Shown here: positions 1-64,000 of the stretch, one piece after another
Layout of the letters: the number at the start of each line of letters is the position of its first letter
How positions within the stretch are numbered: position 1 is the stretch's first letter
Assembly: GCA_973895155.1 (NCBI GenBank)
Contig: OZ316897.1
Coordinates: 18,863,111 to 18,927,110, forward strand
Source: Marsupella aquatica
Taxonomy: Eukaryota; Plantae; Marchantiophyta
Length of the DNA stretch: 64,000 bases
Direction: 5' to 3'
Translations under genes and position numbers: made by a program
Notes under the pieces: model-generated
Seen by the model: only the letters and a program-made list of their open reading frames with translations
What the model was told of the DNA's origin: nothing
The model's database searches: none

Positions 1-141
1 AAATGTTAATAGTAGTAGTAGAAGGTTAGCAGCGTCCCATGCCGCTAAGCCGCGGAAACGGCCTCGCCAAGCACGAAACTTGCGGGAATCGGCTTGAGCT
101 GGGGGGTTTCTTGGGTTTAGGGAGCCATGGGACGCACCACA
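1..141 (+). mobile_element. 3' end of an LTR of the same Ty3/gypsy family, inserted in opposite orientation into the 3' LTR of the element at 142-11202
   Basis: 1-141 is the near-exact reverse complement of 6550-6690 and ends in ...GGGACGCACCACA like the solo LTR end at 35209. It is followed directly by internal LTR sequence (CTTAACGCG..., matching ~11019 onward). Confidence 0.9.
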
Positions 142-325
142 CTTAACGCGCCCTAACCCTAATCGGGTTTTCACCCTCAGCCTTACCTCCGGCCTCTGCC
201 CGGGTTCCATGGTTGCCCCTAATTGTTTATATTTTCCTTGTTTTGTCCCTATACTAAGGTGTTCCTAGGGTGCCTTCCTGCTTTACCCACTTAACCGGCC
301 GAGTGATTCCTGTCTAGGCATCACA
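142..325 (-). repeat. First 184 bp of the 3' LTR, interrupted by the nested insertion
   Basis: Nearly identical to 11019-11202; begins TGTGATGCCTAGACAGG on the minus strand. Confidence 0.92.
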
Positions 326-3300
326 TAGCTCCCCACTTAATTGTGAAGCGTCCTCGCGAACAACTTCATCTTCGTCCATATAGTATTTCTTGAGGCGGTC
401 ATAATGGATGCGAACTGGATATACCTCTCCCGTAATGTTGGCCAATTGTACGGAGCCATTGGGGAACATCATGGTTACTCTAAAGGGTCCTAACCAGCGA
501 GTGTAAAGCTTTCCTGGAAACCTACTATACCTACTGTCATAAAGTAGCACAAGATCACCGGTATGAATACTAACTACTTTTAACCTTTTATCATACTGCT
601 GCTTCATGATATTCTGTCTATATTCTACTCTCTCGGCTGAAATCATTCTCGCTTCCTCTAAAGCTTCTAACCTATATTCTCGCTCCTTTAGGCTCTCCTC
701 CGCTGAGGCTCTTTCCTCAATTGTAACTTGAAATGTCGGTATCTCAAGTTGCATGGGTACCAGGGCTTCTTGTCCAAAGGTTAAGAAGAAGGGTGTATGA
801 CCGGTAGTGGATTTATAGGCAAGATTGTAAGCAAAAACAGCAGCAAACAATTTATCATCCCAATCGAGTTTGTTCTGAGCTACTGTCTTGTTCAATATCT
901 TTCCTATGATTCCGTTTGCTCGTTCTGTCAACCCGTTTGCCTTTGGATGGTAGGGAGTAGTAGGCCTATGTTTAACTAAATACTGCTCATTTAAACGACT
1001 AATTATATCATTCAAAAAATGGGTTCCTCTATCACTAACTAATTCTAGGGGTGCTCCATACCTGGTGAAGATCTGCTCATACATGAATCTAGCCGTAGTA
1101 ATTGCATCATCCTTCATTGTTGGTCTGGCCTCTACCCATTTAGTTGCATAATCCGTAGCCAGGATTATGTACTTGTTCCGTCGAGGGTGGGTCAGTGGTT
1201 TCAGAGGTCCAATGTAATCAATACCCCACTTCTCGAATGGTGCCAGAGGTAGAATAGGGTGCAGTGGATGCCTGGTGGACGCCCTTGGTCCTCCCGCTCG
1301 TTGACAAGGATCGCATTGTTTGATAAACTGATAGACATCTTTGTGCAAGGTGGGCCACCAGTAACCGGCATTTAATATCTTCTTAGACGTGGTTACTGGG
1401 GCAAAATGTCCTCCGGCCTCCTCTCCATGCATGGCCCGTAGGACTCGTTTTACCTCTCTCTTTTCCAAACATCTTTGAATCGTGCCGTTGATTCCATGCT
1501 TGTGCAGTATGCCTTTAATGCACTGATACTGTCTGACCTTCCGCACAAAGACTGCGGCTTGCTCTCGGCTTAATCCTGGCTGTAATCTGGAAGTGCTGAG
1601 AAATTGTAAAATCTCAGGGTACCATGTACCAACTATTTCCACAACGAATAGCTCCTCGTCGGGGAATCGATCATCGATGCAATCCGTGGCAGGTTTACCT
1701 GTGATCCTTGAAAAGAAGTCGGCATTGGCATGTAACTTTCCCGGCTTGATCCTCAGCTCATAGTCAAACTCCTGTAATAGCAAAATCCATCTTGCTACTC
1801 TGCCTGTAAGGTCCGGCTTATTGACTAGGTACTTCAAACTTTCATGATCAGTATGAAAGATTACCTTGTACTCTAGTAAATAATGCCTAAACTTTTTACA
1901 AGAATAAATGACTCCTAATGCTTCTCTTTCCGTGGTAGAGTAGTTCCGTTCGGCATCGGCAAGTTGACGGCTTGCGAAGTATATGGGATGGTCCCTTCCT
2001 TTCTCATCCAACTGACTTAGTACTGAGCCAATACAGAAGCCCGAGACATCTACAAAAACATGAAAATCTTTGTTCCAGTCCGGTGCTATCATGACTGGGG
2101 CCTCTACTAACATCTGCTTCAATTCTACCACCGCTGTGACTCGTTCGGGTGTGGGTTCGAAGTCTGCTCCTGCCTTGAGCATATTGGTTAATGGTAAAGC
2201 CAGCTTGGCAAAATCCTTGATGAACCGGCGATAGTAACCAATGCATCCCAAGAAGGATCTTACATCCTTTATGTTCTTAGGTTGCATGATATCTAGCCAT
2301 ACTGCTAGCTTACCTTTGTCAATCTCAATGCCCTTCCTTGATACCTTGTGACCTAGTAGCACCCCCTCGGTTACTGCAAAAAAACATTTATCTGGGTGTA
2401 ACTTGAGACCCACCTCTCTACATCTCATGAAGGTTTTCCTGAGGTATTTAGCATGTTTCGATGCCTTCCCGAATACTGCAAAGTCATCAATGAAGATTTC
2501 CATGAACTTTCTCAAGTAATCATGAAAAATGTTCACCATTAATCGTTGGAACATAGCTGGTGCGTTGCAGAGTCCAAACGGCATACGATTGAAGACATAG
2601 ATCCCCCATTCCGTGATGAAGGCCGTCTTGATTTGGTCTTCCTGCCGAATCCTGATTTGGTTATAACCAGAGTATCCATCCATGAATGAATATAGTTCAT
2701 GACTGGCTACCATGTCTAGTACCATATCAGTAAACGGTAAAGGAAAATGGTCTTTTAATGTTGCTTCATTCAGCTTCCTGTAATCCTGACAAACCCGGAT
2801 CTTGGGTTTACCATCGGGTCCAGCTTTCTTGGGAACTATCACAATTGGAGACACCCAGTCTGAATGCAGGACTGGAGTGATGAATCCAGCTTCCACTAGT
2901 TTGTCGATTTTTGTTTTGACCAGCAGGGAATACTTCGGGTTCATCCTTCGAATTGGTTGTCGAAATGATTTGGCTCCTAACATGAGATCAATTCGATGTT
3001 CCCCTAGTGTTGGATCTACTCCCTTTAGATCTTGGTGACTCCATGCAAACACATCCTGAAATTTAATCAATAAGTCACTGATCTCTTTCTCGAGCTCAGG
3101 TGCTAGGTTTCTCCCTAAGTTCAGTTCTCTTCCCTCTCCTAAGTCGAGCTTCCGATATTGCCGTGCTTGGATCATATTAATCTGCTTCTTCAAATTCGGG
3201 TCCAGTTCGGCTTCCAGTCTCTCTAATCTCATACCTCCATAAACTGGGATCTCGGCTGGACTAGCCGAGTCGGTCCCTTCCTTGGTGTCCATAGATTGTC

Positions 3301-3556
3301 CCCTTACCGGTCTATTCGGTTTTGAATTAGTGGTCGTCTCCCCTTCCTGCCTTGGCTCTGGATCGTGTCTGTCCATCTCATCCACTTCTTGCTCCTGAGA
3401 GTTAGGCCGCTGTGCTCTCTCGGCTTCTAATAGGGCCTCAATTTGTTCTGCCCTCGTAATCGGCTTGTATGCCGATCCCTTGGTATTTAATTCCTTGCCG
3501 ATGATCGATGGCGTTGTGGACCCCGTCGGCTCTGCCACAACGCTTGCAGAAAATCC
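314..3556 (-). CDS. pol: Pol: reverse transcriptase - RNase H - integrase, reached by -1 frameshift
   Basis: RT motifs MDGYSGYNQI, MPFGLCNAPAMFQR and FIDD; RNase H FVDVSG...ERNYSTTEREALG; integrase GGHF...CDPC, WGIDYIGP, SDRG and NGLTER. The ORF is open and its stop lies just inside the 3' LTR. Confidence 0.93.
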   Translation of the reverse strand, partial: GFSASVVAEPTGSTTPSIIGKELNTKGSAYKPITRAEQIEALLEAERAQRPNSQEQEVDEMDRHDPEPRQEGETTTNSKPNRPVRGQSMDTKEGTDSASPAEIPVYGGMRLERLEAELDPNLKKQINMIQARQYRKLDLGEGRELNLGRNLAPELEKEISDLLIKFQDVFAWSHQDLKGVDPTLGEHRIDLMLGAKSFRQPIRRMNPKYSLLVKTKIDKLVEAGFITPVLHSDWVSPIVIVPKKAGPDGKPKIRVCQDYRKLNEATLKDHFPLPFTDMVLDMVASHELYSFMDGYSGYNQIRIRQEDQIKTAFITEWGIYVFNRMPFGLCNAPAMFQRLMVNIFHDYLRKFMEIFIDDFAVFGKASKHAKYLRKTFMRCREVGLKLHPDKCFFAVTEGVLLGHKVSRKGIEIDKGKLAVWLDIMQPKNIKDVRSFLGCIGYYRRFIKDFAKLALPLTNMLKAGADFEPTPERVTAVVELKQMLVEAPVMIAPDWNKDFHVFVDVSGFCIGSVLSQLDEKGRDHPIYFASRQLADAERNYSTTEREALGVIYSCKKFRHYLLEYKVIFHTDHESLKYLVNKPDLTGRVARWILLLQEFDYELRIKPGKLHANADFFSRITGKPATDCIDDRFPDEELFVVEIVGTWYPEILQFLSTSRLQPGLSREQAAVFVRKVRQYQCIKGILHKHGINGTIQRCLEKREVKRVLRAMHGEEAGGHFAPVTTSKKILNAGYWWPTLHKDVYQFIKQCDPCQRAGGPRASTRHPLHPILPLAPFEKWGIDYIGPLKPLTHPRRNKYIILATDYATKWVEARPTMKDDAITTARFMYEQIFTRYGAPLELVSDRGTHFLNDIISRLNEQYLVKHRPTTPYHPKANGLTERANGIIGKILNKTVAQNKLDWDDKLFAAVFAYNLAYKSTTGHTPFFLTFGQEALVPMQLEIPTFQVTIEERASAEESLKEREYRLEALEEARMISAERVEYRQNIMKQQYDKRLKVVSIHTGDLVLLYDSRYSRFPGKLYTRWLGPFRVTMMFPNGSVQLANITGEVYPVRIHYDRLKKYYMDEDEVVREDASQLSGELCDA
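326..340 (-). promoter_or_regulatory. Polypurine tract (TTAAGTGGGGAGCTA)
   Basis: Purine-rich run immediately before the TG of the 3' LTR on the minus strand. Confidence 0.75.
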
Positions 3557-6480
3557 ACTGTCCCTGCTACTGCTCCCCACTTAGCCGTTTCATCCAATTG
3601 GTCTACATCCTTTACTTCCTCCGGAATTGCAGCTAAAAAGGTGGATTCTATTGTAAAGCAGTCCTCGACCTCTTCGTCTTCTTCTTCCAAGTCACCTTCC
3701 ATTGGTTCTTGCCATAATCCGCTGGGGGGTACCTCTGGTCCAAAGACACCTTCTTTGGTTAGGTTAGTGAGGCATTCTAACCAACGTACTTCATCGGCTG
3801 ACTCCAGTCCACTATCGTACCCATCTACTTCCCTTATGCTTTTCCTACGGTCATCCTTAGTGTCCCAGGATACCGTGATAGAGGGGGTCCCGAAAGTGAA
3901 CTGCTTTTTACCCCAATCTTCTATTACCTCGGCTAGGTACAGCCATGGCCTACCAATCAATAGCCGGAATGACGTAGGATTTACCGGCTTCATTACTACA
4001 TAGTTAATGCTAAAGAAGATACCTCCTATCTCTGTCTTGATGCCGGTTAACACTCCCGTCGGAATGACCTGATATCCATTGGCCATGTTCAACACTCTTC
4101 CAGTCATCTCCGGTGTTAGACCCCACCCTTTTGCTGTTGAATCAATCATAATACATACCCCTGATCCTCCATCGATGGGTACCCGTAGTAATAATTCTCC
4201 TTGAATCATTAATGGTAATGCTGGGGCTCCTTGATCTTCTTCTATCATTAGTACGTCGGATCTGGTTGCTACCTTGGGTAATCTCGGCTTGCCGAGAATA
4301 GCCTTCCTTAATTGCTTCCGGAAGTACGGGCTATTTTTCAATAGTTGACCTACTGTTGCCGAGACTCTAGATTCTAGTACATCTTTAGCCAGGTCATAGG
4401 GAACAATCGGCTTCTCTTCTGGTGGTGTTTCCGTCTTGGATTCGGCCAGTTTTGCCACGCTAGTCTCCACAGCTGTTGGGTCTTCCGAAGCAAACAATGC
4501 TTTTGCTCGTTTTACATCCTTGGCAATGGCTTCGGTATTCTCCAGGGTTTCTAATTCTCTTAGTTGTTCCTTAACACTAGCCGTGACAGAGGGGTAGAAC
4601 AACTTAGGATGATCTCGATTGAAGTCGCTATCTTGTGAAGGATTGGTTTCACTGGTGGGCTCATGGCTTACCTGTATTGCCGGAGCCCTCCCTTCTCCTT
4701 CTGTTGATGTTGACGAAGAGTCGATCCTTTCCTCCGTAACCTTCCCTTTATTTTTGGCCAGCCCATCCCACCTTTCCTTCCTTCTGGTAGATCGAGTAGA
4801 GACCCGGTAGCAATCATGATCTAAATCCTCCTCTGAGAAGGTTGATAGGGCTTCGGCCTCATCATCAGATGGTACGAACTCTGCCTCGACATCCTCTTGC
4901 CATCCTAGTTCGATGTGGTTGATTTGAACTCCTCCGGGGGTAGTACCTGGCGGTAAGATCTTGATTGGCAAAAGCTTATGATTTGCGGCCAGGCCTGCCA
5001 ACCAAGTAGGACATTGCCCTAGCATATGACCTTCCTGTCGGCATCCCATACATAGCTGAGCTGGTTGTCCATCACCCTGTTTGCGTGCATTCGGGCATTC
5101 TCTAGCAAAATGGCCAGGTTGACCACAATTATAGCACGCCGCAAATCTTTGCACATTCGGCCTAGGAGGTACTGACGGGTTCTGAATAATCCGAGGATAC
5201 ATCTCTCCTGGATTGTTCCTTAACCCTGACCACAGAGATGCAGGTCTGTTGGATAGGTCTCGTGCTCCAGTCTCACTGATGCCGAAAACACTATCAGCGG
5301 CATCTCCCAAAAAGTACTCTACTTCTCCCTGACATGGTCTGATCTCGGCCACATGCCGAACATGATTAGTATTAAGCTTAGGACACGCATCTTTATGGTG
5401 TCCGGTTTTATAACATAAGGCACACCATACAGAGCTATCCTCCTGTACTACCTTCTTCTTTGGTTTTACCTCTGCAATGATAGCCTTAAGTTGCTCGGTA
5501 AGGGCTACGATGTTATCTGGTGGCTTAGCCTCCATCTTGACTTTCGTCTTCCCTCTCCTTCTGCCCTTCCTTTTCCTAGTTTTTTCTTCTTCAGAACTAG
5601 AAGATGACTCACTCTTGCTACTCCCACTATCCGAGCTTGACTTATCACTTCTAGACTTCTTGGGATGTTTCTTCTTCTTATCTTTTTTCTTATGGGGTGA
5701 TCCCTCCTCTGATGAGGAACTCTCAGACTTAAGCTGTTTCTTCCGGCTTGTGATATCTGCATTAATGTATAATTGAATATCCTTAATTGCTTCGGCTAAA
5801 GTCTCCGGGTTCTCCTTCCTAATTGCAAAACTCATCTTCTGTGGCAAAGCATTCACCAACCATTGAAGTTGCATACCTTCAGATGCATTGGTCTTTGTAC
5901 GTCTTACCAGTTTCTGAAAGCGTTGCAAGAACTTCCTGAAGGATTTGTTCTCCTTGAACCGAAGTTGTCCCAACTTCAGCACTGCTAGTTCTGAAGTTCC
6001 AATGGGTCAAAACTCCTTAACAAAGAGTGTTTTGAAGATATCCCAGATGGCTTGATCTTCCACATCTAATGCTCTGTACCAAGGCCTAGCCTCACCCTTG
6101 AACAGGTCGGGAAGAATCTGCATCTTGATGGCCGATTCTCCATTTGCTGCAGCGGTTCCCTCGAAATCATCCAACCATTCGTCCGGATCCTCATCTCCTC
6201 TCCCATGAAATGCCTTGTAATGTATGCGCGACCGCTGGCTCAATTTGGTCCCTGGCCTCTCGTCTGCCCGTGCCTCTGGTTCCCCCATGTCGGTTGGAGA
6301 CTCACTTCTCCTTACCGACTCTTCTTCTGGTATGTCTTCTTCGACGCCACTTCCAGTTTCGGAGCTACCAGCTCTTTTTGCCCCTCTCAGTCGCTGTGTA
6401 TCATGCCACCCGGCGAGCTGCTGCAGTCGAGCTCTCTCCCGTTGAATCACTCTTTCTTCCCTCGGCGTAAGGTCAGTCAT
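3487..6480 (-). pseudogene. gag: Gag-protease ORF with one in-frame premature stop (TGA 6009-6007)
   Basis: Capsid-like FHGRGDEDPDEWLDDFE, three CCHC knuckles (CALCYKTGHHKDAC, CYNCGQPGHFAREC, CMGCRQEGHMLGQC), and aspartic protease VPIDGGSG...LLIGRPWL. ORFs 6007..6480 and 3487..5982 are in the same frame across a single TGA. Confidence 0.88.
3497..3556 (-). promoter_or_regulatory. Programmed -1 ribosomal frameshift signal (G GAU UUU, 6-nt spacer, 9-bp stem, possible pseudoknot)
   Basis: GGATTTT at 3556-3550 is in the correct gag phase. Spacer CTGCAA, then GCGTTGTGG (3543-3535) pairs perfectly with CCACAACGC (3519-3511). pol is in the -1 frame relative to gag-PR. Confidence 0.8.
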
Positions 6481-6528
6481 TACCTACGCTTCCGTTCTAA
6501 CTTCATATCTCATGGCTTAAGAAATGCC

Positions 6529-6545
6529 CCCTCCATCTAGCGCCA
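6529..6545 (-). promoter_or_regulatory. Primer-binding site TGGCGCTAGATGGAGGG
   Basis: Starts with TGG (complement of the tRNA CCA end) 4 nt after the 5' LTR end. TGGCG-type PBS is typical of the Athila/Tat group. Confidence 0.8.
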
Positions 6546-6549
6546 AAAA

Positions 6550-9500
6550 TGTGGTGCGTCCCATGGCTCCCTAAACCCAAGAAACCCCCCAGCTCAAGCC
6601 GATTCCCGCAGGTTTCGTGCTTGGCGAGGCCGTTTCCGCGGCTTAGCGGCATGGGACGCTGCTAACCTTCTACTACTACTATTAACATTTTACACACATA
6701 TACTGGACAGATCCTTCATCGGGTCATGAGATACGTAGCCGGCCTAATATAGGCCTTCCCCTGTCTTCCCCTGTCTTCCCCTCCGTCTTGTTAGGTATGT
6801 TTGGATTCCGCCGCCGGAATGATCCCCAATAGGCTTGGTTAAGCCGCTAAGACCTCTCTCAGCTCGACACATCCAACTCTCACTCCCCTGCTTACTTTCC
6901 TTCCTTCTGTTGATGTGGGCACTCTTCACACAAGTTAATGCGACACACAAATAGCAAAATGACTCATTCTGACTGAGTCATACCATGCACTTGCCATACA
7001 AACAGTACATCTCATACACAAGTTCTGCGAACTAAGCCGTGAGGCCAACTCTATTCAACTCTTAGGCATGAGGAAACATGAATATACACAAGGGTCACTG
7101 TATGACTAACCGAGAGCTTCTCGTACTACTTGATCCCAGCCCGGCTGGTGCAAACTAAAAACTTGCTAAAGAAGAGGCCCTGAGCTCCCCGCTGCCCAGG
7201 TACTTATCCTGGTAGTGGATCCACCATTCTTTGCATCGTAAGCCTAATCTACCTGACAGTAATCTACTTGCGCGAATCTACCTATGTACAGCAAGGCAGG
7301 AGCACAAGTGTTGCTCCTACCAGTGGAAGCGCAATCCCACTAAGCTAAGTGTCAGGGCCGTTCCTGGTTCTGATCCTAATCCTAAACGTGGAGATCCGCG
7401 CCCGCCCTGCCCACTCACGCCTCCTCCCTCCACGTCCGCCCTCCCTAAAAGGAACGGCGCCCTTGCACCGTCACGACACCGGTGGTGGATCCTCAATGGA
7501 CGCCCCCAACACTTCCTCCTCAGCCACTGCCGTTGGCCCGCCTACTGACAGATTACCTGCCCTTGACCGAGTCAACTCTCCATCGGCCTGACTGGGTCCA
7601 CCTTCGGCTTCAGCCTCGACACCGGCCTCGGCAATACCCACGGCTTCGGCCTCAGCCACTCCCACGGCTTCGGCTTCAGCCACTCCCTCGGCTTCGGCCT
7701 CCCCTTCCCCTAGGGTAGTTGGATCCTTAGCCGTGACCCTGTCTGGGGTCGGTGCTGGGTCTACCTCCTTGATCACCACGGCCTGTGAAGTCGTATTACT
7801 CCTTGACCCTGAAGGTTTCCGCTTCTTCTTCGTTGGTGGCTCGGCAGCTGGTCCCTTCCCCTTCCCACTTACTTCCGGCACTGGTGCAGTTGACGCGGCT
7901 TGTCCTTCGGCAATTACCACCCCTGGTAACTGGTTTGTCCCAACGGGAGATGGACCTGCTGCAGCTAAGCATTTAAATACTGCGGCTTGTTTCTTCAGCC
8001 GCTCTGTTTGGTTGTCGGCCCGCCGCTGTAGGTTCTCCATCTTCCTCGTGATTTCCTCCAACTCCTCTTGGGTTTCATCCAGGTCCTTACGTGCCCCCTC
8101 CAGCTCGTTTTTGGCCTCCTCCTGCTCCCTGTGGGCTTCCTCCAATTCCTTCTTCAAGGTAGCCCTCTCCTCCTGGGTTGCTCTTAGCTCCTTGTCGAGC
8201 TCTGCAATGATGACAGACTCCATCTGGTTCATCTTGGCGTAAGTCTGTTCGAGCATCTCGTCCTTCTCCCTTAGGTCGGCCTTGAAGCTGGCCGTCAGGG
8301 ACGCAAGCTCCTGCTGCAGCGCCATAATCCCTTGATAGGATTTCCCTAACTCGACCTCCTTCTGCTCAAGGGCTCCGCAGATTTTCTCGAGCTCCCCTTT
8401 CAACGCCCATTCCTTTCTTTGGGTCTCCGCCATGGCCCGGCTGTTGGCTGTTATGTGGGCCTCCTCTGTATTCTTCAGCTCTTGCTTCCACTTCTCCCTC
8501 TCTTTGATCGTGTCGGCCAACTCTTCCTGCGTCTGAGTCAGTTTATCCTTGATATTCTGATTATCAGCCTGCGCGGTGTCCAACTGCCCCTGCATGATGT
8601 TCAGCTCATGTCGTTTAATCCGCAGTTCATCTTGGGCTTTCTTGGCCGCCCTTAGATCTTCAATCTCGGCTTCCATCCTCCTAAGCCGCCGAATGACCTC
8701 GTCCTTCTTGCTTCTCTCTAAAGCCACCGCTTCTTCTAATTGGTGCTTCTCCAACTGCTCCCTATGGAAAAAGGGTCCTACCTCCAACTCCTCTCCAAAG
8801 ATGCCGAGCGCAAGTTCCCCACACATCTCACCATACTCCATGGCTCTATTCTTAGCGTAGGTGGAGTAAGTAGAAGTGATCGGCATCGCCCATCGTGGCC
8901 TCTGCTCCCAAGCCGTCCTGCGGATCTCTTCAATCGTGGCTAGAGGTTTGCTTCCTTTTTCGGCTAGCCGCCTGATGTCCTCCGGCCAATCTCCTCCTGG
9001 TAAATCCTTTTCCTTAGCCAGGGCGGCCTCTTCCTCCTGCTTGATTCGCTCCTGAAATTCCTGCACCGTCTGTTTTATGCCGTCGAAGCTCGGGGGAGCA
9101 ACATCTGGTGGGGGAGACTCAGGGCTACTCTGCTGGTTGGGGTCCCCTCGCACTACCCTTGGAAGTGTGGGGACAAACCGGCCACAGGTCCTTACTCCTG
9201 ATGGTCCGACCCATAGCCGGAATTATCATGGCTGCAGTCCTCCACTGCCTCCTCTACCTCTTGGACGTCCGGCTTCTCCCTCTCCTCTTCGTCGGTAGGA
9301 GCTTCAGGCAATTATGCCTCAGATTCGGAGCTTGAGGTTCCCACGTACATTCGAACACCTGGCTTGGATTCCGGCCTGATTCTCTCCTTGTCTCCAGCAA
9401 AGGGGTTTTCTCTTGTGAGCCGGTGTAGGCCTACCTCTGTAGTAGTGTCCTGCATTGTTGCCGTTGCCGTTGTTGTTGCCGATGCTGATTTCTTTTCTTT

Positions 9501-11202
9501 CTCCAGTAGTTTCAGCAGACTCTGCATGCCTGGTTGCTGCATCGGCAAGTCTTCCTTCCTGGGCCTAAACACCTGCTCGATCGTAGGACTAACAGGTGGT
9601 TGAGGCTTCTCAGCCAACGGCCTCGGCGTTGGAGCTTCCTCGGGTGCCCTTACCTGCAGGGGAAGTACCGGGGCAAAAGTCTGACCTCTGGCATACCGGC
9701 ACAACAGCGGCATGTGATAGCCAAGCCGCGACACGCTCCCCATGTCGATTACCTGCTGCTCCTCCTTTAAGATCTTCTTCAATTGGTTGAGGAGGTACCC
9801 GTTGTAGTCCCGGCTTGGGTCTGGCCTTTCTGCCAGATAGACCTGTGCCTTGCCGATCTCTGCCCTCGGCAAGTTACAATGCATGGTCACCCGCAAGAAG
9901 TCGATCATCTCTCCTATGTGCGGGTTGGTGCAGGTGTTCCGGAAGAAGCCATTCTTCGTTGATGGCCCGGGGAACGACCGGAACTCCTTGTCAGGCAGGG
10001 TCTTCCTGGTATCAACTTTGGTCTTATTGCCTATCGGCAAGCCAAACACTTCGGCAATTACCTTGGGAGTAAGATAGAAATCCTTCCCATATATCCTCGT
10101 GCAATTGGTCTCGGGTTCCCATGACCCCACGAATTCTAATAGGTCTGACTCCGGTACCTCCGGCTTCAACCATGGTAATCTTACAAAGGCCTCCAAGCCG
10201 GATCCGGCCATGAAGCCTTGGTACTTCTTGGTCTGCATGGCCGTAAAGCATGCATCCTCCTCCCGTGCAAAATGTAGTTGCACCTCCACCGGTAGGGTTG
10301 CCGCCCAGCCCTTCCAGGTGTCATCCCTGGTTGGAATGGCCTTGATGGGATCGACCTCCTCCTCTTCGGCTTCTCCCTGCCTCCTGCTCTGCTGCTCGGC
10401 TGGCCTCTTTGGTGCCGCCGACCTCGTTCTTTTTGCCGGGGTGACTTCATCGTTGACGGCCCCCTTCCTCTTCATCTCTGCTGCCGTGGAGGTTTCTCCT
10501 AGCACCGTTGCCTGGGTCCACCTTTCCGTGCTACCCTTTAATTCCCAATGTATGTCGTTGCAGTTCTTGATGGCCTCTCGGATGCCGACGACGCTGTCTT
10601 TGCAAAACAGAAGATCGTCGAGTTGATTGGAAGTAGGCGTCCACAGGAACTCGTCCTTGATGAGTTCGCCTCCTAAGAAAGCCGTCTTCTGCAGCTCCCA
10701 CAATCGAGCGAGCTCCTGCCGTTCTCGAGCTGCCCTTTCTGACTCCTCGTCCTCGTAAGTCTTGATGTACTCAGTTGCCCGTTCGAACAGGCATCCCCAG
10801 AAATGTGCCGCTTGATTGACGTTGCTCATACCCTCCTTAGGTCGATCGTCGGTATCTATTCTCTCCCCGAGTGCTTGCCTAAGCAGCTGACAGTAGTTGG
10901 CCTCCCGTAGTCATCTGCCTAGTTCGTGCTCGCAAATGAGCCACCATCTCCTGCAAGCGCTCCTTACCCCTCTCCTCTGCCGGTCCTTCTTCCCGTTGAT
11001 CCTTCCTAGCTGCCGACGCTTAACGCGCCCTAACCCTTATCGGGTTTTCACCCTCAGCCTTACCTCCGGCCTCTGCCCGGGTTCCATGGTTGCCCCTAAT
11101 TGTTTATATTTTCCTTGTTTTGTCCCTATACTAAGGTGTTCCTAGGGTGCCTTCCTGCTTTACCCACTTAACCGGCCGAGTGATTCCTGTCTAGGCATCA
11201 CA
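6550..11202 (-). repeat. 5' LTR (4653 bp)
   Basis: TG...CA ends with imperfect inverted termini TGTGATGC/GCACCACA; colinear with the TSD-flanked solo copy at 30520-35209. Confidence 0.92.
7471..11087 (-). pseudogene. LTR-encoded accessory protein (plant-transposon/Athila-ORF2-like domain plus long coiled coil), disrupted copy
   Basis: Same ORF as 30635-34291, with stops at 10913-10911 and 9314-9312 and a 7-bp deletion near 9200. Confidence 0.8.
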
Positions 11203-12400
11203 CATGTTATTCCACACTGTGGTTGTATGAACTTGTGGATGATCAGTCCATTTTGGCTTTGATACATCAAAGACTCTGAGTACGTTGCCACGAAGTTCCT
11301 CCAGCCAGTATTGTTTGTTGCCATCAGAATCATCAATATCATTGTCATAAATCTGCATTTCACAGACAATGTCAGATCATAACTCTGGAATTTATGCAGA
11401 GTCCAGGTTTTATACACACAACAACAGAGAGGATCAGATTTGTCTAAATCTACATTCAAAAAAAGTACAATACTCACTTTAATGTGTTTGGGCACCTCTC
11501 CGCAATCCCTTCGTTGTTTGGCAGTATTATCAAACTGCTTCTTAGCATGCCTTCGTTCCCTGCGCATCTCAGAGGCCCCGCCTGCAATGCACACACATGC
11601 ATTCAATCAAAAAATATGTACATGATTGAAAAGTACAGCAAATGCACTTGCATATGCATGACGAGCAGATTGTGTATTACCTGAAGATCCTCTAGAATGT
11701 AGTACATCAGATTGACCTGATCTGCCTTCAGATGCTGATGGAACCACTAAACAAACACACAACACCAAAGCACTTCAATTAATTTCATTTCCAAGTAGAA
11801 TATCAACTTCCAAACACACCTGAAAAGTAGAACAGTACAATCCACTCACTTTCATATAAGAGTCCAGTGTCTGGGTCTTTCCAACATCTCACCAGCCCAC
11901 CTCCACCAGGCCCAGTCTTCTTAGGACCACGATTTTGTTTTTGTACCTACATCATGGACAATGTAAGCATATCAACATATAATTTGAAAAAGGGACAAGG
12001 ATCCCTTCCTATTAGGATGATGAAGTTCAAGCATTACCTGTTGTTCACTCTCTGGTTCTGACCCTCCAATGTCACAATCCTCAGTGTCATACCCAGAAGG
12101 AGAACCATAGCCATCATCACCAGACTCTGCCATGTTCACCTTGGTAACTTCTGATAGTCTAGAGCTCCTCCTCTTTGGCAATGTTTCAGTTGAAGTACCT
12201 TTCACCAAAGCAGGCTTTCCTCTCTCTCGTTGTACATGTGTGGTTGGGCCTCTAAGGAACAATTAAAGAAATCATCAACATACACCAATGCAGATCAAAC
12301 ATACATGCAAAATGAATCTACAACACCGTAACACTAGTACTTATGTACAGGATCCATACTAGTATGAGACCAATCTGGAATATGAAAACAGAAAAGGAAC
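11203..12400 (-). other. Probable short exons of the second (TnpA-like) gene of CACTA-A, interrupted by the gypsy insertion
   Basis: Short open segments bounded by AG/GT (e.g. MAESGDDGYG...EQQ|GT) downstream of the transposase on the same strand; no diagnostic motif. Confidence 0.35.
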
Positions 12401-12680
12401 CTGACAACTCCATCTACTGAATCAAATTTGCAACAGACATATTAACACACACATCAGCTTGCAGTCTGGCCCCAGTCCTAGATCACGCATAATTTTGACA
12501 TTATGCTCTATGTTTAGATTTCGGGCCTCCTCATAAGGATTCACAGAATGTGACAACCCCTGCAATCTTCCTTTCACAGGCTGCATTCACCAACTGCACA
12601 AATGGGTAAACCATTAGTCTGATTTCATATATAGTCCATACATGTAGTCCATCTATGGACTTCACACACCTAAAACCTAT

Positions 12681-15600
12681 TCACTGCTTATGCCTGCCCT
12701 TTCTTGCAGATCCCTCTGCATCTCTGCCTCGTTTGGGACCAGTCAATGGTCCTGGATTTGCTCTAGACCTACAGGCCTTAGCCAATTCGATGTGTAATTT
12801 GGCATTGTTTTCCATTGTAGCATGGAAATCAAAGTCTATGTAATCACCTAACACCCTTGTGGACCTGGATTCTTTGTGGAGGATTGTTCTCCATGCTATC
12901 CCCTTCTCATTGGGGTGGAAGAAAACCTGCTCCACTTGCTTTGGGAAAACGTAATCCATTTTCTTGGACACACCCAGTTCTCTATGGAAATTCACCTGCC
13001 AAAGACCAGACTCGGAATACCTCATACTAGCAGAGGATTTAGGAGTCCATGATGGATCTGCCCATTTCCCTTTGAAAAGAATCACCTCTTTCCTCAAGCT
13101 GCCGTAATTCAGTACCAAGATATCTGTCAAGGCCCCTACATACTGTACAAATTCTTCTATGGTTGCACCAGACCTGTCCACTCGCTTCTCAGTGAATGTA
13201 GAAGCCATCCCAGAATCAAAAGTGCTGAAAGCACCAGAATCACAATCACTCAAACACCCCAAGGATGGAATAGTCCTCCAATGGTGCCCATAGGCTCTGC
13301 ATGCCCTATACAGTCGTGCCTTCAAAATAGGTGGTGTGGAGTATACAGATAGTAATGACCGCTCAGACTCTTTCTCAAAATTATGGGTATTGACTAATGT
13401 TTGAAACCATTCCCTGAAAGGTGGCAATTCTTGGCAGTCAGCGGGAAATTCCACTGGTTTTCTTCGATTGGCAGGCTTCCTCATCCATTCCTTCCGGAAA
13501 TCCACTCTTCGTTGGGTAACAGTCTCATTGGTAGCATCATATATCCTACATGGCAACAACAACACTGAAGACATTAGTGCATGATCCACCATGAATATAC
13601 AAACACAATGGGGCAACATAATTTAGGGTTTATGTACCTGTACCATGGAGCCACTGTCTCTTCATTCTCCAATATATAATGATGCATGGCCATCATTTCA
13701 GACCAATCCAAAGTTATCGCCTTTGCAGCCCCTTCCAAAACAATGCCTGCAATGCCAGCATCCTCCTCCAACTCCCAGGTTTATTTTCCCTCTCCCTTTG
13801 CATCAATCATGTATTTAGAAAGGAATCCCAAAGACTCATCTAATACATAGCCTTCAGCCATAGAAGCCTCTGGACGTGCCTTGTTTCGTACATAACCCTT
13901 CAATACCTTCAGGTTCCTCTCTATTGGGTACATCCATCTGCCTGTAACTGGGCCACACAAGTCTAATTCCTCCACTAGGTGAATCATTAAATGGGTCATG
14001 ACATCAAAGAAGCTTGGTGGAAAATGGATTTCCAAAATGCAGAGAGTGAATGCAACATCCATCATCAAATTCTCATACATTGAAGGGTCCCACACCTTCG
14101 TACAGATCTGGCGATAGATATTGCTCACCCCAGCTATGGCCAAGCGAACCCCTTCATCAAGTAATCCCATTGTTGCCAGAGGGAGAATCTGTTGCATGAG
14201 TTGGTGGAAATCATGTGATTTCAACCCAGAGAGTTTCTTGGATTTTGTAACACACTTCGCCAAAGAACTTGAAAAACCAGTGGGCCCTTTCAAGGTCAAT
14301 AACACCTCCAAGAACCTTGTTCTTTCCTTCTTGCTCAGGCAATATGGGGCTGGGGGCATCAACAATTTGTCATCGTTACGCTTGGGAGCTGGATTGGGTA
14401 CAAGCCATAGGTGTTGGTGCACTTGTAAGAGCTTCATGTCTTCTCTCACAGAAGGAGTGTCCTTGGTCCCAATGATAGTGTGCACAATGTTGTGTGCAAG
14501 ATTCTTCTCACAGTGCATGGGATCTAGACAATGGTTAATGAGTAGTTTCTGCAGTGGACACACAATTCAGAAATTAGGGCATTGAATACAACTTTTGGCA
14601 TCACTGGACAGTAGTTTGTGCAGTAGACACAATTCAGAAATTAGTGCATTGAATACAACTATTACAAAATCTGGGCTATAGGAAGTATATGAAGAGAATA
14701 TATTTCAAAATCATATGAAGAGATTGCAGAAATTCATTGTAGTAGTATGGAGTCTTACATTCCAATAGGGCAACTTGTACAGACCAGTAGCCCTCTTCAC
14801 TCCATGCACCTTTATGGGGCATTTCTCATCCTCAACCTTGGTTCCTCCCTTCTTCAAATATTCTGTTGTCTCGTCTCCCCACTTCTTTCTATCAGAGCTT
14901 GTCATTCTACACGGTGCAGGTCGACTCTCAATTGCACCATCAAAGTATTGTGCATTGTCTGGTCTACGAAAAAGATGCCTTGCTGCTAACCATCAACGGT
15001 GGCCACTGTACTCTAATTTCTGCAAGTGCTTAGAACCACGTGCCACACATTTTGGCCCACAGATGACACATCCTTTGTATCCAGAGTGTTGTTGTCCAGA
15101 TATTAAACCATATGCAGGGTAATCATTGATTGTCCACAATAGCACAGCCCTAAGGTTGAAGTGTTGAGACAATCCTGGGCGTGGCAATTTGTCAAAGCAG
15201 GGCACTCCTTTCTTCCACAACAGCTCCAGCTCCTCATAGAATGGGCCCAATATTATGTCCAGCTGTTCCTCTGTTACTGAATCAGGTCCTGGAATCAGCA
15301 TAGCTAGCATGACAAAGAACTTCTTGGTGGTAAGCCAAGGAGGTAAGTTGTAATTCAACAATAGTATTGGCCAGGTAGACCAAGCTGTGGAATTATTCCC
15401 AAAGGGATTCACCCCATCAAGTGCCACCCAAATTGCACATTCCTTGGTTCAGCTGCAAATTTCCGATCAATATTTGTATCCACATGCTTCCAAGCCTTTG
15501 AATCTGCTGCGTGCCGAACCATGTTGTCTGAGCTTCTATTCTCATGATGCCAAGTCATGAGTTTAGATGTACCAGCAGTGGCATACAATCTCTTCAACCT

Positions 15601-16641
15601 AGGAATTATAGGGAAATACCGCACCACCTTCCTTGCCTGTAATGAATTCCCCACTCTCTTCATCTTGGGCTGCTGACACACTGAACAGTTTTCTAACTTG
15701 GAATTCTCACCCCTAAAGAGCATGCAACCTTTCTCACAGATAGGGATTCTCTCATAATCCAAGCCAAGCTTTCTCAATAGCTGCTTTGCAGCATATAAGT
15801 TCTTGGGCAGATTATGCTCTGCAGGCATACCATGCTCCCCCATCAAAGACAACAATGCATTCACTCCTTTGTTTGAGAATCCATGGCCATGACAGATGTT
15901 CAGCAGAAGCAACATGAATGACACAACATCTATTTTGCTGCCTGGGAACAAAGGTTGCATTGCTGCATCTAAAGATAACTGTGTAGGATCAGTCTCCACA
16001 GGAGTTTCAGAGGTTTCAAGGGGGTTTACAGGATGGGCACCTTCTTCACTCTCATCATCCCCAAGTACAAAATCCAAGTCAAAACGGTCCTGATCATCTA
16101 GTTCATGTTCAGGGGATTCTTCACTGGTTCTCAGCAACGTTTCTTCTAGTAGAGCCCTAATATGTTCTTCGACATCTATAGTTGGATGTTCTTGAACATC
16201 CATAGTTGGATACTCTGGAACATCCACAGTTGGATACTCTGGAACGTCTACAAATAAATGTTCTTCAACATCTACAGTTGGTTGTTGTGCACAGGTTGCC
16301 TGCTGAAGGTTTGCTACCCTCAATGCCTCAGGGCCATGTTGTGACATGTAGTCAGCACCCCACTCTTCATCAAAAGAGTCTTGTCCCTCTCCCACCCACA
16401 CTCGACATGCAGGGTACCGACCATGTTTAATAAGGTGCAGTCTAGCAGTATTCCGATTAGTCCTATAATTCCCTTTGCAGTTCACACAAGGGTAGTACAT
16501 CTTATGGTCCCCACTCTTGTGGCAGGCCTTCTGTTCTCGAACCCACAAAGCATCATCACGATGTTGTACTCTAGCTGGATGGAAGAGCGGCAACTTTGGA
16601 GTTCTACCCACACCTAACATATTCTGTGGCAATTGTGCCAT
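12681..16641 (-). pseudogene. CACTA/En-Spm transposase (TnpD/Tnp2), element A; spliced, with frameshifts and a stop
   Basis: N-terminal YPCVNC...HLIKHG motif; RYFPIIPRLKRLY; DGVNPF...STWPILLLNYNLPPW; NDYPAYG; DPMHCEKN; GLKSHDFH; WMYPIERNLKVLKGYVRNKARPEASMAEGY; C-terminal DUF4216-like region. Confidence 0.92.
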
Positions 16642-17225
16642 GCTAGCTTGATTGAAATTGTATTCAAACTATGATTTTCAAACTGAATCAGTGTGACATG
16701 CATACAAAATTGGGCCTACCGTCACAGTTGTACAACCGATGCCAACCACAGTCCAATTGCTCAAACCCACAGAGCCCAGATTCTCAAATCCACTGTAGTG
16801 GGGCACCTTCTCCTTCTTGCATACAAATAGAGCATCACATACAGTGTCATCAGAATGATACTATGAACGTAAATCTCTGTGCCTTCATCATTTCCAGTAT
16901 TTGTTTGCCTATTAGGAATGTGAGCAGACAGGTCTAGAATAAGTAACGTTTGTGACATCAGTGACAAATTTACAAGTGAAGTTTAGACATCACACTCAAA
17001 GCACATGCATGAAAATCAGAATCCTACCCTGGAAAAGATAGTAAAGTTGATTTCTCAAAATTAATTGCCTCAATCCGCAATGCACTGTCGTAGAGTGTGT
17101 ATACATGAGGAGTTCATCAAACTGCATATAAATACTCCACATGTTTTAGCACTCTGAAAATTGTTTAAGTCCACGTGAAACCATCAAAAAGCTCTATCTC
17201 AAGTTTGTGTTCCATCCAGCCTCAA

Positions 17226-17885
17226 TCAAATCCAAGATATGTGGCTCCTAGCAGGAGTGCCTAGTGTAGGGTCAATGTCATGGTCAGGACAGTAAAACAT
17301 CCCCTTCTTGGGCTGCCCATGCGCTGAGTGATCCCAAATTGTTCGATCATGGGCAAATCCCCTCTGCTGGATAAACAACAGGCAGTCCTTGTGCCATGCC
17401 TTAGGACACCTCATGCACTGAACCAAAAAGCCATTAGCCCCATCATTGGGCCCCTGTCCACAAGTAAGACAAATATGGAGTCCACATGATGCTGTGCCAG
17501 GAACCAAACACTGCCGACAGTAAAACTGGGCACAGAGAGGGTCTGGACATTTTCTTACCTCTTCACCAATTTTTCCAGACACATGGCACTTAAAGCAAGA
17601 ATGTTCATCATTCTTGCAATCAACACAAAGCCATTCTCCAACATGGCCATCAGCCAGGGATATAGTTGGGCATAGCCATTGCTGACCCAAAGGACAGGAA
17701 ACATTCTTATGGAAATGTCGGTGGCAAGGCCCATCACAAACAATGAGATCCCCTCCCTCATCACAAATTGCACATACATGTGGACTATTTTGGTTAATCT
17801 CAATGTCTGAATATAAGGCCAATTGAGGTGCTTGAGAGGATTCACCTCTGCAACGATTCATGGCCTTCTGCTTATTGCGAGCCAT
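17226..17885 (-). CDS. EDM2-like composite PHD-finger protein (219 aa) with histone-H3-like N-terminus; transposon cargo
   Basis: VCAICDEGGDLIVCDGPCHRHFH...C..C...H.CFKC...KC...C..FY...CGLHIC..C...CMRCPKAWHKDCL...YCPDHDIDPTLGTPARSHI follows the EDM2 PHD module, including its C-terminal YCxxHxIDxxLxTPxRxH motif. ATG at 17885 is in an ACCATGG context and gives MARNKQKA. Intact and intronless. Confidence 0.85.
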   Translation of the reverse strand: MARNKQKAMNRCRGESSQAPQLALYSDIEINQNSPHVCAICDEGGDLIVCDGPCHRHFHKNVSCPLGQQWLCPTISLADGHVGEWLCVDCKNDEHSCFKCHVSGKIGEEVRKCPDPLCAQFYCRQCLVPGTASCGLHICLTCGQGPNDGANGFLVQCMRCPKAWHKDCLLFIQQRGFAHDRTIWDHSAHGQPKKGMFYCPDHDIDPTLGTPARSHISWI

Positions 17886-18506
17886 GGTCCTGCACACTCA
17901 GACCCTACATCAAATTGTGAAACAAGAAGGAATAACAGGGTGCAACATGACACAAAAGAATGAGGGTGCAGCATAAAATATGACATGTAACCACAAGCAC
18001 AACTACATTTCACTACGTCGTGACTTCCTTTCGCGTCATGTGACACGACGTTACACCCCAGTACATCTCCCTCTACGTCGTAACCCAAAATGGGTTTACC
18101 CATTTGACTTTCCTTCCCATTTTACGTCGTCTAGAGGGTCTTTAATTTAACGTATCTCCCAATAGGGCTATTTACGTCTTTTATAACGAGGCAAACATGT
18201 AGACGTCGTCCCAGACGGTGTAGCAGAATAGGGTTGGGTCGACGTATAGATGTACGTCGTTTCAGACGTGGCTATAACAGATACTATGATATGACGACGT
18301 ATAATGGATGTTGGGCGATGTTAGACATATATGACCAATGTGGGAAACAACGTTAATGGAATCCAATTGGCATGCGTAAGGTTTTTTGCGGGAGTTTTTG
18401 GGGCAAGGCTACTGGGACCTCACTGCACAGGTCATTCGTGATTTCAGATGTCCTACGGGTACGATAGTGCACAGAATTTGCAGAGTGAGATTGAAAGTCT
18501 TCAGCT

Positions 18507-19067
18507 ATGGTACGTAAGATATTCAAGGATGTCCACTGTTGTTTTCTTCCGCTAGGTGAAGAAGACAAGACTGTTCATGGCTTTTTTTGTCGTGGAGGTG
18601 TGATAGACAAGTTTTGTAACTCAAAGACGGAATACTTGCTTGCCAATACCTGGAAACAAGTCACAGAGCACTTCAGTGACTATCCTGGATTGATCGAGCA
18701 CTTTGCAGAGTCCGTGCATTTCATCTCGATTTGTTGGGTACAGTACTCCATTCTGGGCAATAAGGAGTTGGACCCAGAAGAGTTTTTGCTGCATCCAGGG
18801 GATGATTTGATGCTGGACGATACGCCCAAGGATGATGATGGTGAGGCTTGTCCACCAAAGTTGGCTAAATGTCAGTTGTCACCGACTAAACTTGATATTG
18901 TGATGTATGACTACAAGGAAAGCTGTGCAGCTGAGATTGAGGCTGAAAGGCTGAAGGTTGGTGAAGCAGTGGTCCGCAAGAAATGGAACGCCAGCAATAG
19001 GCGTGATTTGTACAAAAAGAGGAAGGCAGATGAGGAGTACTACTGGTCTGGTGAAGGGACCCCTTAA
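18507..19067 (+). CDS. Unknown cargo ORF of element B (186 aa), convergent with the transposase
   Basis: Open frame with protein-like composition, flanked on both sides by ACGT-motif arrays; no recognisable domain. Confidence 0.5.
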   Translation: MVRKIFKDVHCCFLPLGEEDKTVHGFFCRGGVIDKFCNSKTEYLLANTWKQVTEHFSDYPGLIEHFAESVHFISICWVQYSILGNKELDPEEFLLHPGDDLMLDDTPKDDDGEACPPKLAKCQLSPTKLDIVMYDYKESCAAEIEAERLKVGEAVVRKKWNASNRRDLYKKRKADEEYYWSGEGTP

Positions 19068-19703
19068 GCTACACTAGTGCCAAGGTCAGCTGGAGACGGA
19101 GGAGCATCATTTGCCTAGGATTGGAATCAGTTTAGACTGGAGTCAGACTCATGCCTTATGTGCACGTTGTATGTTTCTGAGCGCATGAATAAAAAGTCCC
19201 TCCCAGGCAATTTATATTTGTAATGTGTTTTGTGAGTAACGTCGATTGAAACTTTGAACGTCATCAGAAGAATGGTTAAATAAACGTTTACGTCGTTTAA
19301 GACACGGTAACACAATCAACGTCGTCTAATACGAGGTAAACCAAGGACGTACTATGTATACGTCGTTTGTACAACGTATCTACGACGTAACTATAGATTA
19401 ACGTCTTCATTATGGGTATAAGCGACCTTTGATTGTCTAATGACGTTGAGGTTGACGTTAATAAGTTCGAAGTGTCAATTGGCCTACGTGATAAGGGTTT
19501 ACGTGCTAGGACCCATTGAAGGTTGTTCGAAGGCCGAGGTTTAATGCTTTTTAATGTGTTCTTAGCTATAAAGTGAGGAAAGACGAAACTTTGCACAACT
19601 CTCCCTCCAATTTGCCAGATCTCAAACGTCGAAACATATGTCAATATATATGTGGAAGGTGGGCATAGCCAATACATATAAATGGAGGGTGTGAAGGATA
19701 GTG

Positions 19704-22700
19704 TCAGTCCGCATCGTCTGCAAGGACTGATGCCATGAAGCCCTTCCTTCGCCGAGGGAAAATTGGTATGACAATGGACCATCCTCTCATGGTCTGCATC
19801 GGAACCATAATGCACTGATCCACCTGGCTAGGAAAAACTATGGTGTCACTAAACTCAGTCCCTGTGGGTGCAACTCGGGTTGTGTCCACGCGATAAAAAC
19901 CACACTCATCCGCAACCATCGTAGCTCTCGCTGGGGGTGACATGATCGACTTGTGCCACCTCACCTCTAGTACAGTGGTGACAAATGACCCAAAATGAAC
20001 ATCTAAAATGTCCACAACTGTCCCACAATAAGGAACCTCTACATCATCTACATCAGTCATCATGAAGATTCCAGAGTTACAAGTACTCTTCTTCATATGG
20101 TCTGTCCTCCAAGTCCGAAAGTGATGCCCTGACTCATACATGTGTGTATGAGTCGTGGCCCGCATCCCTGGCCCTCTAATGATGTTTTGTACATCAATGG
20201 GAATGGATGTAGACCCATGCACAGCCAAGAGCCTCTCCATGCGCTCCAAAGCCCAGACATGAAATGATGCAATGCCACGACCTGCTTGCGCAACTCCCAC
20301 TTGAAGCTCCAACCATGCACTGCCAAATACGTTGTCACAAGATTGTTAGAGATTTGCAGCCTTCTCAAATCCAATTCACAATCGATTAAAATTTTAGAGT
20401 ACCATACCTATACATCTCCCTCCAATCAGACATCTCCGGTCGATTCCCCAACACATAATTATGGATCTGTCGACGAAATATGTCATCATCCAATGATCGC
20501 TTCTTGGCCGCACCCATCAATCGCAGCCCACCATTGTCATCATCTTGTGCCTCTTCCCAAGTTGTGGGAGCTTTGCTATCCAAACTCCCTATCACCCCCC
20601 GAAATAGAAAAGACACTCTGACATAATGAACCCTGTTGCCATACGTCCCTCAGGTCGAGCGGGTTGACGCACCCAACCCTTGAGCACCTTCATATATCGC
20701 TCAACCCAATACATCCATCGGGCATGGACTGGGCCTGCAATGGCAACTTCATCCACCAGGTGACATAGCAAATGCATTTGCATGTCAAACAGTGCTGGGG
20801 GGAACACTCGCTCCAAATTGCACATCACTTGCGCTGTCCTCTCCCTCATCAAAGGAATCTCTGACTCCTTGATCTCCTTGGCACATACCCACCTATGAGG
20901 CACTCAAAAACATGACAGGAATAAATATCACCGCCCAATCTGAAAGTGGGCTAAGATGGTTACCAATTCAATGCCTACTAACATTCCCTCTACTAAGATT
21001 CCTACAAACGTCGCTCTGCAGGACGTTCCTGAAGAGGGGTGACTTATACGACCTTGAATACGTCGTATGTGGAGTCTTATTTTTACATTACCTAGTTATA
21101 GATGACGTAAAGTATTAAGAGACTACGTATCCTCTCTAGAATGTCGTTTGAGACACCATAAATTTATGGTCCCATAACACCACAAAATCCACGAGTAAGA
21201 TATTTCCAACCTGAAAATGGAGCACAACTCGTACACTGTGAGTTGGAGTAGGTGGCGCTCTCTAGAATCATCGCAACAATGCAACACTGCAGGGAGCACA
21301 TGCTGTATCAGCTTGTGATAATCGTGGGACTTCAACCCTATCGGGGGGATGTACTCATTCCTCGTTGTGCACCCACGGAATCCAGCTCTGTAATGGCTCG
21401 GGAACTTCATCTCACAAATCATCCCATTCACATCCTTCAGAATGTCTCGAGGCAAAATCCAAGGGGCTGGTGGTGTCACCCCAGTACGTGCTGTCCAATA
21501 ATTAAAGAGAATCAACTTGTTAGGGTTTGGGGTTTCAGGCAAATCCGGGCAACTTCTTACAAATTAAGGGTTGATCGATGTTTTATCATGTACCTGATAT
21601 CCAACAGCTCTTCACAACTCCTACATTCTTTGCATCCACACGAACTCCACGAGTATCATTCTCACCATACATGTGCTTCACCAAATTCTTTGCGACATTC
21701 ACTTCAATGTGCATGGGGTCCAGTAGCCACCGGATCTTGAGCATCTGCTTGCACAACATGGTAATCAAGTGAAAAACTCTAGCATTATGAGAGTTGATGA
21801 AAAAATCTATACACAACATTTGATAGGTGTATTGTACCTACCCTCCAATAAGGCAAGTCCCACAATGCTGAGCGTCAGTTTACTCCACAATCTTTGGGTT
21901 TCAGCAGCTTAGCCTCCACCATCTCTGCCATTTGAATTTGAGCTTCTGCTGAAGGCGCATTAGGACATGGTCTTAACTCAATCTGTGCCCAATGTCTTGT
22001 GTTACATCGCATGGGGTCATCCATTGACAATCTCATCCTGCTGCCCTCATATGTGGTTTTGTGCAATAGTACTGAGTACCTCCCATGCAACTCAGGGCCA
22101 CATGAAGGGCAACCTGAGTACCCAGCCACCTTCAAGCCTGATATTGTGCCCATGCCTGCCAAAGAAACCCCATCATATTCCCACAATAAAAGAAGCCAAA
22201 TGAAGACATAAAGTCATTTAGCACAATATAATCACATTTTGTAAGGTTTTTGAATTACCGGGCCCATCAGTGGTGCAATGGGTGATCATGACTCTCATGT
22301 TGAATGTCCTCCCATTGTCCGGTGCACGGGTGACATCTGTTGTTGGAGCCCCAATTTCCCACAAGTCATGTAGCTCTTCATAAGCTGGGGCCAAGCAAAC
22401 ATCTGGATTCTTGCAAGCCTCGGGACCGGGAATGATAGCTAGGAGGAGAACATGACCTTTTTTCATCGCCAACCATGGAGGGATGTTCTGATTTATCAAA
22501 AGAACTGGCCAAATGGACTTTGGTTTCCGTCGCTGCTTGTATGGGTTTACCCCATCTATGGCCAACCCCAACCAAACATTCCGTGGCTCTGCAGCAAAAT
22601 CTGGCCATGTGGCATCAATGTGCTTCCATGCTGGACTATCTTGGTGATACCGCATTATCCCTGTTGGGGATTTGGTCTCGGCATGCCAAGTCTGTAGGGA

Positions 22701-25606
22701 GGATAGGTGTCTTCGCCGGTATAGATGCTGCAATCGGGGTGTGATTGGAAAATACCTCAGTACCTGAATGTACAACAACCATGAGGCGGCATTTCGTCGT
22801 TAACATCACAAATATGTTGACGATAACTACGTTCCAAAAATCTTTACGATGTTCAATACGACATATTACTTCTGTATTGAACATAACTACGTATCCTAAA
22901 AGTGAATGACGTTATAGTTTCATGTTGAGCAGATCTATGTTCTCTAAACTTTTACGTTGCAAAAAGCAACGTTGGACTAAAAAACGTCGTATGGAAAGAC
23001 GTAAAAATCACAAGGGAGATGTTAGGGTTATTTACTTCTAGTTGAAAGACGTACTACTCACGAGGGCAACGTTAAGGGACACAAAATCCCGTAAAGTAGT
23101 CAAAAATTACTAAAATACAGATGTGGTACAGAGAGGATGTCATTACCTTCTCAGCAATCTTGTCTCCAATGGTATCAGGACGATACCGTGGAAGGCCACA
23201 TCGCTCAATTGGGCAATGGGTGAGGTCCAAGTACGGTCCTCTATACAAGATGCACCCATGAGGGCACATATGTATAGTCTCTAACGCCAGTCCGATAGAT
23301 GATAACAACTTCTTAGCCTCCCTCACACATCCTGGAAGGTTGTTAGGTTGAGGCAAGAGTTTGTTGTGGAACAACGCAAAGAGTGCATCTGTATGGACAT
23401 CTGATCCATTGAAAACCCCCTGTAAATTCAACATCAAGAGTGTGGCTCCCAACCTGCATTTGCATTGAAAACCACAAAGAAACCAGCTTTTTAATTAGTT
23501 TAAGGCATGCCATTGAGGATGGTCCAATTGGGGACTTAGGGTTTATGCACACCCTTAAGCAACATTACAGTAGAAAAACTATAATAGCACCTCAGAGAAA
23601 TGTACCGTGAGGTCGGGGAACCCTGGAATAGCGGAGTCCTGGATTCAGTTTCCAATTGGTCCCAATCATCTTCGTCTAGTTCCATGACAGGAGGGTCACC
23701 CTCAGGTACATGAGGTCCAAAGTGGATGTCCACAAGGTGCGCAAAAGCATCCTCTTCAAGAATAGGTGCATCCATATCATCCTCTACATCTTCATCAAAA
23801 TCGTCATCATGTGCATCATGGTACTCATTCACATCCTCGTCCACATCCTCGTCCTCATGCACATGATCACTCTCAACATCTTCGTCGTCAGAAAAAGATA
23901 ATGTGGCTCGCATGTGGAACGAACGGGCTGACTCCGTCATCATCGATGGATGAGGTGTAGGTGTTATATTTGGACCATCCTATGCAAGACGTCAATATTA
24001 GATAAGGTCATCCCCAAATTAGACAATGTGTTCCCAATAGTGCATGAGGTAATGAAGGTCAAAGAATCCAATATAAGTCTCACTCTGAGTAATGAATAAG
24101 TGATCAATAACATATATAATCTTCAATGCCAATCATAGTCTACAAATATCTCATCCCCTGCTCGAATGGTGCGGGTGGCATGTGTCAGGATGTAGTGACT
24201 GCATCCCAAGGGCAAACGAGGGTGACTCTGGTCATGGTACTCATGCCACTCAGCGTTGGGGCGGAACCCCAAACGCCGACACCCCACTGTGCTATTGATG
24301 TAACCCGCCAAGTTTCCAGTACGAGGGGGGTAACCATCCATCTGAGTATACCTAGGGTCCAACTTAAGTGACATGCCATACCGACCAAAGGTTGGGCATT
24401 GGCGAGACAAGATACGCCATCTATGGGCCGAATACTTTGGCCCATAAAATGGAATCAACTCGGGCAGGTCCTCAGGTGCACAACCTTCCGGCACCACAAT
24501 ATCCACGAGTGCAAATAATCCAAGACCTACGTCGTCTCCCAATGTGGATGGGAGGAGGACCCATGGCCTATCCCAAACTACAATAGGCTCCCGAACAAGC
24601 AGGACCATAGGGAGGCCAAACTGGGTTGGGAATGAGTCCTTTATGATGTCCAAGGCTCTCCCTCTTAACTCTCTTGGTGCTCGGGAAAAAGAGGCATCAA
24701 GAAAAGGACAGTGTGGCGGCACCGTCCTAGGGGTACGAGACGTAATGGACCGAGGTCTAGTGGTGACCTCTACTCCCCTCTCAATAGGGTGACTCCGAAT
24801 GACCCTCCTCCTCCTATCAAAAACACGGTCTATTGCCCTTAATGTGGCATCGAGTGCTGATGGGGGAACTAGTGCTGTGAGCGCGCGACGTGCAACCTGT
24901 CTCATGTGGTCCAAGGGCGGAGAGACCACACACAAAATCTGTTTCACATGTGAACAAGAGAACTTCAGAAATCAGGGAAAAAACCATTTCAACTAAACAC
25001 TCAAGAAACTCAAGAAACCCAAACATGTTATATTCAAAAATAAGGACTTAATGAATTGAATAGTGTCAATAAAGGTTTATGAATTACCTGATGTGTCGGG
25101 GGTACGTAACGGCCGTGGAGGCCTAAATGGCTAAGGACAGTGGTCCTCTCGTGGGAGACGACGCCCTTGCATCTACTACATGGGCAGGGCATCTTTCGGA
25201 CTGGGCCAATCCCCTGAAGGGCAGCCATGGCCTCTCCAAACCTATCCTCATCCTCCGGCATGGGTGATCGGTGTCGGGGTGTGTGGTCATCAGAGGGAGA
25301 CCTGGACCGGCGGTGGCGGTGGGACTGTCGATGGGACCTCCTATGCCTTCGTCGCTCCCGATGTCGATGATCCCTAGATCGGTACTCCCTATCTGAAGAC
25401 TGATCCCAACTCCTCTCAGACGAATGGTGCCTGCTCCTATCAGATGATAAGTCCCTCCTCCTCTCGGCTGAGTGGTATCTCGACCTCGCAGGTGAGTGCT
25501 CCCTCCTCCTCTCCCTCCCCCTATCATGAGAGCGGTACCTGTCTCGGTGATGTGCACCTCCATCATAGCGATCATCAGATGACCACTCCGATGAGCACGA
25601 GGCCAT
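19704..25606 (-). pseudogene. Multi-exon CACTA transposase of element B, with at least one premature stop
   Basis: Exon 1 (25606-25088) has PCPCSRC...HLGLHG. Later exons start at 23979, ~23453, ~22763 and onward and carry RYFPITPRLQHLY, DGVNPY, DPMHIEVNV, GLKSHDYH and WMYWVERYMKVLKGWVRQPARPEG. TGA at 21877-21875. Confidence 0.9.
24123..25606 (-). CDS. SET-domain (lysine methyltransferase-like) protein; predicted splice 25606-25088 + 24938-24123, about 444 aa
   Basis: SET motifs VGLGLFALVDI, FYG, GNLAGYINS...PNAEW and ATRTIRAGDEIFVDY. Phase-0 donor CAG|GTAATT at 25088 joins phase-0 acceptor AAACAG|ATT at 24938. Confidence 0.8.
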
Positions 25607-26124
25607 GGCCTGCAATAGTACACACACATATACACGCAAACTTGCAAACTCAGCCTTGGAAATGGAACGTCGGGACCACTATAGTACCACAATATTTACG
25701 TCAAGTAAAACGAAGTACTTTCACTTTACGTCGCCGAGAACACAATACACGACGTATTTCTTAAACCCTACGTCATGTACCGTACCCCACACGACGTTAC
25801 AGTAAACCCTACCTTTTAACGGTGTACAGAACAACGTTTAAATGAAAACGTCGTCTAGCACAACGTATTACTAATCGATCAATTAGGGCATCGTCATGAA
25901 AAACGATGTAAATAGACAGAGAACGGCGGAAACACATTGTTGCAAACTCTGCCGCATTCTATTCGGAAAATACCGGGACATAGTGTCGAATGTGAGTCAT
26001 TCGACCATTCCGCACACACCTCACCCCACATCTAGTGTTCTATTCTGTTCGTGGCTCTAGTGAAGCTCTAGTGAAGCTCTAATCTTTGTGAAGGTCATCT
26101 ACATTTGCTCCAAGTCTCGCCTCA

Positions 26125-28131
26125 ATGTCACGTCCAGCTTATCTGCCCCTCAGTATCAACTTTGATGCTGTGAAAGTTTCCATGGAAGACCCAGAGGAGG
26201 TGGAGAAGGTTCGAACAGCTTTGCGGTCAGCACATTCACTGATTGATGCTTTCAATCAGAGTTGGCAATTCATGGGAGGAACTGGGACGAAGGAGTCACG
26301 ATTTTTGGAATACCTTCAGAACATAGAAGAGAACGCTCCAGCATCCGACGTTGAGCCCGACATTCAAGCACCAGAGTTCTTGCGCGACCTTCCGGGGGCA
26401 TCACTTGATCCTCTTGCTTCCTTCCCGCCCTTGATGGACTCAGTCTGGGACTATCCCTCGTTCTCTGGGATGGAGTCGGATTCACAACCACCCTGTGTTA
26501 CTCCCATCAAGAGCCAAGTGAGGATTCAAAGATATGAGCCTGATGATTCAAGTACAGAGTTGCGGACACACAGAAGGCGACGTCGTTCCCGTTCTTTGAG
26601 TAGCAATAGTAGCATTGAGAGGAGACAAAAAAAAGGGGAAGGGAAAGGAGCGCAGAGAAAGAGACAGCCGCAGCACAACAAGAGAAAAAGGGTTGAACGA
26701 GATTCGAGGGTGGACAGAGATAGGAGAGGTCGAAGGTCACATCGACATTCACATTCAATCGGAGGAGGTCATCGGCGAGCTTCTCCTAACCGAACCGTTG
26801 CTACTCTTGCCAGCAAAGAACAACTGCCGGTCATCAGCCTGGCTGCTTTTGATGCGAAGCCAGAGGTGCTTGATGAGAAGGCGCTAACGAATCGAGTGCA
26901 GGTCTGCTGTACGAAACACTGCCCTGGGTGGACGACTTGGAAGGACCTCGTGCACAATACAAAGAAGTTTCAAGTACTCCTCAATGACATACAGGCCGGA
27001 TTCAAGAATGGCAGAGAGATTGATTTTCGACACATCAGGCAGAAGATTGTGAGTTTCCTTGCTGACAGAAGATTCAGGTGGAGAAGCAAGGTCCGAGCAA
27101 TGAAATGCGAGAAGACAGGGCAGTACCGTAAGCCTGAAGGGATGGCCGAGTCGGACTTCAACTTGATCGTGTCTGAACTTGAAGCACCCCCAGACACCCT
27201 AGTAGGAAAATGAGTGCACATGGGTGACAAAGCCACTGCAGCTCGAAAGAATAGCGGACGCCTTCTAGTAACCAATTTCTGGGGGCAAGGAGGATGGCGA
27301 GGGTTCCTCGCAACCTACGTAAGTCTCGGACCCAACTTCCACATTTTCATTTTGCTGCTCCGGTGTAAACCATAGTGTAACGTCGAGATTTTGAAATTAC
27401 GTCGCCTGATTCATTCATAACGTCGTCCATAACAACGTTAACTTTGATTTGTAACTTCATCTTAGACGTACCTTAGGAAGAACGTCGTCCTTGAGACATT
27501 ACATGTACCGCTTTAGTGAAAATGTCGTTAGAGCGACGTTAACTAGATATGCAACGCATGGAACGACGTTAGCACCGATGCTGAGAGGGTTGAATACGTG
27601 CTTAGGAACGACGTTCTTTTGCTTTCTCGCAGAAACGCAAGTTTGGTGTCGATGCCGAGCCGTCGGAGGAGGAGCGGCTGTACTCGAAACGGTATGGCCC
27701 GGCAGCGCTATGGGCCAAGTTGGCCTCAGTCCCGGAGGATCACCGGGTAAGAGCTAAAGTGATTGCTAGGTTGTAGTTGACTTTAGGCCTACTCTGTGAC
27801 ATTAACTGACCAGAATGCTATCATGCAGGTGGAGGATTGGACTCCTCCGGAGGGCTTGGTTGCACGGGCCATCCCTGAGGATCACTTGCCAGCCAGGGTA
27901 CCGCCCGAGGAGGGTTTGCAGGAGGAGGCTCACGTAGATTGCGGGCAGGAGGAGGGAGAGACTCATGGGGGGCGTACTAGTGGCCAAGGCCGGAGGGAGA
28001 GAGAGAGAGCCAAGGGAGGGAGAGAGAGGGAGATAGGGAGAGGTCAGATAGACAGAGGGGGAGGGAGAGGGAGAGGAGGAGGAGGGATGACACTAGGCGA
28101 CCTCCACACAGTAAGGGGAGTAGGCCAGTGA
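26125..28131 (+). pseudogene. TnpA/Ptta-like second gene of element B, divergent from the transposase
   Basis: WTTWKDL...KFQVLLNDIQAGF...FLADRRFRWR...KPEGM...FNLIV pattern and NFWGQGGW resemble En/Spm ORF2 proteins. In-frame TGA at 27211; further exons at ~27633-27746 and from ~27829. Confidence 0.6.
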
Positions 28132-30519
28132 CTACTCATAGGGCTGCAACACAAGCAGATACGTTGTCCCCCAGTACCACTAGCTTAGAGGAGGATGACT
28201 CCAGGTACGAGTTGCGCCCGAGAGGCGTACAACCCACTTCTACAAGCAGGTCTGGACGTGATACCAGGCGGACTGAGCGTGACTAGGGTATAGCCTATTT
28301 TACTTGCCCGACTTCATCCTCCATTTTGTACATATTTGGCCCATAACAATATTATCTAATACGACACTTTTCGCGGATTACAACGTCTATACCATATGCA
28401 TATTGAATGTGTATCCCTAAACCCCAACTGCCTACCCAAATAATGCTCACCCCATTGTAACCCTAGCTTAAGTGTGTTTATAACCTCCAATAAGGTTGTA
28501 TGGCAGGGTCCGACATAATATACGGGGCGTCGTTCATTCATAAAGTTACCAAGCTTCTCACAAGGTATGACCCAGACGTAGTCTTCCACTTTCACACAAC
28601 GTCGTTCATGACATCGATATATGATAACAACGTCTTATCACACCACGTAAACCAATGAACGAATTCACATTACATCAAACGGAACGGTGTCCCAGACATC
28701 GTTACAAACACTGACGTTGTCTTATACGAGGGAGTCAACGTCGTCAATCACGACGTTTTGTTTGTATTAACGTCAGTTCGTGCGACATTCAATGGACATG
28801 GAAATCTACATTAGCCCAGTACTCTAACGATGCATAGGACGTTGTGCACACAAAGAACCACGTTGGCGGTGTGGCAATGTGCGTTGTGTGAGACGACGTA
28901 AGAAACCACATCAATATAGACGTCCGGAACGTTGCCAATTTTACCTTGGGGATTCCGTGTTTCCATTTAGAGTTTCATACGTCGAGATTAGCCTGTTGTG
29001 AGGCAACGTTAAGTTAAGTCAAAATGTAGTTGTGAAGGGAGCAGCATAAACCAATGCTTTATGGATGGCAAAGCACTAGGACTGAGCAACGCAAATAACC
29101 TTGGCCTATGATTGGAAGCAATCACAAATATTGCAACCTGTATGCCTTTGCCTTCTGTCCAGCAGTGCTCACTCACCCTGCCTTTTTTAAATCTGTAAGG
29201 GCAACACAAAACAAATAGCAATTGAGTTTCAGCAAAGCATTGGTTCTCAAGTTTTAAAATGGACAGACTTGTTTCATTGTCTGCCTTGTGCGCAGCAGGC
29301 TAAGACCGATCAGGGCAAATAATTTATATATTCAAGTAGTGAGAGCTACAAAATTTGCTGGGACAGTTTTCTAGTTCTGGATCCTGCTGCGCTTTATATA
29401 CAGCAGCAACCTGAATTCAATTTTTATAGACCATTAGATTGGGGTGTTTCTTTTCACCACGGCTATTACTTCAATGAAATCACTATTGTTTCATGTTTAC
29501 TTCAATAGTCTCGTGGCAATCGAAGGGTTCGGAACTTAACATAGCAGACACAAAAAATGTATGCTAAGCAGGAGGAGAAACAGGGCAATAGAGCAACATA
29601 GCAAGAAGGCAGGGGTAGCATGGCAAAAGGAAAGAGTAAATTGAAACTATGAAACATAGCCAGATTGAAGGGGAAGAAGAGCACAACCTCTTGCAGCTCC
29701 CGTTTCTCCTCCTGTAGCTCCCGATGTAACCTCCCGCAGCTCCCGCAGCACACTGACAAACGGTGAGACCTCCTGCAGCTCTTCCCGCAGATCCTGCCTG
29801 TTGTGACCTCTTGAAGCTCCACCAATGTGACCTCCCGCACCTCCACCACTTCTCTGTAGCTTAGTTATCCCCAATCATAGCTTGCAGCTCCTTCCCAATG
29901 AGCCCTAAACCACTCCTCGCAGCCGAGCTCGCAGCTTATGACCCGCAGGTTATCACCAATCACAGCTTGTCGCCCTTCGCTGAGGTAGCCTCCCGCAGCT
30001 CCTTTGTAATGTATTGTCCCAAGTCTCCTCCTCACCCACTGGTTATCATCGATTGCACGTCGTCGCCCTTTGCAGCTTTCTGAGACATATAGCTCCAACA
30101 TTAACGCCAAATGCTCCGCAATGTTGCGTGACACTGCAACAATGGATTGGAGCTCTTCCGTGGTAGTAGCTCCCAAGTCCTACCGGCTCACCCTAAGCTT
30201 TCCTACTCCCCTGACCGCGCACAGCACCCTGATACAGTTTTTGGGAAGAAACGGAGTGCGCACTCCACAAAGCTGTCTCAACTCGCAACTGAACTCAAAT
30301 GCGCCCCGCACTCCATGCACATTGCCCACCGCCACATTCCTTTGATGAAAACGCGCACCTCAACCACAAAAACCCTACATTTCACAACTTGGGCTCGACT
30401 CGATATTTGCCGTTGTGCACCTCCAATGCAGATTTGCCGACCACTTTTGTTCCGAGGGCCTACTACAAGAACGCGGGAATTGGAGCACGATGTTGATTGT
30501 ATGATCCAGGGTGTGATCT

Positions 30520-33500
30520 TGTGATGCCTAGACAGGAATCACTCGGCCAGTTAAGTGGGTAAAGCAGAAATGCACCCTGGAAACACCTTAGTATAGGGAC
30601 AAAACAAGGAAAATATAAACAATTAGGGGCGACTATGGAACCCGGGCCGAGGCCGGAGGTAAGGACGCTGGGGGTGAAAACTCGATTAGGGTTAGGGCGC
30701 GCTAAGCGTCGGTGGCTAGGAAGGATCAACGGGAGGAAGGACAGGAAGAGGAGAGGGATAAGGAGCGCTTGTAGGAGATGGTGGCTCATTTGCGAGCACG
30801 AACTAGGCAGACGACTACGGGAGGCCAACTACTGTCAGCTGCTTAGGCAAGCACTCGGGGAGAGAGTAGATACCGACGATTGATCTAAGGAGGGTATGAG
30901 CAACGTCAATCAAGCAGCACATTTCTGGGGATGCCTGTTCGAACGGGCAAGTGAGTACATCAAGACTTACAAGGACGAGGAATAAAAAAGGGCAGCTCGA
31001 GAACGGCAGGAGCTTGCTTGATTGTGGGAGCTGCAGAAGACGGCTTTCTTAGGAGGTGAACTCATCAAGGACGAGTTCTTGTGGACTCCTACTTCCAATC
31101 AGCTCGACGATCTTCTGTTTTGCAAAGACAGCATCATCGGCATTCGAGAGGCCATCAAGAACTGCAACGACATACACTGGGAATTGAAGGGTAGCACGGA
31201 AAGGTGGACCCAGGCAACGGTGCTAGGAGAAACCTCCACGGCAGCAGAGATGAAGAGGAAGGGAGCTGTCAACCATGAAGCCACCCCGGCAAAAAGAACG
31301 AGGTCGGCGGCACCAAAGAAGCCAGCCGAGCAGCAGAGCAGAAGGCAGGGAGAAGCCAAAGTAGAGGAGGTCGATCCCATTAAAGCCATTCCAACTAGGG
31401 ATGACACCTGGAAAGGTTGGGCGGCAACCCTACCGGTGGAGGTGCAACTACATTTTGCATGGGAGGAGGATGCATGCTTTACGGCCATGCAGACCAAGAA
31501 GTACCAAGGCTTCATGGCCGGATCCGGCTTAGAGGCCTTTGTAAGATTACCATGGCTGAAGCCGGAAGTACCGGATTCAGACCTATTAGAATTCGTGGGG
31601 TCATGGGAACCCGAGACCAATTGCACGAGGATATATGGGAAGGATTTCTATCTTACTCCCAAGGTGATTGCCGAAGTGTTTGGCTTGCCGATAGGCAATA
31701 AGACCAAAGTTGATACCAGGAAGACCTTGCCTGACAAGGAGTTCCGGTCGTTCCCCGGGCCATCAACGAAGAATGGCTTCTTCCGGAACACCTACACCAA
31801 CCCGCACATTGGAGAGATGATCGACTTCTTGCGGGTGACCATGCACTGTAACTTGCCGAGGGCAGAGATCGGCAAGGCACAGGTCTATCTGGCAGAGAGG
31901 CCACACCCAAGCCGGGACTACAACGGGTACCTCCTCAACCAATTGAAGAAGATCTTAAAGGAGGAGCAGCAGGTAATCGGCATGGGGAGCGTGTCGCGGC
32001 TTGGCTATCACATGCCGCTATTGTGCCGGTATGCCAGAGGTCAGACCTTTGCCCCAGTACTTCCCCTGCAGGTAAGGGCACCTGAGGAAGCTCCAGCACC
32101 GAGGCCGGTAGCAGAGAAGCCTCAATCACCTGTTAGCCCTACGATCGAGCAGGTGTTTAGGCCAAGGACAGAGGACTTGCCGATGCAGCAACCAGGCATG
32201 CAGAATCTGCTGAAACTACTGGAGAAAGAAAAGAGATCGGCATCTGCAACGACAACGGCAACGGCAACAATGCAGAACATTGCTCCAGAGGTAGGCCTAC
32301 ACCGGCTTACAAGGGAAAACCCCTTTACTGGAGACAAGGAAAGAATCAGGCCAGAATCCAAGCGGGGTGTTCGAATGTACGTGGGAGTCTCAAGCTCTGA
32401 ATCTGAGGCAGAATTTCCTGAAGCTCCTACGGATGAAGAGGAGAGGGAGAAGCCGGAAGTCCAAGAAGTAGAGGAGGCAGTGGAGGACTGCAGCCATGAT
32501 AACTTCGGCTATGGGTCGGACCATCACGTTCCAGGAGTAAGGACCTGTGGCCGGTTCATCCCCACACTTCCAAGAGTAGTACGAGGGGACCCCAACCAAC
32601 AGAGTAGCCCTGAGTCTCCCCCACCAGATGTTGCTCCCCCGAGCTTTGACGACATAAAACAGACGGCGCAGGAATTTCAGGAGCGAATCAGGCAGGAAGA
32701 AGAGGCAGCCCTGGCTAGAGAAAAGGATTTGCCAGGAGAAGATTGGCCGGAGGACATCAAGCGGCTAGCCAAAAAAGGAAGCAAACCTCTAGCCACGATT
32801 GAAGAGATCCGCAAGACGGCTTGGGAGCAGAGGCCGCGGTGGATGATGCCGATGACTTCTACTTCCTCCACCTATGCTAAAGACAGAGCCATGGAGTACG
32901 GGGAGATGTGTGGAGAACTGGCGCTCAGCATATTTGGGGAGGAGTTGGAGCAGGGACCCTTTTTCCAGAGGGAGATGTTGGAGAAGCGCCAATTAGAAGA
33001 AGCGGTGGCCTTGGAAAGAAGCAAGAAGGACGAGGTCATCCGTCGGCTTAGGGAAAGGGAAGCCAAAATCAAGGACCTAAGGGTGGCCAAGAAAGCCCAA
33101 GATGAGCTGCGGATTAAGCGGCATGAGCTAAATATCATGCAGGGCCAGTTGGATACCGCACAATCTGATAATCGGATGATCGAGAATCTACTGACGCGGA
33201 CCCAAGGAGAGTTGGCCGATACGATCAAAGAGAGGGAGAAGTGGAAGCGAGAGCTGAGGAATGCAGAGGAGGCCCACATAACAGCCAACAGCCGGGCCAT
33301 GGCGGAGACCCAAAGAAAGGAATGGGCGTTGAAGGGGGAGCTCAAGAAAATCCGCGGAGCCCTTGAGCAGAAGGAGGCCGAGTTAGGGAAATCCTATCAA
33401 GGGATTATGGCGCTGCAGCAGGAGCTTGCGTCCCTGACGGCCAGCTTCAAGGCCGACCTAAGGGAGAAGGATGAGATGCTCGATCAAACTTACGCAAAGA

Positions 33501-35209
33501 TGAACCAGATGGAGTCTGTCATCATTGCAGAACTCGACAAGGAGCTACGAGCAACCCGGGAGGAGAGGGCTACCTTGAAGAAAGAACTGGAGGAGGCCCA
33601 TAGGGAATGGGAGGAAGCCCAAAAGGAACTAGAAGAGGCGCGCAAGGACCTGGATGAGACCCAGGAGGAGTTGGAGGAAATCACGAGGAAGATGGAGAAC
33701 CTACAGCGGCGGGCCGACAACCAAACAGAGCGGCTGAAGAAACAAGCCGCAGTATTTAAGTGCTTGTCTTCATCAGGCCCAACTCCAATTGGGGCAACCA
33801 AGTTACCAGGAGTGGTACTGGCCGAAGAACAAGCCGCGCCACCTGCACCAGTGCCGGAAGTAAGTGGGAAGGGGAAGGGACCAGCTGCCGAACCAGAAAA
33901 GAAGAAGAAGCGGAAACCTTCAGGGTCAAGGAGTAATACGACTCCACAGGCCGTGGTGACCAAGGAGGTAGACCCAGCACCAACCTCCGGCATGAACACG
34001 GCAATATATCCCGCTATCATCAAAGGTGGGGAAGGTGCGGCCCAAGCCGAACTACTCAGTAATGAGGCTGGTATCCCAGATCTGCCTCTTGAGCAGGCCG
34101 GGGAGGCTGTAGCCGAGGCTGAGGCCGTAGCCGAGAATGATTCCCGAGCCGATGCCGATGGTGGACCCAGTCAGGCCGATGGAAAGTTGACTCAGTCAAG
34201 GGCAGGTAATCTGTCAGAAAACGAACCTACGACAGTGGCTGAGGAGGAAGCGTTGGGGGCGTCCATTGAGGATCCACCACCGGTGTCGTGACGGTGCAAG
34301 GGCGCCGTTCCTTTTAGGAAAGGCGGACGTGGAGGGAGGAGGCGTGAGTGGGCAGGGCGAGCGCTGATTTCCAAGTTTAGGATTAGGATCAGGACCAGGA
34401 GCGGCCCTGACACTTAGCTTAGTGGGATTGCGGTTCCACTAGTAGGAGCAACACTTGTGCTCCTGCCTTGCTGTACATAGGTAGATCTAGGCAAGTAGAT
34501 TACTGTTAGGTAGATTAGGCTTACGCTGCAAAGAATTAGACGGATCCACTACCAGGATAAGTACCTGGGCAGCGGGGAGCTCAGGGCCTCTTCTTTAGCA
34601 AGTTTTTAGTTTGCACCAGCCGGGCTGGGATCAAGTAGTAAGAGAAGCTCTCGGTTAGTCATACAGTGACCCTTGTGTATATTCATGTTTCCTCATGCCT
34701 AAGAGCTGAATAGAGTTGGCCTCACGGCTTAGTTCGCAGAGCTTGTGTATGAGATGTACTGTTTGTATGGCAAGTGCATGGTATGACTCAGTCAGAAGGA
34801 GTCATTTTGCTATTTGTGTGTCGCATTAACTTGTGTGAAGAGTGCCCACATCAACTAATAGAGGAAGGAAAGTAAGCAGGGGAGTGAGAGTTGGATGTGT
34901 CGAGCTAAGAGAGGTCTTAGCGGCTTAACCAAGCCTATTGGGGATCATTCCGGCGGCGGAATCCAAACATACCTAACAAGACGGAGGGGAAGACAAGGGA
35001 AGGCCTAGATTAGGCCGACTACGTATCTCATGACCCGATGAAGGATCTGTCCAGTATATGTGTGTAAATGTTAATAGTAGTAGTAGAAGAAGGTTAGTAG
35101 CGTCCCATGCCGCTAAGCCACGGAAACGGCCTCACCAAGCGCGAAACCTGCAGGAATCGGCTTGAGTTGGGGGGTTGCTTGGGTTTAGGGAGCCATGGGA
35201 CGCACCACA
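30520..35209 (+). mobile_element. Solo LTR (4690 bp) of the gypsy family
   Basis: TGTGATGCC...GCACCACA flanked by 5-bp TSD GATCT (30515-30519 and 35210-35214); no gag/pol inside. Confidence 0.95.
30635..34291 (+). pseudogene. LTR-encoded ~1218-aa accessory ORF (three point stops near the 5' end; 1089 aa still open)
   Basis: ATG 30635 is in frame with 31022..34291. Stops at 30881, ~30983 and ~31019 are sense codons (CGA, TCA, CGA) in the other LTR. Contains LLEFVGSW...IYGKDFYLTPKVIAEVFGLP and a long heptad coiled coil. Confidence 0.82.
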
Positions 35210-35248
35210 GATCTCAGCCGTTGGCACTTGTGTAGGTGCCAAAAATCT

Positions 35249-35320
35249 AATACCTCTCCACTAGGTTGGACAATTTAATACCTCTCCACTAGGTTATAAA
35301 CTTAATACCTCTCCATTATT
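35249..35320. repeat. Three short direct repeats AATACCTCTCCA(C/T)TA
   Basis: Seen directly; may be subterminal repeats of element A (possible TAGTG end at 35607-35611). Confidence 0.5.
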
Positions 35321-35999
35321 GGTTTGCAAAAAACCCAATGAAGGTTATGGTATATCCAATTTAAAGAGAGCCCTAAAGGTCATGGCTGTTTGTGTAGGTG
35401 CCAACAAGAATGTTAAGGACGCATGTTATATATTAAAAATGATGCCCACAATATAAAAGGTCCTTTTGGACCAAGGGAAAACCTTGGTTTTCTAACTTGG
35501 TGCTCTAGAGTTATGGCTCAAAATCACATTGACCCTAAACCCATAACCCGCCCCTCATTTAAACAAATTAATCCTTCATGGGAGGTGAGGGTGTTGTGGA
35601 TTACATTAGTGTAATTAACTATGTACCGGCCATGGTTTTTGAGTGATAGGTTATGTCTGCAAAAATATATGCATGCATGAACACAATTTTGGACTACCTT
35701 ATTAGTCTCACCATATGATAGTGATACTCATCCAAATGTTAGCATTTAATAGCTTTCCACTCGTGACTCAATTGAGAGAAACCTCGAGAGAAACCCTCAG
35801 TCATGACTCAAGCACATTTATAGGGCAACTATTAGTTTCATATAGACATATGTATAGTATGTGTACTTTTGTACATGCCCTTGCCAACACCCTCGTCTAG
35901 GGCCCACTTCACGGGCCCCTTACATGCGACATGACCACTACATATGAGGCTATGTTGTCTAAGAGTTTTTGAGAGCATTACACCAAAGCATTAACAAGT

Positions 36000-38900
36000 G
36001 AGCCTTCCCATGACTATATGACCTCCAATATGCCAACATTAATGGTTTCCAATATGACAGCGTGAGTGACCCCATGTTTAGTCCTCAGATTGAAGCACCA
36101 TTTAATTCAAATGACCCAATGAACTCCCTTGTACCTCCAAAGAGAACCCCCCAATAGCCTTTGTAAAGACCACATTTCCAGTCATTTGGTACTTTTGACT
36201 TCTAGTATGACAACCAAGATTACCCTAATTTGAGGTGTTTTCATTAATGACCACATATGCAGTCAATTGCTCCAAATGACCTCCAATATGACTACCAAGA
36301 TGACCCTTATTGTAGTCATTGGCATTAATGACAGATATTATGTGAAAATGACCCAATAAAGAGTATACTACCTCTCAGAGTGCCCCCTTACAATTCCTTT
36401 GAAATTTAATAGAATATATCCAAAATCCAAATGTCGGCACAAACATGACATAGTTATATAGAAGGACATAGTCTTCCACTAGTATTGCACTATATCTCTC
36501 TTGGAGAGACAAAAAAATAATTTGTTTGCCTTTGGAACGGATGGTATGCATGCATGGTGATACTTTTGGCAAATCACTCCAAAGTTGTATGACTTGGGAG
36601 TGATTTTCCCCAATGTTGGATCATCCCTTAAGTAATTGCAAAAACATGGCACAAATGACTTCCAAACGGACGGCCAAAATGACCCTTACTGCAGTCTTTG
36701 GCATTAATGACACACTATTCCTCCAAAATGACCCAATGAAGATTACAACACCTACTCACAATGCCCCGACACTATTCATATGCAAAATGGAGTATTCCCC
36801 ATCCAAATACCGGCACAAACATGACACAATTACATCACAAGATGACAACCTTCCATTGGTGTTGCGCTACTTCTTGGAGAGACAAAAAATGGCTCCATTT
36901 GCGTTTGGATACGGTGGTATGCATCCATGGTGACACTTTTGGAAAATCACTCCAAAGTCGTATGACTTGGGAGTGATTTCCCCAAGGGTGCATCATGCAT
37001 TAAGTAAACGCAAAAACATGTGTCCAAAGTGTTTATGTCGCAACTAGTGCTTGGACAATGATGAGTATAGTGTCCCGCACCTAGTGGAGAATTTCTCACC
37101 TCTATGTGGGGCCACATGGCACTCTAGGGCCCACCTTCAACCCCTAGCCCCAAATTGGTCATTTGTGCTTCTGTTTAATGACTGCATGGGGGACCACACA
37201 AATGACCACAAGTCTAGTCACTTGACTTATATGACATACCATATGACAATATTAATGACTCTACTTGTAGTCATTGGCATTATGACACAAATTTGTCTAA
37301 AAATGACCCAATAAAGATTACACTACATCCTTCATTGCCCCATCACTATTCATTTGCAAAATAGAATATTCCCCATCCAAACAAAGGCACAAACATGACA
37401 CAATTACATGGAAGGATGATAGTCTTCCATTGGTGTTGCGCTACTTCGTGCAGAAACAAAAAATGGCTTCATTTCCCTTTGGATAGGATGGTATGCATCA
37501 ATGGTGACACTTTTGGCAAATCACTCCAAAGTTGTATGACTTGGGAGTGATTTCCCCAAGATTGTATCATCCCTTAAGTAAACACAGAAATGAGACCAAA
37601 GTGCTAATGATGCAACTAGTGGTTGGAGAATCGTAAATATAGTATTTGGCACATAGTGGAGGGGTTGCGAGCTCTATGTGGGGCTACATGGCACTCTAGC
37701 GCCGACCTCCAGCCCTTAGCCCCAAATTGGTCATTCAGGCTTGTCTTCAATGACCCTTCAAATGACAACAAGTCCAGTCATTTGACTTATATGACATCCT
37801 AAATGACAATTTCAATGACCCTATTTGTAGTCATTGGCACTTATGACACAACTTTGCGCAAAAATGACCCAATGGGGGCCATAGTACCTCCAAAGAGAGC
37901 CTGCTTTAGATTCCTTGGAAGGTCTGAATATTCCTCTTCTCTAAGCCCGCACCCACACCATACCAGGAAGCACGACTCCCCTGCCCATTCCATTGGTGCA
38001 ACACTACCTCTTGGAGAACCAAAAACCAATTTTTATTTGCCTTTGGATGGGATGGTATACATCCATGGTTGCACTTTTGGCAAATCACTCCAAAGTCGTA
38101 CGACTTGGGAGTGATTTCCCCAAAGGTGCATCATGCCTCAAGTAAACGCAAAAACATGTGTCCAAAGTGTTTATGTCGCAACTAGTGGGTGGACAATGAT
38201 GAGTATAGTGTCCCGCACCCAGTGGAGGGGTTCTCACCTCTATGTGGGGCCCCATGGCACTCTAGGGCCCACCTCCAGCCCCTAGCCCCAAACTGGTCAT
38301 TTGTGCTTTTCCTTAATGACTGCATAAGGGACCCCTCAAATGACCACAAATCCAGTCATTAGACTGATATGACACTCCATATGACAGTTTTAATGACCAT
38401 ACTTTTAGTCATTGGCATTTATGACGGGCCATTGCTCACATATGACCCAATAAAGGCCCTAGTACCTCCAACTAGAGCCAACTCTAGATTCCTTGCAAGA
38501 TTGGAATATTCCTCTTCGCTAAACCCGCACCCACACCATACTGAGAAGCACAACTCCCTTGCCCATTCCATTGGTGCATCACTACCTCTTGGGGAACCAA
38601 AAAACAACTTTTATTTGCCTTTGGATGTGATGGTATGCATGCATGGTGACACTTTTGGAAAATCACTCCAAAGTCATACGACTTGGGAGTGATTTCCCCA
38701 AAGGTGCATCATGCCTTAAGTAAACGCAAAAACATGTGTCCAAAGTGTTTATGTCGCAACTAGTGGTTGGACAATGATGAGTATAGTGTCCCGCACCTAG
38801 TGGAGGGGTTCTCACCTCTATGTGGGGCCCCATGGCACTCTAGGGCCCATTTCCAGCCCTAGCCCCAAACTGGTCATTTGTGCTTGTGTTTAATGACTGC

Positions 38901-39400
38901 ATGAGGGACCACACAAATGACCACAAGTCTCGTCACTTGACTGATATGACATACCATATGACAGTTTAATGACTCTACTTGTAGTCATTGGCATTATGAC
39001 ACAAATTTGTCTAAAAATGACCCAATAAAGATTACACTACATCCTTCATTGCCCCATCACTATTCATTTGCAAAATAGAATATTCCCCATCCAAACAAAG
39101 GCACAAACATGACACAATTACAACAAAGGATGACAACCTTCCATTGGTATTGCCCTACTTCTTGGAGAGACAAAAAAGTTTCATTTGCCTTTGGATACGA
39201 TAGTATGCGCGCATCTATATATGGTGACAGTTCTGGAAAATCACTCCAAAGGTGTATGACTTGGGAGTGATTTCCCCAAAGCTAGGTGCATCATGCCTAA
39301 AGTAAATGCAAGACATGTGTTCAAATTGCTAATCCGCAACTAGTGGGAGGACAATGATGAGTATTGTGTCCCGCACTTAGTGGAAGGGTTATCAACCATA
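36000..39400. repeat. ATGAC/GTCAT-rich tandem array, ~570-bp unit, each unit with a 36-bp near-palindrome
   Basis: AAATCACTCCAAAGTYRTAYGACTTGGGAGTGATTT at about 36571, 36944, 37518, 38082, 38659 and 39238. Confidence 0.85.
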
Positions 39401-39479
39401 TCAATGACTCTACAATTATGACCGGTGTCTGGAATGACTATTGAGTATTTTAATTTTCATATCTCTTGGGTTCTTTAAT

Positions 39480-39910
39480 GACTCTATAAATAGTCATTTA
39501 TGCAATAAGTCCATAATGACTGTATGTTATTGTAAACATTGAATATCGTAATTTTTAGATTGACCCTATATTTAGTCATTTATGCGACAAGTCCATCATG
39601 ACAGTATGTTATTGTAAACACCGATATATCCTAATTTCAAGAATGACTATGAAATTAGTCATTTATGAGAGAAGTCCATAATGACAGTATGTTCTTGTAA
39701 ACACTGATATATCCTAATTTCAAGATTGACCCTAGAGTTAGTCATTTATGAGAGAAGTCCATAATGACGGTATGTTCTTGTAAACACTGATATGTCCTAA
39801 TTTCAAGATTGACCTTAGAGTTAGTCATTTATGGGAGGAGTCCATAATGACAATATGTTGTTGTAAACACTGATATATTCTCATTTTCAGATTGACCCTA
39901 TATTTTGTCA
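39480..39910. repeat. ~83-bp tandem subterminal repeats
   Basis: AGTCATTTATG...AGTCCATAATGAC...TGTAAACACTGATAT recurs at 39492, 39574, 39657, 39740 and 39823. Confidence 0.85.
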
Positions 39911-40288
39911 TTTAACACCGTTGGTTAAAATGACGGTAATACATTTTTTGTCATTTATCACCGTTGTCCAAAATGACCTAAATAGATTTTTGGTCATTTC
40001 TATCATTGTCTAGAGTGACTATAATGTTGCTAAACACTGATTTATCATTGTTGTTATTATTTGCGTCATTTAAGACACGTGTCTAAATTGACCATTTAGG
40101 AAAATTGGGTCATTTTGGTCGCATCAGTCATTACAGACATTATACAAAATGACGCAAAAGTTAACATTTTGTCATTTCAGTCTGTTGGTCATTGTGGATA
40201 GTCATTCCCCTACATTCTTTTTGTGTCATTAGAAATTTTGGTCATTTATTTATCTCTGTCATTGGGTGATTGGTCATAAAGGGCCCTG

Positions 40289-40301
40289 TTTTCTTCTAGT
40301 G
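40289..40301 (-). mobile_element. Canonical CACTA terminal inverted repeat (CACTAGAAGAAAA); right end of a large CACTA element
   Basis: TTTTCTTCTAGTG ends the ATGAC-rich region and truncates the adjacent transposase ORF. ATA (40302-40304) is the candidate TSD; the partner TIR is not in the window. Confidence 0.8.
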
Positions 40302-42140
40302 ATAGTAAACATATCTTCTTGACATTTGTTCACGAAGATGTCGCGTTCTTTTCTCTTCAATCTCTGCACGCTCTTTTTTTCTCTTCTCCCGCATCAATTG
40401 ATCTTTGAACTCAGTGCAAAATGTGCACTTGGCAAATGCACTTCCCTTGTGAAAGTCAAAATTATCAAATGAGTTTTTCCAGATGTTGTACATAGTAACT
40501 TCAGTAACCTTAGCAAACCCATCTAATTCCATCTTGGTAAACACCTCTTGGAAAATCTCCTTCTTAGTAAAACAAGATGGGAGCCGATATTCAATAGTGT
40601 CAGTGCCGTTGGACCCACCATAGGGAAGATGTGGCATTGGTTCCCCATTTTGGATTAAAATGGACTCCAACAAGGCGCGAGCGTGCAAAGTGCTTGATCG
40701 TGTCTTCCATTGTCCCTGATTTCCATGGAAACCAATTGTGCAACCAGCTTCGAATTGATTTTTGTAGTCATAGTACTTTGTTGTACTGAACCCATGCATT
40801 TTAATAAATGCATCTTTACAAACCACACGTCCCTTTAGAACAAAAAATCCCTTTCTCTTGACTTGCTCCTCTCTACACCCAAAGAGACTAAAGATGTGAC
40901 TTGTTTTGTTGTCACTTGACATTCCATGGTATTCCCTCCTCATTGCCTCTAAGTCCTCTCTGGGCATGTTCAAGCAACACTTCAGCTTGCAACAACCTTC
41001 TCTTTGGATGGAATCAATGGACTCCTCGGTAATTTTCAAAAGTGCCCTCGACTCCAAATGCCTTTTCTTCTTCTCCTCAAGATCAACTTTTGTCCTCCTA
41101 ATGAAATTGTATGGTCTTTTTGTAGGTTTACCATCACCATCCGAATCCGGATCGCCCTTAGTTCAACCCAACTCCATCCACTTCTCTGAAACTTCCTCAA
41201 GGATATCCCCAAGAAACCTTTGAGACGAAATTAATAGAAGGGATTTGATTTCCCACCTCACCAAGCCAGGGGTACCAACACGGATATTTGGAAATAATCC
41301 GGGTTCATTGATATTCACAACAGCAACACCAACATGATCTGCACCAAGAAGTTCATCGTCAACGGCACCTGTTTCAAATGGGACCGTGATAACACCTGTT
41401 GCAACCTTCCGACAACGAGAAGCGTCATACAAATCAACCTCCTCCGCCATCCAGTTGGAACGTAGTGTAAAATCTTTTAATGGAAGATCATTGAAAATAT
41501 TTGAACTACCAAACACGCCAAAATCTCGTAGAGTGCCCTTTCTAGAAACATGCGCAACATCCCAAATAACCCAGGTATGCAAGGCCTCTTCTATTGTATC
41601 AGCTCCAGGGTGCGAGTATGGCAATTTTTGATTTCCCGTAACAATATCAGATATTCTTATATTGATGCGACCAACCCCGAGTGTTTCAGTATGACAAATA
41701 TCCATCGGATTTGTCTTGAAAACGACTCCATTTGCAACCAACTGATCAAAAATGAACATCTGAACTTCATCTCCTTCCTTGAACACGTCCTCTTCAACCC
41801 TTGCATCAATTTTGGATTTATCATTTCCAGCATCTCCAGCCAAAGAGAAATCATCGACATTGATTCTTCGGCGCTGAGTTGATGACCTCAAGTATGCCAA
41901 TGCACAATCCCAAATCATGCAGGAGTCAATTGCCTCAGCCAATGTAGAAAATTTGGGCGAAGGAAATGGAAGTTGACGCGATCCATCAAAACACTTTTTG
42001 ATCAATACCCCAATTCGATTATCCCCTAGACAAATGTTTTGTATAGTATCCTGGGGGTCAACCTTTTGAACTATCCCAATTGCCGTTTCAAATCCATCGA
42101 TCACCAATGACACTTCATCCCCTCGTGTAAAATTGATCAT
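40302..42140 (-). pseudogene. N-terminal half of a Sola-like (DUF7869-type) transposase fused to three Tnp1/DUF8039-like repeats; truncated by the CACTA insertion
   Basis: 41163..42140 and 40296..41057 are in frame across one TGA with no other stops. Three VAxGxV...LG...LPxP...W-type repeats precede CCKLKC, VCKDAFIKMHG, HGN, GEPMPH and FAKCTFC...HL. The family assignment is by eye. Confidence 0.55.
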
Positions 42141-42267
42141 GATAGCGGACTATCTGTATTCAAATAAAGTTAGAAATTGTTAAGTTCCCCATGTTACAAT
42201 CATGTTTCAAAATCTGGACTCTCCTTCAAAAAATATTGTAAAATCACTCAAAACCCTAAATACATTC

Positions 42268-42525
42268 AAGTCGGGTCGGAATTATTTTGACCCTCCTCCA
42301 ACATTATGTCTTAAAATGATTGAATTGACTAAACATTTACAAGTTGGGTCGGAATTATTTCGACCCTCCTCCAACAATATGTCTTAAAATGATTGAATTG
42401 ACTAAACATTTACAAGTTGGGTCGGAATTATTTCGACCCTCCTCCAACAATATGACTGTCTTAAAATGATTTAATTGACTAAACATTGACAAGTTGGGTC
42501 GGAATTATTTTGACCCTACTCCAAC
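42268..42525. repeat. Four ~73-bp tandem repeats with palindrome GGGTCGGAA-TTA-TTTCGACCC
   Basis: Copies at 42273, 42346, 42419 and 42496; an inverted copy near 42628-42644. Confidence 0.9.
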
Positions 42526-43713
42526 TATTAAGTTGAAATTATGTCAAAACTATTTGTGAAACTATCTTGCTTATGCTTTTATATACCAATTTAAAATGCT
42601 AGTTAAGATGACATAGTCAGGTCGGCACGAAATAATTCCGACCCACTTCTAGAAACTATGTTAGTAATCACATAAAGGGGTACAGTAAGTTCTACACATG
42701 CTAGAGTGTGGATAAAGGTCTAGAAATGAGTAAAATATATGATCTAGAAACTAATGTGTAAATCTTAATCTAGGTTTGGCTTAAAGGTATTGAATTAGAT
42801 GTAGTTGAGCTAGTACTTCTAAGATAAATAAATAAAATCACTAACCTGCTCCACAATATATCTCTGCCCACCCTTGTACAAGCTAAATGGGTACCTTGGA
42901 TGCCAGCATTGTAACTCTTAGCACCACAGTGCTCACCAGTGCCCTTACTAAACCTTGCATTCAACCATGCGGACCTAAACAAGGCACTCGGACAAAGGAG
43001 AGTCAGTGATCGTACCAATCACTGTCTAAATGACAATGAACCAAAAAATGGATTGTGGGAGGTCTATACTCAGTTTGAGAGGCAAAAAGCCCACACATTA
43101 CCCAGCACACGAGTGAACACCAACAGATCGGGCACGGGTGGATGAGGCACGCACCCAGCACACAAGTAGACATCGGATAGGGTGTCAGCCAATCACTCAC
43201 GAGTGATAGGTGAGTTGCGAGCACACACCGCTGACAGCTCGGAAGTTTAAAATTGGTAGGTGAGTCGCGAGTGGTCGTGAGTGGTCACACCATCGGTGAC
43301 TCACGATCACATGCAGTGATGAGGGTCTCCATCATTGGCGCGCATTGATGCCTCCGTACCCTCTCGGATCCTTGCCTCCTCGGACTCCTCGCTCGCAGGG
43401 GGTATAGGAAGGCAAGCCTTGCGCTTGAGGCCTCATTTCCTTGCCTCCCTCTTGCCTCCTCTCTTTCCTCCTCTCCGGGCTCCTCTCTCGTCTCCTCACT
43501 CCTTGCCTCCCTCTTGCCTCGCTCTAGGGCTTTTGTTTTTGCCTCGCTCTTGGGATTTTGTTTCCGCCTCGCTCTAAGGCTTTTATTTCCGCCTTTCTCC
43601 CTTCCCTTTTGGGTCGCTCCCTCGATCATTGTTTGCCTGTTAGTGCCCTCTTGCAGCCTGTGGCATTCTCCATTGCTGCCACATGTCATCTTAAATCTCA
43701 CTCGCCCCTTACA

Positions 43714-46700
43714 ATGTCTACTTCCTCCAGTTCTGAAGCTTCCACCACCTCCGCCAGTTCTCAAGAGTCATTGAACTTCAATTATAACTCTCTATATGAA
43801 TATGACCCTGAAGACCCGGATGTCCAAAAATTGGTTAACAATGCGTTGGAGGCGTCAAAGAAAGCCCAGTTAACTTTTCCACGTAAGGCACCACCTGCTT
43901 CAACTTCTTGCCTTGCCCTAAGGGCGAGACAACTTTACTTTAATTTGGATTTCAAACTTCTTATTAGGAAAATTTCTATATTCCTTTGCAGTCGCCTTGC
44001 CCCAAGGTCGAGGCGACGTCTACTTCATTCTAGATTTCTTGTTGCTCCGAAGGCGTATTGGACCTTCTATCTTACATTAATAAAGGATCTTTAGCTATAT
44101 TCTATTTTTTGCCTCGCTCTTGGGGCGAGGCGATGTCGTCTACATTCCTAAAATATAGTCTGCATTCCCAGAAGTTGCCTCGCCCTTGGGGCGAGGCGAT
44201 GTTATCTGCATTCCTAAATGTTGTCTGCATTCCCAGAAGTTGCCTCGCCCTTGGGGCGAGGCGATGTCCTCTACATTCCTAAATGTTGTCTGATTTCCCA
44301 GAAGTTGCCTCGCCCTTGGGGCGAGGCGATGTCCTCTGCATTCCTAAATGTTGTCTGCTTTCCCAGAAGTTGCCTCGCCCTTGGGGGGAGGTGATGTTGT
44401 CTGCATTCCTAAATGTTGTTTGCTTTCCCAGAAGTTGCCTCGCCCTTGGGGCGAGGTGATGTCGTCTGCATTCCTAAATAATGTTTGATTGCTTGGATGA
44501 GGTGGCAGGGCTAATTGCACTAGGAGCAAAGAAGATTTTGCAATCTTCTATTTGTCGCCTCGCCCCAAGGGCGAGGCACCTTGAAAGTTTTCCACATGTC
44601 AATGTTAAAAATATGATGCTGACCATTTTGTTTTCAATGTTTCTTACCAGGAAAAAATCTTGAGAAGCCGGAGTTAAATATTATGGACGAGGATATCAAG
44701 GACTTTGTTTTCCCTGACCAAGATACTCCAGGATTTAGATGGGCACTAGAAGTTGGGGTGTCGGCGGAAGGCAGTCTCTTGATTTGTTTCAAGGGCCTCA
44801 CAAGTCAATTGAATGACCGCAAGACAATTGTTACTCTAGGTCCAGTCGTCCTTGTGAACACGGACAACAACCGCAATGCAACAATTATTGTTGAGTCCAA
44901 TGAGAAATCTCAGTGGATGAGACTTCTGGTGCCAATAAAACTCTACTCAACTTTACTGAATGTTGAGTGGATGGCTTGATAGCGTAGCTGATAGCCCCAA
45001 GGGCGAGGCTGCCTTTTCTTGTTTTCCTTGGTTAGAAGATTAAAGCAAATGTTTGCCTTGCCCTCAGGGCGAGGCAACCTAGACTAGTCTCTCTAAGAAT
45101 AATTCCCTAGTTCCGTTTCAGTCAATTGCGGTTAGATGTAGAGGTTCGCCACGCCCTTGGGGCGAGGCGGCTTAGCTTGTTTCAAACATAGGTATAAATT
45201 TTCTAACATATGCATTGTACCCTGAAACTAATGTCAAGTCCATTGGATATGCAGGATTGGTTTGCCCTGGCAAAGGTTACAATGGGGAAGTCAAGCCTAA
45301 AGAGCATTTATTGGTTACTTTTTGCCGAAGATGAGCTCTTTGAATTATGGCGGAACGTGTGTGCAAAATGGTTGAGTGGGAAGCTCCAAGACGGGGCTGG
45401 TGGGTATGGAGGGCCAAGACCCCCAAAATTGATCACTCCTAGTACCTTTTGATGCTTTGAAGGAGAGATTAGTGCAAACAGATAATTGAGATCTTGAAGG
45501 ACGTTGAAGAGGAGCGTGTCTTGCTGAAGAAGGATATCACCAACAAATCAGAGCTTGTCGCAATGGGAGACTTGGCCCTTACAATCAAGATAATGTCCAA
45601 ATTGAGAACAGTCATTATTGGCTATTTCGTGAAAAAGTATCGTGAGAAGTTTCCTGTTTGGCACATCTTGGGAGTCTCTGGTGATATTGTTGCCTTCCTT
45701 GAAATCTGAGCTTGAGATGACAAAATTGAGGAGAGCAACGGGTGAGGTTTACCTCAACAATTCATTGAAGAAGAATGTGGTCAAGGAGAGTTTCCCACAA
45801 AGTCTGATGGTCAGACTAGATGGGTTGTATTGTAAAGAATTTGGTGGGATTGGTCGTTTTCGCACGGAGCCTTTCTTGACATTTTTTAGTGATAATTTGA
45901 TGAAGACGACCGTGCCAGAAATGCTACAAGAGCCTTCGCCTTTGTGTCCTCTTGCCATTGTTGACTTCAGTAGGCTCCGACAACATGTTTGGATCGATGC
46001 TGAAATTATTGCATTACTGCAATACATTGTGGATCTTCCAAGAAATCCAACAATTGTTGTTGTCATGACTGTGCATCCGGGGCCACTTGCTGCAAACATT
46101 TTGAGTGCCCTTAGGAAATTGCAACATGAAAAGGGAATGGACATCCACATTGACTACGGGAGCTATCGACGGAGTGATACACCAGTTCCAGAGGGCTTAC
46201 TTTTCAGTTGTGGTATGAAGGAGATAATCTTTGCAGGAATCACCACTGAGGAGAAATTTGATTGGAAGCAAGTGTTCAGGCCTGGATTTAATTGCCGATT
46301 TTCTTACAATTTGGCAATCGACCCTGATTTCCAAGTGGAAGACAAGACGGAGAAGCGAGATAAGAATAAGAGTAAGACAAGTAAAGAGACAGAGACTGAG
46401 TCAACTTCGGCATTTCACATTGGAGATTTCTTACGAAAGGCTCCCATGTTTGAGATGGTGGGAAGTAGAGGTGGCTTTGTGAATATTCACGCTAAGCCAA
46501 AATGTATGCTGCAGAGTATTATTGAATTTTTTTCGGCTGAAGGGGAGACTATACTTGACTTTTTCTCGGGAGGACAGGTTATGAAGGTGTCATTGTTGTG
46601 TTTCAGAGGATGCTTTGCGTATTCAGACACTGAGAATGAATATGATTTCACTCACGCATATGGAAGGGTTCTCTGCGAGAAAGTTCCTTCCATAATGAGT

Positions 46701-48923
46701 GACCGGATGGGCGGTTCCAAATTTGGTAGAGCCTGCGATGGGGTTTCCGAGCATGTTGGCGCCAAAGAAGGCGTAGACCAGGGCGAAGATGAGATTGAGG
46801 AAGGAGAATTGGGTCACGACACAGACGATAGGGTCACCCAAAATTTGGATGAACGTGGAACACAAGTGGTAGGTATTCCCTACTTTGGTGTGGGGTTGGC
46901 CGATGTTGTGGGTCGACCTGAGGGCGACCCACCAAGAAATCCCTTTGCCGGTGTAGAGAATTGGATGCACCAGTCGGACCCAGATCTTACATCGTCCACA
47001 TCGGACGCACATTGGAAGGCAACCGCAGATGATCTAGGCAATATTGACGTAGTAGAATTGGGAGAAATGTCAGACATTGCGCTTGCAAAGGAGGATGATC
47101 GTCAAGTACCTGAGACCGCTGCAAATGAAGAAGAGAAGGCAGGTGCTTCAAATCCTCCCCTGTCTCCTCTATATTGCTCATCAGAGACTAAATTGGTTTT
47201 TACAAGTGCTTCTACAGGAAGCCCCATAGTATTATCATTTTCAGAAAATTCTGGATCCGAGATCGGCAGGACTGGATATATGAAAATAGTCTGTCTTGCA
47301 ACTCATTTTATATGGAGAAATGGACCAAAGGTTGGAATGATAGAATCACTAGATGATGCTCCAAAGATAATGGCAAAATCAAATTACAAAAAACTGAACT
47401 TGAGACTGATCCCAGTTTTTGCACCCCCATCCTTTGAAGAGCAACTTCCCAGTGGTATCAATTCCGAGATACAGAGTGTTCTAGGTGATCAAACAATAGA
47501 TGAATTTGGGCATTTTAGCATTGGAAATGATTAGCCCTTTCTTTGGTTCTTGGTATTTTAATGACAATCTAAGCTTTATCTTTGTAATAATATACTTTTT
47601 TACAGACCAAAGTTCCGTTGTAGAATCTCCTTCCTCAAAGGATTTTGTTGGCATTCCCTCGGAAAGCGTTGCTATGGAGGAAGGGTTTGACCCAGGTATA
47701 CTTTGGATCTAAAAAATGGCAAGTGAATGTAATTAATGTTTTTCTAGGAGGGTCGCCCCAGGGTCGTTCCTCTCTCCTTCAAATGCTATAACAAAGTTTG
47801 TTTGATTTCAAATTTTGAGAGTTTTCCTCCGTAGTAATTGTTTAAACTTTGAGTCGCATTGACTAAGGGCTTATTTTAATGTTTCCAGAATTCACTCCAA
47901 TACTACACTCTCTGATCCGGCGAAAGCTCTTGGTTCTTGACCTTAACAAGATTTGTTGGGATTGCATTAAGACCAGAAGCTCAGGACCATGGCGAAATCA
48001 GACAAGTTTACGTGGTGTGCACTGGGGAGACGTGGAGGGTTTAATTTCATGTATGTGGAGCGCCCATACCTCCACGAATTTCTATATGCAGCTTTCATGG
48101 TTTTTGACGTTGCAATTTGGACCTATGCAAGGAGGCCAAAAACAATGGACTTAATGGAGTTGATTTTCACTGAGGAGGAGCGAAAGAAGTTCAAGTTTGT
48201 CTTTACTCAAGAAGATACCTTTGATACTTGCATCCAAAGGCCAGATATAACAGATGGGAAGGCCAATTTACTTCTGAAGAATTTGCAAACCATTTGGGAC
48301 CGTTTTCCAGAAAAATATGATGCTTCTAATACAGTTATTGATGATTCTTTATTGAAGGCATTTTGAATTATGACGTGAATGGATTGTTTCCAAATCCATT
48401 CACTCACACAGCTTCAAATGACACTTTTTTGCCCAAGATATTATGGCCGTATCTTTGCAAATTGAGAAAGGCTTACTCCGTTCAACATTATATCACTGTC
48501 AACAATCCAAAGTGGTCTGTTTTCAATTTATTAACAAGCAAGGAGGATCATGCTACCATCTATGCTCTTTTGGAACAGAAGTGGGGAGATTGTCGTTGTA
48601 TCCATAAGGAGTTTGGAACCATCTTGGATGTGACTCCTGAAGAGATTCCTTGGGACGGAAAGAACGAGGTGCAACATTACCCACCACTGGAGACGTGGAC
48701 CACGCATGAGATCGAAGAAACTGCAAACGTAATACTTGGAGACAACTATTCTGGTCCTCATAGACAAAATAGAAGGCATTTTATTTGGAAAGTTCTCAGA
48801 ACTAGGGATCTCACCAATAAGTTTAAGAACCACCATGCGAGAGATACTTGCAACCGTGACATCCGCTATGATAAATCAGGAAGCAGACTTTCTTGTTCAA
48901 ATGAGTTTTGTCTTGATCATTAG
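43714..48923 (+). pseudogene. Multi-exon cargo gene(s): beta-class DNA N4/N6-methyltransferase-like domain, acidic linker, FCP1/NIF HAD phosphatase; frameshifted
   Basis: VNIHAKPKCMLQSIIEFFSAEGETILDFFSGG...RGC at ~46480-46615; KLLVLDLN...RPYLHEFL...FDVAIWT...KNLQTIW...NTVIDDS...NGLFP at ~47915-48400. Exon structure is uncertain. Confidence 0.65.
44111..44480. repeat. Six 65-bp tandem repeats with palindrome GCCTCGCCC-TTG-GGGCGAGGC
   Basis: Copies at 44111, 44177, 44242, 44307, 44372 and 44437; dispersed single copies between ~43516 and ~45170. Confidence 0.92.
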
Positions 48924-49379
48924 GAGATAGGGTTGCTCTAGTGCCTACCCTGAATTGTACATTCATATTATGTCAAAGGATATGTTTTGAACATGTAGGA
49001 TAAAGTAAATAATTAGGATATGCTTAGTGTGAGGCTCTCTCACTGGACTGGACAATTTAATAATTATATAGTGGGTTAATCTCATTTTGACCCTTGATTT
49101 ATGACCATCTATATTTTTTAATTTATAGATGGTCTGAGTGGTATTGGCCTCTGATTTTTGGACTAAATCAAATTTAATCTAATTTTTAAATTAATTAGAA
49201 TATATGATTTAAGTTATTATTAAACATTTGGGTGAAAAAAAACAAAATTTTGGGCGTTCAAAAGTGTATATTTGGGCTGAAAAAAATTAGCTTTTGGGAA
49301 TGCTTTAATAGAAATTTGGCCTGAAAAAATAACTTTAGGGTCCATCTTATGGACTTTTAAAAGTACAATTTTAATGAAT

Positions 49380-49885
49380 ATAGTGATGGAGGCTTATGCT
49401 ACTCGTTACCCAGGGGACCTTTTCTACCCATTTGCCATGGAGGTCTTTGGAGCGCTGCACGTGACTTTTGACCAGTTCTTGCGCTCCTGTCCGGTTCATT
49501 ATGTCGAGCGACGGCCTTATCCACCCGTCTCTGTTATCACATCCTTTTTTAGACAGAGGGTGTCCATTGCACTTCAGCATGCACAGACCTTCACTATCCT
49601 TCGTAGAGGCGAGGCAGTTGGAGTCCGGGCATCTAGTCGGCTTCCATTGCTTGACCCCCCTATGCAGTTCACGACGGAGCTTTATCAGGCCCTTCACTTT
49701 GCCGTTGGGTAGTCTTTAGGTTTGTGTGTCCTTTGTTCTCTTTGGGCTGGGCTTGTGCCTGGTCTTTTTTGTTTTTGCTCTTTGGGCTTTTGGCCTTTTT
49801 TCTTGTTTTCCCTTGATTGGGTTTTTTGGCAAAGTGGGATCCTGTCTCCCGGTTCAGCGCCTCCTCCTCTTTGGCAGTTTGATAT
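49380..49885 (+). mobile_element. 5'-truncated non-LTR retrotransposon fragment (CRE/RLE-type C-terminus plus T-rich 3' region)
   Basis: FYPFAMEVFGALH...FL...FRQRVSIALQHAQ matches the C-terminal FxPFAxExFG...QRxSxALQ motif of restriction-like-endonuclease non-LTR elements. Confidence 0.65.
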
Positions 49886-49886
49886 A

Positions 49887-50649
49887 TATCCGCGTCAGTC
49901 CACTAGATATACTCCTGTCATATTATTTTTTAAAATTTTAAAATTTTAACTTATTGTACCACTATGTGCGTCAGTCCACTAGATATACTGTCTAGAAGCA
50001 ATTAGGTGTACTCTTGCTTAAAAATACATATGTAACTTATGTAAGAAGTATTTATTAGCCCTTCTCATTCCCATATTAATTTGTTTCGTGTTTTGAAATA
50101 CTTGTGCAAGTGAGGTAGTATTTAAAGTACTTAATTTTTTCTCTCTTTAGTTATTTTCTCTCAATGTTTTGGAATTACACATACCTGAAAGTATTTCTCC
50201 AAAGCATAGTCTTACCTGAACTTTAGGAAGGTGAACCAATGGTTTTGGGTGCTATCCGGGTGCTATTTGGGTGCTATTTTTCAAAAGTTGTTTTTTGCAA
50301 ATAAATCATGTAGGACTTTAACAATTCTTTGATACTATTTTTCCAAAAACATTTTTGAAAATATTCACCTTAGACGTGAGCATTCCTTGGTGTCATTTTT
50401 GTGATAGTTTTTTTTTAGATGTGAGCACCTAGGTAGAATATTTCAGGGAATTTACGCAATGTCACTTAAACAACAATTTTTATTCTTTAGCTTAGTACAC
50501 AAGGCACTAATTTTAATTCACAAGGCATCAATTGAATTCAATAAAAATGAGCATACAGGATGCACATAGTAACAAATGTTAAAGTATTTTAAAACAAGAG
50601 TACACGGAAAATTATTCTAGACAGTATATCTGATGGACCGACGTAGATA
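49887..50649. mobile_element. MITE-like element with ~35-bp imperfect TIRs; left TIR duplicated
   Basis: TATGTGCGTCAGTCCACTAGATATACTGTCTAGAA (49963-49997; partial copy 49887-49913) versus TTCTAGACAGTATATCTGATGGACCGACGTAGATA (50615-50649); AT-rich non-coding interior. Confidence 0.5.
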
Positions 50650-50992
50650 ATTGTCTGGTCATGTTACAATTAAAAAATGGAAAACATAATATAACAGGTC
50701 CTGAGAAGGGGTTACAGGGACAGGGCCCATTAAGTATATTTGAAAAGTTAGGGGCTCCTCAGGAATATCTTTAGTTAGAGGGCCCCATAAAGTATTTTGC
50801 TGTCCATCACATACTTTCAAAGATAAGCTTTCGGAGAAGAATTTGAGTTCAGAAACCGAACAATAGAAAAGCAATGCTGGGGAATCGGAACGCCAAGTGT
50901 ACTCCTCCTGAAACAAGACAGGGGAAGACTCTCTTTCGATGCTTTCTCCACTGAATGTCCGGTTGCATGAGTATTAAACTTTAAAGGAACTA

Positions 50993-51240
50993 TTTATCGA
51001 AAGAACCATAATTTATACAAAAAGAAGAAACAGAGTACAGTGAACGGAAAGCACAAGAGAGGTCAAAAGATTCAGCGAGACGAACTTTTCATCGAAAGAA
51101 ACATAATTTATACAGAAAGAAGAAACAGAGTACGATTAACGGAAAGCACAAGAGTGGTCAAAAGATTCAGCGAGACGAGCTTTTTATCGAAACAACCATA
51201 ATTTGTGCAAAACGAACAAAGTCCAATGAAGGGAAAGCAA
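50993..51240. repeat. ~95-bp tandem repeat, about 2.5 copies
   Basis: ATCGAAA...CATAATTT...GGAAAGCACAAGAG...AAAGATTCAGCGAGACGA repeated. Confidence 0.75.
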
Positions 51241-54200
51241 ACAGGCCCAAAGGTTCAGCAAGCAGAGTGGACTCATTTATTACATTTGGAAGGTAGTATG
51301 TTCCTGCCAGTAAAAATTGAAAAATCATCACTCTTCCTCAGTGTCAAAGGCTTACTCTGAATCTCACTTTTGGGTGGATTGAGTGTAACAAGGCTTAGTC
51401 TGGACCTCACTTTGGGGTGGATTGAGTGTAAAAAGAATTGCACCTTAAGGGGGTTTCAAACCTTGTACCTCCACCTACACACAGAGATGGACTACCACTC
51501 CACCCATAGTCTGCAGGATGGAGAGTCATTCCGGGTATCTATCTTGATATCAATGTGCACAATTCAGGCAGCAGCTGGCTAGCAGCAAGCAAGGACAACC
51601 CAAAATCTTTTCCGCAGTTTCGGCCTGTATCTAATGACTAGTTCAACCGAGAGAGACGATGCTCACCAGGTTAGTGCCTAAATAAGAATTGCATTTAAAA
51701 CCAGGGTTTTGCTCTCCACAGGTAAGTAACAACGCATGTAATAGTCAAAATAGGCATTTAGTAAGATGAACATGCTATATAGTCAACATGTTGCAATGAT
51801 TTTATCAACATAATAAAATAACAAAGTAACAAATAATGTAACAAATGCTCATAGTGGGGTAAAAGTCAGTTACATTGAAATACCCATGGTGGGTGACTGG
51901 GTCAGAAGATCCCTTAAATTAAAACACCCCGCGTGTAAACTAAATTGTGATGAGTGGCAGGCTTTCCTTTATGTGCTTCCTACAAGACAAGAAAACTACA
52001 GTCCTGTACACGAGTTGCTTTCTCACACGAGCGTCTCGTTTAGACCAAAAGAGAAAACCTCTACTGGAATGGAAGACTTCCCAAGCGTTTTAGTTGCCAT
52101 AATTACTGCATTGCACCACTCAATAGCTACACTCAATGGCTACAGTATGCTGTCTTCCACTAACTCATTTCCCACATTGCCACCAGAGTTTAGTGCCAAC
52201 TTTCGCCAGGTTCCACCTCTCCAGAAAGTGTTGGCCAGTTTTGGCACAAATTTGCTACAGTCGTTTTTCTATGTACCAGTAGCCAGTTCTCACCTAGTCA
52301 TAGACCCCATTAGCCATAATTTTACAGTCATCCGGTCATAGACCCCATTAGCTATAATTTTACAGTCATCCTCAAATATAAGGTCCATGTCAAAAAATAG
52401 TTTGGGAATTTCAGATTAAGAACATTCCTACCGTCTTCTCCTTCACACACACTCGCATTCTCCACTCTGGCTAATAAAGAAAAAAACTGAAAGATTACAC
52501 TCATTGCCACAGACCCCAGTAGCCAGAATCTGAGGATATTCTTAAATCTAGGGAGATTTAACCAGAATCTGTCTGCATCCTTCAAGCTAGGGAGATCTCA
52601 GGGTCAGAAATTAATCTCAGAAAAGAACATTCTCAAATCTTCTACTTCACAAGGTCACATTAGCCATTAGCCCCCTGGTGAAAAAGAAAAACCTCCAAAA
52701 TCACATTGTTCCCAAGTGAAACACAAAGCCCCAACGCCAGAGGCTACTTGGGTTCAGCCCTAAAAAAAATTGAAGCCCAACAGAAAGTTCACGCTCATCA
52801 GAGCCTGGACTTTTATACATTTGTACTAAGGTTGCAATTTCAAAGTGGAGGACTGTTTTCATAGATGAAAACTTCCAAGGGTTGGCAAGGGGGGGGGGGG
52901 AGGTTGCAACGAGAATAAAGGGCCGACCACATTGGGGGAAACACAATCTGCAATCATTGTAAGGGAGGCCGGTGGGTCATGGCCAGGAAGTAGAACCAGA
53001 TGAAGGGACAGCAGAAAGGGTTGTAAGAGTTGCTTAGTTGAAATGAGTTTCCCATGCTCAATGGTTGCAATGTTTTGGAGCCATAAGCTTGAAAGGATCT
53101 CCATTGAGACAGTTGAAATTAGATGGGATCCCATAAGGAACATTCTTTGCATGAAATCTTATCTGTGTAAACTAGCCCAATTACCAGTTCTTGAACAGTA
53201 AATAGATATCAAGACAAAAAAAAACTTACAAACCTTTTTTTCCTACACTATTTCCCTTGCCCCATCCCTGTTTATTGTCTCACCCTCATTTCAGCTTGTG
53301 TTTATTTATGGCACTTTTGTTCACCTTGGCTCCTCTCCCTGTTTGCTGTCCACCTTCATTGTAAGGGAATTATGGTCTTACTAGAGTCTTCACTCTAGAC
53401 CATACTTAGGCCTTAAAAGTAGCTTCCCTTCACAAATTATGAATAAGATGCACATTTTCACAAATTTTTCAAAGGCTTAAGAATCCAACCCTAGTATAAC
53501 GTTTGGGAAGAGGACCCTCATCTGAACTTAAAGCACTCCCACTGATGCTTGCCAAACACCTGCCCCATCAGGCTGTTTGCAAGCAGGGTTGGTGCCCACT
53601 TGTCTGGTTTCGGGCCAAGTCCCATGCGTCGGACCAAGAGAAGAAGCCGAGGCAACTCTGTGCACTGTTGTCGAAGCAGAGATGTCGGATCGGCACTGGC
53701 GCAGCAATTTTTTGGCATTGGCAGGCTCACTCCTGCTCACTTCTGCAGTGTGCAAATGTAACTGCACATCAAAATAGGATATATAAAGTGTAGGCATCAC
53801 TCTATACCATGATAAATTTAGTTAATTTCTTTAAATCAATGAGTACACATTGTACATTTTCACATTTTGATGTGTGATTATCGGCAGAGTGGGCTTCCAC
53901 TACACTCACTCTGGGCCGGGCCCTATACCAGCCCGGGGAAGCTCCTCACATCTCCAATAGTTTGGCTACCTCTATCTGGGCTATTAATCGAGTAAATGAC
54001 AAATTTTCTCCACCCTCACCCCTCAACGACTCAGATGACATGTCAAGTTGTTTTGGGGGTGGTGGGTTTCGTTATTGGTACAGGTTTCATGTGGTCCCAG
54101 CCAGGGGACCCCTGTCCCAAAAGTGACCAACTGACAGTACACCAGGCAGAACAGGAATTCTGGGAGTGGGAGAGCCCTACAGTTCCTCGTGCATCACAGT

Positions 54201-54955
54201 AGAGCCACAGCATGCGCTCTACTGTGACGTAGAGGACCAACGACCTCCTCTGATTCGCTCCCATTCTAAAGGAGACACTCAATACAGCGCCACGCGGACT
54301 GGGGACATTTACTGTAGCACGGGTTCCATGGCTTCCCTTCTCAGTCCCAGTATTGGGAGTGTTGGGGCGAACACGAGAGATCTCCTTAGTTGAGCAGATT
54401 CACAGAGAATTGCACTGAAATTGATGCCCGAAGAGCACCACGAAATCCCCATCTCTCTCGTTGGATGGCACCTCATCGATTTTTTGATTGAATGATTCTC
54501 TGAAGGTCTGAGACTCTGAGGTTGCCTGAGAAGCAACCTCGACATCACATACTCTGCCCTGCCTTGCTCTGCCCTGCCTTCTCTTGCTTGCTCCTCTCCT
54601 TGCCGTGCTTCAACACGAGACGTGCTTGGAGTTGGAGACGATCCGTTCCGCTCGCATTAGAGATCGCGCAGCACCAACTCCCTCTTGTACAGTCAGTGGT
54701 GGATGGCTGACTACTCCCTAGCAAGCAAAATCAGCCAGAGCAAGCTTCTCAGTGATGAATTAGAGAATCCTCAGCAGACCCAACAAACGTCTCATCTCTC
54801 GGAGGATGGTTTTCTGATTCAGACAAGGTAATCATTGTTCTCCTGTTGTAGTTGTTCCATTTGGGTGTTGGGTTTTGTTGTCTCAGAAAGTTGATTCAGA
54901 CATTCGATCGAATTGGGGGAGTGAGGAGGTATCGAGTGGAGCAACAGCAACAACG

Positions 54956-56311
54956 ATGGAGAGGAAGGGCAGTTCACCATCGAGCTCTCACGGATCGGAG
55001 AACACACCGCTTTTGCCGTTGAAGGATCAGGATGTGGAGGTCGCAGATGATGGATACCACAAGGCGTCCTTCACCAGTGCTGTGTTTAATTTATCCACCA
55101 CGGTTGTGGGTGCTGGGATTATGGCCTTGCCAGCAACGATGAAAGTGTTGGGGCTGCCGTTGGGTCTGTTGATGATTTTAGTTGCCGGTTTCCTCACCGA
55201 CATCTCTCTCGAATTCTTGACTAGATACTCCAAGCCATGCAAGGCTCGGTCATATGGAGGGCTGATGGCGGACTCGTTTGGGAAATCGGGCAGAACTGTG
55301 ACTCAACTGTTCGTCGTGGTGAATAATCTGGGGTGTTTAATAGTCTACATGATTATAATGTGCGATGTGCTCTCGGGGACGACCGAGCATACTGGAGTTT
55401 TGACGGAGTGGGCAGGGGGTTCCACTTGGTGGAATGGCAGGGTGGTCGTTCTGTTTGTTACAACCGTTGCCATCTTGGCCCCGCTTTGCTGTTTGAGGCA
55501 TGTGGATTCACTGAAGCACTCTTCTGCCTTGTCCATGGCATTGGCTGGAGTTTTTCTTTTCGTGACTATGGTTGTGTGTGTGATAAGACTCGTGGAAGGA
55601 AAAATTTCTCCGCCAAGGCTCCTCCCTGATGTGTACAATGAGCAATCGTTCTGGAGACTCTTCACTGTGGTCCCAGTCCTGGTGACTGCATTCATTTGCC
55701 ACCATAATTTACATCCGATTGCAAATGAGCTCAAGGGTGAGATCCAGGACAAGATGCAAGAGATTTCTCGCGCTTCAATAATTCTTTGCAGCGTAATCTA
55801 CATTGCCACCGCTCTATTTGGATACCTTCTATTTGGGGACGACACCTCAAGTGACATTCTTTCCAATTTTGATGTGAATTTGGAGGTGCCCTACAGCAAA
55901 GTCTTGGGTGCCATTGTCCGGATCAGCTATGCAGTGCACATCATGTTGGTCTTTCCTCTCTTGAATTTCTCTCTCCGAGTCAACCTTGATTCTTTCTTAT
56001 TCCCCAAAGCAACGCCCCTAGCAGAGGACACAAAAAGATTCGCCTTTCTGACAGCTCTGATAATTGGGTTTGCATTTTTGGGATCAACATTGGTTCCTAA
56101 TATCTGGGTAGCATTTGAGTTCACAGGAGCGACGGCAAGCGTGAGCCTTGCTTTCATCTTTCCAGGTGCCATTGCCCTCAAAGACGCTGCAGGGATTGCA
56201 AGGCGGAGGGATAAATGGCTGGCAGGTGTCATGGTCGTCTTGGCTGTGATCTCTAGTGTGTCGGCAATAACCACCAATCTCCTGGATCTTATTCAAGCTG
56301 AGCACTCATAG
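54956..56311 (+). CDS. AVT6: Amino-acid transporter, AVT6-like (Aa_trans/SNAT family), 451 aa, no coding introns
   Basis: ASFTSAVFNLSTTVVGAGIMALPATMKVLG, AFICHHNLHPI and AFEFTGATA; multiple TM helices. A probable 5'-UTR intron at ~54828-54886 puts the start at ATG 54956. Confidence 0.9.
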   Translation: MERKGSSPSSSHGSENTPLLPLKDQDVEVADDGYHKASFTSAVFNLSTTVVGAGIMALPATMKVLGLPLGLLMILVAGFLTDISLEFLTRYSKPCKARSYGGLMADSFGKSGRTVTQLFVVVNNLGCLIVYMIIMCDVLSGTTEHTGVLTEWAGGSTWWNGRVVVLFVTTVAILAPLCCLRHVDSLKHSSALSMALAGVFLFVTMVVCVIRLVEGKISPPRLLPDVYNEQSFWRLFTVVPVLVTAFICHHNLHPIANELKGEIQDKMQEISRASIILCSVIYIATALFGYLLFGDDTSSDILSNFDVNLEVPYSKVLGAIVRISYAVHIMLVFPLLNFSLRVNLDSFLFPKATPLAEDTKRFAFLTALIIGFAFLGSTLVPNIWVAFEFTGATASVSLAFIFPGAIALKDAAGIARRRDKWLAGVMVVLAVISSVSAITTNLLDLIQAEHS

Positions 56312-56479
56312 CTATTCGATTTTCTGGGATAATAGTAATGAGATTCTACCATTTACAATTTAGTTTTTCATGGGGAAGTTGTACACAGTAGGCGATGATT
56401 ATCAACAGAAGTTGTAGCGATTCTGCTGGACTGTGGATATGATCTTGGGACCCCGTTTCTGATGGTCCTGGTACGAAAT

Positions 56480-56860
56480 CCTTGAAACCCATAATTTCAC
56501 TTCAATTTTCTCATCAAGTTAACCCTAATTCTTTCTTGCCCACTAGTCTCCACTTCCTGGTGGACGAAATACAACGATTTGCGCTTCTGGCAGCACTGAT
56601 CATAGGGATTGCAATTTTTCGCTCTACATTATTGGCTCCTAAATTTTGGATGGCATTTGTGTTCATAAAAGAAACGGCGAGTTTGGGCCTTGGTTCATCT
56701 TTCCGGGTGCAATTGCCTTCTGTCAGCTTGCAGGTACTGCAACATGAACGGAGAAATGGCTGGCACCTGTAATGATTGTCTTTGCTGGAACCTGTAATGG
56801 TTGTCTTTGCTGTTATGTCTATTGTCTCTGCAACCACCACCATCAGATTTGTCTCATGAA
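56480..56860 (+). pseudogene. Decayed tandem duplicate of the 3' part of the AVT6-like gene
   Basis: QFSHQVNPNSFL...RFALLAALIIGIAIFRSTLLAPKFWMAF mirrors NFSLRVNLDSFL...RFAFLTALIIGFAFLGSTLVPNIWVAF; frameshifted. Confidence 0.8.
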
Positions 56861-59800
56861 TACCTATATGACCATTGAATTTCCGATATACGGATGAGGA
56901 GGTTCTGCAGCTCAGAATTTTGGAGTTTGCGAGAAAGCTACCTCCAGGTCGTGGTATAAAGCATTGAAACCGAGCATGACAGGAATATATATCCAGTTCA
57001 GACGGAAACTTGTATTTATGTGTTCAATGAGTCGCTTTTAAATTTCCTGAACGTAACTTCATTTGTATTGTGTCTGCCCTTTGTGCCACCAAGTTTTGGC
57101 GCCAGCTGAGAAATGAGACCCTATGTAATAATAAAGAGAATATTCATGTCCAGCAAGTTTGGAGGTTTAAGACCGAATGGGACAGCTCAGAAGGTTTGCC
57201 ACATTTGTGGGAAGTACAAAAGGGAATCTAAAATGTCGGAAGGTGTGCTGCACGATGACCAGCAACCTTCAGAATGTAAGCTTGGGGTCAAGACCACTGC
57301 TTATGGTGACGGTAGGGAACCTTGACTGGATCCCTATTGTGGTTCTGATTACGATGGTTTGAGAATCAGAGATGAGTTACTGGCATTTCCGCTTTTCTGG
57401 TGGTGGGCAGGACATAACTTGGCACATATTTGGCATCGTGGAGTTCTGCTTTGCACAGACATTGCCACAAACCAGCTTGAGTACTGCAATGGAAATCCAG
57501 CTGAAATGGACACCACCTAGTTGATGGATATAGAATGTGGGTCAATGTGAAAAAGAACTGTGCCATTCTAAATCGTGTATTGTATGATGGGATGGAAGGG
57601 CTAGCAGCTCTCAACAGAGCAAACGCAGCGAAATTTGGTGGTGATTTAAGATGAGGTTCTTATCCGGGAGTCATTTCTTTCGGTCAACTGCAGTGTCTTC
57701 GCATCCGAAGCAGAGGACTCCAAGTCCCCAAAGTAATGTTTGCTCCTTTCTTCGTCTTTTCTGCTGGCAAGAAGAAGTTGGGTAGGCCAAAATCAGAAAG
57801 GAATAGCTCAACCAACTCAATTATCTGACCAGACTGAGGAGAGCTGCGATTTGCACCTAGCCTCACTCTGTTGGTGGGGACAAAAGTAAAGGTGACAAGT
57901 GAGTTTTGAAGGTTGAAAGCAAGTAATGTTTGTATCCAACATGAGAAACGGAGGCTTGACGTTGTTGTTGGCTTGTTACTATAGGTTCTTAAGCTGGAAC
58001 AATTGTTGTCTATGTGGGGGGCATCCATGATACCATTAAATCCGAACCCACATTGACCTGTCCTGCACTTCTGCTGCTGGTTTCCGGGTTTAAAAGCCAG
58101 GAAATCATCCTTTCAGTCTCTGACCCAAGGCGGGAAATCATGCTCTCTTTCTGTGGCCTGCGTCTAAATAAAATTACTGGCTCTCGGTTGCTCACAAGCT
58201 CACCTGGTCTCGTGGAGTGGTTCATGCACAATTCTCGGTGAAATTGGGCCCTCTAAAGATTCGGGTGCGGGTGGATTGTAGGAGACCGTCGAATTCACGA
58301 AAGCTTTGAGAGTGGTTTCTTTGTCTTCCAGAACGAGAGGAGAGAGCAGAGAACCCACAGACGTGTGCATCGAAGTGTTCTATCTTCCTATCCAGTAATG
58401 GTGATGATGATGAATTCGAGTCGAGAATGCGAATTTCTGTTTCCATTGAGACGAAGTTTCTCAATAACTCTTACAAATGCTTACAATCTGAGGTCTTTGC
58501 CAATGTCCATTCCGTCCAGTAGGTCCAACCCACTGCCGTAGGAAAGGGAATGTAGATGGTATGCTGTAGCTACTTGGGAATGTCACCCCTGACGAATTGA
58601 CAATGAATGAAACGCATGACCAGGAAATAATATTCTCTGCGGTTCTTTCGATGGATTGGCTGGAAATCGTGGCTAGCTTAGCACGACCTCTAGAACTCAC
58701 GAGAACAATGTGCGTGGACTCATGCAGAATGTGTTACATTAGCAAAACACAACTCTCTCGAACCATTTGACGTACCGTATCGGAGTTTCAAATCGCAACT
58801 TTTGCACTTTGCTCCTGTCATCTGGCAGAAGAAATATAGATTTTGATTTGGTTTGAATTTAGTTCATCGAATAAGCTTAACAAATTCCACATCTCCAGTA
58901 TCTTGGCCGTTTCTGTCGTAGAGTTCAGGGCTATAGACCTCAATCCCTCATTTGTATAGAAAGTTTGTTATACCCCAAGCAGTCGAAGAATGTGTGGTAT
59001 ATCTCTTTTGATACACCACGAGGATTTGAATATACTAGCCCGACTTCCCTTTCTTCGAACATAAGTAGAGGTGAAGCCTATGCTGCGTCCATTCATTTTA
59101 ACATCCCCACCTCAACTCTGGCCGCACCCGCAAATTCAGAATCAGCTTCAGTATAGACAGTAGGCCGTGAATCCTGTAGCTTCACATGAAGCTGTAGTAG
59201 TATAATATAGATAGTAGTTAGATTCAGGTCTGTGCGTCTCGTAGTTTGACGAAGAAGTTTCGTTAAAATCAATATCATGATTGGATTGAGAGATTCAGCG
59301 CCATCATGGTTCAGGGTTTATGGTCAGCATGGGCTCCACACGGACAGGCTCCATAGCTTTGTCCATGCAACATCTCTTTTCCAGGAATGCCGAAGAACAA
59401 ATACGGCCAATTTGGGAAACAGCATACCAACGACAGAAAACAACAGAAAACAAAATAATGGAGAGAAAACAATGAACAAAAAGGACCAAATTGGGAAAAT
59501 ATCACCCAAAGACAGAAAACAACATAAAACACAACAAAGGAGAGAACACAATGAACAAATAGGGCCCAATTGGGAAACAGGATCCAAAAGACAGAAAACC
59601 CAACAAAGGGGGAGAAAAGAGGGAGAAAAACCAGGAGACCAATGATCCAACGAGCCTGAGTCCCCCAAAACTAAAACCCCAATTGACAAACAAACTGACA
59701 AAGCCTGCCAAAGCTCCAAGGTCTTTAGTCCAAAGTCATAGCCTACTATTGTTTGAAGATACAGACAGAAGCATAGGAGGGGCTCTCAATGACGTCTTGT

Positions 59801-60283
59801 AAGGGACGACCTCAGTTGGACAATAAGAACATGGGATCGAACGTGTGGGGCTGAACAACCTTTAGCCAAAAGCAAGAGCCTCCAACTACCCACCAATGAC
59901 TTCCAGTGGGACACACGGCAACAAACCTCAGTTGACTTCTCGAGGTACCCATCCCCATTCAATAACATGACACTCTGATTTGCGTCATTGAGGCATTCGG
60001 GGCCTTCACGAGCTGTTACAAGTACTTGATACCCTTCGTGAAGTTTTTCTTTGTACTTTTCTGGGCATTCTGGGAGCATATTGCCCGGGGCCAAATGTGT
60101 ATCACCTCTTTGGAAAAAGATCCTTCTCTACTTTTACTAAAGTTTAAAAAAATAATATTCTCGAGTCTAGAAGTGTAGTAGTTAAGGAGCACCAGCCTGA
60201 ATGCCCATCCTTTCGATAACAATACATATGATGACAAAAATAAGCATGCATCATCATCTTTAGATACAATATATCCCATCCAC

Positions 60284-60971
60284 ACCAGGTTTTTGCAGTC
60301 GGACAAGATGTCTACTTGTCCGACACGGCAAATGAAAACTTGTCCACCCAAAAATGGCCTATTTGTCCAATATTCCCTTATATTCCCCGGCCGGGACCAA
60401 AAATTCTCAACTCATCCCCGGCCCAGTCCCAAACTCTCCCGACCCCTCCCGGCCGGGTCCCAGACTTTCCTGAACCCTCCCGGCCCGGTCCCAAACTCCC
60501 CTGGTTAAGTGAGCCTATTCCCGGCTGCGTAGTCCCGGCCCACCCGGCTTCCCCCCCCCCCCCCGGTCCCGGAATCTCCCGGTTAACTGGTTAAGTGAGC
60601 CTTTTCCCAGCCCAGCTGTGGCTGCCTATTCCCGGCCTGGCTCCCCCACCCCCCCCCCTCCCTCCCCACCCAGCTCTCCCCAACCAAATCCCGGCAAGCC
60701 CGACCCCCCCCCCCCTGACCGGCCCTCCCCGCCTGCCCAAAGTCTCCCGGCCCCGGTCCCGGAATCTCCCGGTTAAGTGAGCCTGGCTCCCCCCACCCCC
60801 CCCGACTCTCCCTCCCCACCCAGCTCTCCCCAACCAACTCCCGGCAAGCCCGACCCCCCCCCTCCCCCCTCCCCCGGCCTGGCCCTGTCACCCAGCCAGG
60901 ATCGACCGGGGCGATATATGTCATTTGTCACCCCAAATGGCCCTATTTGTCCGACAAGTACAAACATTTGG
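60284..60971. repeat. GC-rich repeat island with CCGG/poly-C units and TTGTCC/GGACAA motifs; possible non-autonomous DNA transposon
   Basis: Sharp GC shift; internal direct repeats (GGTTAAGTGAGCC, CCGGCAAGCCCGACCCCCCC); imperfect inverted ends around GTCGGACAA/TTGTCCGAC. No TSD found. Confidence 0.5.
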
Positions 60972-63107
60972 TAGGGCCCTAGAGTTCCGGTCTAGAGGCT
61001 TCACTTAGAAGCCTAGACCCCAATTGTAGCTTCTGTTGCCAGATTAGTAGTAAGATTTTCTACTAGTGGGAATTTTTTCCTTGTACTTTACTGAGCATCA
61101 ACTTTCCATATTGTCATTTTTGTAAAGTATTGCCCAGATAGCACAGCCAATGGGAGACTAGTGTGTCTATTCTATGATAAAGCACAAGTTCTCATAAATA
61201 GTAGTCCAAGTAATCCATATTACTCATTTCACATAAGAAATAACATGCTATATCTTCAGGAATTTGAGAGTATCAGTGTTATTTCATTAGCTCACCATAG
61301 AAGGTGATACATGGCTAAAAACTAATTGGGCATAAACTAGAAAAGAGCAGCATGAAAAACAGCTCATACTTCCAAAAAAATCACCAAGAAATGTTTCTAT
61401 GGTATGCTGTCCTATGGTGGGAAGTGAGTGGGAGAGGTTGAATGGAGGGAATTCATGGTTTATTCACTCAGCTACACAAATGAACAAGGTGGCTTAGGGG
61501 TAGAACCTCTTTTCTATAGTTGGTGTAACACAACCAATGAATGGCAATATTATGCATGAACCAACCACGCTCTAAAGTACCCAATCCCAATGTATATTGT
61601 TGAGCAAAGGCTACATTTCCAACGGATTGCCCATAAACATCCAACACACAAGTAGTCAACCTATAGAGATACGTGATTCATCTCAGATAATGAAGATTAT
61701 ATTCATGGGAACACACAAAAGCTTTATTGCACTCTAGGCTTGTCGGCCATACCAGGTCTCTATAACACAAGCTCATGCTATTTTTGAATTGGCTCCATAA
61801 CAATGAGCCTGAGTTACTCCTTCCAAGTAACAATATAGCGTGCAACATGACTATCCTAAGGAAGTATGCGACTAATGTTAGCCTAACTGTGGGTGCACTT
61901 GTAACTCTACTAGACCTAAGTGTAAATGCACATGTATCATGTCAACCATCCCTTATCCTTACAAATTTAATTTTATTGTTTTGCCTCAAATTGGGGTGGC
62001 CCACAAAGGGGTGGATAAAAGGTTCAGCTATGCTAATGAAAGGGAGGGTTTGGGGCAGAACCACTTTGATGGTTGACGTAACACAACGAAATGCGATATT
62101 ATACAGGAACCACCTATACATCAATCCTAATGGTTCCTGTAACCAACCTAAAAAAGTGAATTGAAATTCATTCCAAAAGCTACAGTAGCATACAATTGGG
62201 GTGGCCCACAAAAGGGGGGTCAGCAGCACCTGGCCAGAGGTAGTGGAGCGTGGAGCCCAGAAGTCCAGGGAAGCCTGCACCAGAAAAGTGGCAGGACCAA
62301 CGAAGGAAGCTAAACCTGCAATTTCAGTATTACAGCAATGAAAGGAAATTATGGTAAAGATACTACTGGAGAAGTTCGTTGTATACATATTGAAACGAAG
62401 ACAAAATAGTTACTATAACAATAAAAAATTGTGCTTTTTCCAGTTCATTTTTGCTCTCCCCTCATCCCTGTTTTCTGTCTTTCTGTGCACCCTCATTTTC
62501 AGTTTTGTTCTTATTCAGAGTTAAAAGGGGCTACAGTAGAAGCTTCAATCTAGACCATAGCCTTGAAAAGTAGCGTTTGCATCTCATTCTATTAGTAAAA
62601 TATAAAACGCTGGGAATCACGAAAAGCAATGGACTCCATGCTTTCGAGCCCTTTTTGGAATTTGATCGCAGCTGGGTGGCCTGACACCTGTGTGAAATCC
62701 AATTGCTCGACGGATTTGTTCATGCTCGAGAAAGCAATGCTTAGTTGCGAAGGGTAGCGCCGGCATAGCTTAGCTAGCTCCAGTCCAGTTTATGATGTGT
62801 GAGCGTCAAATGAATGATCCATTGCTGGTCTAGGAAATCTTGAGCTCATTCTTAAAGTCGTGGAAATTCATTGCAGTTTGTGTTACGGATTCCCCAATAG
62901 TCATATCAGAGTACCTGAGACATCTTCTAAGCACACATCGTCTTGCTGGTTTGGGAGAATTCGATTGCTGAATTGGGAGGGAGTGAAAATCTTGCACACA
63001 GAGAAAGCTGGCGGGATCAGACGAGAATCGAATTGTTCTTAGTTAGACGGACGAGCTTGTTGAGAGGGGAGTTGTTTCAATCCAGGAGATCGATTGCTTC
63101 TGTCAAA

Positions 63108-64000
63108 ATGGGGCTGAGCAAAGTGCTGATCATTGGAGGGACGGGCCTCCTCGGACAGAATATTGCAAATGCGAGTGTTAAACTCGGGCATCCCACTTTC
63201 GCTTTGGTGCGATCTGTCACACCGAGCGATCCTGCCAAGGCCGAGGTGTTGAAGTCTTTAGAGGATCAGGGAGTAAAGCTACTGGTGGGCGATCTGTCTG
63301 ACCATGCCAGCCTTGTGGCTGCCCTGAAGCAAGTCGAGGTTGTCATTTCAGCTGTGAGTGGAGCTGCACTTGTGGACCAGGTAAACATTGTGGAAGCTGC
63401 GAAGGAGGCAGGAACGATCAAGCGATTTCTCCCATCAGAGTTTGGTTTTGACATGGAAAAAGTTGTGATGGACATTGCGATCACGAAACCTGCGTTCGAA
63501 TCGAAGGTGAAGATTCAACTTGCTGCCAAGGAGGCGGGCATCCCTTATACCCTTGTGGTTGGGTTCGGGTTTGCAAGCTACTATCTTGCACCGATTCTAC
63601 AGGAAACGATTGGACTGCCACCCCCTCGAGACGGAAAATTGGTGATATTTGGCGAGGGCAATGTAAACGTCGTTTTGGTTGACGAGAAAGATATCGGCAC
63701 CTTCATTATCAAATGCATCGACGATCCAAGAGCAGTGAACAAGACTATGCACATCAGGCCGAAGGAGAACGTAATTTCACAAAACAAGTTAACTGCTTTG
63801 TGGGAGAAAAAAATTGGGCATGTTTTCGAGAAGGAAGTTATGGATACGGCTGAAATCCTCAAATCGATTTCAGAGCTGCCTTTCCCGGCCAACTTTTATC
63901 GAGCTCTGCATTATCACTTAATTGTGGCTGGGGGCATGAGTGGAGAGCTTGATCCATCTAAGGAGTTGGAGGCTACCGCTCTGTACCCTGATGTTAAGTA
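63108..64000 (+). CDS. Isoflavone-reductase-like / PCBER-like NmrA-family reductase (partial; runs off the window)
   Basis: MGLSKVLIIGGTGLLG (Rossmann GxxGxxG), LGHPTFALVR, GDLSDHASLVAALKQVEVVISAV, AAKEAGTIKRFLPSEFG and DDPRAVNK. No stop before the window end, so it is absent from the ORF track. Confidence 0.92.
   Translation, partial: MGLSKVLIIGGTGLLGQNIANASVKLGHPTFALVRSVTPSDPAKAEVLKSLEDQGVKLLVGDLSDHASLVAALKQVEVVISAVSGAALVDQVNIVEAAKEAGTIKRFLPSEFGFDMEKVVMDIAITKPAFESKVKIQLAAKEAGIPYTLVVGFGFASYYLAPILQETIGLPPPRDGKLVIFGEGNVNVVLVDEKDIGTFIIKCIDDPRAVNKTMHIRPKENVISQNKLTALWEKKIGHVFEKEVMDTAEILKSISELPFPANFYRALHYHLIVAGGMSGELDPSKELEATALYPDVK

Follow-up and report, generated by a model that had tools for sequence, protein, structure and literature searches.

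The mini-EDM2 locus and its transposon setting

The window, i.e. the whole 64-kb stretch of DNA that was analysed (64,000 nucleotides), contains a single copy of a coding sequence for a protein of 219 residues, P0001, which is termed mini-EDM2 here (Table 1). According to the original prediction an intact, intronless ORF lies about 600 bp upstream of the transposase of a CACTA transposon, element A. This was confirmed: the stop codon of the ORF is located 585 bp upstream of the transposase and the two genes have the same orientation. The protein starts with MARNKQKA and, as had been noticed, A1, R2, K4, Q5 and A7 are the same as in histone H3. The R8-K9 part of the H3 motif is absent and M8-N9 occurs instead.

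Table 1. Positions of features in the window
Feature	Position	Strand	Remarks
Mini-EDM2 ORF (protein P0001)	17226..17885	-	219 aa, intronless, uninterrupted frame
Start Met and H3(1-9)-like motif	17856..17885	-	inside predicted disordered tail, residues 1-22
EDM2-type 2½-PHD zinc cassette	17229..17780	-	residues 36-219; C-terminal EDM2 motif ID-x-x-L-x-TP-x-R-x-HI
Likely 3' splice site (TGCAG)	17890..17891	-	4 nt before ATG; putative 5' UTR intron; sequence consensus only
Best 5' splice-site match region (AGG/GTGAGT)	29168..29179	-	putative; first intron base 29176, just past element B
Element A CACTA transposase	12681..16641	-	Transpos_assoc, Transposase_21, DUF4218, DUF4216; at least 3 lesions
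3' part of element A region	11203..12680	-	CpG-depleted like transposase; stops at LTR retrotransposon edge 11202
Likely remainder of element A 5' end	29035..30417	-	putative; CpG-poor intron-like part, then GC-rich GCTGCGGGAG-repeat region
Nested CACTA element B	17998..29034	.	perfect 13-bp TIR CACAACTACATTT, 3-bp TSD AAG, own broken transposase
186-aa ORF in element B	18507-19067	+	intact; left end of element B
SET-like ORF in element B	24123-24905	-	intact, 260 aa
362-aa ORF in element B	26125-27213	+	exons to ~28.3 kb
LTR element, left copy	1-11202	-	Ty3/gypsy-type
LTR element, right copy	~30520-35000	+	Ty3/gypsy-type
Satellite-like tandem arrays	36164-39999		periods 81, 83, 43, ~373 bp
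ORF cluster between tandem repeats	40296-48366		unexplained
N6_N4 methylase-like match	45717-47534		weak; in ORF cluster
NIF/CTD-phosphatase-like ORF	47989-48366		in ORF cluster
Amino-acid transporter gene (Aa_trans)	54956-56311	+	intronless
Second transporter copy	near 56.5-56.8 kb	-	decayed-looking

Both PHD_NSD and PHDvar_NSD were detected in the Cys/His module of P0001 above the Pfam cut-offs, and the PDB sequence matches of the protein were NSD2/NSD3 and AIRE PHD1. The stop codon directly follows the cassette, and the ELP (N6-adenine methyltransferase-like) domain as well as the RFD-like/acidic N-terminal region are lacking. An AlphaFold2 model computed with 57 sequences (pLDDT 88, pTM 0.83) predicted a confident cassette preceded by a disordered segment of residues 1-22. 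This model superseded an earlier fold obtained with 12 sequences, which had a pLDDT of 60 and no Foldseek match at E ≤ 0.001. The best fold matches were the PZP of JADE1/BRPF1 and the PHD-C5HCH of NSD proteins (Z 5.5, rmsd 2.5, 75 aligned); a solved EDM2 structure was not among the fold-search matches. No sequence-specific DNA-binding domain was found in P0001: all significant Pfam, PDB and fold matches were of the PHD/NSD type, and the zinc cassette covers residues 23-219.

At least three lesions disrupt the transposase of element A: the reading frame shifts near 15,430, and stop codons occur in frame at positions 14993 and 13781. It had been emphasized that the mini-EDM2 ORF stayed open although the neighbouring transposase decayed. 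The transposase is indeed broken, but the contrast carries no weight, as three lesions per ~3.65 kb of transposase translate to 0.54 lesions expected in 657 bp and a probability of 0.58 that the ORF is intact by chance. Intactness of the ORF as a sign of selection on the copy in the window was rejected for this reason.

Element ends were searched all against all by combining CAC..GTG ends with a 3-bp duplication. Of the 775,424 pairs, element B emerged as one clear best. A closed TIR pair for element A was not found within the window, where all CAC..GTG ends were searched. The sequence CACAAC starting at 30417 is a possible terminus of element A, for which the window contains no partner TIR. 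On the left, element A is bordered by an LTR element from 11202, and on the right an LTR element begins near 30520. The two are copies of one LTR family that are 93-95% alike and face outward around the CACTA pair.

Element B was inserted upstream of the mini-EDM2 ORF, at a distance of 112 bp from the ATG, and does not include the ORF. The element has a non-canonical CACAA terminus and CpG-rich non-coding regions full of ACGTCG/ACGTTG, as expected of TnpA/VANC-type binding arrays, and carries 63 of the 76 ACGTYG-type motifs of the window. An ACGTCG-rich island at 18.0-18.4 kb was rejected as the mini-EDM2 ORF's own promoter since the island forms the left end of element B. Three ORFs of element B deserve mention. 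The SET-like ORF (Pfam SET 24.1 bits, cut-off 22.4) separates the first exon of the transposase gene from its remainder and possibly encodes a transposon-borne methyltransferase. The 186-aa ORF gave no Pfam or PDB match, and its look-alikes in the ESM Atlas were mostly BRCT proteins (0.81-0.88), which is a lead only. The 362-aa ORF, which is divergent from the transposase of element B and has no Pfam match, is a candidate TnpA-like accessory gene. Elsewhere in the window, the ORF cluster listed in Table 1 is possibly another cargo-bearing element.

The ratio of observed to expected CpG was 0.17 in the mini-EDM2 ORF and 0.22 in transposase A, with values of 0.32 for the spacer and 0.31 for the stretch to the right of element B. 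For contrast, the ratio was 0.72 in element B and 0.60 in the host transporter gene. The similar CpG depletion of ORF and transposase, which points to a common methylation footprint, their common orientation and their short distance favor a transposon link. So do the intronless state of P0001 and of a related metagenomic locus (L001, see below), the frameshift in the latter, the failure of 13 of the 30 family members in a full-length test, the lack of gene names from annotated genomes among the members looked up, and the presence of SET-like and BRCT-like ORFs in the neighbouring element B. Against this link stand the unclosed TIRs of element A and the fact that this is the sole locus at which the family occurs with a transposase. 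From its sequence context we consider it probable that the mini-EDM2 ORF lies inside element A, the case for transposon carriage coming from a single locus.

An in-frame stop is present five codons upstream of the P0001 ATG in the unspliced sequence. If element B is removed, the likely acceptor and the donor at 29176 delimit an intron of 250 nt, and splicing via three candidate donors did not add an in-frame ATG upstream of P0001. The positions of acceptor and donor suggest a 250-nt 5' UTR intron that was interrupted by element B. Since element B sits so close to the ATG, the 11-kb insertion has probably cut off this mini-EDM2 copy from its likely promoter. This separation, together with the loss of the R8-K9 half of the motif, leads us to lean towards a relic as the present status of the copy in the window.

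A family of stand-alone proteins within the EDM2 tree

Homolog searches with P0001 returned 3 close relatives, 371 representatives at E ≤ 0.001, of which 150 were listed, and 22 profile matches. Thirty members were chosen from these by their short length and the signature Q-x-[AS]-[PA]-H-x-CAIC. P0005, which is near-identical to P0002, and the fragments P0056 and P0084, which lack PHD1, were left out. The mini-EDM2 family thus has at least 30 stand-alone proteins of 210-245 aa, including P0001. The members that were looked up stem from Logan, JGI, ENA or SRC, and a gene name from an annotated genome was absent from all 13 of these and from all 22 profile matches. In a full-length test 17 of the 30 members passed; among the 13 that failed are frameshifted sequences, fragments at contig ends and at least one case missed by the pattern. 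Longer forms close to mini-EDM2 were not found among 1,066 candidates, except for a Calypogeia paralog, and no transposase similarity or fusion was detected among 182 proteins. The isolated module proposed originally is accordingly a stand-alone protein.

Phylogenetic analysis placed the module inside the land-plant EDM2 family, in agreement with the EDM2-type assignment. The members formed one clade both with FastTree (support 0.999; 19 members and 38 of 83 host cassettes) and with IQ-TREE (UFBoot 97; all 30 members and 19 other hits, tail excluded, midpoint root). The sister group, with UFBoot 100, consisted of liverwort PHD-only EDM2 paralogs (Marchantia MPTK1_1g03210 and MPTK1_4g03050, Calypogeia CAM6087769.1). 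The stem branch of the mini-EDM2 clade is long (0.91), and long-branch attraction is possible for this sister placement. From the tree, the host of P0001 is probably a land plant outside the seed plants, perhaps a liverwort. Divergence within the family is deep and fast. Two of the liverwort paralogs, P0011 and P0014, resemble mini-EDM2 in having nothing behind the cassette and an M-A-R-V start, but the paralogs are annotated host genes of 280-770 aa and do not have the K4/A7/K9 pattern. An origin of P0001 from NSD proteins was rejected since both the tree and the C-terminal motif put the protein with EDM2. Judged by sequence, P0001 is EDM2-derived and is no EDM2 ortholog, because of its size of 219 aa, the stop right after the cassette, the 210-245 aa of the whole family and the lack of a close longer form.

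Two related loci were found in metagenomes, L001 and L002, the match of L002 spanning 23 residues only; viral or prokaryote contigs gave none. L001 (1.5 kb) is intronless and frameshifted, and it begins at an ATG homologous to that of P0001, so the start codon is conserved. Outside the ORF its 1.5 kb gave no match to the window, which also speaks against the transposon link. Identities between P0001 and L001 by codon position were 0.54/0.64/0.37 over 105 codons, which is consistent with past purifying selection.

These data bear on the possibility that mini-EDM2 is a host gene family, i.e. a lineage-specific, shortened EDM2 paralog without introns (retrogene). Its H3-like tail would be genuine, its role would be the regulation of host chromatin, and it would adjoin a CACTA element or be passively carried by it. 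Liverworts already own PHD-only EDM2 paralogs that are the sister group of mini-EDM2, short EDM2-like genes starting with MARxK occur in annotated Eleusine genomes, the ends of element A are unclosed and L001 has no transposon context. Furthermore, the stretch that separates the ORF from the transposase holds a canonical CACTAC (16800, minus strand). This sequence is, however, merely ~160 bp from the start of the transposase, and CpG depletion continues from the transposase through the ORF. With many members broken, the deep and fast internal divergence, and no looked-up member coming from an annotated gene set, we regard a host gene family as unlikely.

The short EDM2-like proteins are an observation in themselves. 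P0053, P0111 and P0116 (320-390 aa) have a MARxK start, P0053 and P0116 being from Eleusine coracana. P0053 falls inside host EDM2 and outside the mini-EDM2 clade, and mini-EDM2 proteins with a mimic tail may possibly have arisen twice, independently.

The H3-like tail and the PHD cassette

To evaluate the tail we scored the N termini of 28 members against all orderings of the nine residues of H3(1-9); the remaining two of the 30 members had too short a sequence. The true H3 order ranked 2 of 22,680 permutations for the 28 members, which descend from one ancestor and represent one motif under test, not 28 independent ones. It came first in each restricted set: among 5,040 orders that start with A, 1,260 that start with A-R and 360 that keep A-R-x-K. 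When P0001 and P0002 were excluded these four ranks were 4, 2, 2 and 2. The pattern [AST]-R-x-K-x-x-[AS] was present in 19 of 28 members and in 2 of 698 matched basic controls. Among the 22 members anchored on [AST]-R-x-K, A7 was found in 14, K/R8 in 15 and K/R9 in 14. Conservation ends after position 9, with positions 10-12 of the tail having no consensus. The motif occurs in most subclades of the tree that was built without the tail. For P0001 itself the score of the tail had a P of 0.004 against 500 shuffles, and P0001 was the only one of 141 ORFs of at least 60 aa in the window that obeyed the iM-Z-R-x-K rule.

Twelve control sets of basic 28-mers with matched K/R content gave ranks of 4,161-19,721 for the H3 order. 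Of the single basic 28-mers, 10 of 698 reached the mean score of the family and one reached the score of P0001. Mimicry of the H3K27 region (rank 8,017 of 30,240) and of the H4 tail (rank 644 of 1,512) was rejected. The first 25 residues of P0001, searched against PDB sequences, gave no match at E ≤ 10, and histone H3 itself was not retrieved.

As to the conservation of the ARxKQ start across copies, [AST]RxK is present in 22 of 28 members, and a Met directly precedes it in just 10, in 8 of which this Met is residue 1 of the predicted protein. The six members without [AST]RxK include P0003, the second-closest relative (71% identical), whose start may be mis-called. In 12 members the motif lies further inside the protein, where A1 has no free amine.

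An M-A-R start was also found in 13 of 137 other hits among the matches listed, including EDM2 of liverworts and of the lycophyte Selaginella, and for these hits the H3 order ranked 107 of 22,680. Thus, A1-R2 of the tail may be inherited from host EDM2. Full-length or long EDM2-family proteins that start with M-A-R-[TVA/E] are P0011-P0015, P0034, P0040, P0051, P0075 and P0096, with Marchantia, Riccia, Calypogeia and Selaginella among the sources. The other long EDM2-family hits among the matches listed mostly start MASSDDE-like. The M-A-R starts of host EDM2 may have gone unnoticed as a mimic of H3 A1-R2 or as an N-terminal module.

Another explanation is that the tail is a nuclear localization signal (NLS) or a basic DNA-binding patch behind a Kozak-favoured Met-Ala, that the protein is a dominant-negative or decoy EDM2 fragment and that the H3 match is coincidental. 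The tail contains 23% K/R, and the top-scoring permutation is not exactly H3; at position 6, a T in H3, it has the K that 10 of 22 members carry, and this strengthens the basic, NLS-like character. In more than half of the members the motif is internal or absent, and MAR starts pre-exist in host EDM2. On the other hand, matched basic segments had a mean H3 score of 7.3 against 17.0 for the family and rarely contained the pattern. Moreover, A7, a non-basic position of H3, is mostly kept in the anchored members, and the H3 order still ranks first when A-R-x-K is fixed. We therefore consider an NLS or basic patch quite unlikely. By these comparisons the H3 resemblance is a trait of the family, extends to the A7-[RK]8-[RK]9 half and is stronger at this level than was claimed for the single ORF. 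Real selection for this resemblance is, in our judgment, probable, and more so than it seemed ahead of these tests.

The zinc ligands of the cassette are kept across the family. At positions -3/-2 relative to the first Cys of PHD1, 97 of 116 other hits among the matches listed carry an acidic residue. None of the 30 members does; they have Q-x-[AS]-[PA]-H at this site. The position aligns with the NEDEC stretch of AIRE, which presumably has a role in H3K4 reading. In PHD2, which is ~20 residues shorter than in EDM2, a His ligand is replaced by Cys: YHxxC was present in 0 of 30 members and in 127 of 137 other hits among the matches listed. EDM2 was reported to bind H3K9me2 (PMC7472560, PMC7529245, PMC9910501, PMC4980392) and to promote distal polyadenylation (PMC7529245, PMC7472560). 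Because of the lost acidic residue and the His to Cys exchange, the H3K9me2 binding of EDM2 cannot be transferred to mini-EDM2, and H3K9me2 reading by the family appears doubtful.

The tail might also act on a PHD domain in cis or in a homotypic manner, plugging the protein's own cassette or that of host EDM2 as an autoinhibitory switch that is released or locked by methylation. The predicted disordered tail of 22 residues immediately before PHD1 would suit this role, and MAR starts are also found in full-length EDM2 of liverworts and lycophytes. Such a switch nevertheless seems very unlikely, given that the acidic residue aligning with the presumed K4-reading region of AIRE PHD1 is missing in all members and that the tail is undocked in the single-chain model. 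A complex prediction of tail residues 2-31 with the protein's own cassette (residues 32-219), run without alignment, scored 0.02 and is uninformative either way.

Proposed function and relation to known systems

The explanation that we prefer is that mini-EDM2 is a CACTA-borne counter-silencing protein using a histone-tail mimic, an idea that is plausible yet short of probable. Removal of the initiator Met would expose A1 of the tail, as in H3; a Met-removal rule with this outcome was described (PMC8166343). The EDM2 cassette would dock on the chromatin of the element, or on EDM2 partners or in competition for them. The tail would then serve as a false H3 tail, i.e. a decoy ligand or substrate that titrates or redirects readers of H3K4me0 and H3K9 methyltransferases or readers. 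As a result, the element might be transcribed and spliced through H3K9me2 chromatin. H3K9me was reported to persist on TnpA-activated Spm elements (bioRxiv 10.64898/2026.08.24.746577); a factor of this kind could therefore benefit an element whose transcription runs through heterochromatin.

Mini-EDM2 may alternatively be an integration or targeting cofactor that works with the transposase and steers excision or insertion to a given chromatin state, with no role in silencing. The apparent transcription unit common to ORF and transposase and the SET-like and BRCT-like cargo in element B would agree with such a cofactor. It would need a reader and not an H3-like tail, however, and the absence of transposase fusions from the longer-form candidates and proteins mentioned above also makes this role highly improbable.

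Returning to counter-silencing by histone mimicry, a broader and more tentative scenario is that an old CACTA family in non-seed plants captured an EDM2 module and evolved a mimic of H3(1-9) that spans K4 and K9. This might be a first transposon-encoded histone mimic and a case of counter-silencing via the histone code, with the SET-like and BRCT-like cargo of related elements as further chromatin tools. The plant transposon anti-silencers described in the accessible sources, VANC and TnpA, bind DNA motifs, and histone mimicry is known there from viruses and host proteins. If the scenario is true, a transposon family would join both strategies by keeping a mimic of H3 K4/K9 on an EDM2 module that it captured, and selfish DNA would attack the histone-reading layer of silencing. 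The 219-aa protein would then also be a natural probe for EDM2 and H3K9 pathways. Should the family prove not to be transposon-borne, it would still be an unannotated class of plant H3-tail mimics.

A full-text literature search revealed neither a transposon-borne EDM2 fragment nor a transposon-encoded H3 mimic; the supplements of a survey of Spm structure could bear on this novelty. In their accessible text, a TE-proteome atlas (PMC13547354), a gene-capture review (PMC13317346), a mimicry review (PMC13165374) and a land-plant epigenome paper (PMC11982613) do not mention such a protein.

Among the known systems that come close is EDM2 of the ASI1-AIPP1-EDM2 complex. Mini-EDM2 shares with it the 2½ atypical PHD cassette, the EDM2 spacing and the C-terminal TP-x-R-x-HI, and is nested in the EDM2 family. 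It differs from EDM2 by the missing RFD-like, acidic and ELP/methyltransferase-like domains, by the added H3-like tail, and by the changes in PHD2 and before PHD1 described above.

The tail itself resembles those of the H3TMs of Chen et al. (2021; PMC8166343), whose iM-Z-R-x-K definition covers 48 human proteins and also P0001, which likewise has a predicted disordered tail. In contrast to H3TMs, mini-EDM2 is from a plant and probably transposon-borne, and the match of the family reaches positions 5, 7, 8 and 9. Viral mimics such as influenza NS1, with an H3K4-like motif, and SARS-CoV-2 ORF8, with ARKS, similarly have a short H3 motif on the side of the parasite, which was proposed to divert host chromatin factors (PMC13165374). 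In mini-EDM2 the motif is N-terminal and placed on a captured host chromatin module, and the parasite would be an intragenomic element and not a virus.

DNA-transposon accessory genes that oppose silencing are known in VANC21, Spm TnpA and TE-encoded PMD homologs of MAIN/MAIL1. VANC and TnpA act via sequence-specific DNA motifs and hypomethylation, whereas mini-EDM2 has no recognisable DNA-binding domain and would use histone mimicry. The PMD proteins show that a TE can encode a homolog of a host chromatin factor, in their case with a proposed counter-silencing role (PMC8616336; bioRxiv 10.64898/2026.08.24.746577), and by analogy they are the nearest conceptual precedent of mini-EDM2. In its overall layout, mini-EDM2 resembles a viral histone mimic or an H3TM that is joined to an EDM2 fragment.

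Follow-up and report, generated by a model that had tools for sequence, protein, structure and literature searches.

Chromatin-type accessory genes and motif clusters in three nested DNA transposon families of a liverwort

Three unrelated, multi-copy families of DNA transposons are nested in a 64-kb window of the Marsupella aquatica genome (the whole 64,000-nucleotide stretch analysed), element C containing element A and A containing element B, and each family carries a conserved accessory gene. These genes are a PHD protein with a histone H3-like N-terminus in A, a SET-domain exon in B, and a gene with methylase-like and phosphatase-like domains in C; for the PHD and methylase-like genes, carriage was judged within four runs (X1, X2, X3 and X5). 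The sequence features described in an earlier note on this DNA proved genuine. That note took three captures within about 30 kb as a signal; their proximity is explained by the nesting of multi-copy families. We propose that the accessories act on the copies of their own family, so that these can still be transcribed or move despite host chromatin, a reading to which we give roughly even chances.

Layout of the nested elements

Elements A and B both encode EnSpm/CACTA-type transposases, with Pfam matches to PF02992 (Transposase_21) and PF13960 (DUF4218) at E 2.2e-43 and 4.1e-36 in A, and at 3.6e-37 and 1.3e-29 in B (coordinates in Table 1). The termini of B are of a CACAA variant, not CACTA, and the B-empty joint (17994 to 29035) was present in 4/4 runs. 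Element A extends leftward past an LTR insertion at 11202, with a contig loose end before 11203, and its true end lies beyond the window. Since B and the solo LTR are insertions, each with its own TSD, A most simply continues to 40301, the one CACTA end that it would have within the window. The earlier note was right to describe a CACTA end with ATGAC arrays at this place, and both probably belong to A, the arrays as its own subterminal repeats. ATGAC occurs 100 times in 35791-40301, against a mean of 14 and a maximum of 25 in 200 dinucleotide shuffles. The idea that it was a decayed ACGAC private to this copy was dropped, as further contigs read ATGAC too. No private motif was found in the interior of A, whose motif clusters are terminal only. 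The segment of A that follows B is probably subfamily-variable.

The CACTA end at 40301 interrupts the transposase ORF of C, which other copies carry onward, and a contig loose end lies before 40302 in 3/4 runs. This transposase gives a weak lead to DUF7869 (0.84 to a cluster with 11% DUF7869). Sola elements, to which the earlier note likened C, are recognised by a 4-bp TSD, a terminal motif and a Sola-type DDD core; the left end and catalytic core of C lie beyond the insertion. Among the contigs listed, none bridged the transposase and the cargo gene of C.

Table 1. Features of the three elements, in positions of the window
Feature	Position	Strand	Remarks
Element A, left part in window	11203..17997	-	CACTA transposase exons 12681-16668: Transpos_assoc, Transposase_21, DUF4218, DUF4216 (Pfam)
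Stand-alone EDM2/NSD-type multi-PHD ORF (A)	17226..17885	-	219 aa, single exon, open frame, H3-like N-terminus
Element B, complete, EnSpm-type, inserted in A	17998..29034	.	~11 kb; TIR CACAACTACATTT (13/13 bp), TSD AAG (3 bp)
Accessory ORF of B	18507..19067	+	~186 aa, no family match
Transposase exons of B	19704..23979	-	acidic exon, Transposase_21, DUF4218
SET-domain exon of B	24123..24938	-	stop-terminated; phase-0 acceptor; alternative terminal exon (predicted)
Predicted shared first coding exon of B	25088..25606	-	Arg/Ser-rich stretch and Transpos_assoc zinc finger, phase-0 donor
Putative divergent TnpA-like gene of B	26125..28285	+	no Pfam match
A resumes after B	29038..30519	.	joint 17994->29035 and lower depth
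Solo LTR inserted in A, outside the design	30520..35209	+	4.7 kb, TSD GATCT
ATGAC subterminal arrays and CACTA terminus	35791..40301	-	repeats ~570, 83 and 43 bp; terminus CACTAGAAGAAAA
C transposase, N-terminal part	40302..42149	-	cut by CACTA insertion
73-bp tandem array with TCG-N9-CGA-type dyad	42267..42530	.	predicted intron of C transposase gene
C cargo gene	43714..48923	+	multi-exon, frameshifted in this copy
21-bp dyads, TCG-N9-CGA core	43910..45171	.	includes 65-bp tandem array 44109-44479; predicted introns of cargo gene
Beta-class amino-methyltransferase-like domain of C cargo	~45950-46650	+	motif IV DFxR
UBLCP1/NIF-type HAD domain of C cargo	~47900-48400	+	DLNK; after methylase-like domain
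AT-rich right part of C	48924..49385	.	end approximate; depth and X5 contig ending at 49387

The SET exon of element B and family-level carriage

The earlier note had attributed a SET domain and ACGTCGT arrays to B, and both attributions stand. The exon matches SET in Pfam (E 6e-5) and its predicted model has a SET fold (pLDDT 83, Z about 12), with the Gly pattern of motif I, the Asn of motif III and the Tyr of motif IV all present; the His of the usual SET N-H motif is replaced, by Ser in most sequences. Homologs form 19 clusters at 40-63% identity, with G141/F143, Y170, N210, G213, N216 and Y269 invariant. The SET profile gave no sequence match to solved structures, and no relatives were found in viral contigs.

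Structural matches to EZH2, SET8, COMPASS and SET7/9 are tied at Z 11.9-12.5, without subfamily assignment. PRC2 SET domains are among the top matches, and in bryophytes PRC2 is a repressor of TEs (bioRxiv 10.1101/2022.10.24.513474, in part; these words mark, here and below, sources consulted in part). Accessories might restrain their own elements, SET for example depositing a repressive mark on cognate copies and sparing the host. We consider this very unlikely, a tied ranking indicating neither a substrate nor a SET subfamily.

In 12/20 distant loci, a CACTA transposase lies directly downstream of the SET exon; of the remaining loci, 3 have the zinc-finger exon upstream, and in 5 the contig ends within 231 bp. 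Loci L006 and L008 have a CACTA terminus 3.7 kb upstream of SET, with differing flanks, and L001, at 46% identity, has the same three phase-0 splice sites as B. At 34-46% identity, linkage and exon phases are still kept, and the range of the SET cargo includes at minimum Calypogeia fissa, a liverwort, plus three other lineages. The prediction is that SET forms an alternative terminal exon, with the N-terminal zinc finger of the transposase common to both products. Among copies of the distant SET family, dN/dS of SET is 0.85 (0.84-0.86 for the transposase); between subfamilies it is 0.30, a value that compares one lineage (L002) with one family, 18/20 loci being copies of one family.

Pack-CACTA elements are non-autonomous, carry copy-specific host fragments and decay neutrally, and the earlier note had named sporadic captures of this kind as the alternative to its view. 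The frameshifts of the C cargo in this copy and the dN/dS of 0.85 would fit such captures of host exons. The frame breaks of C are, however, indel differences from the majority contigs, and the transposase decays as fast as the SET cargo. The elements bear transposase, and cargo is found at family depth. In X1, contig depth, which indicates copy number only roughly, was 5-16 for single-copy contigs, 701 for the PHD contig (spanning 16801-17988), 770-800 for A transposase contigs, 421-515 for C cargo contigs, 123-158 for B contigs and 552 for the SET bin; cargo depth was likewise close to transposase depth in X2, X3 and X5. Sporadic capture is therefore largely refuted for SET, by its conserved linkage and exon phases and the dN/dS of 0.30, and unlikely for the PHD and methylase-like genes, which sit at family depth, the PHD clade being in addition far from host EDM2. 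Overall, we hold it to be extremely improbable.

The PHD protein and the methylase-like gene

The PHD protein of A matches PF23004 (E 2.5e-7) and PF22908 (E 6.8e-7), and Selaginella EDM2 is a named long relative. Host EDM2, which binds H3K9me2 and controls some TEs, has atypical PHD repeats of the same type; it differs in its acidic and ELP methyltransferase-like domains, which the protein of A lacks, as the latter consists of PHDs only, sits in a long-branch clade and has an extra H3-like tail (PMC7529245, in part). Of the earlier note's "EDM2 PHD reader with an H3 mimic", the NSD/EDM2-type PHDs are confirmed and the H3-like tail appears conserved in the family; the protein is not an EDM2 orthologue. 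In a quick tree of 81 rows (the window protein and 80 fetched, namely short proteins plus no more than 45 longer, host-like proteins, with P0115 and further very short rows left out), 16 rows of stand-alone PHD proteins form a single group (SH-aLRT 100), remote from host EDM2 (branch 1.5). No relatives were found in viral contigs.

An N-terminus of the form [AST]-R-x-K, as in H3, begins 12/17 members of the PHD clade and 0/86 host-like proteins. Met immediately precedes the motif in 8/12 tails and is absent there in 4/12. Q5 is found in 5 of the 12 tails, A7 in 8 and K9 in 5, and 9/12 agree with H3 at two or more free positions, as against 9.6% of 83 control 9-mers. The family consensus agrees with H3 at positions 1, 2, 4, 5, 7 and 9; position 3 is matched in 3/12 tails and position 6 in 0/12. 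The H3-like tail thus appears conserved within a PHD protein family, and since the members are kin, it counts in effect as one observation. A complex prediction for the P0001 tail with the PHD region of the window scored 0.02.

The cargo gene of C has a NIF match (Pfam E 5.5e-7) and an N6_N4_Mtase match below the Pfam cut-off (E 0.0046), with further matches of the methylase-like domain to M.RsrI (E 2e-4) and to a PF01555 cluster (0.90). Its predicted model is poor (pLDDT 41), and the top Foldseek match (M.MboIIA, E 2e-3) is no more than a lead. Motif IV precedes motif I, and FFSGG, an FxGxG-like motif I, is present in 5/5 sequences. The catalytic (D/N/S)PP(Y/F) of motif IV is absent, DF[STG]R standing at the inferred position in 4/4 sequences covering it. 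CTD phosphatases of the FCP1/SCP type have the signature DxDx(T/V); the NIF domain of C reads DLNKI in this copy, and its nearest solved relative is UBLCP1 (E 6.9e-6). The methylase fold is likely to be catalytically dead. The domain similarities and dyads that the earlier note reported for C are borne out, and a working DNA methylase or CTD phosphatase is not, the motifs of both domains being degenerate. A ParB-like domain was suspected in exon 44650-44976, and support for it was not found; an origin of the methylase from the ELP domain of EDM2 was rejected (hhalign probability 1%). No relatives of the methylase-like protein were found in phage records. Marchantia DN4MT1 offers an amino-methyltransferase fold in a liverwort, but is an active host gene with TSPPY (bioRxiv 10.1101/2021.02.12.428880, in part). 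Inactive methylase domains also ride on DIRS1 elements, but DIRS1 is a retroelement and its domain belongs to a different structural group (PMC4738411, in part).

The three cargoes may have no common design, SET being the sole chromatin enzyme, the basic N-terminus of the PHD protein a nuclear-import or DNA-binding tail, and the C gene a scaffold with no link to chromatin. Pro at position 3 in 5/12 tails, a separate Eleusine PHD clade that likewise begins MARxK, and the degenerate domains of C, with NIF nearest to UBLCP1, all fit this explanation. Yet the non-basic Q5 and A7 match H3 too, A7 being present in 4.5% only of basic control 9-mers, and Plavaka elements set a precedent for methylase and dyad-array cargo (bioRxiv 10.1101/2025.02.11.637652, in part). 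On balance, the absence of a shared design strikes us as quite unlikely.

Motif clusters, possible roles and known systems

With the same shuffling as for ATGAC, ACGTCGT (26 copies in B; shuffle mean 0.7, maximum 4) and TCG-N9-CGA (9 copies in C; mean 0.6, maximum 4) are also in excess; tandem copies are not independent, so this demonstrates the presence of the motifs, not selection. ACGTCG clusters lie at both ends of B, in introns and between genes, 34/39 copies being non-coding (p 1e-9), and 15/16 dyads of C are within predicted introns. Clusters are thus family-private and in non-coding DNA, as with VANC and TnpA. The distant SET-CACTAs L006, L008 and L010 are enriched for TCGCAA instead of ACGTCG: the motif changes and SET is kept.

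The earlier note had paired the arrays with the cargo. This pairing is not supported, B having a putative TnpA-like gene of its own and TnpA being known from the literature for motifs specific to each family; the Arabidopsis Spm1 motif, CCVTCGCAAA, includes the TCGCAA of the distant loci (bioRxiv 10.64898/2026.08.24.746577, in part). The putative TnpA-like gene of B sits at the expected place and weakly matches (E 0.001-0.01) the same-place gene in L005, L006 and L008; where this copy has a stop at 27211, contigs of 4 runs have a sense codon. The arrays would most simply be TnpA-type binding sites.

In the mechanism that we favour, the clusters would be read by the TnpA-type protein of the element and not by the cargo. 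Alternative splicing in B would yield a zinc finger-transposase or a zinc finger-SET protein, the latter being recruited to cognate copies and methylating lysine on a histone or an element protein. Like host EDM2, the PHDs of A would attach to silent chromatin, the free H3-like tail of the protein serving as decoy or bait for host readers and writers of H3K4/H3K9, and the probably dead methylase fold of C would bind DNA or provide a scaffold at the dyads. More boldly, these parts may make up a bryophyte histone-level counter-silencing toolkit, in which an EDM2-derived reader with a true H3 mimic (A) diverts the H3K4/H3K9 machinery, a zinc finger-spliced histone methyltransferase of the B lineage marks its own copies, and a dead DNA methylase (C) shields dyads sequence-specifically; this version we advance very tentatively and consider doubtful.

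Alternatively, the accessories may be selected for a part in transposition (choosing target sites in chromatin, assembling the transpososome or regulating the transposase), any anti-silencing being due to TnpA alone. The elements are located in a TE nest, SET and the transposase are predicted to have a common first exon, PHD readers could tether an element to chromatin, and in Arabidopsis cognate hypomethylation can be achieved by TnpA alone. But TnpA-Spm1 acts at termini, via host demethylases, the part consulted naming neither SET nor PHD cargo (bioRxiv 10.64898/2026.08.24.746577, in part), whereas the clusters of B are internal, including intronic, as well as terminal, like VANC targets (PMC10398659, in part). 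An H3-like tail is also of no obvious use to a targeting factor. We rate selection for transposition as unlikely, though worth keeping in mind.

The general design is already published, in red-algal Plavaka, HarbingerS, fungal TET elements, VANC and TnpA, and a design unlike known cases is not supported; the earlier note had called its protein content different from that of VANC and TnpA. The giant Plavaka (EnSpm) elements PAG1-3 are DNA transposons with PF01555 methylase and SET cargo and inverted-repeat tandem arrays; their accessory genes move between TE families, and self-modification was proposed by the authors, ahead of any test. In those elements a single protein unites methylase and SET and is accompanied by a ParB/2OG partner; in the present families the two lie in separate elements, SET being an exon of a Transposase_21 gene and the methylase having a degenerate motif, and there is a PHD protein besides (bioRxiv 10.1101/2025.02.11.637652, in part; PAG2 compared by description). 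SET-carrying HarbingerS, oomycete MuDR and TET/JBP-bearing fungal DNA transposons, EnSpm included, likewise show repeated capture of chromatin- or DNA-modifying enzymes in unrelated lineages of DNA transposons, interpreted as counter-silencing, but belong to other kingdoms and superfamilies and have stand-alone genes (PMC12730594, in part). VANDALs share private non-coding motif arrays that vary by family; they are MuDR elements with function shown for VANC, whereas the present families are known from sequence alone (PMC10398659, in part). No match to a VANC-type family was found in the window with Pfam. Our literature search found no SET-bearing EnSpm in land plants, no such splice layout, no transposon PHD protein with an H3-like tail and no transposon histone mimic; Repbase Reports, most subscription papers and bioRxiv supplements, which may contain cases, were outside its scope.

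Transposon-borne SET, methylase and TET genes are known from oomycetes, red algae and fungi, with roles proposed, not demonstrated (bioRxiv 10.1101/2025.02.11.637652 and PMC12730594, both in part). The families described here bring chromatin-type cargo to liverwort-type plants, for which Marchantia offers genetics and chromatin profiling. With these tools, and with B complete, short (11 kb) and of defined motif, self-writing or spoofing of histone marks by a transposon can be put to a direct test. Through a conserved H3-like tail on a transposon reader, histone mimicry would come to include transposons, and a SET guided by motifs would amount to a naturally occurring chromatin editor with sequence specificity. 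If the toolkit reading is true, land plants would harbour transposons that encode a histone mimic and others with a histone methyltransferase directed at their own copies.

Nested elements and their motif clusters

The window is TE-dense eukaryotic DNA. The elements, motif arrays and cargo genes described in the earlier note largely stood; its anatomy did not, as the CACTA end at 40301 belongs most simply to A (EDM2-type PHD cargo), inside C (methylase-like and NIF cargo gene). Contigs from all 4 sequencing runs join 17994 to 29035, a joint empty of B (SET exon). In run X1 this joint has a depth of 657 and the PHD contig one of 701; most copies of A therefore lack B. The transposase ORF of C gains a stop from the CACTA terminus, and sequence other than the window's CACTA end continues before 40302 in 3 of the 4 runs. 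In the simplest reading, which we hold to be quite likely, C encloses A, A encloses B and the LTRs, and the ATGAC arrays are subterminal repeats of A, whose second end lies outside the window, the 40301 terminus being the only one seen. X1 depth drops to about 210 at 29276-29942, and this stretch therefore differs among subfamilies or conceals a further insertion.

ACGTCGT, ATGAC and TCG-N9-CGA each exceeded their counts in 200 shuffles. ACGTCG is present 39 times in B versus 5 times in the remaining 53 kb of the window, and 34 of the 39 are non-coding on an approximate exon map. All 16 TCG-N9-CGA dyads of the window fall within C, and 15 of them sit in introns predicted for the two C genes. 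ATGAC was terminal only and not found in the interior of A; such terminal-only repeats are usual for CACTA ends.

Features placed in the window
Feature	Position	Strand	Details
Ty3-type LTR junction	1-325		end of + copy adjoins start of - copy; probably a nested insertion
Ty3-type LTR	6540-11202	-	4.7 kb; family of very high depth
Exon-like stretch of A	12540-12470	-	encodes a helix
Element B, complete EnSpm-type	17998-29034		13-bp TIR, TSD AAG
Solo LTR, same Ty3-type family	30520-35209	+	4.7 kb; TSD GATCT
ORF of the Ty3-type LTRs	31022-34291		>1000 aa, long coiled coil; no confident Pfam family
N-terminal part of C transposase	41163-42149	-	apparently three repeats of a module like the TnpA C-terminal domain; no Pfam match
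Apparent end of C	49381-49385		reads TAGTG
Fragment directly after C	49386-49712	+	like the endonuclease end of a CRE-like non-LTR element, judged by a motif
MITE-like element	49914-50698		84-bp inverted arms, 617 bp between
Intronless host amino-acid transporter gene, PF01490	54818-56311	+	single-copy depth baseline

Cargo genes and element families

Taking depth as a rough guide and not as copy number, the best run being perhaps from the window's own source, single-copy contigs of X1 had depths of 5.4-16.4, compared with 701 for the PHD contig, 770-800 for the A transposase contigs, 123-158 for the B contigs, and 480 and 515 for the methylase-like and NIF contigs of C. For X5, a third organism, PHD depth was 26 versus 19-40 for A, and most of C was at 21-38. 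By this rough measure, cargo genes are a property of the element families. At the frameshifts of the C cargo gene, and also at the stop of the B TnpA-like gene, the majority contigs carry indels relative to the window; the window copies are thus decayed, and both reading frames are likely open at the family level.

The C cargo has four homologs, three of them at 39-61% identity. Its first domain is of the beta-class amino-methyltransferase type, with motif IV reading DF[STG]R in all 4 sequences covering it; the NIF domain is nearest to UBLCP1, and its motif reads DLNK. Judged on sequence, both domains are likely inactive; inactive methylases are described in DIRS1 (PMC4738411). C is the weakest of the three cargoes for the label "chromatin-type", and a lack of any common design among them is an unlikely reading.

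The SET exon and the probable reader of the motifs

SET motifs are kept in 19 homolog clusters at 40-63% identity, and the structure model is confidently SET-folded, with no subfamily preferred in structural matches. Among proteins closely related to a cargo protein, just two are named, both from Calypogeia fissa, which makes a liverwort or another bryophyte the likely host. The 20 metagenome loci with SET homologs amount to three lineages (L001, L002 and one family, L003-L020): a CACTA transposase lies directly downstream on the same strand in 12, a zinc-finger exon upstream in 3 further loci, and in 5 the contig ends at most 231 bp from SET. L006 and L008 start at a CACTA terminus, and their flanks differ. 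B and L001 share their predicted splice phases: exon 1 has a phase-0 donor, and the acceptors of SET and of the following transposase exon are phase 0 as well. Since a stop closes the SET exon, transposase would be made only by skipping it, and SET is predicted to be an alternative terminal exon. That the accessories assist transposition or targeting is possible, if doubtful.

Among copies, SET dN/dS is 0.85, like that of transposase; it is 0.30 between L002 and the family, deeper pairs being near saturation. Neutral capture of cargo is hardly credible (Pack capture is treated in PMC13317346). SET is old and has been retained across changes of motif. In L003-L020 the motif, in clusters running inward from the terminus, is TCGCAA, which the published TnpA-Spm1 motif includes (bioRxiv 10.64898/2026.08.24.746577); this points to TnpA as the most likely reader of the clusters. 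We give about even chances to a mechanism in which a TnpA-type protein would read the motif clusters and direct selected accessories to cognate copies, where they would act to the element's benefit. Self-restraint of the elements by their accessories is very unlikely. The proposal that transposons pair chromatin-type cargo with private motif arrays, putatively against host silencing, survives in part, for the family-level cargo and the conserved SET, and finds no support as to the two domains of C and the motif reader.

The same hypothesis was put forward for red-algal Plavaka elements, with PF01555 and SET cargo and inverted-repeat arrays (bioRxiv 10.1101/2025.02.11.637652), and the private-motif logic is already known from TnpA (bioRxiv 10.64898/2026.08.24.746577) and VANC (PMC10398659). 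SET is carried by HarbingerS and oomycete MuDR, and TET/JBP by fungal elements including EnSpm (PMC12730594). The literature searched, Repbase Reports and bioRxiv supplements being outside it, yielded no SET-bearing EnSpm in land plants, no such exon layout of SET and transposase, and no transposon PHD with an H3-like tail.

The PHD protein of A

Three close PHD homologs were found at 53-82% identity, and the 82%-identical one starts with five residues that match H3 exactly. A deeper search gave 371 matches, with 150 listed; in a quick tree of 81 proteins, short stand-alone PHD proteins form one group, apart from host EDM2-like proteins. [AST]-R-x-K occurs near the start in 12 of its 17 members, counts that come from kin and hence are not independent, and is absent in 5, some perhaps from truncated gene calls. 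The tail consensus is A-R-[P/T]-K-Q-[K/M]-A-K-K, with Pro commonest at position 3, and its matches to H3 extend to two non-basic residues, Q5 and A7. As a putative histone mimic, the H3-like tail is a good lead rather than a result.

Short EDM2-type PHD proteins of another clade (P0051, P0109 and P0114, two of them named Eleusine coracana) likewise start with MARxK, possibly having converged towards a tail that is H3-like or basic. In P0007, P0021, P0092 and P0118, of the PHD clade, Phe-Thr stands in place of Met ahead of the tail, which may reflect a spliced or non-AUG start.

Downstream in A, the helix encoded by the exon-like stretch fits a pattern for the CDCA7 HELLS/DDM1-binding helix, the sole match in the window's six frames. 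That helix is defined in PMC11343034. If real, the CDCA7-like helix would be a second chromatin module in A, directed at DDM1.

Follow-up and report, generated by a model that had tools for sequence, protein, structure and literature searches.

In the available text of bioRxiv 10.64898/2026.08.24.746577, the Arabidopsis CACTA protein TnpA-Spm1 binds clustered CCVTCGCAAA motifs, such motifs being family-specific, and brings about CG hypomethylation through ROS1/DML. For TnpA-Spm3 a homodimer is predicted (PMC13547354), and a ROS1 homolog is present in a liverwort (PMC5784723). Outside flowering plants TnpA-like proteins appear to be absent, as far as the accessible portions of two reports describe (bioRxiv 10.64898/2026.08.24.746577; PMC13547354). 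A search of the open-access literature found no description of motif clusters, dyads or TnpA-like genes of the kind reported here in bryophyte CACTA elements.

Element B is a CACTA (En/Spm) transposon of ~11 kb from Marsupella aquatica, located at positions 17998-29034 of the window, the whole 64,000-nucleotide stretch that was analysed. It resembles Arabidopsis Spm1/KAKUSEI in its CACTA class, in an accessory gene apart from the transposase gene, and in dense clusters of a family-specific, CG-containing motif. In the available Spm1/KAKUSEI text, binding and hypomethylation are placed at the termini only, the terms ‘palindrom’ and ‘dimer’ do not appear, and no SET gene is described, whereas Element B has five of its seven clusters in the interior, arranges its motif in spaced dyads and carries a SET gene. 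Dense, family-specific clusters are found at the ends of Element B (the motif of a distant family, L006, differs), but its sites are not confined to the termini. Maize En/Spm, with its TNPA protein, and soybean Tgmt* share with Element B 13-bp terminal inverted repeats, a 3-bp target-site duplication and a reiterated subterminal motif that lies in both orientations, can form palindromes and diverges between families (accessible part of PMC2613891). That part of the source describes the repeats as subterminal only and TNPA as a product of alternative splicing of the transposase unit; in Element B the motif is also internal, the TnpA-like gene is separate, and, unlike in the maize and soybean elements, the ends start with CACAA.

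Two further systems offer partial parallels, again as described in the available portions of the sources. VANDAL elements, which encode VANC, carry a short family-specific motif in their non-coding DNA, whether intronic, intergenic or terminal, and spare coding DNA, as Element B does (PMC5735166, PMC10398659). However, they belong to the Mutator superfamily rather than CACTA, and their motif lacks CG and forms tandem repeats, in contrast to the CG-containing spaced dyads of Element B. No VANC-like protein was detected in Element B by Pfam, in which neither the 18507 nor the 26125 product has a match. The VANDAL analogy proposed in the sequence-only reading holds for placement but not for the tandem-repeat build or, as far as Pfam shows, the protein. 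Fungal EnSpm/Plavaka elements with TET/JBP genes are also of the CACTA clade and carry chromatin-modifying cargo proposed to evade silencing (PMC12730594); their cargo is a dioxygenase, whereas here it is SET (Element B) or PHD fingers (element A), and motif clusters are not described for them in that text, against seven in Element B.

The class assignment follows from short terminal inverted repeats with CAC..GTG ends (starting CACAA, not CACTA), AAG duplications on both sides and the Pfam domains of a TnpD-type transposase. The empty site was seen in 4/4 read runs, with a joint from 17994 to 29035 and three shared letters. The features of Element B are listed below.

17995..17997, no strand: target-site duplication AAG, left copy, from the sequence and the empty-site joint
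17998..18010, plus strand: left terminal inverted repeat, 13 bp, perfect, CACAACTACATTT
18014..18349, no strand: cluster 1, left subterminus, upstream of ORF 18507; 7 ACGTCGT; 2 dyads (18173, 18202)
18507..19067, plus strand: ORF of 186 aa, motif-free; N-terminal half possibly BRCT-like (a lead only)
19238..19454, no strand: cluster 2, in the gap where ORF 18507 and the transposase gene converge at their 3' ends; 4 ACGTCGT; 1 dyad (19318)
19704..25606, minus strand: CACTA (TnpD-type) transposase gene, 9 predicted exons, from Pfam and exon frames
20893..21210, minus strand: long transposase intron with cluster 3 (21007-21104); 2 ACGTCG; 2 dyads (21007, 21047)
22764..23146, minus strand: long transposase intron with cluster 4 (22828-23068); 2 dyads (22953, 22983)
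24123..24938, minus strand: SET-domain ORF within the first transposase intron; Pfam SET 23.8 bits (cut-off 22.4)
25607-26124: divergent promoter region, between transposase/SET and the TnpA-like gene
25666..25862, no strand: cluster 5, divergent promoter; 3 ACGTCGT; 3 dyads (25697, 25818, 25847)
26125..28286, plus strand: TnpA-like gene (so named by analogy), 3 predicted exons (26125-27318, 27633-27746, from 27829)
27319..27632, plus strand: first intron of the TnpA-like gene with cluster 6 (27379-27610); 2 dyads (27419, 27595)
28575..29005, no strand: cluster 7, right subterminus; 4 ACGTCGT; 5 dyads
28737: perfect dyad in cluster 7, AACGTCGT-caatc-ACGACGTT
29022..29034, minus strand: right terminal inverted repeat
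29035-29037: target-site duplication AAG, right copy, from the sequence

The transposase matches the Pfam families Transposase_21 (E 3.6e-37) and DUF4218 (1.3e-29), with Transpos_assoc at 0.001, below the cut-off. In this copy it carries a premature stop (21875-21877) and a frameshift near 20594, both absent from other copies. The SET ORF would be in frame with transposase exon 1 if spliced; it has 19 homologs, Calypogeia fissa among them, and a SET upstream of the transposase core occupies the same position in related loci. A PDB sequence match to the SET profile was not found. ORF 18507 has one homolog, at 74%, and neither a Pfam match nor a PDB sequence match; its BRCT clusters in the Atlas reach 0.88, below 0.9, and its AF2 model (pLDDT 38.6) is unusable.

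The 26125 protein has a basic, low-complexity N-terminal part followed by a helical domain (26818-27210), modelled by AF2 as five helices (pLDDT 79.8). This copy has an in-frame stop at 27211-27213, where other copies have C at 27211, and one homolog (P0028) spans predicted exons 1-3. A word-based search with the whole ORF returned none of 4352 candidates, while HMMER with the conserved domain recovered 10 homologs, of which seven were aligned and three (P0022, P0029, P0030) excluded as short or repeat-like. The protein and its seven homologs have no match among Pfam TnpA-related families. Fold searches with the domain gave nothing in Foldseek, a best Z of 5.6 (VIA) and Z 4.0-4.7 for BEN, Myb and homeodomain folds; hhalign with the truncated L005 frame gave an uninformative probability of 0.8%. 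TnpA itself carries a tandem tri-helical HTH domain; the model of the 26125 domain is all-helical, but these searches assign it no clear fold.

The sequence-only reading had described the non-coding DNA of Element B as dense in ACGTCGT/ACGACGT, and this enrichment is found against coding DNA, flanks and a dinucleotide-shuffled background alike. Within the window, 26 of the 28 ACGTCGT/ACGACGT matches lie inside 17998-29034, leaving 2 for the remaining 53 kb, as do 39 of the 44 ACGTCG matches. Dinucleotide shuffles of Element B (300) predict 0.69±0.87 ACGTCGT (max 4) and trinucleotide shuffles (300) 2.16±1.37 (max 7). With the coding/non-coding split taken from the predicted gene model (splice sites from GT-AG, frame and homology), ACGTCG occurs 34 times in 4319 non-coding bp and 5 times in 6718 coding bp (binomial p 7e-10), and ACGTCGT 24 times versus 2 (p 2e-8). 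All motif positions listed earlier hold, their coordinates marking the W base ahead of ACGTCGT, and so does the sharp stop at the terminal inverted repeats: CpG per 100 bp rises from 0 to 8 at 18000 and falls from 2 to 0 at 29100.

The motif falls into seven clusters, all of them non-coding: one at each end, one in the 3' gap, one in the divergent promoter and one in each of three long introns. Five are internal, 1.2-5.2 kb from the nearer end, and the farthest base of Element B from any cluster is at most 1.3 kb away. Cluster 4 consists mostly of motif variants (1 ACGTCGT, 10 WACGTY), while cluster 6 holds 4 ACGTCGT and 7 ACGTCG with a CpG observed/expected ratio (O/E) of 1.65. The suggested presence at every promoter and intron is not supported: only 3 of the 11 predicted introns, the long ones (314-383 bp), carry clusters and the eight short ones (78-152 bp), including both SET-exon flanks, have no ACGTCG, and one cluster sits between convergent 3' ends. 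A tandem-repeat origin of the clusters was rejected, as none of the seven coincides with a TRF array (score ≥40). Element A was likewise rejected as a carrier of the motif, with 0 dyads at any spacer.

A new finding of the present analysis is the spaced dyad WACGTCGT-N5-ACGACGTW, to which ACGTCGT contributes the half-sites. Seventeen inverted pairs have the 5-bp spacer, with at least one in each of the seven clusters, against 2.5±1.7 (max 9, P 0.002) in 500 shuffles with the half-sites preserved; the majority of half-sites lie outside any such dyad. A sequence-blind dyad detector is weak at loose settings (23 observed; null means 13.5-13.8, maxima 24-26) and separates clearly at stricter ones (11 vs 3.5; 7 vs 0.6).

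A similar layout is found in L006, a distant SET-carrying CACTA family whose SET is 34% identical to that of Element B. Its half-site, TCGCAAA, occurs 16 times in 4801 bp (0.49 expected) at the subterminus, the TnpA-like intron and the divergent promoter, matching the placement in Element B. The corresponding dyad is TTTGCGA-N11-TCGCAAA, with 12 inverted pairs in four loci whose CpGs lie 15 bp apart, the same distance as the outer CpGs of the Element B dyad. These four loci also encode, in the same place, a homolog of the 26125 domain (i-E 4e-10 to 1e-4; reversed control best E 12); since they are 85-95% identical copies, they count as one observation. A shared geometry spelled in different letters is consistent with a homologous binder whose specificity shifts by family. 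L001 (SET 46%) has variant half-sites with the same 5-bp spacer, and L003, L012 and L013, L006-related transposase-core loci, have no intronic cluster. The L006 half-site equals the last seven bases of the Arabidopsis CCVTCGCAAA, a seven-base match that may be convergence.

CpG O/E is 1.27 in the Element B clusters versus 0.22 in element A and, within the cluster-bearing elements themselves, 0.19 and 0.13 in introns that lack the motif; the eight short introns of Element B stand at 0.19. Exons differ as well (0.56 in Element B versus 0.16-0.27 in element A), so the contrast noticed earlier between a CpG-rich Element B and a CpG-poor element A is real but partly element-wide rather than motif-specific. 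The idea that surviving motif CpGs reflect standing protection from methylation was rejected, because CpGs in clusters and in exons disappear at similar rates: among inserted copies of the L006 family, 30/133 CpG cells are lost in clusters and 31/146 in exons (p 0.88). In Element B, 4 of the 11 listed CG-to-TG differences fall in clusters, three of them on motif CpGs (p 0.76, a test resting on 40 of 1831 rows).

The best explanation, to which we give a probability of roughly 0.6, is that the dyads are sites of the element's own TnpA-like protein (26125), acting in the active phase, by analogy with TnpA-Spm1. The protein would bind the dyad as a dimer, take part in assembling the element ends when the element transposes, and relieve CG methylation nearby, allowing the element genes to be transcribed; demethylation would depend on host glycosylases of the ROS1 type, as it does in Arabidopsis. 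Its effect would vary with the state of the copy: clusters would be built and kept in an active lineage, and in a silent copy the motif CpGs would be methylated and decay like the remaining sequence. As every base lies within 1.3 kb of a cluster, the internal clusters would widen the reach of TnpA: known TnpA acts at the ends only, whereas here the promoter, the 3' gap and the gene bodies would be covered too. Of the two readers proposed earlier, the TnpA-like protein is now the likeliest candidate, given the L006 layout, the homologous protein, the dyad geometry and the match to a ChIP-defined core. Recruitment of the SET product by the motif fared worse: nothing ties SET to the motif, and the intron parts flanking the SET ORF are motif-free.

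An unlikely alternative is that an element protein binds the dyads for transposition or splicing control only, whether as a transpososome scaffold or as an Spm-like suppressor block, with no anti-silencing and with CpG richness due to selection on a CG-containing site. Classical TnpA does work at subterminal repeats, and palindromes occur in soybean Tgmt* (accessible part of PMC2613891); cluster CpGs lack lasting protection, and masking the half-sites drops cluster CpG O/E to 0.65 or 0.53. The masked clusters nevertheless remain above motif-free introns (0.11-0.19), and the five internal clusters would be useless for end-synapsis. Less likely again, the binder could be one of the other proteins that the element encodes, namely the transposase, the 18507 product or SET. 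The L006 family has a transposase and a SET in common with Element B as well, and the available text of bioRxiv 10.64898/2026.08.24.746577 describes transposases as potential sequence-specific activators (AtMu1), but also plant Spm elements that split the DNA-binding domain from the transposase. Furthermore, SET has no predicted DNA-binding part and no motif in its flanks, 18507 looks BRCT-like (a lead), and both Element B and L006 have a cluster in an intron of the TnpA-like gene itself.

It is improbable that the clusters are host transcription factor sites captured to drive element expression. ACGT is a bZIP-type core and occurs 93 times in Element B versus 32 expected. Methylation-sensitive host factors are used by TEs (PMC13547354). 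However, ACGTCGT is nearly absent from the rest of the window, and L006 keeps the geometry and places yet has no ACGT core, so a single host factor would not explain both families. Least probable is a structural or mutational by-product without a protein reader, such as small hairpins or template-switch inverted copies. Arm complementarity is slightly higher within dyads than between swapped arms in both families (100 vs 93.8, P 0.025; 32 vs 24.6, P 0.01), which fits a hairpin or local-copy origin, but the hairpins are weak (-0.7 to -7.9 kcal/mol) and no pairing excess was found in the dyad flanks and spacer. One consensus in seven separate clusters with unrelated flanks, the sparing of coding DNA and short introns, and the CpG spacing common to both families also argue against it.

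A bolder version of the preferred reading, possible but doubtful, is that bryophyte CACTA elements carry an old element-wide anti-silencing code, with a TnpA-like dimer, a dyad of fixed 15-bp CpG spacing but family-dependent letters, VANDAL-like tiling of introns and promoter, and SET rewriting histone marks. If that SET-recruiting code were true, TnpA-type regulation would be older than flowering plants and would couple DNA targeting to a methyltransferase encoded by the element itself.

The role of a transposon-borne SET gene becomes testable. Element B and the L006 family, whose proteins are homologous and whose dyads differ, form a ready cross-specificity system for diverging anti-silencing codes, and possibly a programmable, sequence-specific demethylation tool. 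If the 26125 protein reads the sites, a TnpA-like system exists in bryophytes, reaches gene bodies as VANC does and follows a rule that is easy to test: a pair of CpGs at a distance of 15 bp, set in flanks that differ by family. This would contrast with two 2026 papers that, in their available text, confine TnpA-like regulators to flowering plants and have them act only at the ends of elements.

Element B of the Marsupella aquatica contig is a CACTA element sitting inside a second CACTA, element A. The assignment follows from its terminal repeats, target-site duplication and Pfam transposase domains, together with an empty site in which 17994 is joined to 29035 over three shared letters (contigs of 4/4 runs). 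Its main features, with all exons predicted, are:

17998-29034: element B, with perfect 13-bp terminal inverted repeats (CACAACTACATTT) at its ends and target-site duplication AAG on both flanks (sequence)
Minus strand: transposase gene (Pfam Transposase_21 and DUF4218; Transpos_assoc below cut-off)
24123-24938: SET ORF within the first transposase intron (Pfam)
From 26125, plus strand: divergent TnpA-like gene, three predicted exons

Near-identical copies of B are present (contigs of 500-1960 bp, 0-12 differences), and the two in-frame stops (27211, 21877) and the frameshift (20594) of this copy are absent from most contig depth. P0028, a homolog of the TnpA-like protein, spans all three exons of its gene; the protein's C-terminus is uncertain because two frames remain open past a GA-rich repeat in exon 3 (27985-28089).

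The ACGTCGT/ACGACGT pattern of B is genuine, strong and more structured than the sequence-only reading had described. ACGTCGT is the top 7-mer of the element, with 26 occurrences against 2 in the other 53 kb of the window and an expectation in B of 0.69 from dinucleotide and 2.16 from trinucleotide shuffles. The excess over a dinucleotide-shuffled background was thus borne out, as was the proposed concentration in non-coding DNA, where the predicted gene model places 34 ACGTCG in 4319 bp versus 5 in 6718 bp of coding sequence (p 7e-10). Of the seven clusters, one lies at each subterminus, one where two genes converge at their 3' ends, one in the divergent promoter and three in introns (two of the transposase gene, plus the first of the TnpA-like gene); the largest distance from any base of B to a cluster is 1299 bp. 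No predicted intron other than these three exceeds 300 bp, and the eight short ones contain no ACGTCG.

The motif forms one half of a dyad with the consensus WACGTCGT-N5-ACGACGTW, whose outer CpGs lie 15 bp apart. A weight matrix recovers 17 inverted pairs with the 5-bp spacer, representing all seven clusters, against 2.5±1.7 (maximum 9) in 500 shuffles that kept the half-sites; the resulting P of 0.002 also stands when compared with the best offset. Most half-sites have no pair or pair only weakly, and a loose, sequence-blind dyad detector gave a marginal result (23 observed vs 13.5). Complementarity is slightly higher between the two arms of one dyad than between arms taken from different dyads (P 0.025); flanks and spacer show no such excess, and predicted hairpins are weak. 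Element A contains no dyads.

The dyad clusters would be putative binding sites of the element's TnpA-like protein. The model of its domain (26818-27210) shows five helices (pLDDT 79.8), and a long helix at 70-94 is basic. The domain matches no Pfam family and no solved fold clearly, the BEN, Myb and homeodomain rows of the fold search (Z 4.0-4.7) being mixed with unrelated rows; because of this, the label 'TnpA-like' is a provisional one, based on position, cross-family conservation and analogy. The SET ORF keeps the GxG, INS..PN and E..DY motifs in 20 aligned sequences, and two of its 19 matching relatives are named from Calypogeia fissa, a leafy liverwort; no link of the SET product to the DNA motif was found. 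In B, the two splices possible from exon 1 both preserve the frame. ORF 18507 carries a BRCT-like lead in its first half (18507-18800, Atlas 0.88) and has one known homolog.

A SET profile search of metagenome contigs yielded 20 loci, 11 of which encode SET and then transposase exons in the order of B. These CACTAs share a conserved arrangement in which a SET ORF separates the first, zinc-motif exon from the transposase core (24123-24938 of B, L001, L003, L004, L007, L008, L010, L012-L015, L017-L019). Loci L005, L006, L008 and L010 count as one observation, since they are copies of one family (85-95%). L006 and L008 extend to a CACTA terminus and are rich in TCGCAAA (16 observed vs 0.49 expected; 12 vs 0.45), located at the subterminus, in the divergent promoter and in an intron of the divergent gene. 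TTTGCGA-N11-TCGCAAA pairs number 12 across L006, L008 and L010, with zero in L005, and space their CpGs 15 bp apart, exactly as the outer CpGs of the B dyad. The divergent gene of this family is homologous to the TnpA-like domain (i-E 4e-10 for L005, 4e-9 for L008, 1e-8 for L006 and 1e-4 for L010; best E for the reversed-sequence control, 12). Variant half-sites separated by the same 5-bp spacer occur in L001, which is nearer to B (SET 46%). The related transposase-core loci L003, L012 and L013 have no intronic cluster of the L006-family motif, so B is to date the one element observed with clusters within its transposase gene.

The sequence-only reading also held that motif CpGs survive. The clusters are indeed CpG-rich (O/E 1.27, vs 0.56 in exons, 0.19 in short introns and 0.22 in element A; 0.65 or 0.53 after half-site masking), and L006 gives 1.27 in clusters, 0.24 in exons and 0.13 in introns lacking the motif. 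As a sign of standing protection, the claim is weakened: inserted L006-family copies lost CpGs in 30/133 cluster cells versus 31/146 exon cells (p 0.88), including 8/46 motif CpGs. Among the 40 of 1831 rows listed for B, 4/11 CG-to-TG differences fall in clusters (p 0.76), three of them in motif CpGs. Cluster CpG richness is therefore a trait of the founding active element, kept through selection or activity-phase demethylation, and no standing shield. The decay does not contradict conditional anti-silencing, because VANDAL copies are re-silenced in the same non-coding regions after activator loss (PMC10398659).

Other features of the window are:

11200-17997 and 29035-29500: element A, interrupted by B; CpG O/E 0.22, CHG near 1.0
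17229-17897, minus: ORF of A with NSD-type PHD fingers (Pfam above cut-off), upstream of the A transposase, the place of SET in B
314-11202 and 30520-35209: Ty3/gypsy-type gag-pol (minus strand) that has in addition a long coiled-coil ORF; the stretches 6550-11202 and 30520-35209, 91% alike, bracket A as inverted copies of each other
36100-40250 and 40296-42149 (minus): nested, AAATGAC-rich tandem arrays (units about 575, 373, 83 and 43 bp) adjoining two long ORFs that match no Pfam family; perhaps a further element that has a motif of its own
44109-44490: tandem repeat (65-bp unit, 5.7 copies) containing the palindrome GCCTCGCCC..GGGGCGAGGC
45633-47534, plus: 633-aa ORF, weak N6_N4_Mtase match (E 0.0046, below cut-off)
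47971-48366, plus: adjoining NIF-phosphatase-like ORF; the two may be cargo of a mobile element that includes a DNA methylase of prokaryote type
54818-56311: amino-acid transporter gene without introns (Aa_trans); a partial, degenerate copy of it comes next (56497-57023)

Arabidopsis TnpA-Spm1 is reported to bind clustered CCVTCGCAAA, whose last seven bases are identical to the L006 half-site, and to direct CG demethylation via ROS1/DML2/DML3, limited to element ends; nine Spm families each have their own motif (bioRxiv 10.64898/2026.08.24.746577). Homodimers are predicted for TnpA-Spm3 (PMC13547354), subterminal repeats of soybean Tgmt* form palindromes (PMC2613891), and Marchantia has MpROS1a (PMC5784723). 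TnpA-like proteins are stated in two of these sources to be restricted to flowering plants (bioRxiv 10.64898/2026.08.24.746577; PMC13547354), and our search of open-access literature found no account of such clusters, dyads or TnpA-like genes for CACTA elements of bryophytes. VANC sites likewise occupy introns, intergenic and terminal regions (PMC5735166), but they are built of tandem repeats, whereas no tandem array overlaps any of the seven B clusters, and B is a CACTA rather than a VANDAL/VANC member. We consider it probable (roughly 60%) that the clusters are dimer sites of the TnpA-like protein, serving end assembly and local CG demethylation for transcription. B, placed beside the TnpA system as an unproven candidate member only, would then be closest in working to Spm-TnpA, with a VANDAL-like spread of sites.

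Follow-up and report, generated by a model that had tools for sequence, protein, structure and literature searches.

A SET exon under purifying selection in the predicted first intron of a liverwort CACTA transposase gene

Can a plant DNA transposon provide two different proteins, a transposase and a predicted lysine methyltransferase, from one promoter and one shared first exon? This question is raised by a 64,000-nucleotide stretch from the liverwort Marsupella aquatica (contig OZ316897.1, positions 18,863,111 to 18,927,110; hereafter the window), for which an initial annotation had proposed that a SET exon lies inside the first intron of a CACTA transposase gene and shares exon 1 with it by alternative splicing. 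The reading that we favor, with moderate confidence when it is taken as a whole, is that of a CACTA element with a selected SET exon in its first predicted intron, an exon that probably serves as an alternative last exon, so that a 444-amino-acid zinc-motif-SET protein, a predicted lysine methyltransferase, would be formed.

Table 1. Positions of the features discussed in the text, in window coordinates.
Feature	Position	Strand	Remarks
Target-site duplication, left	17995..17997	+	3 bp, AAG
Terminal inverted repeat, left	17998..18010	+	13 bp, CACAACTACATTT
ACGTCG cluster, left subterminal	18015..18300	.	8 motifs
190-codon open frame	18495..19067	+	inside the element
ACGTCG cluster	19239-19383
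Transposase exon 9	20319-19704	-
Transposase exon 8	20892-20408	-
Transposase exon 7	21490-21211	-
Transposase exon 6	21744-21594	-
Transposase exon 5	22155-21842	-
Transposase exon 4	22763-22259	-
Transposase exon 3	23453-23147	-
Transposase exon 2	23606..23979	-	acidic; phase-0 acceptor TTGCATAG/GAT at 23979
Spacer between SET exon and exon 2	23980..24122	-	143 nt, 66% AT
SET exon	24123..24938	-	271 codons and stop
Predicted intron, exon 1 to SET exon	24939..25087	-	149 nt, 70% AT
Exon 1, predicted shared first exon	25088..25606	-	ATG at 25606
ACGTCG cluster	25667-25848
Divergent 373-codon open frame	26092..27213	+
ACGTCG cluster	27380-27609
ACGTCG cluster	28599-28979
Terminal inverted repeat, right	29022..29034	-	13 bp
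Target-site duplication, right	29035..29037	+	AAG

The element measures 11,037 bp (17998-29034) and encloses exon 1, the SET exon and the transposase exons (Table 1). Its empty site, a joint 17994>29035 with three shared letters, is present in all four public runs that contain this DNA. In the accessible portion of PMC4158355, the CACTA/EnSpm superfamily is defined by its terminal inverted repeats and two open reading frames. The element possesses short terminal inverted repeats of the form CAC...GTG, without a strict CACTA, flanked on either side by the 3-bp duplication AAG; CACTACA forms the start of three relatives (L008, L010 and L022), whose flanks differ from one another. Subterminal repeats are provided by the hexamer ACGTCG, which occurs 39 times in the 11,037 bp of the element and five times in the remaining 52,963 bp of the window, and whose clusters occupy the element ends as well as the divergent promoter region and long introns, where they may serve as protein-binding sites. 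A transposase of the Tnp2/TnpD type, matching the Pfam families Transposase_21 (E 3.6e-37) and DUF4218 (E 1.3e-29), completes this set of features, and the assignment to CACTA made in the initial annotation thereby stands. The termini of an outer element were looked for and not found.

Two further frames accompany these genes. The divergent 373-codon frame probably represents the opening coding segment of a second gene of the element, a candidate that by its position may be TnpA/ORF2-like. It had no Pfam match and its best ESM Atlas score of 0.83 was uninformative; tblastn matches at 27-28% identity lie at the equivalent place in the relatives L006 and L022. The 190-codon frame gave no match in a Pfam search either.

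Our transposase model was made by hand, with tblastn searches using Riccia proteins, and comprises nine exons with GT-AG at every intron; the acceptor at 23979 opens it in phase 0, as had been read from the sequence beforehand. In this copy the transposase is broken, with a stop codon at position 21877 and a shift of frame near 20600, so that we rejected the element as an autonomous CACTA copy, and the SET exon is intact. Exon 1 (519 nt, 173 codons) ends at a phase-0 donor, CAG/GTAATT, and carries a tract rich in R, S and H, followed by the motif C141-x-C143-x2-C146...H160-x3-H164 (25186-25115). Both its coordinates and its motif hold as originally described, and its match to the Pfam family Transpos_assoc (E 8e-4, 20 bits) is under the cut-off of 27.7. 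Likewise, the acceptor AAACAG/ATT at 24938 does open, in phase 0, an intact SET frame with its own stop, 271 stop-free codons that end at 24123; joined in frame at the predicted junction, exon 1 and the SET exon encode 444 amino acids. Another in-frame AG, at 24962, nearly equals 24938 (3.0 vs 3.1) on a crude, ad hoc and phase-blind score over all AGs, which is not a trained model, and the exact acceptor is consequently not fixed. The spacer that follows the SET exon is predicted to serve both the SET isoform, as 3' UTR and cleavage region, and the transposase intron, as branch and acceptor region. Its 143 nt contain no AATAAA, and polyadenylation there is a prediction. Both junctions, 25088>24938 and 25088>23979, are predicted from the DNA; the four runs mapped to the window cover the introns without a break and behave like DNA, and neither junction is among the joints listed for them, with 39 and 4 joints beyond those listed.

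Modeling leaves the SET fold itself on solid ground. The exon is laid out as an N-terminal helical pair (residues 9-42), a linker and a SET core (about 101-271), and it matches the Pfam family PF00856 (E 5.7e-5) with 23.9 bits, just over the cut-off of 22.4; 26 of 31 family members match this profile at E<=0.01. An AlphaFold (AF2) model of the exon reached a pLDDT of 86.1. With this model, VIA placed Set1 and SET8 jointly first (Z 12.6, rmsd 2.2-2.6 Å over 122-124 residues), and 49 of the 50 entries listed were SET- or PR-type by title, the remaining one being BurB. Foldseek found LegAS4 best (E 2.8e-6), along with MLL1 and SET8 (E about 3e-6). In a PDB profile search LegAS4 was best as well, at E 0.004, with matches that span only E 0.004-1. 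The top ESM Atlas clusters were SET-named (0.95-0.96), at a recognition of 2001, below 2300 and hence weak. Profile and structure thus agree with the SET identity that had been proposed.

The sequence features of lysine methyltransferases, i.e., GxG, the Asn of the NHS motif and the terminal Tyr, are all present in the SET exon, whose key residues are G138-x-G140, F164, Y187, N209, N215, V266 and Y268. Across 31 aligned rows, G140, G166, Y169 and S216 are invariant; G138/G140 are kept in 30-31 rows, Y187 and Y268 in 29 each and N215 in 27, and position 164 is Tyr in 20 and Phe in 11, the window having Phe. As the initial annotation had pointed out and as can be read directly, YINS replaces RFINHS, so that the motif His is absent, and post-SET cysteines are missing. 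The canonical plant histone SET classes (E(z), ASH1, TRX, SU(VAR)) were rejected, with pre-SET/AWS/CXC, a cysteine post-SET and RFINHS all absent. In the alignment to the ELTYDY motif of MLL1, V266 is opposite its Tyr and Y268 opposite the last Tyr; a residue other than Tyr at this switch position, and Phe at 164, favor di- or trimethylation. The stretch GNLAGYINS aligns with GNLTRYINFS of LegAS4, a protein that has Ile at the switch position. LegAS4/RomA is an H3K14 trimethylase according to the part of PMC10653858 at hand, and since this active enzyme likewise lacks the His, the missing His of the SET exon is compatible with activity. The protein ends three residues past Y268 (Y268-DWH). A post-SET part usually closes the SET pocket, and its absence casts real doubt on catalysis. 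We expect with good confidence that the SET protein would be catalytically active as a lysine methyltransferase.

The substrate is less certain, and we put the chance that a histone is methylated slightly below even. The VIA matches place no substrate class ahead, with Z values of 12.6-11 over H3K4, H4K20, H3K27 and H3K36 enzymes and PR domains. An unlikely alternative is that the isoform is made and either acts on a non-histone target, such as the transposase, the second protein of the element or a host silencing factor, or has a catalytically weak SET domain that only binds. The missing post-SET region, identities of 16-24% to all solved SET domains, the PR domains at Z 11.5 in VIA, and the failure to find a chromatin reader domain in the 444 amino acids would all fit this alternative, to which are opposed the conservation of the SAM-site glycines, Asn215 and Tyr268 over the 31 rows, the histone methyltransferases at the top of the structural and profile matches, and a basic N-terminus that would suit a nuclear nucleic-acid binder. 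LegAS4/RomA and human SET8 are minimal SET enzymes; the likeness to LegAS4 extends over GxG, Y/F-x-G, GN-x2-(R/G)YIN and the Ile/Val at the switch position. Identity to LegAS4 and SET8 is about 20%, and the window SET differs from them in having neither ankyrin repeats nor a C-flanking region. The similarity to LegAS4 does not show descent or transfer.

Has the SET exon been kept for a function, or is it a passenger? Among named homologues, the nearest are those of Calypogeia fissa and Riccia sorocarpa, both liverworts, and the family is spread over liverwort genomes and moss-type metagenomes. We counted five independent lineages, namely the window, L001, L002, L003 and the single family formed by L004-L023; L024 (E 8e-5, on a 504-kb contig) was dropped as unrelated, a transposase being absent nearby. 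Of the 24 metagenome loci, 13 have a transposase match that follows SET in the direction of transcription, on the strand of SET itself; 12 of these 13 belong to one family, and most contigs of the remaining loci end too early to reach a transposase. A Cys/His exon that ends at a phase-0 GT stands upstream of SET in all four other lineages, an in-frame, stop-free SET acceptor is present in all five, and the transposase acceptor is in phase 0 in both of the other lineages whose contigs are long enough. As choosing acceptors by frame is circular, all AGs were also scored phase-blind: the in-frame acceptor ranked first in three of the five lineages, second in L001 and third in L002. In a SET tree of 44 rows, from which fragments and near-duplicates were excluded, the window is nearest to P0001, P0002, P0010 and P0008 from Calypogeia; the tree has no outgroup, and we therefore claim no origin or donor.

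That the element carries its SET cargo under purifying selection is almost certain. Between families (L003 against four L004-family copies), dN/dS of the SET core is 0.32-0.35 at a dS of 0.42-0.45, and of the 23 variants that the 40 best-supported of 519 rows place within the SET exon of sister copies, 18 are synonymous as opposed to an expected fraction of 0.245 (p 9e-8). For L002 the core rows were used, its whole-exon rows being out of frame, and comparisons between the window and its relatives, with dS of 1.6-2.1 and thus near saturation, were given no weight. The initial annotation had named neutral dN/dS as a point against it, and the SET exon is not neutral by these measures. A Pack-CACTA reading, in which a fragment of a host gene was neutrally captured and sits in the intron without a function, could draw on the dN/dS of 0.5-1.1 among near-identical L004-family copies and on a diverged sister contig without SET, whose joint 23786>24918 leads from the SET acceptor to transposase exon 2 (X2, X3). 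Values near 1 among such copies follow from the decay expected after insertion, and those between families are about 0.3; place and motifs of the exon are retained across relatives at 33-63% identity, and no host parent gene was found among 27 + 70 matches. Neutral capture is hence largely refuted, with hardly any probability left to it. The SET-less contig suggests that some copies can do without the exon. The initial annotation had also named a TSD or TIRs of the SET segment's own, or its absence from sister copies, as points against it: no such TSD or TIRs were found, and the segment is present in sister copies and distant relatives at the same position and in the same phase.

Indirect support for the joining of exon 1 to the SET exon comes from relatives. 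In P0040 (from a Logan contig) and P0112 (from an ENA contig), a single unbroken frame encodes both the zinc motif and the entire SET domain, and the two sequences are 55% identical across 408 amino acids, linker included. A zinc-motif-SET fusion is thus encoded and conserved in this branch, irrespective of whether the contigs represent spliced RNA or intron-less DNA, and judged by these frames a fusion protein likely exists in the SET family. In the SET tree, both belong to a clade other than that of the window. AlphaFold modeled P0040 with a pLDDT above 90 in the SET core and about 80 in the zinc-motif helix, with flexible linkers and a pTM of 0.53. Searches for longer proteins and for proteins of fusion length returned at least one match among 7,993 and at least five among 7,990 scored candidates, respectively. 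Among automated gene models, P0044 and P0046 of Riccia join the exon-1 part to SET; in P0028, P0077, P0081, P0113 (Riccia), P0041 and P0066, SET pieces are joined to the transposase instead, and owing to these conflicting joins among the Riccia models such models are weak evidence on splicing.

SETMAR/Metnase is a domesticated host fusion with SET and mariner parts in one protein, and its SET domain is among the VIA matches of the window SET. Both loci combine SET and transposase; in the window the two lie on a mobile element and are predicted to be alternative products. A three-part product of exon 1, SET and transposase, made through a donor inside the SET exon, would be the counterpart of SETMAR here, and the six models just named, which join SET to transposase exon 2, speak for it. 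These models differ in where they exit SET, and the terminal Tyr motif is missing from most of them. The window offers no GT donor between Y268 and the stop, which excludes a fusion of the complete SET to the transposase for this copy; the last phase-0 GT (24144, TTT/GTAGAC) would remove Y268, and the stop directly after the Tyr motif is conserved. A three-part product is consequently very improbable, and a SETMAR-like arrangement of complete SET and transposase in one frame was rejected for the stop after Y268-DWH.

A more serious competitor, though still an unlikely one, is a nested stand-alone SET gene, transcribed either from a separate start within or close to the short intron or behind a non-coding leader, whose translation from Met12 (24905) would give 260 amino acids without the zinc motif. 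An in-frame Met appears 1-12 codons into the SET exon in four of the five lineages (M12 in the window, M1 in L001, M6 in L003, M4 in L008; in L002 it is M33), so that translation of the exon would not require exon 1, and M12 is conserved in the clade of the window, in P0001 and P0003-P0006, at the start of homology. Moreover, regulators of Arabidopsis Spm elements can be separate genes, as reported in the available text of bioRxiv 10.64898/2026.08.24.746577. Just 149 nt, however, lie between the donor and the SET exon, the in-frame, stop-free acceptor recurs in all five lineages, P0008 has no early Met, and P0040 and P0112 keep zinc motif and SET together in one frame. For the element in the window, we are fairly confident in predicting an isoform that joins exon 1 to SET.

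The favored reading, a shared first exon with SET as an alternative last exon, lends itself to the following model. One promoter upstream of 25606 would yield a transcript that starts with exon 1. If its donor is spliced to the near acceptor, at 24938 or 24962, and the transcript is cleaved within the 143-nt spacer, this would lead to the basic zinc-motif-SET protein; splicing to the far acceptor at 23979 would skip the SET exon and lead to the transposase. Each transcript would thus give one product or the other, both of them with the basic R/S-rich tract and the zinc motif. Weaker are the steps beyond this point: the enzyme, its switch position having no Tyr, might add two or three methyl groups, it might act in the nucleus on the chromatin of copies of its own family, and the methylation might help these copies to escape or redirect silencing, perhaps targeted by the product of the divergent gene at the ACGTCG clusters. 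A chromatin target that favors the element is the likeliest explanation for the long retention of the SET exon, target and targeting both being matters that we infer. Beyond this, it is doubtful, albeit conceivable, that we are looking at an old bryophyte-wide CACTA lineage with its own minimal histone methyltransferases, in which a splice toggle between writer and transposase serves as an anti-silencing switch and for which a neighboring CACTA with NSD-type PHD readers would represent a parallel strategy.

Both SET cargo on DNA transposons and alternative splicing of Spm are already published; the shared-exon layout was not found in the literature searched. None of the titles and abstract starts listed described a bryophyte CACTA element with a SET exon in an intron, with Repbase and most subscription journals beyond reach. 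In Spm elements of the CACTA superfamily (maize En/Spm with TnpA/TnpD; Arabidopsis AtENSPM3, AT2TE20205), the transposase or a regulator arises by alternative splicing (bioRxiv 10.64898/2026.08.24.746577, in its accessible text, citing Masson 1989). The window element resembles En/Spm and AtENSPM3 as a CACTA element in which one gene would give two products. The second product of En/Spm is a TnpA-like DNA-binding factor, whereas the alternative exon in the window encodes a SET fold in intron 1 and the TnpA-like candidate is a separate divergent gene; the terms 'SET domain' and 'methyltransferase' appear zero times in the main text of that preprint.

The red-algal Plavaka PAG2 (Bostrychia; EnSpm superfamily) carries a SET domain for which a chromatin role was proposed, according to the accessible sections of bioRxiv 10.1101/2025.02.11.637652. 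By that description, PAG2 and the window share SET on an EnSpm-superfamily DNA transposon, but in PAG2 the SET domain belongs to an accessory gene of its own, in fusion with a DNA adenine methylase domain, and the description includes no shared transposase exon. SET domains are also borne by HarbingerS and MuDR transposons of Phytophthora (PMC12730594, in excerpt) and by a Helentron, in which SET is an intronless separate ORF with 50% similarity to Clr4 (PMC4067079, in excerpt). As these excerpts present them, they belong to other superfamilies and hosts, and in contrast to the Clr4-like Helentron SET the window SET family has no close cellular parent among the matches found. The oomycete and red-algal SET genes on transposons include none that was assayed, according to the available portions of PMC12730594 and bioRxiv 10.1101/2025.02.11.637652. 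A similar working model is offered by VANDAL/VANC of Arabidopsis MuDR, with an element-encoded factor and clusters of a short motif in non-coding parts (same sources, to the same extent); VANC is a non-SET protein, and for the window anti-silencing is only proposed.

The SET family described here is compact, with a core of about 170 residues, well modeled, and present in land plants that are open to transformation. It makes testable whether plant transposons write histone marks against silencing, and whether the choice of splice site balances SET activity against transposase output. At the same time, SET proteins borne by transposable elements inflate the number of SET genes annotated in bryophytes; in Riccia, several models are labeled 'SET domain-containing protein'. 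If the SET exon acts as predicted, the element would possess a chromatin-marking tool of its own.

The SET element has a relative in L022, a locus retrieved from metagenome data, whose gene plan is identical to its own, but the subterminal motifs of the two elements differ: TCGCAAA is found in the L022 relative and ACGTCG in the SET element. The relative starts with CACTACA, and its right end is degenerate and followed by ACA, which matches the left flank.

Several joints in the public sequencing runs X1 to X3 point to diverged or rearranged copies. The joint 23786>24918, present in runs X2 and X3, belongs to a sister contig that has diverged, with 42 differences over 297 nt. In this contig the short intron still links exon 1 to the SET acceptor, after which the sequence runs on into transposase exon 2; the contig is either a relative without the SET exon or a deletion derivative. 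Run X1 provides, via the joint 21488>21595, a diverged sister contig without the 103-nt intron 21593-21491. The run is otherwise DNA-like, and the contig likely represents a sister family devoid of the intron. The joint 22705>24432 (runs X2 and X3) carries 15 inserted letters similar to the start of the TIR and probably stems from a copy that is rearranged or has an internal deletion. Remoter members of the SET-exon protein family are P0065, P0092, P0058, P0072, P0073 and P0083; those from Calypogeia possess repeated N-terminal Cys/His motifs in place of the transposase exon.

Features of the window and of the related metagenome locus
Feature	Position	Strand	Remarks
LTR, two copies	11058-11202 and 30520-30664		94% alike; inverted orientation; flank the CACTA nest
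PHD-finger frame	17226-17897	-	223 codons, intact; NSD-type; directly upstream of the outer CACTA's transposase
Frame cluster	40296-49712		includes a 633-codon and a NIF phosphatase-like frame
Host-like frame	54818-56311	+	497 codons; intron-less
SET-element relative	L022:6036-15930		divergent gene, exon 1, SET, transposase; plan as in SET element

Long coiled-coil frames are entered from both LTR copies, and the frame at 314-3580 is, by its look, presumably a Gypsy-type pol. The host-like frame looks like a putative amino-acid transporter; a second similar stretch lies near 56514-57023 (-).

The frame cluster may be a further transposon with enzyme cargo. Its phosphatase-like frame matches with E 5.5e-7 and its 633-codon frame weakly matches a DNA methylase (PF01555, E 0.0046). 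In the 633-codon frame this match stays under the Pfam cut-off. The red-algal Plavaka PAG2 likewise carries PF01555 (bioRxiv 10.1101/2025.02.11.637652).

The SET element is inserted in an outer CACTA, whose transposase runs from 16668 to about 12681 (minus strand). The PHD-finger frame exceeds the Pfam cut-off for both PHDvar_NSD (E 2.5e-7) and PHD_NSD (E 6.8e-7). Judged by these domain matches, the outer CACTA is a second transposon carrying chromatin cargo.

Follow-up and report, generated by a model that had tools for sequence, protein, structure and literature searches.

LTRs are usually regarded as non-coding sequence, and a solo LTR as the dead remnant of an element. The gene-in-LTR layout is precedented by MMTV, whose betaretroviral superantigen gene, sag, lies in U3 (PMC4667437). 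We did not find this layout described for plant elements, and the plant extra-ORF literature covered places such genes internally; in Athila, an extra ORF is present in only about half of the elements (PMC6317226). Regarding accessory proteins, DUF1985/VANC has been linked structurally to PMD (bioRxiv 2024.09.27.615353), and VANC and the Athila domain have been modelled as coiled-coil pentamers (PMC13547354). Here we describe a 64,000-nt stretch of the liverwort Marsupella aquatica (the window), in which a selected sense gene takes up most of a long LTR. The limits of this LTR, the gene within it, purifying selection on the gene, its retention in a solo LTR, the many copies of the family and the lack of a transmembrane segment can together be stated with high confidence.

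The unit at 30520..35209 (plus strand, 4,690 bp) starts with TG, ends with CA and is flanked by identical 5-bp target-site duplications (TSDs) at 30515..30519 and 35210..35214. Inspection of the flanks revealed neither a primer binding site (PBS) nor a polypurine tract (PPT) adjoining it. Being a single LTR with matching TSDs and devoid of an internal region, it is a solo LTR, as the preliminary description had proposed. This reading is strengthened by an empty site: one contig (run X2) links 30514 directly to 35210, omitting 4,695 nt, which corresponds to the LTR plus one TSD.

The solo LTR aligns over its full length, at 91.4% identity, to positions 11202-6550 of the minus strand. This second copy (6550..11202, 4,653 bp) is the 5′ LTR of a gag-pol element, all of whose parts are read on the minus strand. 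It is followed by the PBS (6528..6545, 4 nt past the LTR), which we take to resemble tRNA-Asn, and then by a gag-protease region with a zinc knuckle (3487..6480) containing one stop at 6007-6009. The RT-RNase H-integrase region occupies 314..3580, and a short PPT lies within the final pol codons (326..338). Directly after pol and the PPT, the first 184 nt of the LTR recur at 325-142 with one mismatch in 184 relative to the 5′ LTR, and pol terminates 12 nt inside this 3′ LTR (142..325). After these 184 nt the repeat is interrupted by a nested family member in the opposite orientation, of which the window shows the 3′ end of an LTR (1..141, plus strand), so that the ORF was not observed in a 3′ LTR. 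Both earlier statements on this element, that the unit is also its 5′ LTR and that pol runs straight into the PPT and LTR with no 3′ accessory region, hold. Two gene copies per element would follow from the way LTRs are made, and the contig depth over the LTR, which is 3.5-4 times that over gag-pol and gives no copy count, fits this expectation; the ORF and the LTR tail are covered to a similar depth.

The succession of gag, protease, RT, RNase H and integrase, together with the PBS, the PPT and the TG..CA LTRs, is that of Ty3/gypsy elements. In a quick RT-RH tree (SH-aLRT only, midpoint-rooted, built from 79 of 120 pol matches plus the window, with the curated Athila, Phygy and chromovirus references outside it), the element grouped with Calypogeia (SH-aLRT 100), apart from angiosperm Athila-like rows; it thus appears to be a liverwort-type Ty3/gypsy element. 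Several Athila traits are present, namely the 5-bp TSD and the lack of both an additional (archaeal-type) RNase H in pol (Pfam up to E 0.1) and a chromodomain in the pol region 314..3580. The Athila-type internal extra ORF after pol is lacking, since pol ends within the 3′ LTR. Membership in Tat, Ogre or Retand was rejected on the RNase H result, and membership in Phygy or Selgy as defined on the TSD, which is 5 bp here versus 4 bp.

The LTR had been described as carrying a sense ORF of 1,218 aa filling about 78% of its length. A frame of 1,218 codons does span 30635-34291, and the dN/dS comparison proposed at that time was performed between the solo and 5′ LTR copies. Codons 88-1218 gave a dN/dS of 0.26 (p about 1e-25), far from 1 and lower than in any of the 200 neutral simulations, which averaged 0.73 (range 0.50-1.05). 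Shifted-frame controls resulted in values of 1.15-1.33 in four of five frames; the fifth, at 0.29, is the antisense frame, which shares third positions. Synonymous divergence reaches 0.2-0.3 across much of the ORF, and the segment 34520-35120 diverges by 2-2.5%. The LTR ORF is under purifying selection. Codons 1-87 (30635..30895) gave a dN/dS of 1.03 (CI 0.51-2.24) from few changes (3 synonymous and 10 nonsynonymous), and show no similarity to the relatives described below. Since these codons are unconstrained and the N-terminus of a relative, Calypogeia P0129, begins at 30896, the gene probably starts there and encodes 1,131 aa (30896..34291, plus strand), or 72% of the LTR. The ATG at 30635 was accordingly discarded as the likely start, and the first 87 codons are probably a non-coding 5′ leader. 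The sense ORF inside the LTR is thereby retained and its length revised.

Both copies of the gene in the window are broken, and by different lesions, as had been reported. The frame contains three stops in the solo copy, including those at 30983 and 31019 within the gene, whereas the 5′ LTR copy (gene at 7471..10829, minus strand) has three different stops, one near 9313, and a 7-bp deletion near 9200. Of the six premature stops, five are found in a minority of contigs, as is the 7-bp deletion, so the checkable lesions of the window copies are rare among other copies of the family. A frame-preserving 3-bp indel had also been taken to indicate an open ancestor; it falls, together with three of the six premature stops, in codons 1-87 and therefore provides no coding evidence.

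Four parts can be distinguished in the gene. A small N-terminal domain (30896..31249, codons 88-205, dN/dS 0.12) is shared with P0129, and a conserved, probably globular core of about 220 aa, belonging to a family without a name, follows at 31400..32080 (dN/dS 0.11). The long coiled coil of the preliminary description was recovered as a predicted segment of about 260 aa at 32975..33754 (simple heptad score, weak coiled-coil Pfam matches, dN/dS 0.17). The low-complexity C-terminal tail (33755..34288) shows little constraint (dN/dS 0.86, several indels), and the NLS-like KKKKRK run falls within it. The highest 19-residue hydropathy of the protein is 0.72, which reveals no transmembrane segment, and an env-like membrane protein was rejected on this ground. 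The selected ORF lies wholly inside the limits of the TSD-flanked 4.7-kb unit, a sag-like layout, which bears out the proposal that the gene is retained in solo LTRs.

The core profile gave 18 matches at E up to 1e-3, two of which (P0128 and P0131) were excluded as unrelated, bacterial-type Ig-repeat and helicase-associated proteins. The core is common to relatives in Calypogeia fissa and other contigs, and P0145 has the same order of N-domain, core and coiled coil. The N-terminal alignment to P0129 is gapless, and its score was reached by 2 of 1,000 shuffles; the similarity to P0142 is not significant, with 70 of 1,000 shuffles reaching the score. Neither the core nor its 16 plausible relatives had a Pfam match up to E 1, and the plant-transposon-type domain previously assigned to the protein is reduced to a sub-threshold lead. 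DUF1985 and PMD appeared at ranks 12 and 17 among the listed hits of an Atlas query (score 0.85), and Transposase_32 and ATHILA at ranks 1-3 of the named clusters in a second one (score 0.77); all Atlas scores are below 0.9 and the named rows share 110-130 features, which is the range of leads only. Kinship of the core with PMD, DUF1985/VANC, Transposase_32 or ATHILA may be suspected from these searches as a weak lead. The profile did not match one Transposase_32-bearing protein (a partial gene model; probability 0.2%). AlphaFold reached a pLDDT of 32.8 with the protein alone and 43.7 with 19 sequences, and the latter model returned nothing at E up to 1e-3 with Foldseek or at Z 5 or more with VIA-align, results that are uninformative at such a pLDDT. 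Equally uninformative either way was a PDB sequence search, whose sole match was a histone (E 0.89). No match came from word-indexed protein searches, whether the query was the entire ORF or, against longer proteins, an alignment, and locus searches of metagenome and viral contigs found no relatives.

The reading that we tentatively prefer, at somewhat less than an even chance, is that a U3 gene with its own promoter specifies a VANC/PMD-like protein, nuclear and with a coiled coil, that would aid the family against silencing. Its origin could be a sense gene in the Athila style, placed between pol and the 3′ LTR, which would have entered U3 when the PPT shifted upstream of it; reverse transcription would then have copied the gene into both LTRs, which would bring the element to about 15.5 kb. 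A TATA[AT]A motif occurs once in the LTR (position 95; 30614..30619, plus strand); it is the same in three copies and lies upstream of the start favoured by selection and homology; the motif is expected 0.79 times per shuffle and is weak alone. From this candidate promoter, an mRNA whose leader measures about 250 nt would run to a poly(A) region in the tail of the LTR. This non-coding tail (34292..35209, plus strand, 918 bp) has low divergence and likely contains the genomic promoter, R and U5, so that genomic RNA would start from a second promoter. The tail is T/G-rich at about 34660-34840, and the supposed second promoter lacks a clear TATA box. We give this two-promoter scheme an even chance. 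A 12-nt purine run just past the ORF stop is a possible relic PPT, but as one of 13 such runs in the LTR it carries no weight. A sigma-70 promoter scan was set aside as inapplicable to a plant element. At the protein level, the core may bind family DNA or chromatin and the coiled coil may oligomerise the protein, a division of labour that is conceivable but a little less probable than its opposite. An undamaged solo LTR would then contain everything needed for expression and would act in trans. In its fullest form, the proposal makes every LTR, solo LTRs included, a self-contained gene (promoter, 1,131-codon ORF and poly(A)) for a VANC/PMD-like anti-silencing protein, with the solos sustaining intact copies in trans; this we consider quite unlikely.

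The alternative that fares best concerns function: the protein might be a particle scaffold, a nuclear-import aid or an integration tether instead of an anti-silencing factor. The selected 260-aa coiled coil would suit such tasks, and import or regulatory roles have been proposed for plant extra ORFs (PMC7264820), while the closest named leads of the core include chromatin and anti-silencing families; on balance we hold this alternative to be plausible, though the chances are against it. The lack of a membrane segment rules out an env-like role but not these three.

Transcription from a single promoter at the 5′ end of the LTR is rather unlikely. U3 would then measure about 125 nt, the gene would lie in R/U5 and come first on the genomic RNA, resembling the 5′ extra ORF of Ogre/Retrosat2 but inside the LTR, and gag-pol would be expressed by read-through and splicing. 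The sole TATA[AT]A at position 95 agrees with this, as do a consensus splice donor at LTR position 140, found in three copies, and two pyrimidine-rich acceptors in the tail (4079 and 4100). However, this scheme requires R to be 4 kb long or the minus-strand strong-stop DNA to reach 4.5 kb. If the RNA that splicing joins from 140 to about 4100 were packaged, short LTRs would be expected, and no such junction is among the 15 of 97 joints listed.

Improbable is a U3 gene expressed solely from the 3′ LTR through spliced or read-through RNA, in the manner of retroviral env or nef, which would leave the 5′ and solo copies as silent passengers. The sense ORFs of the Athila-like Bagy2 do use splicing (PMC7264820), and MMTV sag has transcripts from the 5′ LTR (PMC4667437), but a scan that covered the end of pol and the first, purine-rich 376 nt of the LTR detected no pyrimidine-rich acceptor, and the gene has the conserved TATA box a short distance upstream.

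Finally, that the 4.7-kb unit is a deleted element with short LTRs, the outcome that the preliminary description had named as contradicting it, or that the ORF is a decayed passenger, is very improbable: both copies in the window carry inactivating lesions and the 3′ LTR is interrupted, but blastn of the unit against the window gave no internal terminal repeat, which argues that the unit is not a short-LTR derivative, no abundant short-LTR junction occurs among the contig joints listed, the PPT and PBS of the gag-pol element abut the two ends of the unit, contig depth is even along it, and the dN/dS is that of a selected gene.

A selected 3.4-kb gene making up most of the LTR in a very abundant family means that each solo LTR retains a copy of it. 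If solo LTRs express the gene, recombinational removal of elements would spare the helper protein of the family; were every LTR a self-contained gene, LTR-LTR recombination, the usual means of removal by the host, would leave behind a gene that protects the family. Why some plant LTRs are very long could likewise be explained by an LTR-borne gene, and this one is, by predicted function, a candidate anti-silencing factor in a non-seed-plant LTR retrotransposon.

Among known systems, Athila (ATHILA PF03078 / Transposase_32 PF20167) resembles the element in being a non-chromovirus Ty3/gypsy lineage without additional RNase H, with a 5-bp TSD and a sense accessory ORF (PMC6317226, PMC11728184). 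A tRNA-Asn-resembling PBS, an identity that we assume here, is found in 12% of Athila (PMC6317226). In Athila the ORF is internal, whereas the ORF described here lies inside the LTR, has no Pfam match and is tied to Athila by a weak Atlas lead; the angiosperm Athila-like rows are separate from the liverwort RT-RH cluster that holds the element. Phygy and Selgy, non-chromoviruses of moss and spikemoss, share an internal region that is almost all gag-pol and a non-seed-plant type of host, but their TSDs are 4 bp, their primers Trp or Ala and their lengths 4.4-10 kb, and no extra ORF is recorded for them (PMC6317226); the element described here has a 5-bp TSD and would measure about 15.5 kb. Ogre and Retrosat2/RIRE3 are alike in their LTRs of 3-6.5 kb and in their extra ORFs without assigned function, but these lie in the internal region in Ogre and upstream of gag-pol in Retrosat2 (ORF0), and the cited parts of the sources do not describe them inside the LTR (PMC6431247, PMC3485330). 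VANC (DUF1985) and the PMD proteins MAIN/MAIL1 offer a transposon accessory protein with a globular core and a coiled coil (bioRxiv 2024.09.27.615353, PMC13547354), to which an Atlas lead points here at a score of 0.85; VANC is encoded by eudicot DNA transposons, and its likeness to the LTR-gene protein is a sub-threshold lead.

Like the liverwort gene, MMTV sag is a selected sense gene inside an LTR. The two differ in that MMTV is a mammalian retrovirus and the proteins are unrelated, and in that the gene described here, without a membrane segment, is about 3.4 kb, sag being much shorter. Most surviving copies of the MMTV gene are in solo LTRs (490 of 527 contigs); its dN/dS is about 0.29, and it is served by several promoters, one of them within U3 (PMC4667437).

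The solo LTR at 30520-35209 (+) spans 4,690 bp, starts with TG, ends with CA and has an identical 5 bp at both flanks. No primer site or polypurine tract (PPT) adjoins it, and a contig of the public run X2 links 30514 directly with 35210 and so represents the empty site. Over its full length it is 91.4% identical to the 5′ LTR (11202-6550, −) of a Ty3/gypsy gag-pol element, which is followed 4 nt downstream by the primer binding site (PBS), presumably one resembling tRNA-Asn, and then by gag. The internal region of this element measures 6,224 bp, and pol ends 12 nt within the 3′ LTR, whose start is identical to that of the 4.7-kb unit. Because the family has a PPT at one end of the unit and a PBS at the other, and because no internal terminal repeat was found within it, the 4.7-kb unit is a true LTR. 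The ORF was observed in one 5′ LTR and one solo LTR; it was not seen in the 3′ LTR because the window's copy stops after 184 nt, at the opposite-orientation end of another family copy. Over these 184 nt only 1 position differs from the 5′ LTR, and the insertion of the gag-pol element is therefore young. The second family copy (1-141, +) is inserted in this 3′ LTR (142-325, −); its LTR end, compared with the end of the 5′ LTR, shows 1 mismatch in 135 positions. In the gag-pol element, pol is in another frame than gag-protease and overlaps it at 3487-3610 (−); some contigs are one base short near 3602-3607, either a lesion or a programmed frameshift.

Selection on the ORF was evaluated from the two LTR copies. 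The 1,196 aligned codons together gave a dN/dS of 0.27; codons 88-1218 gave 0.26 (CI 0.19-0.33), below the range of 0.50-1.05 found in 200 neutral simulations. Four of five control frames gave 1.15-1.33; the fifth (0.29) is an antisense frame with common third positions. By region, the values were 0.12 for codons 88-205, 0.11 for the core (256-482), 0.22 for 483-780, 0.17 for the coiled coil (781-1040) and 0.86 for the tail (1041-1218). Three premature stops interrupt the solo copy; the copy in the 5′ LTR has a 7-bp deletion and three stops at other places. Most of the public-run contigs lack the deletion and five of the six stops, while the sixth (30983) is absent from the 40 contig variant rows examined out of 877. 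These data show a selected gene within a genuine LTR. The preliminary description had proposed a real gene, a true 4.7-kb LTR and retention of the gene in the solo LTR, together with the dN/dS comparison made here; all three proposals are upheld by the values of 0.26-0.27 and by the limits set by the PPT, the PBS and the target-site duplication (TSD). The two LTRs diverge unevenly (2-3% at 31520-31920 and 34520-35120 versus 12-15% at 32920-33320), a pattern suggestive of subfamily recombination or of strong constraint acting locally.

The start of the gene had been placed at the ATG at 30635, giving a frame of 1,218 codons (30635-34291). The ORF in the LTR stands, but this start is probably too early: codons 1-87 appear unconstrained, with a dN/dS of 1.03 on only 13 differences, and show no similarity to relatives. 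From codon 88 (Met 30896), the predicted protein aligns without gaps with the N-terminus of the Calypogeia fissa relative P0129 (score reached in 2 of 1,000 shuffles); for the relative P0142 the corresponding match lacked significance (70 of 1,000). The gene thus probably starts at Met 30896 and likely encodes 1,131 aa, 72% of the LTR. The predicted order runs from a small N-domain through the globular core and a linker to a coiled coil of about 260 aa; the loose C-terminal tail that follows bears an NLS-like run, and no membrane segment was found.

The family is abundant, with 14,962 and 26,531 contigs matching the LTR in two public runs, and all 30 LTR bins are covered in four runs, which carry four organism codes. 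Summed contig depth, which is not copy number, is about equal over the ORF and the LTR tail, and 3.5-4 times higher over the LTR than over gag-pol (runs X1 and X2); this ratio does no more than fit elements with two long LTRs each and additional solos. No trace was found of the alternative raised in the preliminary description, in which the 4.7-kb unit would be a deletion derivative of an element with short LTRs: there was neither an internal terminal repeat nor a short-LTR junction among the joints listed (15 of 97 and 15 of 221), all of which had depths below about 800, against 10^5-10^6 overall.

Searched exhaustively, the core had 18 matches at E ≤ 1e-3; two of them, unrelated bacterial-type proteins, were rejected. 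Two of the ten relatives looked up are Calypogeia fissa proteins. The relative P0145 has the same order of N-domain, core and coiled coil, and none of the core relatives has a relevant Pfam match. In the Atlas search of protein-feature clusters, the core retrieved clusters of DUF1985 (rank 12) and PMD (rank 17) at 0.85, behind unnamed clusters at ranks 1-3, and the relative P0134 retrieved Transposase_32 and ATHILA at 0.77. All four are plant transposon accessory or derived families, and serve as leads only. Fold searches, based on a poor predicted structure, gave no informative match. Available parts of two papers link DUF1985/VANC with PMD (bioRxiv 2024.09.27.615353) and model VANC and the Athila domain as coiled-coil pentamers (PMC13547354). 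Because of these leads and papers, our best, still tentative guess is a VANC/PMD-like nuclear anti-silencing factor; a role in scaffolding, import or tethering is nearly as likely.

TATA[AT]A occurs only once in the LTR, at position 95 of each of the three copies; shuffled LTRs average 0.79, and taken alone the motif is a weak candidate promoter. In the available part of PMC11656987, which used the same motif, it is typically central in plant LTRs. A start set by this TATA would fall near position 125, past the ATG at 30635 and about 250 nt before Met 30896. The 918-bp tail is non-coding, diverges by 2-2.5% over 600 bp (versus 0.2-0.3 at synonymous sites in much of the ORF) and contains a T/G-rich stretch that resembles the poly(A) regions of plants. 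On the simplest reading, the tail would be an ordinary short LTR and the upstream 3.8 kb an extension: U3 would have acquired an Athila-style 3′ gene, promoter included, when the PPT shifted ahead of that gene. Replication would be normal except for a long plus-strand strong-stop DNA, and every LTR, solos included, would carry promoter, ORF and poly(A) region. We give about an even chance to such a U3 gene with its own promoter, an expression unit in each LTR. With only one promoter, at the 5′ end, the gene would lie in R or U5; this arrangement is less probable, and expression solely via splicing is unlikely. Three copies share a consensus splice donor at position 140 of the LTR (30659, +), and both full LTRs retain two pyrimidine-rich acceptors in the tail (34598 and 34619, +). 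Short telomere-like TTAGG(G) motifs at about 30680-30700 (after the TATA), 34375-34390 (tail start) and 35180-35190 (LTR end) are possibly telobox-like promoter elements or binding sites.

Elsewhere in the window, a decayed CACTA-like transposon lies at 17226-25678 (−; Transpos_assoc, Transposase_21). An ORF with a SET domain (24123-24971, E 6e-5) separates its transposase parts, and an NSD-like PHD-finger ORF (17226-17897) follows downstream; this may be a transposon-borne chromatin modifier. Near the end of this transposon lies an ORF of 373 codons without Pfam match (26092-27213, +). A second decayed CACTA-like element (12681-16668, −) has Transpos_assoc, Transposase_21, DUF4218 and DUF4216. 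Layered tandem arrays (36160-40010, 42230-42530, 44090-44555; periods of about 575, 373, 83, 73 and 65 bp) adjoin two ORFs at 40296-42149 (−). An ORF of 633 codons (45633-47534, +) weakly matches N6/N4 DNA methylases (E 0.005), and an apparently intronless amino-acid transporter gene lies at 54818-56311 (+; Aa_trans, E 1e-56).

The RT-RH of the gag-pol element shares 69-73% identity with two Calypogeia proteins and a third protein. It groups with these three (SH-aLRT 100), among Riccia and other rows and apart from angiosperm rows, in a tree made by a quick method without curated references from 79 of 120 pol matches (rows covering at least 330 aa that either ranked within the top 74 or were listed by name). 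We call the element a liverwort-type non-chromovirus, without a named clade. The family resembles Athila in its 5-bp TSD and in having neither an additional RNase H nor a chromodomain; Phygy and Selgy, in the available part of their description, differ by 4-bp TSDs. The available part of Neumann et al. (PMC6317226) divides extra ORFs by their 5′ or 3′ position within the element and gives none for Phygy or Selgy; its Athila row holds 47%, in a column made uncertain by a blank cell. Vicient and Casacuberta (PMC7264820) locate extra ORFs in the internal region. The parts available describe no ORF inside the LTR for Retand (PMC11963269), Retrosat2 (PMC3485330), Ogre (PMC6431247) or sunflower Athila (PMC11728184), and that of a liverwort genome paper (PMC12885004) mentions no such gene. 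A search by title and abstract start, most subscription journals lying outside it, found no plant retrotransposon gene inside an LTR. As far as these searches reach, the LTR gene is unusual in size and undescribed in plants. A precedent is the sag gene of MMTV, which, in the available part of PMC4667437, lies mostly in U3, occurs chiefly in solo LTRs and has a dN/dS of 0.289.
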